NCBI RefSeq assembly: GCF_004010195.1
Contig: NC_057751.1
Span: 19,769,199 to 19,796,287, forward strand
Reading direction: 5' to 3'
Source: Chiloscyllium plagiosum
Taxonomy: Eukaryota
Length of the DNA stretch: 27,089 nucleotides
Within the stretch, counting starts at the first letter, position 1. Every line of letters starts with the position of its first letter. Shown here in pieces: positions 1-27,089 of the stretch. The position numbers and the translations under genes were made by a program. The notes beneath the pieces were generated by a model that was not told the DNA's origin, did not search any database, and was given only the letters and a program-made list of their open reading frames with translations.

Positions 1-106
1 GGAAAAAAGAAACTCTGCCACTGGCCATTCAAATTATGATTTGACACTCAGACAGAAGACAGAGGATTCAGATGGCATTTTTTTTAAAAATGAAAATAAA
101 ACATAC

Positions 107-132
107 CGTAGTTTTGATAGTTCCTGGAGTAC
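107..132 (-). CDS. SARNP: SARNP exon 8, 26-nt microexon (GTPGTIKTT)
   Basis: ttcttttcaatgcag|GTACTCCAGGAACTATCAAAACTACG|gtatgt; strong splice sites; phase 1 in and phase 0 out; same codon count as human GLSSDNKPM but low sequence similarity. Confidence 0.75.
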
Positions 133-3100
133 CTGCATTGAAAAGAATGAAATTCACTATCAATCTGGTGACCTGTTTAGAAATACAATAAGGCCAAAGA
201 CAAATACTGGAAATATGACTGCATTTTTTTTGTTTCTTTAACCGACATGTACAGCCTTGGGACTGACCATTTAAAAAAAAAAGACTGTGCATTCACTTGT
301 GGGACATGGGCATCACCAGCTGGCCAGCATTTATTTCCCATTCCTAGGTGACTCTTGAGAAGGTTGTGGCGAGCTGCCTTTTTGAATCACTGCAGTCCAT
401 GTGTTGTAGATGTGCCCTTAGGGAGAGAATTCCAGGATTTGACGCAGTGACACTGAAGGAATGATGATATATTGCCAAGTAAGCATGGGTGGTGCTGGTA
501 CGAACATTCTCACTTCTGACCTTTTATGATGGAGGAAAGGTCATTGATGAAGCAGCTGAAGTTGGTTGGGCTGAAGTAGGGAGATCGAAGAATTCATAGG
601 CTGGCAGATTTTGGAAAAGTGCAGATGTAGCAGGGTTGTTATGGGTGACTTCAACTTTCCCAATATTGACTGGAACCTCCTTATTGCAGATAGTTTGGAT
701 GGAGCCATTTTTTTCAGGTGTTCAGGAGTGTTTTCTTACTCAGTATGTAGACAGGCTGATGAGGGGAGAGGCCATTTTGGATTTGGTACTTGGAAATGAG
801 CCAGGACAGGTGTCAGATCTCGTGGTGGGAGAACACTTTGGTGACAGTGACCACAACTGCGTCACATTTACCATAGCCTCGGAGAGGGAAAGGAGCAGTT
901 ACCAAGTGAAAATATTTAATCGGGGAAAAGGAAATTATGATGCTATCAGACAGGAGTTGGGAAGTACAGATTGGGAGCAATTGTTCCACAGAAAGGGCAC
1001 AACAGACATGTGGAGACTGTTTAAGGAACAGTTGTTGCGAGTGATGCATAAATTTGTCCCTCCGAGACAAACAAGAAAGTATAAGATTGAGGAGCCTTGG
1101 ATGACTTGAACAGAGGAGCTTCTTGTCAAAAGGAAGAAGGCAGCTTACATAAGGTGGAGAAAGCAAGGGTCCAGCACAGCTTTAGAAGATTACAGGCTTG
1201 CTAGGAAGGAGCTCAAAAATGCACTGAGGAGAGCCAGGCGGGGGCACGAGAAAAGGTTTGGCAGGAAGGATTAGGGAGTAGCAAAGGCATTTTACTCATA
1301 CATGAGGAATAAGAGAATGATCAAGGAGAAGGTAGGGCCGATCAGAGATAGGGTAGGGAACTTGTGTGTGGAGTCTGAGCAGAAAGGGGAAGCCCTAAAT
1401 GAGTTTTTTGCTTCGGTTTTCACGAAGGAAAAGGACCTTGTTGCGAATGAGAACTCTGAGGAGCTGGGAAACAGATTTGAACAGATCGAGATGGAGGAAG
1501 TTAATGTGCAGGAAATTTTGGCAAACATTAAGATTGATAAGTCCCCAGAGCCAGACCAGATTTATCTGAGGCTGCTCCGGGAAGCAAGAAAGGAGGTTGC
1601 TAACCTGCTGGCGAAGATCTTTACCTCCTCACTCTCCACGGGAGTCGTACCAGAGGACTGGAGGGAGGAGAATGTTGTTCCTCTTTTCAAGAAGGGGAAT
1701 AGGGAAATCCCTGGCAATTACAGACCAGTCAGTCAGTCTTATGTCTGTGATCAGCAAGGTTTTGGAAAGAATTCTGAGGGATAGGATTTATGACTATTTG
1801 GAAAAGCATAGCGTGATTAATAACAGTCAGCATGGCTTTGTGAGGGACAGGTTATGCCTCACAAATCTTACTGAGTTCTTTGAAGAGGTGACAAGACAGT
1901 TTGACGAAGGTCGATGGACTTCAGCAAGGCATTCAATAAAGTTCCCACGGTAGGCTCATTCATAAAGTCAGGAAGTATGGGATACAGGGAGATTTGGCTG
2001 TCTGGATTCAGAATTGGTTGGGTGACAGAAGGCAGAGAGTGGTTGTAGATGGAAAGTATTCTGCCTGGAGGTCAGTGGTGAGTGGCGACCCACAGGGCTC
2101 TGTTCTTGGGCCTCTGCTCTTTTAGTTTTTATAAATGACTTGGATGAGGTGGTTGAGGGGTCAGTTTTCTAATGACACAAAGGTTGGAGGTGCCATTGAT
2201 TGTATCGAGGGCTATTGCAGGCTGCAGCGCGACATTGACAATATGCAGAGCTGAGAAACGGCAGATGGAATTCAACCTGGATAAATGCGAAGTGATGCAT
2301 TTTGCAAAGTCGAACTTGAATGCTGAACATAAGATTAAAGACAGGATTCTTGGCAGTGTGGAGGAACAGAGGGATCTTGGTGTTCAAGTGGATAGATCCC
2401 TCAAAGTTGCCACCCAAGTGGATAGGGTTGTTAAGAAAGCATATGGTGTTCTGGCTTTCATTAACAGGGGGATTGAGTTTAAGAGCCACGATGTTTTGCT
2501 GCAACTCTACAAAACCCTGGTGAGACCACACTTGGAATATTGCGTCCCAGTTCTGGTCGCCCTATTATAGGAAAGATGTGGAGGCTTTGGAGAGGATGCA
2601 AAGGAGGTTTACCAGGATGCTGCCTGGACTGGAGGGCTTGCCTTACTAGAAGTTGACGGAGCTCTGACTTTTCTCTCTGGAGAGGAGGAAGAGAGGTGAC
2701 CTGATCGAGGTGTACAAGGTAATGAGAGGCATGGATAGAGTCGATAGCCAGAGACCTTTCCCCAGGGCAAGATTGACTGCCACGAGGGGTCATAGTTTTA
2801 AGGTGTTAGGAGGGAGGTATAGAGGAGATGTCAGAAGTACATCCTTTATGCAGAAAGTTGTGAGCGCATGGAATGCGTTGCCAGTGGTAGTGGTGGAAGC
2901 AGAGTCACTAGGGACATTTAAGCAACTGCTGGACATGTGCATGGACAGCAGTGAATTGAGGGAAGCATAGTTTAGGTTATTTTATTTTAGATTAGGATTA
3001 ATCCTCTGCACAATGTCGTGGACTGAAGGGCCAGTACTGTGCTGTACTTTTCTACGTTCTATGAAGACACAAACCCAAGAAATTCCTGCAGAGATGTCCT

Positions 3101-6100
3101 ACAGCTGAGATGACTGACCTCCAATAACCACAACCATATTCTTACGTGCTAGGTATGACTCCAACCAGGGGCATTTTCCCCTGAATCCCATTGACTCCAG
3201 TTTTAGAGTCATAGAAGTGTACAGCACAGTCCAACCTGTCCATACCTAACCTAATCTAGTCCCATTTGCCAGCACTAATCCCTCTAAACTCAGAACTAGA
3301 GAGCATAGATTTAGGGTAAGAGGGGAAAGATATAAAAGAGACCTAAGGGACAACTTTTTCACGCAGAGGGTGGTATGTGTATGGAATGAGCTGCCAGAAG
3401 AAGTGATGGAGACTAGTACAATTGCAACATTTAAAAGACATCTGGATGGGTATAAGAATAGGAAGGATTGGGAGAGATATGGGCCGGGTGCTGGCAGGTG
3501 GGACGAGATTGGGTTGGGATATCTGGTCGGCATGGACGGATTGGACCGAAGGGTCTACTTTCATGCTGCTCATCTCTATGACTCTATGACTTCATCAGAA
3601 GTCACACAACACCAAGCTATTGTCCAACAGATTTATTTGAAATCAGAAGCTTTTGGAGTGCTGCTTCTTCATCAAGCAAAGTCACAAAGCAGCAGTGCTC
3701 AGAAAGCTTGTGATTTCAAATAAACGTGTTGGACTATAAACTGGTGTGAGACTTCTGACCTTGTCCATCCCAGTCCAACACCACACCTCCATATTATGGC
3801 TACCACTTTAGGACCTTGATCAGTAGTGCTGGTGCTAAGCCACTCTTGGTAGTAGGCATTGAGATCCTCCAGAGTACGTTGTGCGTCTTTGCCAGCATCA
3901 GTGCTTCCGCCAAGTGTTGTTCAACACTAAGGAGGACTGATTAAACAGCCAAGGGAGAACTGTATGTGGTAATCACTAGGAGGTTTCCTTGCCCATGTTT
4001 AACATGAAACCATGAGACTTCATGGGGCCCAGAGTCAATGTTGAAGACCGCCAGGGCAGCTCCCTCCCGACTGTATACCACTGTGCCACCACCGCTGTTG
4101 GGTCTGCCTGCTGGTGGGACAGGATGTATCCAGGGACAGTGGTGGTGGTGGTGGTGGTGTCAGGGACAGAGAGAAAATGAGGACTGCAGATGCTGCAGAA
4201 TATATCAGAGTTGAAAAGTGTGGCGCTGGAAAAGCACAGCAGGTCAGACAGCATCTGAGGAGCAGGAGAATCAACATTTTGGGCATAAACCCTTCAATCA
4301 GGAATGCCTGTCCACCACCCATCGTCCTTGGTGCTGGATAGGACTCCAACCAGTGGACAGCTTCCCTCCAACATTGATTTCAATTGACTTTAAATTTTGC
4401 TGGAACATCTAGTAGCTCCATCCAGTCACATACTGCCCCTGTCAAGAACAATTACTCTCACTGCACTTCTTCAAACCAACTTTTTCATTTATGCCTGGGC
4501 CAAGACTGCAAGAGTCAAAATTGATTGGCCTTCACGGAACCAAAATGAAAATAAGATTCTTAAACCAAGCAGTCCAAGATTATTAGTCACCCTCACCCCT
4601 AAATTGACTCTGAAGACAGATCAAGTGTAATGGTAACAGTATTAATTCAACCACAGCCATTAGGAAATTTGCAAGCACCTTCCAATTTAGATTCACTGCA
4701 AATAATAACATTCAGTCTGTGTTAACCACTGCCCACTGTGATATAGCCAAGGCAAAGAATTCAAGACATACAAGCAATAGGGCAGATATGGTCATTGTTA
4801 AAAGGGGGAGAGAGAAATTCAAGAGTAACAGTTTCAAAAGATCAGAACAAAATACCTCTTGCAGGTTTACTGTTTTATCCTCAACATTTGTAACAATAAC
4901 CTGACTCACGATCAAAGGAACTGGCTTTAGGAATGGTGGCAGTTGGTGAAGGGAAGGGAAGTGAAGTACAATAAACAGCCTGAGAGCAGGTTTTTTTGTT
5001 AAAGCCAGACAGGAAAGGAGACACACAGAAAAGAGAAGTTGCTTCAGGTGTACAAGTACAGCAAATTTAACGTGCACCCTTACAGCAACTGATCATACAG
5101 ACTGGTGGAATATACAGATATATGGGATAAGATGACCTTGTTATGTTTTGTTTTCTTGCTCAATTTAGATCCTTTCAAACTCATCTATAATATTGGGAAC
5201 AATGTTGGATCAAACACCACTGAGATTTTTTTCTTACCTTTTGTTGCAACAGGCAAACCAAACCTATTTTGGAAAGAATAGATTATTAGAATTTTCTAAA
5301 AATCCATGTAAAACTAATGACAGCACTGTGGTACAGACCACTGAACCTTTTGTCTTATATTTAGCTTGTTTGAGAATGGATTAAAACCACTTTTAAAGTA
5401 GCTGATTAGTGAATCAATACTGCCATCATCTGGACAGTATTAGGATAGATACTTAAAATAAAGTAGTAAAGAGTAGAAAAAATGAATGAGCCTTAGCACT
5501 GACTAGTGGTCACCAGCATTTTGTTTCTTCTCAACCAATTAAAGATTTAAGAAAACTAAAACTAAGAGCTGCACAAGTTTGAGGACAAAACATAAGATTG
5601 CCTAAGATGAAAACACTAAATGCATGCTTCAGCAGTTTGACCCTTCAACAAATGAAAGTAGTTCAGCTGCCAGAGAAGTGATCTGAGTTTTGGACTGATT
5701 AGCAGACAGATTTATTATTAGAGTAGTATTAATTACTTGAATTTTTTGGTTGTTACAATGTGCACCAGAAAAAAGAGAGCACTGAACACTTAACTGCAGT
5801 TCATCCACACCTAAACTGGGGAAACGGTTTACTTCCTCTTCTCTGCAACTTTCTTCCCCCTCAGTTGAGACAGATCAAGTTTGCATCAAAATATCAGTAT
5901 CTAAAACCTCCAGCAACTACTGGAACACATTCAGGAGCTGATTTGCACCTCTCCGATATAAGACAAGGTGACAGTTTAGCCTCTCAAGCCTATTTTACCA
6001 TGGTTAACCTGTGACCAAACCCAGTCTTTGTTACTGACAAAAAAATATTAGGAATACGGAACAAACATCTCAGACTTCAAATTAATTGATCTTGCATCAA

Positions 6101-9100
6101 TTTCTGTTTGCAAAAAAATGTCAACCTTCTACCACTTCATGAAGAAGTGATTCCACATTTCACCCCTGAAGATTAATTCCAAGTTTTAAGACCATACCCA
6201 TAGTCCTAGACTTTCCAAATCAGTAGAAATTGGATTTTTGTTTTGCTATCTGCTCTTAACATTTTGAACAGTTCAATCAAATTGACCCATAGTCTTCTAC
6301 ATTTCAAGGACCACAAGAGTTTACACAAAATGTCCATGTATTGTTCTGGTAAACTTATAGTGCAGTCCTTCCAAGGATAATACTCAAATTGGAATCAAGA
6401 ATACAAGTGAACTGTTACAGTAACGTAATTATCTACCTGTGTTTTCCTTTAAAAGAAAAAGTAATTTACCAAACTTAATTATTTGTTGGATAATAAAGTG
6501 GAAGATCACCATGTTAGCATTTAGAAATCACTGACAGCTGTTTGAAGGATAGGGTGTTAAAGGAACACAGGAGCATTACATGTACTTGATTTAGGTTTAT
6601 TATTCAGGTGAAGACCAAAACTAAAGACTGGTTAAGCAAACTGACCTGTTTCTATCTTTTAAGTTCTATATAATAGCTCCCAACATCATGATCACTATAC
6701 TATATATTTGTATCAATATGCACAGCATGACAGTTCAACTCTATTTTGCAGAAAAATGTATCACCCCACAAATGAAATTCATGTTGCATAAAGGTTAAAT
6801 TTAAAGTTTGACAGCAAGTTTAGGTAAAGTACCATATCCAAGCCGGTTTGTGCAATAACTTACCGTGCAGCACGAGCAGCTTTCTTACTCTCTGCTGTCC
6901 CTGGTACATTGAACCGTTCTGCTCTTTTCTTTAGCCTCTGTAAAGAGGAAAACAAAAGTGAAGTGATATCAAATTCAACATGCTGTTTTACTAAATCTCT
7001 CAATTGTTAAGAAGTGATCAGGCAGTCAGTGCACATGACAGTGCAAGGTACATCTCCATCTTTGTCTTGACCACACTATCCTATACGGAGTTAAAAAACT
7101 TAAGCAAAACATGATACCCAAAGTGCCATGAGGTACCACAATAAGAGCCATTAACCTCACAAGGTGGGATAAAAGGCAAGTAGAATTTTTTTTTTGTTAT
7201 AATTTAATTCTGTGATAATTTAATTCCAAACAAATTCAGAAGAAAAGGATTAGGTTAAGGTGGTCAATGGCTATCAGTGTTCAAACTTCAAGTCTTTTTT
7301 TTCTTCTCATTCATCTCCATTTTGAAAACTTTTTCTCTTCTCCATAGCCTTCTGCACCATTCAACATCAGCTGACCAAGAGTTATCAGCAAGCTTCTTCC
7401 AATTTCGCCTGGAGAACACCAGTCACAGACTCATCTTCCTTTCTCAACGCAGGCAAAGAGAGTCATAGACATGTACAGCATGGAAACAGACCCTTCGGTC
7501 CAACCCGTCCATGCCGACCAGATATCCCAGCCCAATCTAGTCCTACCTGCCAGCACCCGGCCCATATCCCTCCAAACCCTTCCTATTCATATACCCATCC
7601 AAATGCCTCTTAAATGTTGCAATTGTACCAGCCTCCCACCACATCTTCTGGCAGCTCATTCCATACACATACCACCTTCTGCTTGAAAAAGTTGCCCCTT
7701 AGGTCTCTTTTATATCTTTCCCCTCTCACCCTAAACCTACGCCCTCTAGTTGTGGACTCCTCGATCCCAGGGAAAAGACTTTATCTATTTACCCTTTCCA
7801 TGCCCCTCATAATTTTGTAAACCTCTATAAGGTCACCCTCAACCTCCGACACTCCAGGGAGGTTCAGCCTCTCCCTGTACCTCAGATCCTCCAACCCTGG
7901 CAACATCCTTGTAAATCTTTTCTGAACACTTTCAACTTTCACAACATCTTTCCGATAGGAAGGAGACCAGAATTGCACATAATATTCCAACAGTGGCCTA
8001 ACCAATGTCCTGTACAGCAGCAACATGACCTCCCAACCCCTGTACTCAATAGTCTGACCAATAAAGGAAAGCATATCAAACGCCTTCTTCACTAACCTAT
8101 CTACCTGCGACTCCACTTTCAAGGAGCTATGAACCTGCACTCCAAGGTCTCTGTTCAGCAACCCCTCCTAGGACCGTACCATTAAGTGTACAAGTCCTGC
8201 TGAGATTTGCTTTTCCAAAATGCAGCACCTCGCATTTATCTGAATTAAACTCCATCTACCACTTCTCAGCCCATTGGCCCATCTGGTCCAGATCCTGTAG
8301 TAATCTGAGGTAACCTTCTTCGCTGTTCACTACACCTCCAATTTTGGTGTCATCTGCAAACTTACTAACTGTACCTCTTATGTGCGCATCCAAATCATTT
8401 ATGTAAATGACAAAAAGTAGAGGACCCAGCACCGATCCTTGTGGCACTCCACTGGTCACAGGCCTCCAGTCTGAAAAACAACCCTCCACGACCACCCTCT
8501 GTCTTCTACCTTTGAGCCAGTTCTGTATCCAAATGGCTAGTTCTCCCTGTATTCCATGAGATCTAACCTTGCTAATCAGTCTCCCATGGGGAACCTTGTC
8601 GAATGCCTTACTGAAGTACATATAGATCATATCTAAATACTTGTACTTCATTCTGTACTGTACCACCCCTACAACAATAGCTAAAAGCATTTTTATGTTG
8701 CTGTGGTTTAAAAGAGAGTGGAACTATGCTGGGCATTTGATGCCAATTTTCCACATATTTTCAACAGGATCAATTGTTAGTAAAGTGTTAGTTTACGAAA
8801 TAGACCAGTGAGCCTTATGTCTGTTGGAGGAAAGGTTTTGGAAAGGATTATGACAGATAGGATTTATAATCATCTCGCAAGCAACAATTTGATTGCAGAT
8901 AGTCAACATGGTTTTGTCAAGGGCAGGTCATGGCTCACAAACCTCATTAAGCTCTTTGAGAAGGTAACCAAACATGTGGACGAGGGCAGGGCAGTTGATG
9001 TGGTGTACATGGACTTCAGTAAGGCATTTGATAAGGTTCCACATGGTAGGCTGTTGGAGAAAATAGAGGCATGGGATTGAGAGTGATTTAGCAGTTTGGA

Positions 9101-12100
9101 TTAGAAACTGGCTCTCTCTAAGAAGGCAGCGAGTGGTGGTTGATGGAAAATATTCAGCCTGCAGTCTGGTTACTAGTGGTGTGCCACAAGTATCTGTTTT
9201 GGGACCACTGCTGTTTGTCATTTTTATAAATGACTTAGACGCAGGCATAAGTGGATGGGCTAGTAAGTTTGCAGATGACACAAAAGTCGGTGGACTGGCG
9301 GACAGTATGGAAGAGCGTTGCAAGTTGCAGGGGGACTTGGATAAACTGCAGAATTGGGCTGAGAGGTGGCAAATGGAGTTCAACGCAGATAAATGTGAGG
9401 TGATTCACTTTGGGAAGAATAACAGGAAGGCAGAATACTGGGTCAATGGAAGGATTCTTGGTAGTGTGGATGTCCATGTACATAGATCCCTGAAAGTTGC
9501 CACCCATGTTGATAGTGCTGTTAAGGCAGCATACAGCATGTTAGGTTTTATTGGTACAGGGATTGAGTTCTGGAGCCATAATGTCATGCTGCAACTATAC
9601 AAAACACTGGTGCAGCCACCCTTGGAATATTGTGTACAGTTCTAGTTGCCCCATTACAGGAAGGATGTGGAAGCATTGGAAAAAGTGCAGAGGAGATTTA
9701 CCAGGATGTTGCCTGGTCTGGAGGGAAAGTCTTATGAGGAAAGGCGGAGACACTTGGGTCTGTTGTCATTGGAAAGAATAAGGCTAAGAGGGGATTTGAC
9801 AGAGACAAAGATGATCAGAGGATTAGATAGACTTTCACTGTCTACCCTTCCTCCCAAGATGATAATGTCAGCTTGTATGAGAGGGCATAGCTACAAATTG
9901 AGGGGTGATAGATTTAAGACAGATGTCACAGGCAGGCTCTTTACTCAAGTGGTAAGGGCATGGAATACCTTGCCTGCCAATGTAGTTAACTCAGCCACAT
10001 TAGGGAGATTTAAACAATCCTTGGATAAGCACATGGATGATGATGGGATAGTGTAGGGTGATGACCTTAGATTAGTTCACAGGTCGGCGCAACAGAGGGC
10101 CGAAGGGCCCGTTCTGCGCTTTATTGCTCTATGTTCTAAAACTTGTAAAACCCACAAAGGTGAGCGCCTCAGAAGTAAAAGATGACTGAGCTAACTGCAT
10201 AGTAAGCTTTACACAGCATTTAAAATATGCTTGATTGACAATGTACAAGCACCTCAACACTGAGCACAAAGCCACATCTTATCTTTCCATTGCATAAGGG
10301 TGGCATGGTAGTTAGCACTGCTACCTCACAATGCCACGTCTGTGGGGGTTTCCTCTCAGTGCTTCAGTTTCCTGTGGATTGGCCATGCTAAATTACCCGC
10401 AGTGTCCAGTCATGAGCAGGCTAGGTGGATTAGCCAAGGATTTCAGGAGGGGTGGATCTGGGTGGGATGCTCTTCAGAGGGTTGATGTGGACAGGCCCAA
10501 TGGTCTGCTACTGCACTGTTGGGATGCTATGTTTCTGAGAATACTATAGTCATTTTAACCAAATTCTGCAAAATGGTCTGTTTACTATGTCCATTAATAA
10601 CACTGAAGTATAACTGGCCATTGCAGGATAACATGCATGACATTGGATGCATTCTCAAAACCTTACAGTACTTAAAGCACTCCTGATAGGTTTACAAGAG
10701 TTGAGATTCAGCTTATTTAGACCCATATTCATTCACAAAGCTAAAAAAAGGTTTTATGAAATCACACTTCACATAACTATGGGCATATTTTTTAGGGTGA
10801 GAGATTTAAAAAGAATATAAAGAGGCAGTTTTTTTAAAAAAAAAAGTGGTTCGTATATGCAAGAAACTTCCAGAAGTGGTGGATGTAGGTACATTTACAA
10901 TGTTTAAAAGACATTTGGACAGGCACATGAATAGGAAAGGTTTAGAGGGATATGGGCTAAGCGCAGGCAGGAGGAGGTAGTTCGGTTTGGGAATATGGTT
11001 GGCATGGACTGGTTGGACCGAAGAGTCTGTTTCCATGCTGTGTGGCTCTGACTCTACTACATGTACCTTCAAAGAGTGTTAAACAACTTTTCCCAAGCTT
11101 TTTATTTATGATCAATAAAACATAACTACATGCCTGTTTCTGTACTTCTCAAACTGACTGAGCTCAATACATAACATTTCATATTCCTTAAAACCTAGTG
11201 ATTTAGCCAAATGCTTTTTCATTTTCATCAAATGATTTCAATGTGATATTTATTTTAATGTTTTGAGTTAATTGATAAATATGGGAGTACCTAGTGGAAT
11301 AACTGATACCAACACCACTTTACACCATCCCCAATATTAACTCAAATGTTTTCAAAAAGTTTAGAATACCAAGTTACCGTTTGTACAATTCACATATTTC
11401 AACATTTAAAAAACTGAAATATTTCTCTAGTCTTGGATTCAGGTTTCATTGCATCTGTGGAATATAAAATTGTATACAGGACAAGATAATAAAAGAGCAG
11501 TGGTGAACGATCATTTTTCATACTGGAGGGAAACACAGTGATGCTCTCCTGAGATTGGTATTCAGACTACTGATTTCATATTGAACAACCTAAACTTGGA
11601 TACACAGGACATCATTTCGAAATATATGTATGCTACAAAATGCAAAAAAGTATAATAAGCAATATCAAGACCATGGTAAAAATAAAAATTTATCAGAACT
11701 GTTTTTAATCAGCTATAAAAATACCAATTTTGATGTGAAAAATAAGGTAATGAATGAATCAGTTTTCAGAAATGTTGAAAGAGACCCCGGGGACATTAAT
11801 ACACAAATCTGCAATGGTAACAGGACAAGCCAAGACGACAGTTATTAAAACAAAAAAATTCATATAGCTTTTTTAGAAACAAATGTAGAGTACAAAAGCA
11901 AACAAAGCAATGCTAAACATGTACACAACTGGGTCAGGTCTCAGGTGGAGCAATTTTCAAATCAGGCCACCACACATAATTCAGTACATCAAGGCCTTGA
12001 AGTGACTTAGAAGAGATTTACTAGAATGAAATCAGGCATGAGCAACTTCTGGTACGCTGGGGCCCCGCACGAAAGAAAGAAGGTTGAGAGAGAACAGGTG

Positions 12101-15100
12101 TTCAAAACCATGGATGGTTCAGAGACAGAGAAGGTGGTTACGCAGGTTTAAGCTGATTGGCTTGAGAACCAAAAGGTGACATGAAAATAAAAACGAGCTG
12201 TGATGATTTGGATTGAACTCTCTTTAAGGGTTACAGTAAGATTCAATAGTCACATTCATGTCTTCGAGGTTTTCCCCATGTCTGATAAAGATGTGTATGC
12301 CTAGAATAGGTCATTAGCATCTTGCCAGAAGCTTGAAGGTGCCACATCATATCAAGCATGACTGACCAAAAGATTCTGCCATTCTTACCACCTGCTATAG
12401 GTTTACTGATGGATTTATAAGCTGGTAACCAACCACTTGAGCTACGTTTTGAACACAGGCTCCTGGGCCATCAAGCCCTGGAGTGGGATTCAAACACAGA
12501 GCTTCGAGTTGAGAGGGAGAGGTATTATCCATTGTGTCACAAGACCTCCAGTCAGAGTCAAGAGAACTAGGTAAATACTTGGAGATTAAATAAAGGGCAA
12601 TGGGATTAATTGAGTAGCTTTACCAAAGGGCATGGGTGTGATGTGCTAGATGTTTCTTTCTCATACAACTTGCATTTTATCATTCTTGATGCATTCCAAT
12701 CGTTTGGACAATGCATAAATCTTCTTAAAACACACTTTTCTCTCGAATTAAAAATTAGGAAAACAAGCAAAACAGTACTTTCATTCAATTGCTTGCCTTG
12801 TTCTTCAGTGTTTGATCATTCAAAAAGTCAATCAGTTCACAGCCTGTTTATAGATGCATACCCCCAGTATGCATCTATACACTAGCCACATTTTTGGACC
12901 AAATGTTTAATTTTCTCCTACAGTTCTTTTTTCCGTTCATGGGATGTGGGCATCACTGGTTAGTCCAGTATTTACTCCTTATTCCCAGTGCCCTCATGAA
13001 GGTGGGGACAAGCTGCCTTCTCAAACTGCTGCAGTCCATTTGCTGTAACTGGAGCCACAAGGCTGTCAAGGAGGAGTTACATTTATTTCTTTTAATGCAA
13101 AATGTATTCAGACAAATTTAAAACAATTACAGAGGAACCTCGATTATCTGGCAGTTAACCGAATTGCAGATTATCTGAACAAGATCGCAAGATCCCGATG
13201 CTTGGCTAACTATGTTATCTCACATTCGATTAACCCAACGAAATACTCCCCGTTCGTGTCCTTTGGAGAATCAAGGTTCTTCTGCACATGACAATGGATA
13301 GATAGAATATTAATAGGTCAAGCTGTAAACGTTGCACCCCAAAATACACAGCATATTAGCACATTTCAATAACCGATTAACACCTCACACATAAGTTACT
13401 AGTTCAGATTGTTCAGCTGGGGAATAGAATAAACTGGGCACTCACCAATAGTTGTATTCCAAGAACTGAGAGCAAACTTTTGATCAATTCAAAAGGTTAG
13501 GGTACAAGAGGGTAGTTAAATGCTTTGCTCCCCAATCAAGACAACCTAATTGCATAGCATAGCTTGATAACTTTATTCCTAGGAGGTATGCTAGGAGAAA
13601 GTGAGGACTGCAGATCAGAGTTGAGTATGTGGTGCTGGAAAAGCACAGCAGGTCAGGCAGCATCTAATGAACAGAAGACTCAACGTTTCGGGCGTAAGCC
13701 CTTCATCAGGATGAAGGGCTTATGCCCGAAAAGTTGATTTGCTTGCTCCTTGGATGCTGCTCAGCCTGCTGTGCTCTTCCAGCACCACACTCTCGACTCC
13801 TAGAGGTATGTTGTACAGATATTATCAAGGCATGCTTAATTCAAACTGTTGCACTGAGTTTATTTGCTGCAAATTTTAAAAATTTAACTTCGTAGCAGGT
13901 GTAGTCTCTTCAAATAGTAACCCAGCCTGTATTCAAATGATTTAATGGCACCCAGCTGAAAGACAAATTCCTACTCAGAACACAAGGATCTCTACTTTTA
14001 AATCCTTGAGTTATGCAATCTTATAATTAATTTCTGAACAGTACAGGTCCAACCACCCACTCAAGACTGCTGTATTTACAGGAGTGACTAGCAATTGAAT
14101 ATTCAGAGTTAACACCCAAACCAGGATCACCAACTCAGTATTCTTTACTTCAATTTTATGTTCAGCAACAAGAGTTACTGGTGGAAACCCAAGACAGCCA
14201 CTATTTTAAAAAGCCCAGAATAGCTATACAAATTCATCTGCGTTATTTTACATATCACAAACCAACATACTTTAAAAATAAATTTGGCTTACTTGTACAT
14301 AGTTAACTGGAAAAAGGAGAACTAACCAAACACTGATAGACAAGCCAGGCAATATCTTATCAGGAATTCTCAGGTTGACAGCCTTCCGTCACTGCAGCAG
14401 CTCAGCCTTTAAAAGCGCCACAGCCCACCATTGCTGCACAGCATTTAAGAGTGCTTCGGCCCATCAATGCAACACAGCTTTTAGCGCCGCCACGCCGCAG
14501 CCTTTAGCGCCAGGACAGTCCTCCACCGCCGCGCCACAGCCTTTAGCGCCAGGACAGTCCTCAACCGCCACGCCGCAGCCTTTAGCGCCAGAACAGTCCT
14601 CCACCGCCACGCCGCAGCCTTTAGTGCCGGGAGACTACCCTCCCACTGCACCACAGCCTTTAGCGCTAGGATAGCCCACTGCTGCTGCAGAACAGCCTTT
14701 AGTGCTACGACAGCTTATAGCTGTAAACCAGCTTTTAACACTGCGACAATCCAATGGTTCCCAGTTTTTTTTAGCATTTTGACACACTGTTGCCATTGGA
14801 GGTCAGCTCTTAACACAGGGTCTGCCACTGCTGGCAGCTCACCTTGAGCGCTGACAATCTACCATTGCTGGTGCCAGGCTTTTACCATTCCAACTGTCTA
14901 TTGCTGACAATCACACTAACAGGCAGATTTTATCTTTTTCATATACCACAGCCAGTGTCTATGCCTTCTATTGCAGCTCTAATAACTTATCAACAAAACA
15001 ATTTAATAGGATGGATTTCACACGTGTCACATAATTCAATAGGGCAGGCAGGGACCCAGGTACAGTACGTGTTAAAAGACACAAGTGAAGTTATGCTGAC

Positions 15101-18100
15101 CAGTTATTACATATATGCAGCGAGGCCAGAGATCCATGACCACTTAAAACAACCCAGATTGTTATATTAGCCATCACATATAACTGGTAAGTCATATTAA
15201 CAGTCCCTGCAGCTTATAGTTGGTATGCTCATCAGCATCAACCACCTTAAATTATCAGAGTTGCATGATCTACTGCCAAAAAGGGAGAAGACCAAAACAA
15301 AAGGCAAAATGCATTATAGTGCAAGAGATATTAGGGTTAGTTACATCATACATTTAGTGATTTTTACCCATTGCAGAACACCAAACTTGTCGAGAATTCT
15401 GCATGTCAACTCACTACCTAAAAATTTAAATCACCTTTAACAGATGTTAAACTTCAGCTGCAGTCAAGTATCGAAAGAACATCAGCAGATAACTTACTTT
15501 AAAGTTTGTTTATAAAAATGATCATTGGCATAAAACATGAGATGAGTAATCTTGCAAAAACTGGCCGATACTCACCTCACTCTCTGTCATTGGTGCCACT
15601 ATTTTAACCAACTTCTTTGCTGTAACTCTGAAAAAGAAATACTTTCAGAATGTACGATGGATTGAGGTGAAGATCTCAAACTCAGCTTAAACAGTTTACC
15701 ATCAAAAAATTGGTCTTAGGCTACACAAGGATATTGATGGATTGGTCAGAAGAACAGATAAGTGGTAAGTGTTACTTTACCTCGATAAATCTAAGGTGAT
15801 CCACTTTGGAAGAAATAACAAGACAATAGAGCACTCAAAGAAAGGCAGGACACTAGGAAGCTTAGAGGAACAGATGGATCTTTGGGGGCTTGGCGACAGA
15901 TCCATGAAGGAGGCATGACAAGTTAACAGGTTAGTTAAGGCAGCATACAGGACAAGTGCCTGTATCGGTCGAGGCACTGATTATAAAATGTGATTACATA
16001 GATTATATGTACCATTTTGGTCACCACATTATAGGAAGGACACGACTGCACTAAAGAAGGGTGTAAAGGAGACTCATCAGGATGCTGTCCAGGATGGAAT
16101 ATTTCAGCTAAGAGATTCTGGATAAGCTCAGATTGTTTTCTTGGAGCAGAGATGGTTGAGAGGGGACCTGATTGAAGTGTATAAGATCATGAGAAGCATG
16201 GATAGGGTGGATAGAAAGCAGCTGCTCCCCTTAGTCAAGAACAAAGAGGCACATTTTTAAGGCAAAAGGCAGAAAGTTTAGAGATTTGAGGAAACACTTT
16301 TTTTTCAGCTAGAGGGTGGTGGAAACCTGGAATGCACTGCCAGGGAGGGCAGTCGGGGCAGGGAACCTCACAACCTTAAAGAATGTGGATGTAAACCCTG
16401 TGAAGTGTCATGATATTCAAGTGTGGGAAAATGAGACCAGCGTAGATAGTTATGTATTTTTTGGCAATGTAGACTCGATGGGCTTCTTCTGTATGATTCT
16501 ATGAATTTTGATTAAGAAACCAAAATACACACTTGCACGAAGCTCAAAAATTATATTTAGCAGGGATCTAGGAATACAGCACTGACTCTCACTTAAAAGG
16601 CCAAGTTTAGAAATCCACACTAGATTGTAAGTGGAGCCTGACAAAGCTTCAAGAGGCTGCTTGAGGACTGACAAATCACATAAGGGACTACTTTTGTTAC
16701 AAAACAAGAAAACAAGCAATCCCACGAATTGTTTTCAACTGTGGGAAACCTTGAAGATAACTGGTAAAGCTTAGTTCACCTTGCCCTGACTAGGGAGGCA
16801 GCATTTCAGACCAAAACTCAGAGTTTTTTTTTGGTGGGGAGGGGGAGGGGGGCAGCTGAAGAGAACATTAATGAATATTGATGGACTAAGCGCATCATTC
16901 AACCTTTAAACATCAAATACTCAGTGATGAACCCAGGTTGAGCTCATTCTGTAGTGGCAATATCCCTACCTGTACATCAGGAAGACTGGGTTCAAGTCCC
17001 GTTTGTTCAAGAGATGCGTAATAACATCTCCGAACAGAGATGAAACCAGATGCAGGTTAGCAGTTCTATTCATGATACCACAGATATTCTAATCACTTTG
17101 GTGCAGCACAAGTACAGATACGTTTAACAAGACAAAAATACACTTAACCAGACTCTTGCAGAAAGGTATTTCATTGGCGATGTATGGTACAGAGTCCAAA
17201 AGTTAAGAACCTTGTTTAAAATAAGAGTAGAACTTTTCCTAGTTTGTGGATGAAACAACAAAGACAGTATTTGTAGACTATCTACCAGTACCATAGTACT
17301 TCTCTGGAAATAAAAGGCAAGATACAGTGCAAAACCATTTAAACCGGAATCATTTGATATTTACTCTTCTGGTTCTTTGATAGCAACAGTTTGACTTTGA
17401 ACTTCTGGCTCGACCTTCTGCTGCTGTTGTTCCTCCTCCTGTATACACAATAAAAAATATGAATGTTCTCAAGAATGCAGTAGCTATACTTTTCACAGAA
17501 TGGAAACTTAAAATATGTAACCCTCAGGAATTTGCTAAAATGCATAGGTCTTGGTTTTCTCTACCACGCTCTGGCACTGATCCAGATAGGAGTAGGCCAT
17601 AAATCTCTGAGCTTGCTCTGTCATTTGCGAGATCATAGCTTATCACCAAATCTCCATATGATTTGATTCCCAAAAGCACGGTGGGTCACTGCTGCCTCAC
17701 AGCACCAAGGATGCTTGTTTGATTCCAGTCTAGGGCAGCTGTCTGTGTGGAGTTTGCACATTCGCTCCATGTCGGAGTGGGTTTCCTCCCACAGCCCAAC
17801 AATGTGCATGTAAGATACACTGGCAATACTAAATTGCCCAGAGTGTCCAGGGATCTGCAAAGTATGTGAATCAGCCATGGGAAATTCATGGTTATAGGGA
17901 AGGGGAATGGGTCTGGGTGGGATGCTCTTAGGAGGGTCAGTGAGGACTCAATGAATGGCCTGTTTCCACACTGTAGGGATTCTATAACAAATGCAGTCTT
18001 GAACATAGTCAATGACTGAGCATACTGGGACATTGAGTATTCAACTTTTGGAACAAGGACATTTTTCTTCCTCACCTTAGGTTAAGGGGTTGGTCATTTG

Positions 18101-21100
18101 GACCTAAGACTATAATCCTTACATCTAGAATCTTCAGCCAGAAGAAAATCTTTCAATATCTATCCTGTTTCAGTCTCTCTGAATTCCATACATCTCAAAA
18201 ACATACTAAGAAAATTACAAACTTTGTACACAAGAAAATAAAACAGACTGCATAGCAAATGAAACTTAAATGTAGCATTACAGAACGATCAAGCTACTTA
18301 TCTTCACTGCAAGAGCGATCAGAAAAGAGTGAATCTCAGAACTAATTTACTGCCTGTTCACTCAGCTAACATGGACAAACAATAAAAATTTCAAATGATA
18401 ATGTCAGAAAATTCCAGAAACATGGGAAGAAACTACCTCAGTATCTTCTGCTAGAACATCTTCTTCATTCACTTCTTCCTCAGCTGCAAGAGAAATGAGT
18501 TGATTGATACTGAACCTAGATAAGCTTGAAACTGCAAACACAGGAGCAAGGACTTGGATTTAAACAATGACACATTTGTAGACGATTCAGTTATTCTAAT
18601 AAAGGCCCTGCTTAGTAAATTACTGGAACAGCGGCAAAAGGTAGAGGAAAATACAGTACGAGACAGGCAAAAAATAAAAACTTCCCCTCCAAAGGGATCG
18701 AAAAAGTGCTTTTCACATCAAAAGCCCCCTCTCCCACACACGCACATTCCATTTCTTTTAAGTATAGCATATGACGACATTAGGCAAGTGTATCGTATTC
18801 TTTCGAAGAATGTGCTATGACGACATTAGATTTCCTGGGCCCACGTGTAGTTTTATCACCAGCCACCTGCTATACCAGATTCCCTCCCATTCAGAGTGTA
18901 ACCACTGTCAGCACCTTAAGTGCCCATTCTCAACATGATTAATCTTGGCGGAGGATTCAACCAAAGGGTGACATCACTGCCTAGCCTGATCCTTTCCCAA
19001 TTCAACATTCATACACAGTACAATGATCACACAAGAACAAGATTAATGTTATCTTATCTGAGATACTGAAGACAATTGCACCTAAAGGGCCTCACACTCA
19101 AAATGCTAGCATCTTTGGATAGAAGTGTCATCTGACCTTGAATGCTCCCAGTATTTTCAGCTTTTGCTGCACTACTCCAAGATCAAGACTTGATTTAAAC
19201 ACCAACATTCAAAACGTTGGGCTAATTCTAACCTTTGTCTAGCTTGTTGCTTCTAAGGAAGCAAAGTCTAGGATTAAGTCTAATAAAACACTAGTAAAAA
19301 AAAGGTACAAACATCCCCACTAAATGAATGGGTAGTCCTTTCCTTTTGAGGATTAAAATGATTTATAACTCAAGATTATAACCAAATAATTAAGCTTCTA
19401 CAAATATTCATTCAATGGTTCCTTTTAAAAGCAAAACACAAATGATACCCAATTACACTTATGCATAGATCCTGCAGGTTACGTTTCCTGATTAAAGAGG
19501 AAGTTTATTCTGCAAATAAGTATTTTGAATGTTTAAGTAGACCTTTTATGATTGAGAGATTACTTAATGATTGATTAGGATTATTGTTCAGGTTTACCTC
19601 TAAAAGAAATGCAAAAATCAGTTAAGGTCTGAATGAGAACAATAGGTTAATGCATTTATAGTTTCTCTCTACTCCATCTTTCCCTCCACAGATACTGCCT
19701 GATCTGGAGTATTTCTGATATTTTCTATTTTATTTCAGATTTCCAGCATCTGCAGTATTTTGCTTTTAAGTGAAAAGCAGCATGCCTCAGACTGAGTTTT
19801 TGGAAGCCATGAATTGTGAATGTATTTTCTCAATTCTAACAATAATCTGGAATTAACATTTTACCCAAATGTACACATTAATGGAAACAAATTAAAAAAC
19901 ACACAGGAGAAATTCACATATAGCAAACTGATGGTTAAACCAAAAAAGCCTGGAAATATTAATTATATTAGCGAGTTTTGAGAAGATTTGTAGCTCAGAT
20001 TGAGGTTCTGGATGTAGGTTTGCTCACTGAGCTGGAAGGTTCATTTCCAGACATTTCGTCACCCTATAAAATACTGTACAAGGACTGTAACAAACACTAC
20101 ATTGGACAAACAGGCAGAAAACTAGCCACCAGAATACATGAACATCAACTAGTCACAAAACGACATGACTCTCTCTCATTCGTATCCTTACATATAGATG
20201 ATGAAGGACACCACTTAGACTGGGACAACACATTCATCTTAGGACAAGCCAAACAGAGAAACGTACGAGAATTCCTAGAAGCATGGCATTCCAACTGGAA
20301 CTCTATCAACAAACATATCGAGTTAGACCACATTTACCACCCCCTGAGAAAAACGAACAGGAAGTGATGTCACCACAGGAAATAACATCACCAACCCAAA
20401 AGAAACCCAAGCATCTAAACAGAAAGCAGGAATTATCAACAGTGCTTTACCAAGAGGCACACTGAAGATGTTACTTAGTCGGGTGACAAAATGTCTGAAA
20501 ATGAACCTTCCAGCTCAGCGAGCAAACCTACATCCATATTAATTATATTTCCCACTCACTTTTTATAAGTGGTAATTTTCAACTGAGATTGGGTACTGGA
20601 ATTGCAGTCTAACCGGAATGCCTGGCTTTACACAGCACAAGGACAAGATGAATACAGTACAGGCCTGTTCTAGCACATTCACTGAAAATACCTACATTCC
20701 TATTTAGAAAGTATTCATCAATAAGTCAATTAATTTCAATGTCAATGAAAGGCAATTTGAGATGCTGATTATTATTATGAAGTCCTAAATTTGCATTTCA
20801 CTTGTTTGATAGACAGAAGTAAACAACTTCCATGAAATAAGTAGATTTATTTAATCAATGCACACAACAGAGCACCTATTTTGTTCCAAAACAAAAGGTG
20901 AACGGAAGGGGGGGGGGAGAAAAAGACATTACACAAAGGTGCAACTAGATACACAATAAGTCTTTTTTTCCTTTTGCGTATCGTTGAATGAAAAGACAGC
21001 AATTAAATCAGTTAAATATTAATTTAATGTATTTATTGTTGAAATTACATCAACACTAAACCACAAAAATTAAGACTCTCAAAAAAGTGGGAACTAACTA

Positions 21101-23615
21101 ACATAAGGATGCAACTCAAGCACTTTGATCAACTTATAGAGACTGAACAGGCTGTACTTAACTGATTAATTGCTGTCTTTTTCCTTCAACGTTATGCAAA
21201 AGAAAAAAAAAAACAACGTATTGTGTATCGAGTTGCGCCTTGTGCAATGTGCTTCCCCGCTTAGGTAAGTTTTTTTTGGAACAAAATAGGTGCGCTGTTG
21301 CGTGCATTGATTAAATAAATCTACTTATTCCAGTGGTCTTTCAATTGTGGGGTGGGAGGTTGAAGACATATATAAAAGTTTATAAACCTTATAAATGTTT
21401 ATCAAATCATGAAGGGCATGGATAGGGTAAATAGACAAGGTCTTTTTCCCCAGGGTTGGAAGTCCAAAACTAGAGGATATAGGTTTAAGGTGAGAGGGAA
21501 AAGATTTAAAAGGGACCTAAGGGGCAACATTTTCACGCAGAGGGTGGTGTGTGTATGGAATGAGCTGCCAGAGAAGTGGTGGAGGCTGGTAAATTACAAC
21601 ATTTAAAAAGCATCTGGATGGGTTTATAAGGATATGGACCAAGTGCTGGCAAATAGGACTAGATTGGTTTAGGCTATCTGGTCAATTGGACCAAAGGCTA
21701 TGTTTCGATGCAGTATAGTCTATGACTCTGACACCGACACCAAAAGACACCTGTTATGACTCAACAATTGTTTAATCCAGAACTCAGCTAATTTATTATC
21801 CTGAATTCAATGTAATATTTTGTAAAAGACAAATTTTAATGATGTGTTTAAGTCAACATAGCTCTTCATAAATTCTTATAGTAATTTTATTTATTAAAAA
21901 TAAGTTGTTTGAGATTAAACATTAGTCATGATTTTACCATGTTCTTCCAGGTAAGCCTGCAGTCGCTGGATGAGATCTTGCTTGTTTCCTTTAGTATCCA
22001 GCTCCCTTGAAGCACATTCTTGTCTCAACTCAGTCAACTAAAGCACAATGAGAACAAAAACAGTCAGAACCATGGGTATTTTCAGTAAAGAAATGATTTG
22101 AGAAATTGGAGTCGACCACGTGACCTGCTTCATTCAATACAATAGTTGATATTTGGATTCAATTCCCTTTCTTGGCTGCTCTAAACCCTTTAGGGTAGAG
22201 AATTCCAAGGACTCTCAATCATTCAAGTGAAGTAATTTCTCCTCAGCTGGGCCCAACTTATTACTCTCTTATCCAGAAACTGGGCCATCACATTTTAGGT
22301 TCTCCAATCAGTGGAAACATTATCTCAGTGTCTATCGTGTTACACAGGATCTTGTACATTTCAATGAAATTGCCTTTCATTCTTCTAGTAAACAGTGGCC
22401 CAAATTACTCAGTCTCTCAGGACAATCCCATCATCCCCAGCACTGATTCAGTGAACACTGGCTGTATTGCCACTATATGGAAATGTAATCTCCCTTAAAA
22501 ATGGAAATTAAAAGTGCATATACATTTTTCCAAAACCTTGTACAATTAGAACAAGATTTATTGTTTCCTGTACTCCAATCTTAAGGTAAATGGGCAACAT
22601 CACTTCCCAATTGCTTGCAGTACATGCATTTCAGCTTTCCACATTCCTTGGAGAAACATACCCCACAATCTTTGAAAATCAGCATTTACGAGTTTCACAC
22701 CATTCCTGGTCACATTTATGCTAGTTCTTAGCTGGATCAATCCAAAACCATTTCTACAACCCCACTTTCTTCCCACAGTCAGTTATCAATCCAAATCTAA
22801 TCCCAGCACCCTCCTCCCTACAGATTTTAAAACTGACAATCCATCAACTCTACAACCATGGGATAGTCTTTCCTGATTCATAACACTGGAACCCCTTGTT
22901 AACTTAAAATAAAACTTTCGAATTATTTGCTCCAATTTCTCAGTCCCACTTTATAACTTTCCAAACTTCTATATTAGGGCGAATCTACAGAATTGTCGCT
23001 TCAACGTGCACTCTGAGCACCCAAAACCCAACTTTAGCAGTGGATCAACCAACGACTTGTACAAGTTATCTCTTATACGATTCCCCTATTTACAGAAGAA
23101 ATGACAACTTTCCTCATCAATGTTTCGCCCACTTGCTCTGACGTTCAGGGAATGGTAATCCATTTGAAATATCTGTAGTACACAGCAAAGAGACCTAGCT
23201 TAGACCAAACAACATAGCATAGTGGAGAGGGACGGTTGCCTACTTCAATGTGGCCCGTGACTTCCATGGGCGGTGCATTTAGCGATTCGTCCATTACGGA
23301 AACTTATTTGCTTCCTTTCAATTTGGCACTCGAAGCACATCCCATCTAAGTATGCCGCCTAAAATGATCGCAGAATTTTAGACTATCAGGGGGGAAAAAA
23401 CCAACCCCACCTTCAAAAAGGAGAGAAAACATAATCCACTTTGTGGGTCGCCCGAGGAAAATGAGAACAGAAAAACTGAAGCACGTAACCGTCACTAAAT
23501 CATAAAATCTCCAGTCTGACCGCGAACACATTACCTACATATGATTTATGATTATACTAAACTAAACTCCCTTTACCTTCAATTTGCTGATATCCACCGC
23601 CGCTCTGTCCGCCAT
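107..23615 (-). CDS. SARNP: SARNP (SAP domain-containing ribonucleoprotein, CIP29), spliced coding exons 1-8; 3' part outside the window
   Basis: Eight manually spliced GT-AG exons (39+100+47+74+52+74+26+26 = 438 nt) join in frame. The product has an N-terminal SAP domain (KLKLTELRQECASRELDTKGNKQDLIQRLQAYLEE), an acidic linker and RxxRF motifs (KRAERF, RAARFG), matching human SARNP as recalled (KLKLAELKQECLARGLETKGIKQDLIHRLQAYLEEH...KRAERFNVP...ESKKAARAARFG). Confidence 0.97.
294..576 (-). mobile_element. Degraded LINE (CR1/L2 group), minus strand; host of later insertions; continues at ~3063-3203 and ~3810-4520
   Basis: The same terminal sequence (tgggacatgggcatcacc...ccagcatttat...gagaaggt..gagctgcct...ctgcagtccat) recurs at ~12935-13075. 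Sequence resumes after the CR1 insertion. Confidence 0.55.
577..3062 (+). mobile_element. CR1-clade LINE, 5'-truncated ORF2 (APE endonuclease C-terminus + reverse transcriptase), frameshifted
   Basis: ORF fragments VMGDFNFPNIDW, LDLVLGNEPGQV...GEHFGDSDHN, PEDWREENVVPLFKKG..GNYRPVS, SQHGF, QMEFNLDKCEVMHF, LYKTLVRPHLEYC; 3' end ...ttctacgttctatg; multiple stops and frameshifts. Confidence 0.95.
3204..3288 (-). mobile_element. Short CR1 3'-end fragment, minus strand
   Basis: agagtcatagaagtgtacagc...aatctagtcccatttgccagcac matches the start of the minus-strand CR1 copies at 7457 and 26018. Confidence 0.7.
3289..3590 (+). mobile_element. CR1 3'-end fragment (~300 bp)
   Basis: Encodes VCVWNELPEEV...FKRHLDGY; ends in the ctctatgactctatgac tail repeat; reverse complement of 7457-7755. 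Confidence 0.9.
3595..3800. mobile_element. Fold-back element probably derived from a Penelope-like terminal repeat, with decayed hammerhead core
   Basis: Arms 3595-3665 and 3691-3758 are imperfect reverse complements (atttatttgaaatcagaagctt / aagcttgtgatttcaaataaac). The minus strand reads TTGATGAAGAAGCAGCACTCCAAAAGCT, resembling CTGATGA...CGAAA. Confidence 0.6.
3810..4169 (-). mobile_element. Degraded LINE APE-endonuclease region, minus strand
   Basis: Minus-strand translation includes VPGYILSH.. and, across frameshifts, remnants resembling GGTVVY, GPHEVSW, KHGQGNLL.ITTY; includes a short (GTG)n expansion at 4139-4159. Confidence 0.6.
4170..4305. mobile_element. Single-arm copy of the Penelope-like terminal repeat family (same family as 13591 and 25459)
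   Basis: gagaaaatgaggactgcagatgctg...ctggaaaagcacagcaggtcagacagcatc...tttgggcataaacccttcaatcagg aligns with 13594-13710; hammerhead core is mutated (minus strand CTGATTGA...CAAAATG). Confidence 0.75.
5238..5263 (-). CDS. SARNP: SARNP exon 7, 26-nt microexon (FGLPVATK)
   Basis: aaaatag|GTTTGGTTTGCCTGTTGCAACAAAAG|gtaaga; completes the RAAR-FG motif; human equivalent is FGISSVPTK. Confidence 0.9.
6864..6937 (-). CDS. SARNP: SARNP exon 6 (RLKKRAERFNVPGTAESKKAARAAR)
   Basis: ctctttacag|AGGCTAAAG...GCTGCACG|gtaagt; 74 nt; close to human RMQKRAERFNVPVSLESKKAARAAR. Confidence 0.97.
7457..8635 (-). mobile_element. CR1 LINE 3' portion (RT C-terminal half), minus strand
   Basis: ORFs 8256-8690 (FSKAFDKVPH...[22 protein letters not shown]...SKFADDTK) and 7781-8161 (LYRTLVRPLLEYYVQFWSP); tail agagtcataga at the left end. 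Confidence 0.95.
8798..10138 (+). mobile_element. CR1 LINE 3' portion (RT), different subfamily
   Basis: ORFs 8808-9080, 9133-9645 ([25 protein letters not shown]) and 9646-10056; tail ctctatgttcta. Confidence 0.95.
10298..10545 (+). mobile_element. tRNA-derived SINE (HE1/V-SINE-like), internally deleted
   Basis: Head gggtggcatggtagttagcactgctacctcaca; ggattggccatgctaaatt core; CR1-like tail; homologous to 17676-17986. Confidence 0.75.
10795..11058 (+). mobile_element. CR1 3'-end fragment, degraded
   Basis: tttaaaagacatttggac...ggactggttggaccgaagagtctgtttccatgctg..ctctgactct, homologous to 3289-3590. Confidence 0.85.
11490..12260 (+). mobile_element. Old, heavily degraded CR1 RT remnant
   Basis: Recognisable remnants (gagcagtggtgaacg, tagagtacaaaagc, gaagagatttactagaatg) colinear with the CR1 3' half; no intact ORF. 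Confidence 0.5.
12478..12546 (-). mobile_element. tRNA-derived SINE head, minus strand
   Basis: Minus strand GGTCTTGTGACACAATGGATAA...GTGTTTGAATCCCACTCCAG has A-box-like and B-box-like elements at tRNA-like spacing. Confidence 0.5.
12935..13075 (-). mobile_element. LINE 3'-end fragment, same family as 294-576
   Basis: ttcatgggatgtgggcatcactgg..ccagtattta...gaaggtgggg..agctgccttc...ctgcagtccat aligns with 294-400. Confidence 0.65.
13130..13284. mobile_element. 155-bp MITE of Tc1/mariner-pogo (Tigger-like) type
   Basis: TIRs cagaggaacctcgattatc / gagaatcaaggttcttctg (reverse complement cagaagaaccttgattctc); CAG...CTG termini; TA on the left, CA (decayed TA?) on the right. Confidence 0.75.
13591..13797. 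mobile_element. Fold-back Penelope-like terminal-repeat element with ~14-bp TSD
   Basis: Arms ~13618-13707 and ~13710-13799 are reverse complements; flanked by tcctaggaggtatg (13577-13590) and tcctagaggtatg (13798-13810). Confidence 0.85.
13682..13709 (-). ncRNA. Minimal hammerhead-ribozyme core motif (Penelope type)
   Basis: Minus strand CUGAUGA-A-GGGC-UUAC-GCCC-GAAAC-GUU has the conserved CUGANGA and GAAA, a 4-bp stem II and the palindromic ACGU stem III. Stem I pairing is poor in this copy, so activity is doubtful. Confidence 0.6.
14400..14745. repeat. 39-bp GC-rich minisatellite (~6 core copies plus degenerate flanks)
   Basis: cagccttta recurs at 14498, 14537, 14576, 14615, 14654 and 14693 (period 39); degenerate copies at 14403, 14439, 14475 and 14729. 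Confidence 0.92.
15576..15627 (-). CDS. SARNP: SARNP exon 5 (EVTAKKLVKIVAPMTESE)
   Basis: ttctttttcag|AGTTACAGCAAAG...GAGTGAG|gtgagt; 52 nt; KKLVKI corresponds to human KKVVKI. Confidence 0.93.
15715..16503 (+). mobile_element. Degraded CR1 3' portion
   Basis: Remnants of the dKc.v.HFGr.N, ggtcaccacattataggaagga, aggggacctgattgaagtgtataagatcatgag and VETWNALP segments; tail tgtatgattctatg. Confidence 0.85.
16940..17038 (+). mobile_element. tRNA-derived SINE head fragment
   Basis: tgtagtggcaat (A-box-like) and gggttcaagtccc (B-box) at tRNA-like spacing; no complete cloverleaf. Confidence 0.5.
17365..17438 (-). CDS. SARNP: SARNP exon 4 (EEEQQQQKVEPEVQSQTVAIKEPE, divergent linker)
   Basis: tatacag|GAGGAGGAACAACAG...CCAGAAGA|gtaaat; 74 nt; phase 0 in and phase 2 out fits exons 3 and 5; sequence is divergent from human. 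Confidence 0.85.
17676..17986 (+). mobile_element. HE1-like tRNA-derived SINE
   Basis: gcacggtgg..cactgctgcctcacagcacca...tgtctgtgtggagtttgcacatt...gtgggtttcctcc...taaattgccc...gggtgggatgctct...cacactgtagggattctat; typical elasmobranch SINE body with CR1-like tail. Confidence 0.85.
18437..18483 (-). CDS. SARNP: SARNP exon 3 (AEEEVNEEDVLAEDTE)
   Basis: ttctcttgcag|CTGAGGAAG...ACTGAG|gtagtt; 47 nt; matches human AEEEANEEDVLGDETE. Confidence 0.95.
19663..19766. repeat. Older fragment related to the Penelope-like terminal repeat family, reverse orientation relative to 4170
   Basis: ccacagatactgcctgatctg...tttcagatttccagcatctgcagt; ccagcatctgcag is the reverse complement of ctgcagatgctgg seen at 25478. 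Confidence 0.55.
19970..20535 (+). mobile_element. Penelope-like retroelement, 5'-truncated: GIY-YIG endonuclease C-terminus with inverted partial terminal repeat and 14-bp TSD
   Basis: ORF 19978-20367 contains YKILYKDCNKHYIGQTGRKLATRIHEH...H..DWDN...REFLEAWH; 20010-20064 is the reverse complement of 20481-20535; atattaattatatt flanks both sides (19956-19969 and 20536-20549). Confidence 0.92.
20836..21329. repeat. Long inverted repeat / putative fold-back MITE (~175-bp arms, ~140-bp spacer)
   Basis: aataagtagatttatttaatcaatgcac... (20836) pairs with ...gtgcattgattaaataaatctacttatt (21329); pairing continues to aatcagttaa (21015) / ttaactgatt (21158). Confidence 0.9.
21398..21731 (+). mobile_element. 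CR1 3'-end fragment
   Basis: ORF 21409-21606 MKGMDRVNRQGLFP...TRGYRFKVRGKRFKRDLRGNIFTQRVVCVWNELP; tail ctatgactct. Confidence 0.9.
21938..22037 (-). CDS. SARNP: SARNP exon 2, SAP domain (LTELRQECASRELDTKGNKQDLIQRLQAYLEEH)
   Basis: tttag|TTGACTGAG...GAACATG|gtaaaa; 100 nt; clear SAP-domain translation. Confidence 0.97.
22105..22700 (-). mobile_element. Old degraded CR1 3' remnant, minus strand
   Basis: ggtagagaattccaaggactctcaatcattcaagtgaagtaatttctcctca resembles the reverse complement of the CR1 'RNFFTQRVVNLWNSLP' region. Confidence 0.5.
23577..23615 (-). CDS. SARNP: SARNP coding exon 1 (MADRAAVDISKLK)
   Basis: Minus strand caagATGGCGGAC...AAATTGAAG|gtaaag; strong Kozak context; phase 0 donor. 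Confidence 0.93.
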
Positions 23616-23710
23616 CTTGCCAGGCTTCTAACCCGCTCACCACCTATCCAATAGGAAGCCGCTTTACTCTTTTACCTCACTGACCAACACGCTGCCTCAC
23701 CATTGGCTCA
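23606..23710 (-). promoter_or_regulatory. Putative SARNP core promoter / 5'UTR
   Basis: YY1-type motif CAAGATGGCGG overlapping the ATG (minus strand); CCAAT at 23648-23652 and ATTGG at 23702-23706; ETS-like AGGAAG at 23653-23658; local CpG enrichment (~23250-23730) in otherwise CpG-poor DNA; no clear TATA box. Confidence 0.65.
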
Positions 23711-24753
23711 AAAGAGACAGTAAGACGCTCAATCTACTGTGCTAGAGAGATCTGGGGTGGGGGGAATAATTTAAGAGCAAAACCTCACAATTATATTTCT
23801 CAACATTTAACAAAAAATATATGTTAGAATGAAAGTTTAAAATTATAAAAAATTATGGCGACATATCTTATGCGAAGATAATAAATCCTGTGGAAAGTTA
23901 TTATATGTGACCCTTGCCAGTCAATTGCTTAGTGACCACCTTCATTGGAATGACTACCAAATAATATCATTTCAAGAACAGTTATCGGGTAATTTTCAAA
24001 GTTGGATGCCAGAAAGGACAGCTGTTTCTGCACTTGTTAACCCACTCGTCTTTTGCTTATTTGTTTCAATGAGCAGAAAATTGTGGAGTGGCAGGCAGAG
24101 AAAGAGGAAAACTGGCCAAATACCTTATTTTCTTTATATAAAGGTTGTGCAAGTACAGACCTGTTGTACATTTACATTTGTAAGTGAACCAGTTTTGTGA
24201 GAACATTTAGCAATGTTTTTATTGAGTTACCCACTTCTGGACTGGACAAAATGTTGAAGCTCAATTCTTAATGCATGTGTATCAGCAGTTTGAATCTGCA
24301 GGTTTTGGAACTAAGCTCAATCTCGTCCTTATGTACTGTCCAAATCTATTCCTACCACAGTCTACTGGAGAGTGATCAAAGGGAGAAACTGACTGACACC
24401 TCCCTCCATAACCTACGGCTGGTGAGGTCAATTGTGACCCACTATTTCCCATCTGAGGTCGAACAACTGGCTACAAGCTGTGGTCAACCCTGGGACCATT
24501 TGGTCTAAATGGTACCTTGATGCATTTCCTCACTAAATCACTGGAGAGCTACTGTGTATTATGCGAAAACTGTAATGGCAACTGTCTTAGCTGATCTTAG
24601 CCACTTCCCTGCAATGGGGAGGGGAAAATCAAGCAGGATTCTAGTTTCTAATGTCACAATGCATGTAATTGTAATACATAAAATATTGTAATTTCAACTT
24701 GGAATACATGTAATGTAATCTGAACTTCTCAAGGTGATTGCTGCGCAAAGTCA

Positions 24754-24955
24754 GTCTTGGCTCAGTACTCTCACCTGTGTCAGGAGGTTGTGGATTTAAG
24801 CTTCACATGAATGCATGATCTAGGTTGGCACTCTGCAGTGTCAAAGGTGCTGTCTTTCAATGCCCTATCTGCCCACTCAGGTGAGCATAAAAGATCCTTT
24901 GGTACTAATATAAAGAGATAGAGAGTTCTCATGAAACATTTATCCTTGAATCCAC
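24754..24955 (+). mobile_element. DeuSINE/SacSINE-like SINE, 5' part
   Basis: ggtgctgtctttc...ctatctgcccactcaggtgagcataaaagatcc..tggtacta...gagttctc...atttatcc resembles the Deu-domain consensus as recalled; degraded tRNA-like head at ~24754-24805. Confidence 0.6.
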
Positions 24956-26013
24956 ACTAACTCAACACGGGAGCCCCCCAGTTGTGTGTACTCAGCCCCC
25001 TACTGTACTCGCTGTATACCCATGACTGCGTCGCCAAATACCAGACTAATGCCATATACAAGTTCACTGATAACACCATCATAGTCGGTCAAATCTCAGA
25101 TAATGACGAAACAGACTACAGACGGGAGGTGGAAGACCTGGAAAAATGGTGCACTGAGAACAACCCAGCTCTTAATGCCGGCAAAACCAAGGAACTCATT
25201 ATTGACTTTCGACAGGATGTTACTGAAGCGCCCCCTACACATTAACAGCACAGAGTGGAGAGTGTCAAGCTCCTGGGAGTGGTCATCCACAACAAGCTTT
25301 CTTGGACTCCTCATGTGGACGCACTGGTTACAAAGGCCCAACAACATCTCTTCTTCCTCAGTCAGCTGAGGAAATTGGGCATGACGGCAAATACCCTTGC
25401 CAACTTTTATAGATGTACTATTGAGAGCATTCTGTCTGGATGTGTCACTACCTGGTATCTTCTGGAGAAAGTGAGGTCTGCAGATGCTGGAGATCAGAGA
25501 TGGGAATGTGTTGCTGGAAAAGCGCAGCAGGTCAGGCAGCATCCTGACCTGCTGCGCTTTTCCAGCAACACATTTCCATCACTACCTGGTATGGCAACTG
25601 TACCATTCAAGATCTGAGATGGTCACAGAGAGTGGTGAACTCGGCCCAGACAATCACAAAGGTCAACCTCCCATCTAAAGAATCCATCTACCAGGCCCTC
25701 TGTCAAGGAAAGGCCGCCAGCATTCTCAAAGATCCATCCCACCCTGGCAATGTTTTTCTACAACCTCTAGCATCGGGGAGAAGGTACAGAAGCCTGAGCA
25801 CACGCACCAGCCGGTTTTGCAACAGTTTCTACCCTACTGTTGTGAGAATACTGAAAGGACTCGCAAACTCTTATCATTTGCCTGTACCTGTGTTTTTTGT
25901 TTTTGCTGCTATTTACCTATTATTTACTTATTTATGCTACTTAACTCTGTGATCTGCCTGTATTGCTCGCGAGACAAGCCTCGGTACACATGACAATAAA
26001 TTCAATTCAATCA
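24956..26013 (+). mobile_element. Rex1/Babar-like non-LTR retrotransposon 3' portion (RT), interrupted at 25459-25578
   Basis: NTGAPQ.CVLSPLLYSLYTHDC...YKFTDNT..VG.IS.NDE..YR.EV...WC.ENN..LN..KTKELIIDFR; FYRCTIESILSGC; HP...LQPLASGRRYRS...T.RF.NSFYP; 3' end aataaattcaattcaatcaa. Confidence 0.85.
25459..25578. mobile_element. 120-bp hairpin insertion from the Penelope-like terminal repeat family, 14-bp TSD
   Basis: tcactacctggtat duplicated at 25445-25458 and 25579-25592; 36-bp stem 25501-25536 / 25543-25578. Confidence 0.9.
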
Positions 26014-26017
26014 ACAC

Positions 26018-26964
26018 AGAGTATTAGAGATGTACAGCACAAAAACAGACCCTTCGGTCCAACTCATCAATGCCGACCAGATTTCCCAACCCAATCTAGT
26101 CCCACCTGCCAGAGCCTGGCCCATATCCCTCCAAGCCCTTCCTATTCATATACCCATCCAGATGCCTTTTAAATGTTGCAATTGTACTAGCCTCCACCAC
26201 TTCCTCTGGCAGCTCATTCTATACGCGTACCACCCTCTGAGTGAAAAAGTTGCCCCTTAGGTCTCGTTTATATCTTTCCCCTCTCACCCTAAACCTATGC
26301 CCTCTAGTTCTGGACTCCTCCACCTCAGGGAAAAGACTTTGTCTATTTATCCTATCCATGCCCCTCATGATTTTATAAACCTTGATAAGGTCACCCCCTC
26401 AGTCTCTAACGCTCCAGGGAAAACAGCCCTAGCCTATTCAACCTCTCCCTATAGCTCAAATTCTCCAACTCTGACAACATCCTTGTAAATCTTTACTGAA
26501 CCCTTTCAAGTTTCACAACATCTTTCCGATAGGAAGGAGACCAGAATTGCATGAAATATTCCAACAGTGGCCTGTCCAATGTCCTGTACAGCCACAACAT
26601 GACCTTGCAACTCCTGTACTCAATACTCTGACTCAATAAAGGAAAGCACACCAAACGCCTTCTTCACTATCCTATCTACCTGCAACTCCACTTTCAGGGA
26701 GCTATGAACCTGCACTCCATGGTCTCTTTGTTCAGCAACACTCCCCAAGACCTTACCATTAAGTGTATAAGTCCTGCTAAGATTTGCTTTCCCAAAATGC
26801 TGCACCTCACATTAGTCTAAATTAAACTCTATCTGCCACATCTCAGCTCATTGGCCCATCTGATCAAGATCCCATTGTAATCTGAGGTAACCTTCTTCGC
26901 TGTCCACTACTCCTCCAATTTTGGTGTCATCTGCAAACTTACTAACTATACCTATTATGCTCAC
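26018..26964 (-). mobile_element. CR1 LINE 3' portion, minus strand (same subfamily as 7457-8635)
   Basis: Colinear and highly similar to 7457-8385; ORF 26620-26805 HFGKANLSRTYTLNGKVLGSVAEQRD.GVQVHSSLKV. Confidence 0.95.
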
Positions 26965-27089
26965 TCTTTGTGAGCTGTTACGATCTGCAATTTAGCTGCT
27001 GTATTTACAACATTAAAGCAGTGACTACACTTCAAGTATACGTAATTGGCTGTGAAGTACTTTGGAATGACCTGAGTATATGGAAAGCA
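26965..27089 (+). mobile_element. DeuSINE/SacSINE-like SINE, 3' part
   Basis: gcaatttagctgctgtatttacaacattaaagcagtgactacacttcaa...attggctgtgaagtactttgga matches the DeuSINE 3' region as recalled (cagtgactacacttcaaa...attggctgtaaagcgctttggg). Confidence 0.65.

What the first reader, a model, noticed from the sequence alone, without database searches (positions are those of the whole stretch)
3595..25592. Candidate system: short Penelope-derived fold-back elements sharing ~14-bp TSDs and hammerhead-ribozyme motifs
Seen in sequence: three independent insertions (13591-13797, 19970-20535, 25459-25578) each have a ~14-bp direct duplication and the same architecture, an inverted copy of the element's own end. 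Two belong to one sequence family, also present at 4170-4305; a different family does the same at 3595-3758. Four loci carry CUGANGA-stem-GAAA motifs in varying states of decay. Established: Penelope-like elements (GIY-YIG endonuclease + RT) often have an inverted 5'-truncated terminal repeat and minimal hammerhead ribozymes. Inference: Penelope machinery in this lineage generates very short non-coding hairpin inserts with a near-fixed 14-nt nick stagger. These could be abortive insertions (fold-back points differ between copies) or a self-propagating non-autonomous ribozyme-bearing family.
Basis: partly seen in the sequence, partly recalled or inferred. Interest (0 to 1): 0.7.

Follow-up and report, generated by a model that had tools for sequence, protein, structure and literature searches.

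The report
Stubby Penelope retroelement insertions in shark
These short mirror-image inserts are truncated insertions of Penelope-like jumping genes in a shark genome, a known pattern, though their lopsided arms suggest that each end of the cut DNA starts its own copy of the element's RNA.

Summary
The features are real. Three inserts carry target duplications (14, 14, and 14/13 bp), four are head-to-head arm pairs, and four hold minimal-hammerhead remnants, one with both core boxes intact. They are 5'-truncated ends of Penelope-like elements (PLEs) in the published 'inverted pLTR plus 30-40-nt tail' layout. The insert at 19970-20535 is collinear with shark RT/GIY-YIG proteins. No coding parent was found for the other two families. 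'Fold-back' is probably the wrong mechanism. At 19970-20535 the tail-less arm (471 nt, with endonuclease sequence) is five times longer than the tailed arm, and 11 of 13 scored junctions from other copies show the same excess. The best reading is two target-primed reverse transcriptions, one from each nicked strand, starting at the two sites 37-39 nt apart and joined by microhomology. A self-copying hairpin family is not supported: junctions vary (193 listed), and the strongest equals about 29 copies among 47,568 contigs laid. 'Fixed 14-nt stagger' rests on three cases, and end microhomology allows 12-14. This scan has noted the same pattern on other DNA of this genome (107 notes fit one look-up). 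New member of a known kind.

The parts
13577..13590 (.). Insert A, left target-site duplication (14 nt)
13591..13710 (-). Insert A, tailed arm of family 1: hammerhead to pLTR end, plus tail 13591-13617 (27 nt; 8 nt shorter than in insert C)
   Evidence: family ends from loose-end piles
13682..13709 (-). Minimal hammerhead core with both boxes intact, 4-bp stem II, palindromic ACGU at 15.1-16.1; position 17 is U here, C in most family reads
   Evidence: table 3 row 13682
13711..13797 (+). Insert A, tail-less arm; 18 differences in 90 nt from the tailed arm
13798..13810 (.). Insert A, right TSD (13 nt, one base missing; first 2 nt also match the element)
19956..19969 (.). Insert B, left TSD (14 nt, all A/T)
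19970..20064 (-). Insert B, short tailed arm of family 2 (39-nt tail 19970-20008; arm stops inside hammerhead stem II)
20065..20535 (+). Insert B, long tail-less arm: GIY-YIG endonuclease 3' part (20065-20364), 3' region, decayed hammerhead (20462-20495), pLTR end
   Evidence: (collinear with P0001 over 157 codons, E 7e-55)
20536..20549 (.). Insert B, right TSD (14 nt exact)
25445..25458 (.). Insert C, left TSD (14 nt), inside a LINE-like reading frame
25459..25543 (-). Insert C, tailed arm of family 1 (37-nt tail 25459-25495); stops before the hammerhead
25544..25578 (+). Insert C, tail-less arm, about 95% identical to the tailed arm
25579..25592 (.). Insert C, right TSD (14 nt exact; first 2 nt also match the element)
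4170..4306 (-). Insert D, single tailed arm of family 1 with decayed hammerhead (about 4273-4301); no second arm, no TSD
3595..3675 (-). Insert E, left (tail-less) arm of family 3 with decayed hammerhead
3686..3795 (+). Insert E, right arm starting just after the CUGANGA box, with an unpaired extension 3759-about 3795 taken to be the tail (end not fixed); no TSD

Best explanation
The inserts are 5'-truncated, one-step insertion products of endonuclease-bearing Penelope-like retroelements, built anew at each landing. Shown: TSDs, head-to-head arms, one arm ending in a 37-39-nt tail and the other at the tail-less pLTR end, GIY-YIG sequence in insert B, variable junctions. Inferred: the RT-GIY-YIG protein, probably as a dimer, nicks both target strands 12-14 nt apart. 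Each 3' end primes its own reverse transcription, one at the tail end and one at the second start site 37-39 nt upstream. Both cDNAs stop early, often at the front edge of the hammerhead, and are joined through 1-3 nt of microhomology. The hammerhead rides along in the pLTR, and the template was not cut at it.
For: Insert B: the tailed arm is 95 nt and the tail-less arm 471 nt with endonuclease coding sequence; each holds sequence the other lacks. 11 of 13 scored junctions from other family-1 copies have a second arm reaching 25-95 nt beyond the tailed arm. Tail-less arms stop at matching positions in A and C, tails are 37 and 39 nt in two families, and family contigs pile up loose ends near the pLTR end and also carry the tail (table 7). 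The anole Poseidon protein nicks and extends both strands, starts RT at two sites that bound the tail, is predicted to dimerise, and uses uncleaved RNA (PMC11167929). The arms of A and D extend past the ribozyme cut site to the CUGANGA box.
Against: A, C and E alone are near-symmetric hairpins that snap-back explains equally well. The 11 junctions are not independent (about five clusters). Five are flagged 'between: not known', and two clusters sit where copy A departs from the family majority (13615, 13664), which can pull apparent breakpoints there. Only 15 of 193 joints were shown. Later deletion of a palindrome centre could also give unequal arms. No RT/EN parent was found for families 1 and 3. 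D and E have no TSD. TSD length rests on three inserts.
Confidence: 0.6

Rival explanations
1. Snap-back: a single cDNA primed at the tail folds back on 1-3 nt of self-complementarity and is copied. The endonuclease then cuts at its own pLTR/tail boundary and joins the second target end. Unequal arms arise later by deletion at the unstable palindrome centre.
For: A and C fold with 4-6-nt loops. Self-priming was proposed for such palindromes (PMC3846280 Discussion), and EN-mediated resolution for the tail (PMC8557442). 2 of 13 scored joints are compatible.
Against: Insert B and 11 of 13 scored joints need an extra deletion each. B's shared arms are about 95% identical and its TSD is exact, so it is not an old, much-eroded insert. 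The in vitro data explain the tail by two RT start sites.
Confidence: 0.25
2. The hairpins form a self-propagating non-autonomous family: a complete palindromic RNA is retrotransposed with its junction intact.
For: Some junctions recur: depth 529 and 355 against a single-copy depth of 18-19, roughly 29 and 19 copy-equivalents. The family is very abundant.
Against: A and C, same family, have different junctions. 193 joints are listed and none dominates among 47,568 contigs laid in X1. The recurring ones sit at short microhomologies with the hammerhead's front edge and may be independent hot spots.
Confidence: 0.1
3. They are MITE-like DNA transposon derivatives with terminal inverted repeats, or chance hairpins.
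For: Short, palindromic, TSD-flanked.
Against: The repeats are not terminal (a tail lies outside one arm), arm lengths vary, B carries GIY-YIG sequence of an RT element, and chance is excluded.
Confidence: 0.03

Closest known systems
Inverted pLTR plus tail insertions of endonuclease-positive Penelope-like elements (PMC3846280, passages and Discussion read; PMC8557442, passages read; PMC2377424, passages read)
   Same: Head-to-head inverted 5'-truncated copy, a 30-40-nt tail on one arm only, palindromic junction, flanking TSD.
   Different: Here the inserts are 120-570 nt and extremely numerous, and TSDs are 12-14 nt against the 8-10 bp reported in the rotifer. In insert B the ORF-bearing arm is the tail-less one.
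Anolis Poseidon (PAc) in vitro mechanism (PMC11167929, parts 1-2 of 4 of the text read plus a term search)
   Same: [quoted passage not shown]
   Different: The paper does not discuss TSDs, stagger or inverted pLTR formation (0 hits for TSD, duplication, stagger). Targets of A and C are not AT-rich.
Minimal hammerheads of metazoan PLEs (PMC4209133, parts 1-2 of 4 read)
   Same: CUGANGA, one bulged base, G10.1-C11.1, palindromic 15.2-16.2, little helix I; pairs on opposite strands 100-700 bp apart and single motifs from truncated PLEs were already reported.
   Different: No shark entry in the two supplementary files searched (one further file was not searchable). Cleavage was not tested here.
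Non-LTR retrozymes (10.64898/2026.07.22.740005, part 1 of 5 and passages read)
   Same: Non-coding, type I hammerhead, PLE-pLTR origin, reported in one chondrichthyan.
   Different: Defined by head-to-tail tandem units each with a hammerhead; these inserts are single or head-to-head.
LINE-1 twin priming (recalled, not from a call)
   Same: Both nicked strands prime cDNA, giving a 5' inversion joined by microhomology within one TSD.
   Different: In L1 the two cDNAs copy mostly different parts of the RNA. Here they start at fixed sites 37-39 nt apart and overlap, which needs strand displacement or two RNAs.

Membership tests
EN+ Penelope-like element (family 2, insert B) | C-terminal GIY-YIG endonuclease | tested here: met
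   20065-20364 is 78% identical to P0001 (E 2e-42; 21 of 30 candidates passed). The Pfam GIY-YIG match is weak and below cut-off (E 0.013), as for the full homologues.
EN+ Penelope-like element (family 2, insert B) | RT in the same ORF of the parent | tested here: met
   Not in the window copy. Homologues P0017 and P0005 carry RVT_1 above cut-off, and P0001 reads from RT motifs through EN into the same pLTR.
EN+ Penelope-like element (family 2, insert B) | pLTR with hammerhead, 30-40-nt tail, inverted truncated copy | tested here: met
Penelope/Poseidon clade rather than Neptune (family 2) | [quoted passage not shown] | tested here: inconclusive
   No cysteine cluster seen by eye in the linker of alignment A1 (criterion from PMC8557442). 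No tree was built.
EN+ Penelope-like element (families 1 and 3) | RT/GIY-YIG parent that ends in this repeat | tested here: inconclusive
   Family-1 read-through peptide searches gave only shark gene models with the repeat exonised (P0023-P0026) and one unrelated repeat protein. Family 3 was not searched. No genome was held.
EN+ Penelope-like element (families 1 and 3) | Hammerhead-bearing end module, tail, inverted truncated copy | tested here: met
   Family 1. Family 3: arms and hammerhead remnant met, tail end not fixed.
Minimal type I hammerhead | Core boxes, bulge after A9, G10.1-C11.1, palindromic 15.1-16.1, H17 | tested here: met
   Intact in A's tailed arm. Family majority letters restore the CG palindrome and C17. 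The same layout lies beside GIY-YIG matches in 6 of 27 metagenome loci. Rfam models do not detect it.
Minimal type I hammerhead | Stem II covariation | tested here: inconclusive
   Stem II differs in sequence between families 1 and 2 and still pairs (4 and 6-7 bp). The only family-3 copy that keeps its first box pairs 1 bp before a mismatch. No within-family alignment of many copies was available.
Minimal type I hammerhead | Self-cleavage | not testable with these tools
   Needs an assay.
Non-LTR retrozyme | Two or more head-to-tail units, each with a complete hammerhead | tested here: not met
   Window copies are single or head-to-head. Go-back joints (13664 to 13590) show partial tandems elsewhere in the family (table 5c).
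MITE / self-copying palindromic element | Terminal inverted repeats and many copies with one shared structure | tested here: not met
   The tail lies outside the arms, and junctions vary.

The most novel reading that the evidence does not exclude
Shark genomes hold a very large natural record showing that PLEs integrate by double-ended target-primed reverse transcription: a dimer nicks both strands about 12-14 nt apart in more than one PLE lineage, and each end primes at one of the two known RT start sites. That single rule would explain inverted pLTRs, one-sided tails and their variants. In addition, family 1 may be copied from a short non-coding RNA that begins at the front edge of the hammerhead, a SINE-like passenger of PLE proteins, since many arms stop there and no coding parent was found.
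Probability: 0.35. Interest if true: 0.55.

Novelty: new member of a known kind. Interest (0 to 1): 0.3.

Why it matters
The element class, the layout and the ribozyme motif are all published, so as a discovery it is ordinary. What remains useful is mechanistic. How PLEs make their inverted repeats and tails is still called unresolved (PMC8557442, PMC11167929). Inserts whose tail-less arm is the longer one separate two-ended priming from snap-back, and this family offers tens of thousands of contigs' worth of cases to count.

Tried and rejected
No genome was held, so TSD lengths could not be tabulated across copies. Rfam at E<=5: 6 matches, microRNA-precursor and CRISPR-repeat models on hairpins, all far below gathering scores and rejected as shape matches; no hammerhead. 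A family-1 pattern found 0 matches in metagenome and in viral contigs. Endonuclease relatives in metagenomes: 27 loci of 147 candidates, from other organisms; no convincing TSD around inverted arms (one 14-nt AT-rich repeat in L016 and several 8-mers were treated as chance). Empty-site test for insert A failed because organisms B and C carry the same insertion (records 9, 16, 17, 24). No RNA holder was listed for the stretch. 2,534 RNA reads from about 2% of run X21 lay on the family in both orientations with no start or end piles; this polyA single-cell library says nothing for or against a short RNA or cleavage. Parent of family 1: 0 of 6 candidates, 2 hits, 3 of 112, none with RT or EN. Whether A's arms came from two different RNAs: each arm has about 8-10 departures from the family majority and they differ at 18 of 90 sites while the TSD copies have no substitution (P about 0.055), but CpG decay and age also fit, so it is left open. 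Literature: ten searches found no paper on shark PLE palindromes, on a 14-bp PLE TSD, or on twin priming as the source of inverted pLTRs. The library lacks most subscription papers and Repbase/Dfam entries. bioRxiv supplements were not available and one supplement of PMC4209133 could not be searched, so absence from print is not shown. PMC8969392, PMC5718144 and PMC6155905 were seen as passages only and added no TSD data. A look-up of this scan by sequence and one on asymmetric arms found nothing.

Full report
Setting. The window is repeat-rich intronic DNA around a minus-strand gene with a SAP domain exon at 21949-22034 (it looks like SARNP, name recalled). The closest named proteins to its mobile elements come from carpet sharks. 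No whole genome was held.

Observation. Inserts B (19970-20535) and C (25459-25578) are bracketed by exact 14-nt repeats, and insert A (13591-13797) by a 14/13-nt pair with one indel. Of 3000 random intervals, 1 had an exact bracketing repeat of 10 nt or more. C interrupts a LINE-like frame, which runs 109 codons without a stop once the insert and one repeat copy are removed in silico. A, C and D (4170-4306) are one family at 81-85% identity, while B and E (3595-about 3795) belong to two others. D and E have no duplication. Four loci keep hammerhead remnants and only A's has both boxes. Rfam finds none.

Anatomy. A, B, C and E are pairs of arms joined head to head, with element 3' ends pointing outward. 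One arm ends in an unpaired tail: 37 nt in C, 39 in B, 27 in A after an 8-nt loss. The other arm stops at the tail boundary. This is the published inverted-pLTR-plus-tail layout (PMC3846280; PMC8557442). The first 1-2 nt of each right-hand duplication also match the element, so the true stagger is 12-14 nt. Rotifer PLE duplications are 8-10 bp.

Insert B ties the pattern to a coding element. 20065-20364 encodes the 3' part of a GIY-YIG endonuclease, 78% identical to a zebra-shark model. That model aligns along the whole long arm for 157 codons, through the hammerhead to the tail-less end (E 7e-55). Close homologues carry an RT domain above the Pfam cut-off. For family 1, three searches with read-through peptides gave only host gene models that had absorbed the repeat, so its parent is unproven. 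Family 3 was not searched.

Family-wide view. Laying four runs on insert A at 80% likeness gave 47,568, 55,957 and 7,686 contigs in three organisms and 2,534 RNA reads. Insert A is shared by all three organisms. Majority letters restore a cleaner ribozyme than copy A has, with C at position 17 (548 of 651 plus-direction RNA reads differ from A at 13682). Loose ends pile up near the pLTR end (2,825 contigs at 13627-13629 in X1, agreement about 0.4) and others carry the tail (397 at 13608). Sequence beyond the hammerhead's front edge is mixed (agreement 0.43-0.44). 193 joints were listed and 15 shown. The strongest has depth 529 against a single-copy depth of 18-19, about 29 copies, so no junction dominates among those detected. 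Contigs break in high-copy repeats, so this is a lower bound on recurrence.

Mechanism. Snap-back predicts that the second arm is a sub-part of the first cDNA. B breaks this rule: its tailed arm is 95 nt, its tail-less arm 471 nt, and each has sequence the other lacks. I scored 13 of the 15 shown joints, leaving out two opposite-strand joints that were ambiguous or tandem-type. In 11 the second arm reaches 25-95 nt beyond the tailed arm. These fall in about five clusters, five have unknown sequence between the sides, and two clusters coincide with places where copy A departs from the majority, so they support but do not prove the point. The simplest account is two priming events. The anole Poseidon protein nicks and extends both strands, starts at two RNA sites that bound the tail, is predicted to be a dimer and uses uncleaved RNA (PMC11167929). 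That paper does not draw the link to inverted repeats or duplications, and an earlier one proposed self-priming. I give two-ended priming 0.6 and snap-back with later central deletion 0.25. A, C and E alone cannot tell them apart.

Ribozyme. The motif matches the minimal PLE hammerhead point by point: bulge after A9, G-C at the base of stem II, palindrome at 15.2-16.2 (PMC4209133). The same layout lies beside endonuclease matches in 6 of 27 metagenome loci. Arms in A, D and E stop at or near the first box, past the cut site, so the template was uncut. Many second arms in other copies start there too. This may be an RT stall or the 5' end of a short RNA; the data do not decide.

Verdict. Real, and a miniature, abundant form of a known PLE insertion pattern. 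Earlier notes of this scan describe the same thing on other pieces of this genome; they are unchecked and I do not count them as evidence. The part worth following is the unequal-arm test of how PLEs integrate.

Noticed in passing
window 20829-21336: An imperfect palindrome of about 500 nt with arms of about 195 nt (80% overall, 94% at the outer 63 nt); MITE-like, unrelated to the Penelope families, no clean TSD found.
   Followed up: partly
window 19660-19770 (+): Decayed relic related to the 3' end of family 1; no hammerhead, no second arm, no TSD. Possibly an older PLE end.
   Followed up: partly
window 13577-13590 and 25445-25458: Both family-1 targets start with TC, which also matches the element at the tail-less junction, and both contain GGTAT at their right end. 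n=2, may be chance or a target preference.
   Followed up: no
window 13129-13288: Short element with about 22-nt terminal inverted repeats, resembling a Tc1/mariner-type MITE (class recalled; arms printed).
   Followed up: partly
window 14448-14713: GC-rich tandem array of about seven 39-nt units in an intron.
   Followed up: no
window 20065-20535 versus P0008, P0011, P0012, P0013: The shark endonuclease piece is 52-60% identical to trematode and unnamed PLE proteins, and P0011/P0012 read through into a recognisably similar pLTR.
   Followed up: no
P0002, P0010, P0018, P0020, P0023-P0026: Several shark gene models (MAP3K7, CUEDC2, FUBP3-like, BTBD6-B and others) include PLE endonuclease or pLTR pieces; exonisation or annotation error.
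   Followed up: no
window 3060-4440: Inserts D and E sit at breaks between pieces of a minus-strand LINE-like element, with a CR1-like fragment next to E; rearrangement may explain their missing TSDs.
   Followed up: partly
table 5c, joints 13664 to 13590/13591: Some family-1 copies jump back to the tail after about 80 nt, forming partial head-to-tail tandems.
   Followed up: no
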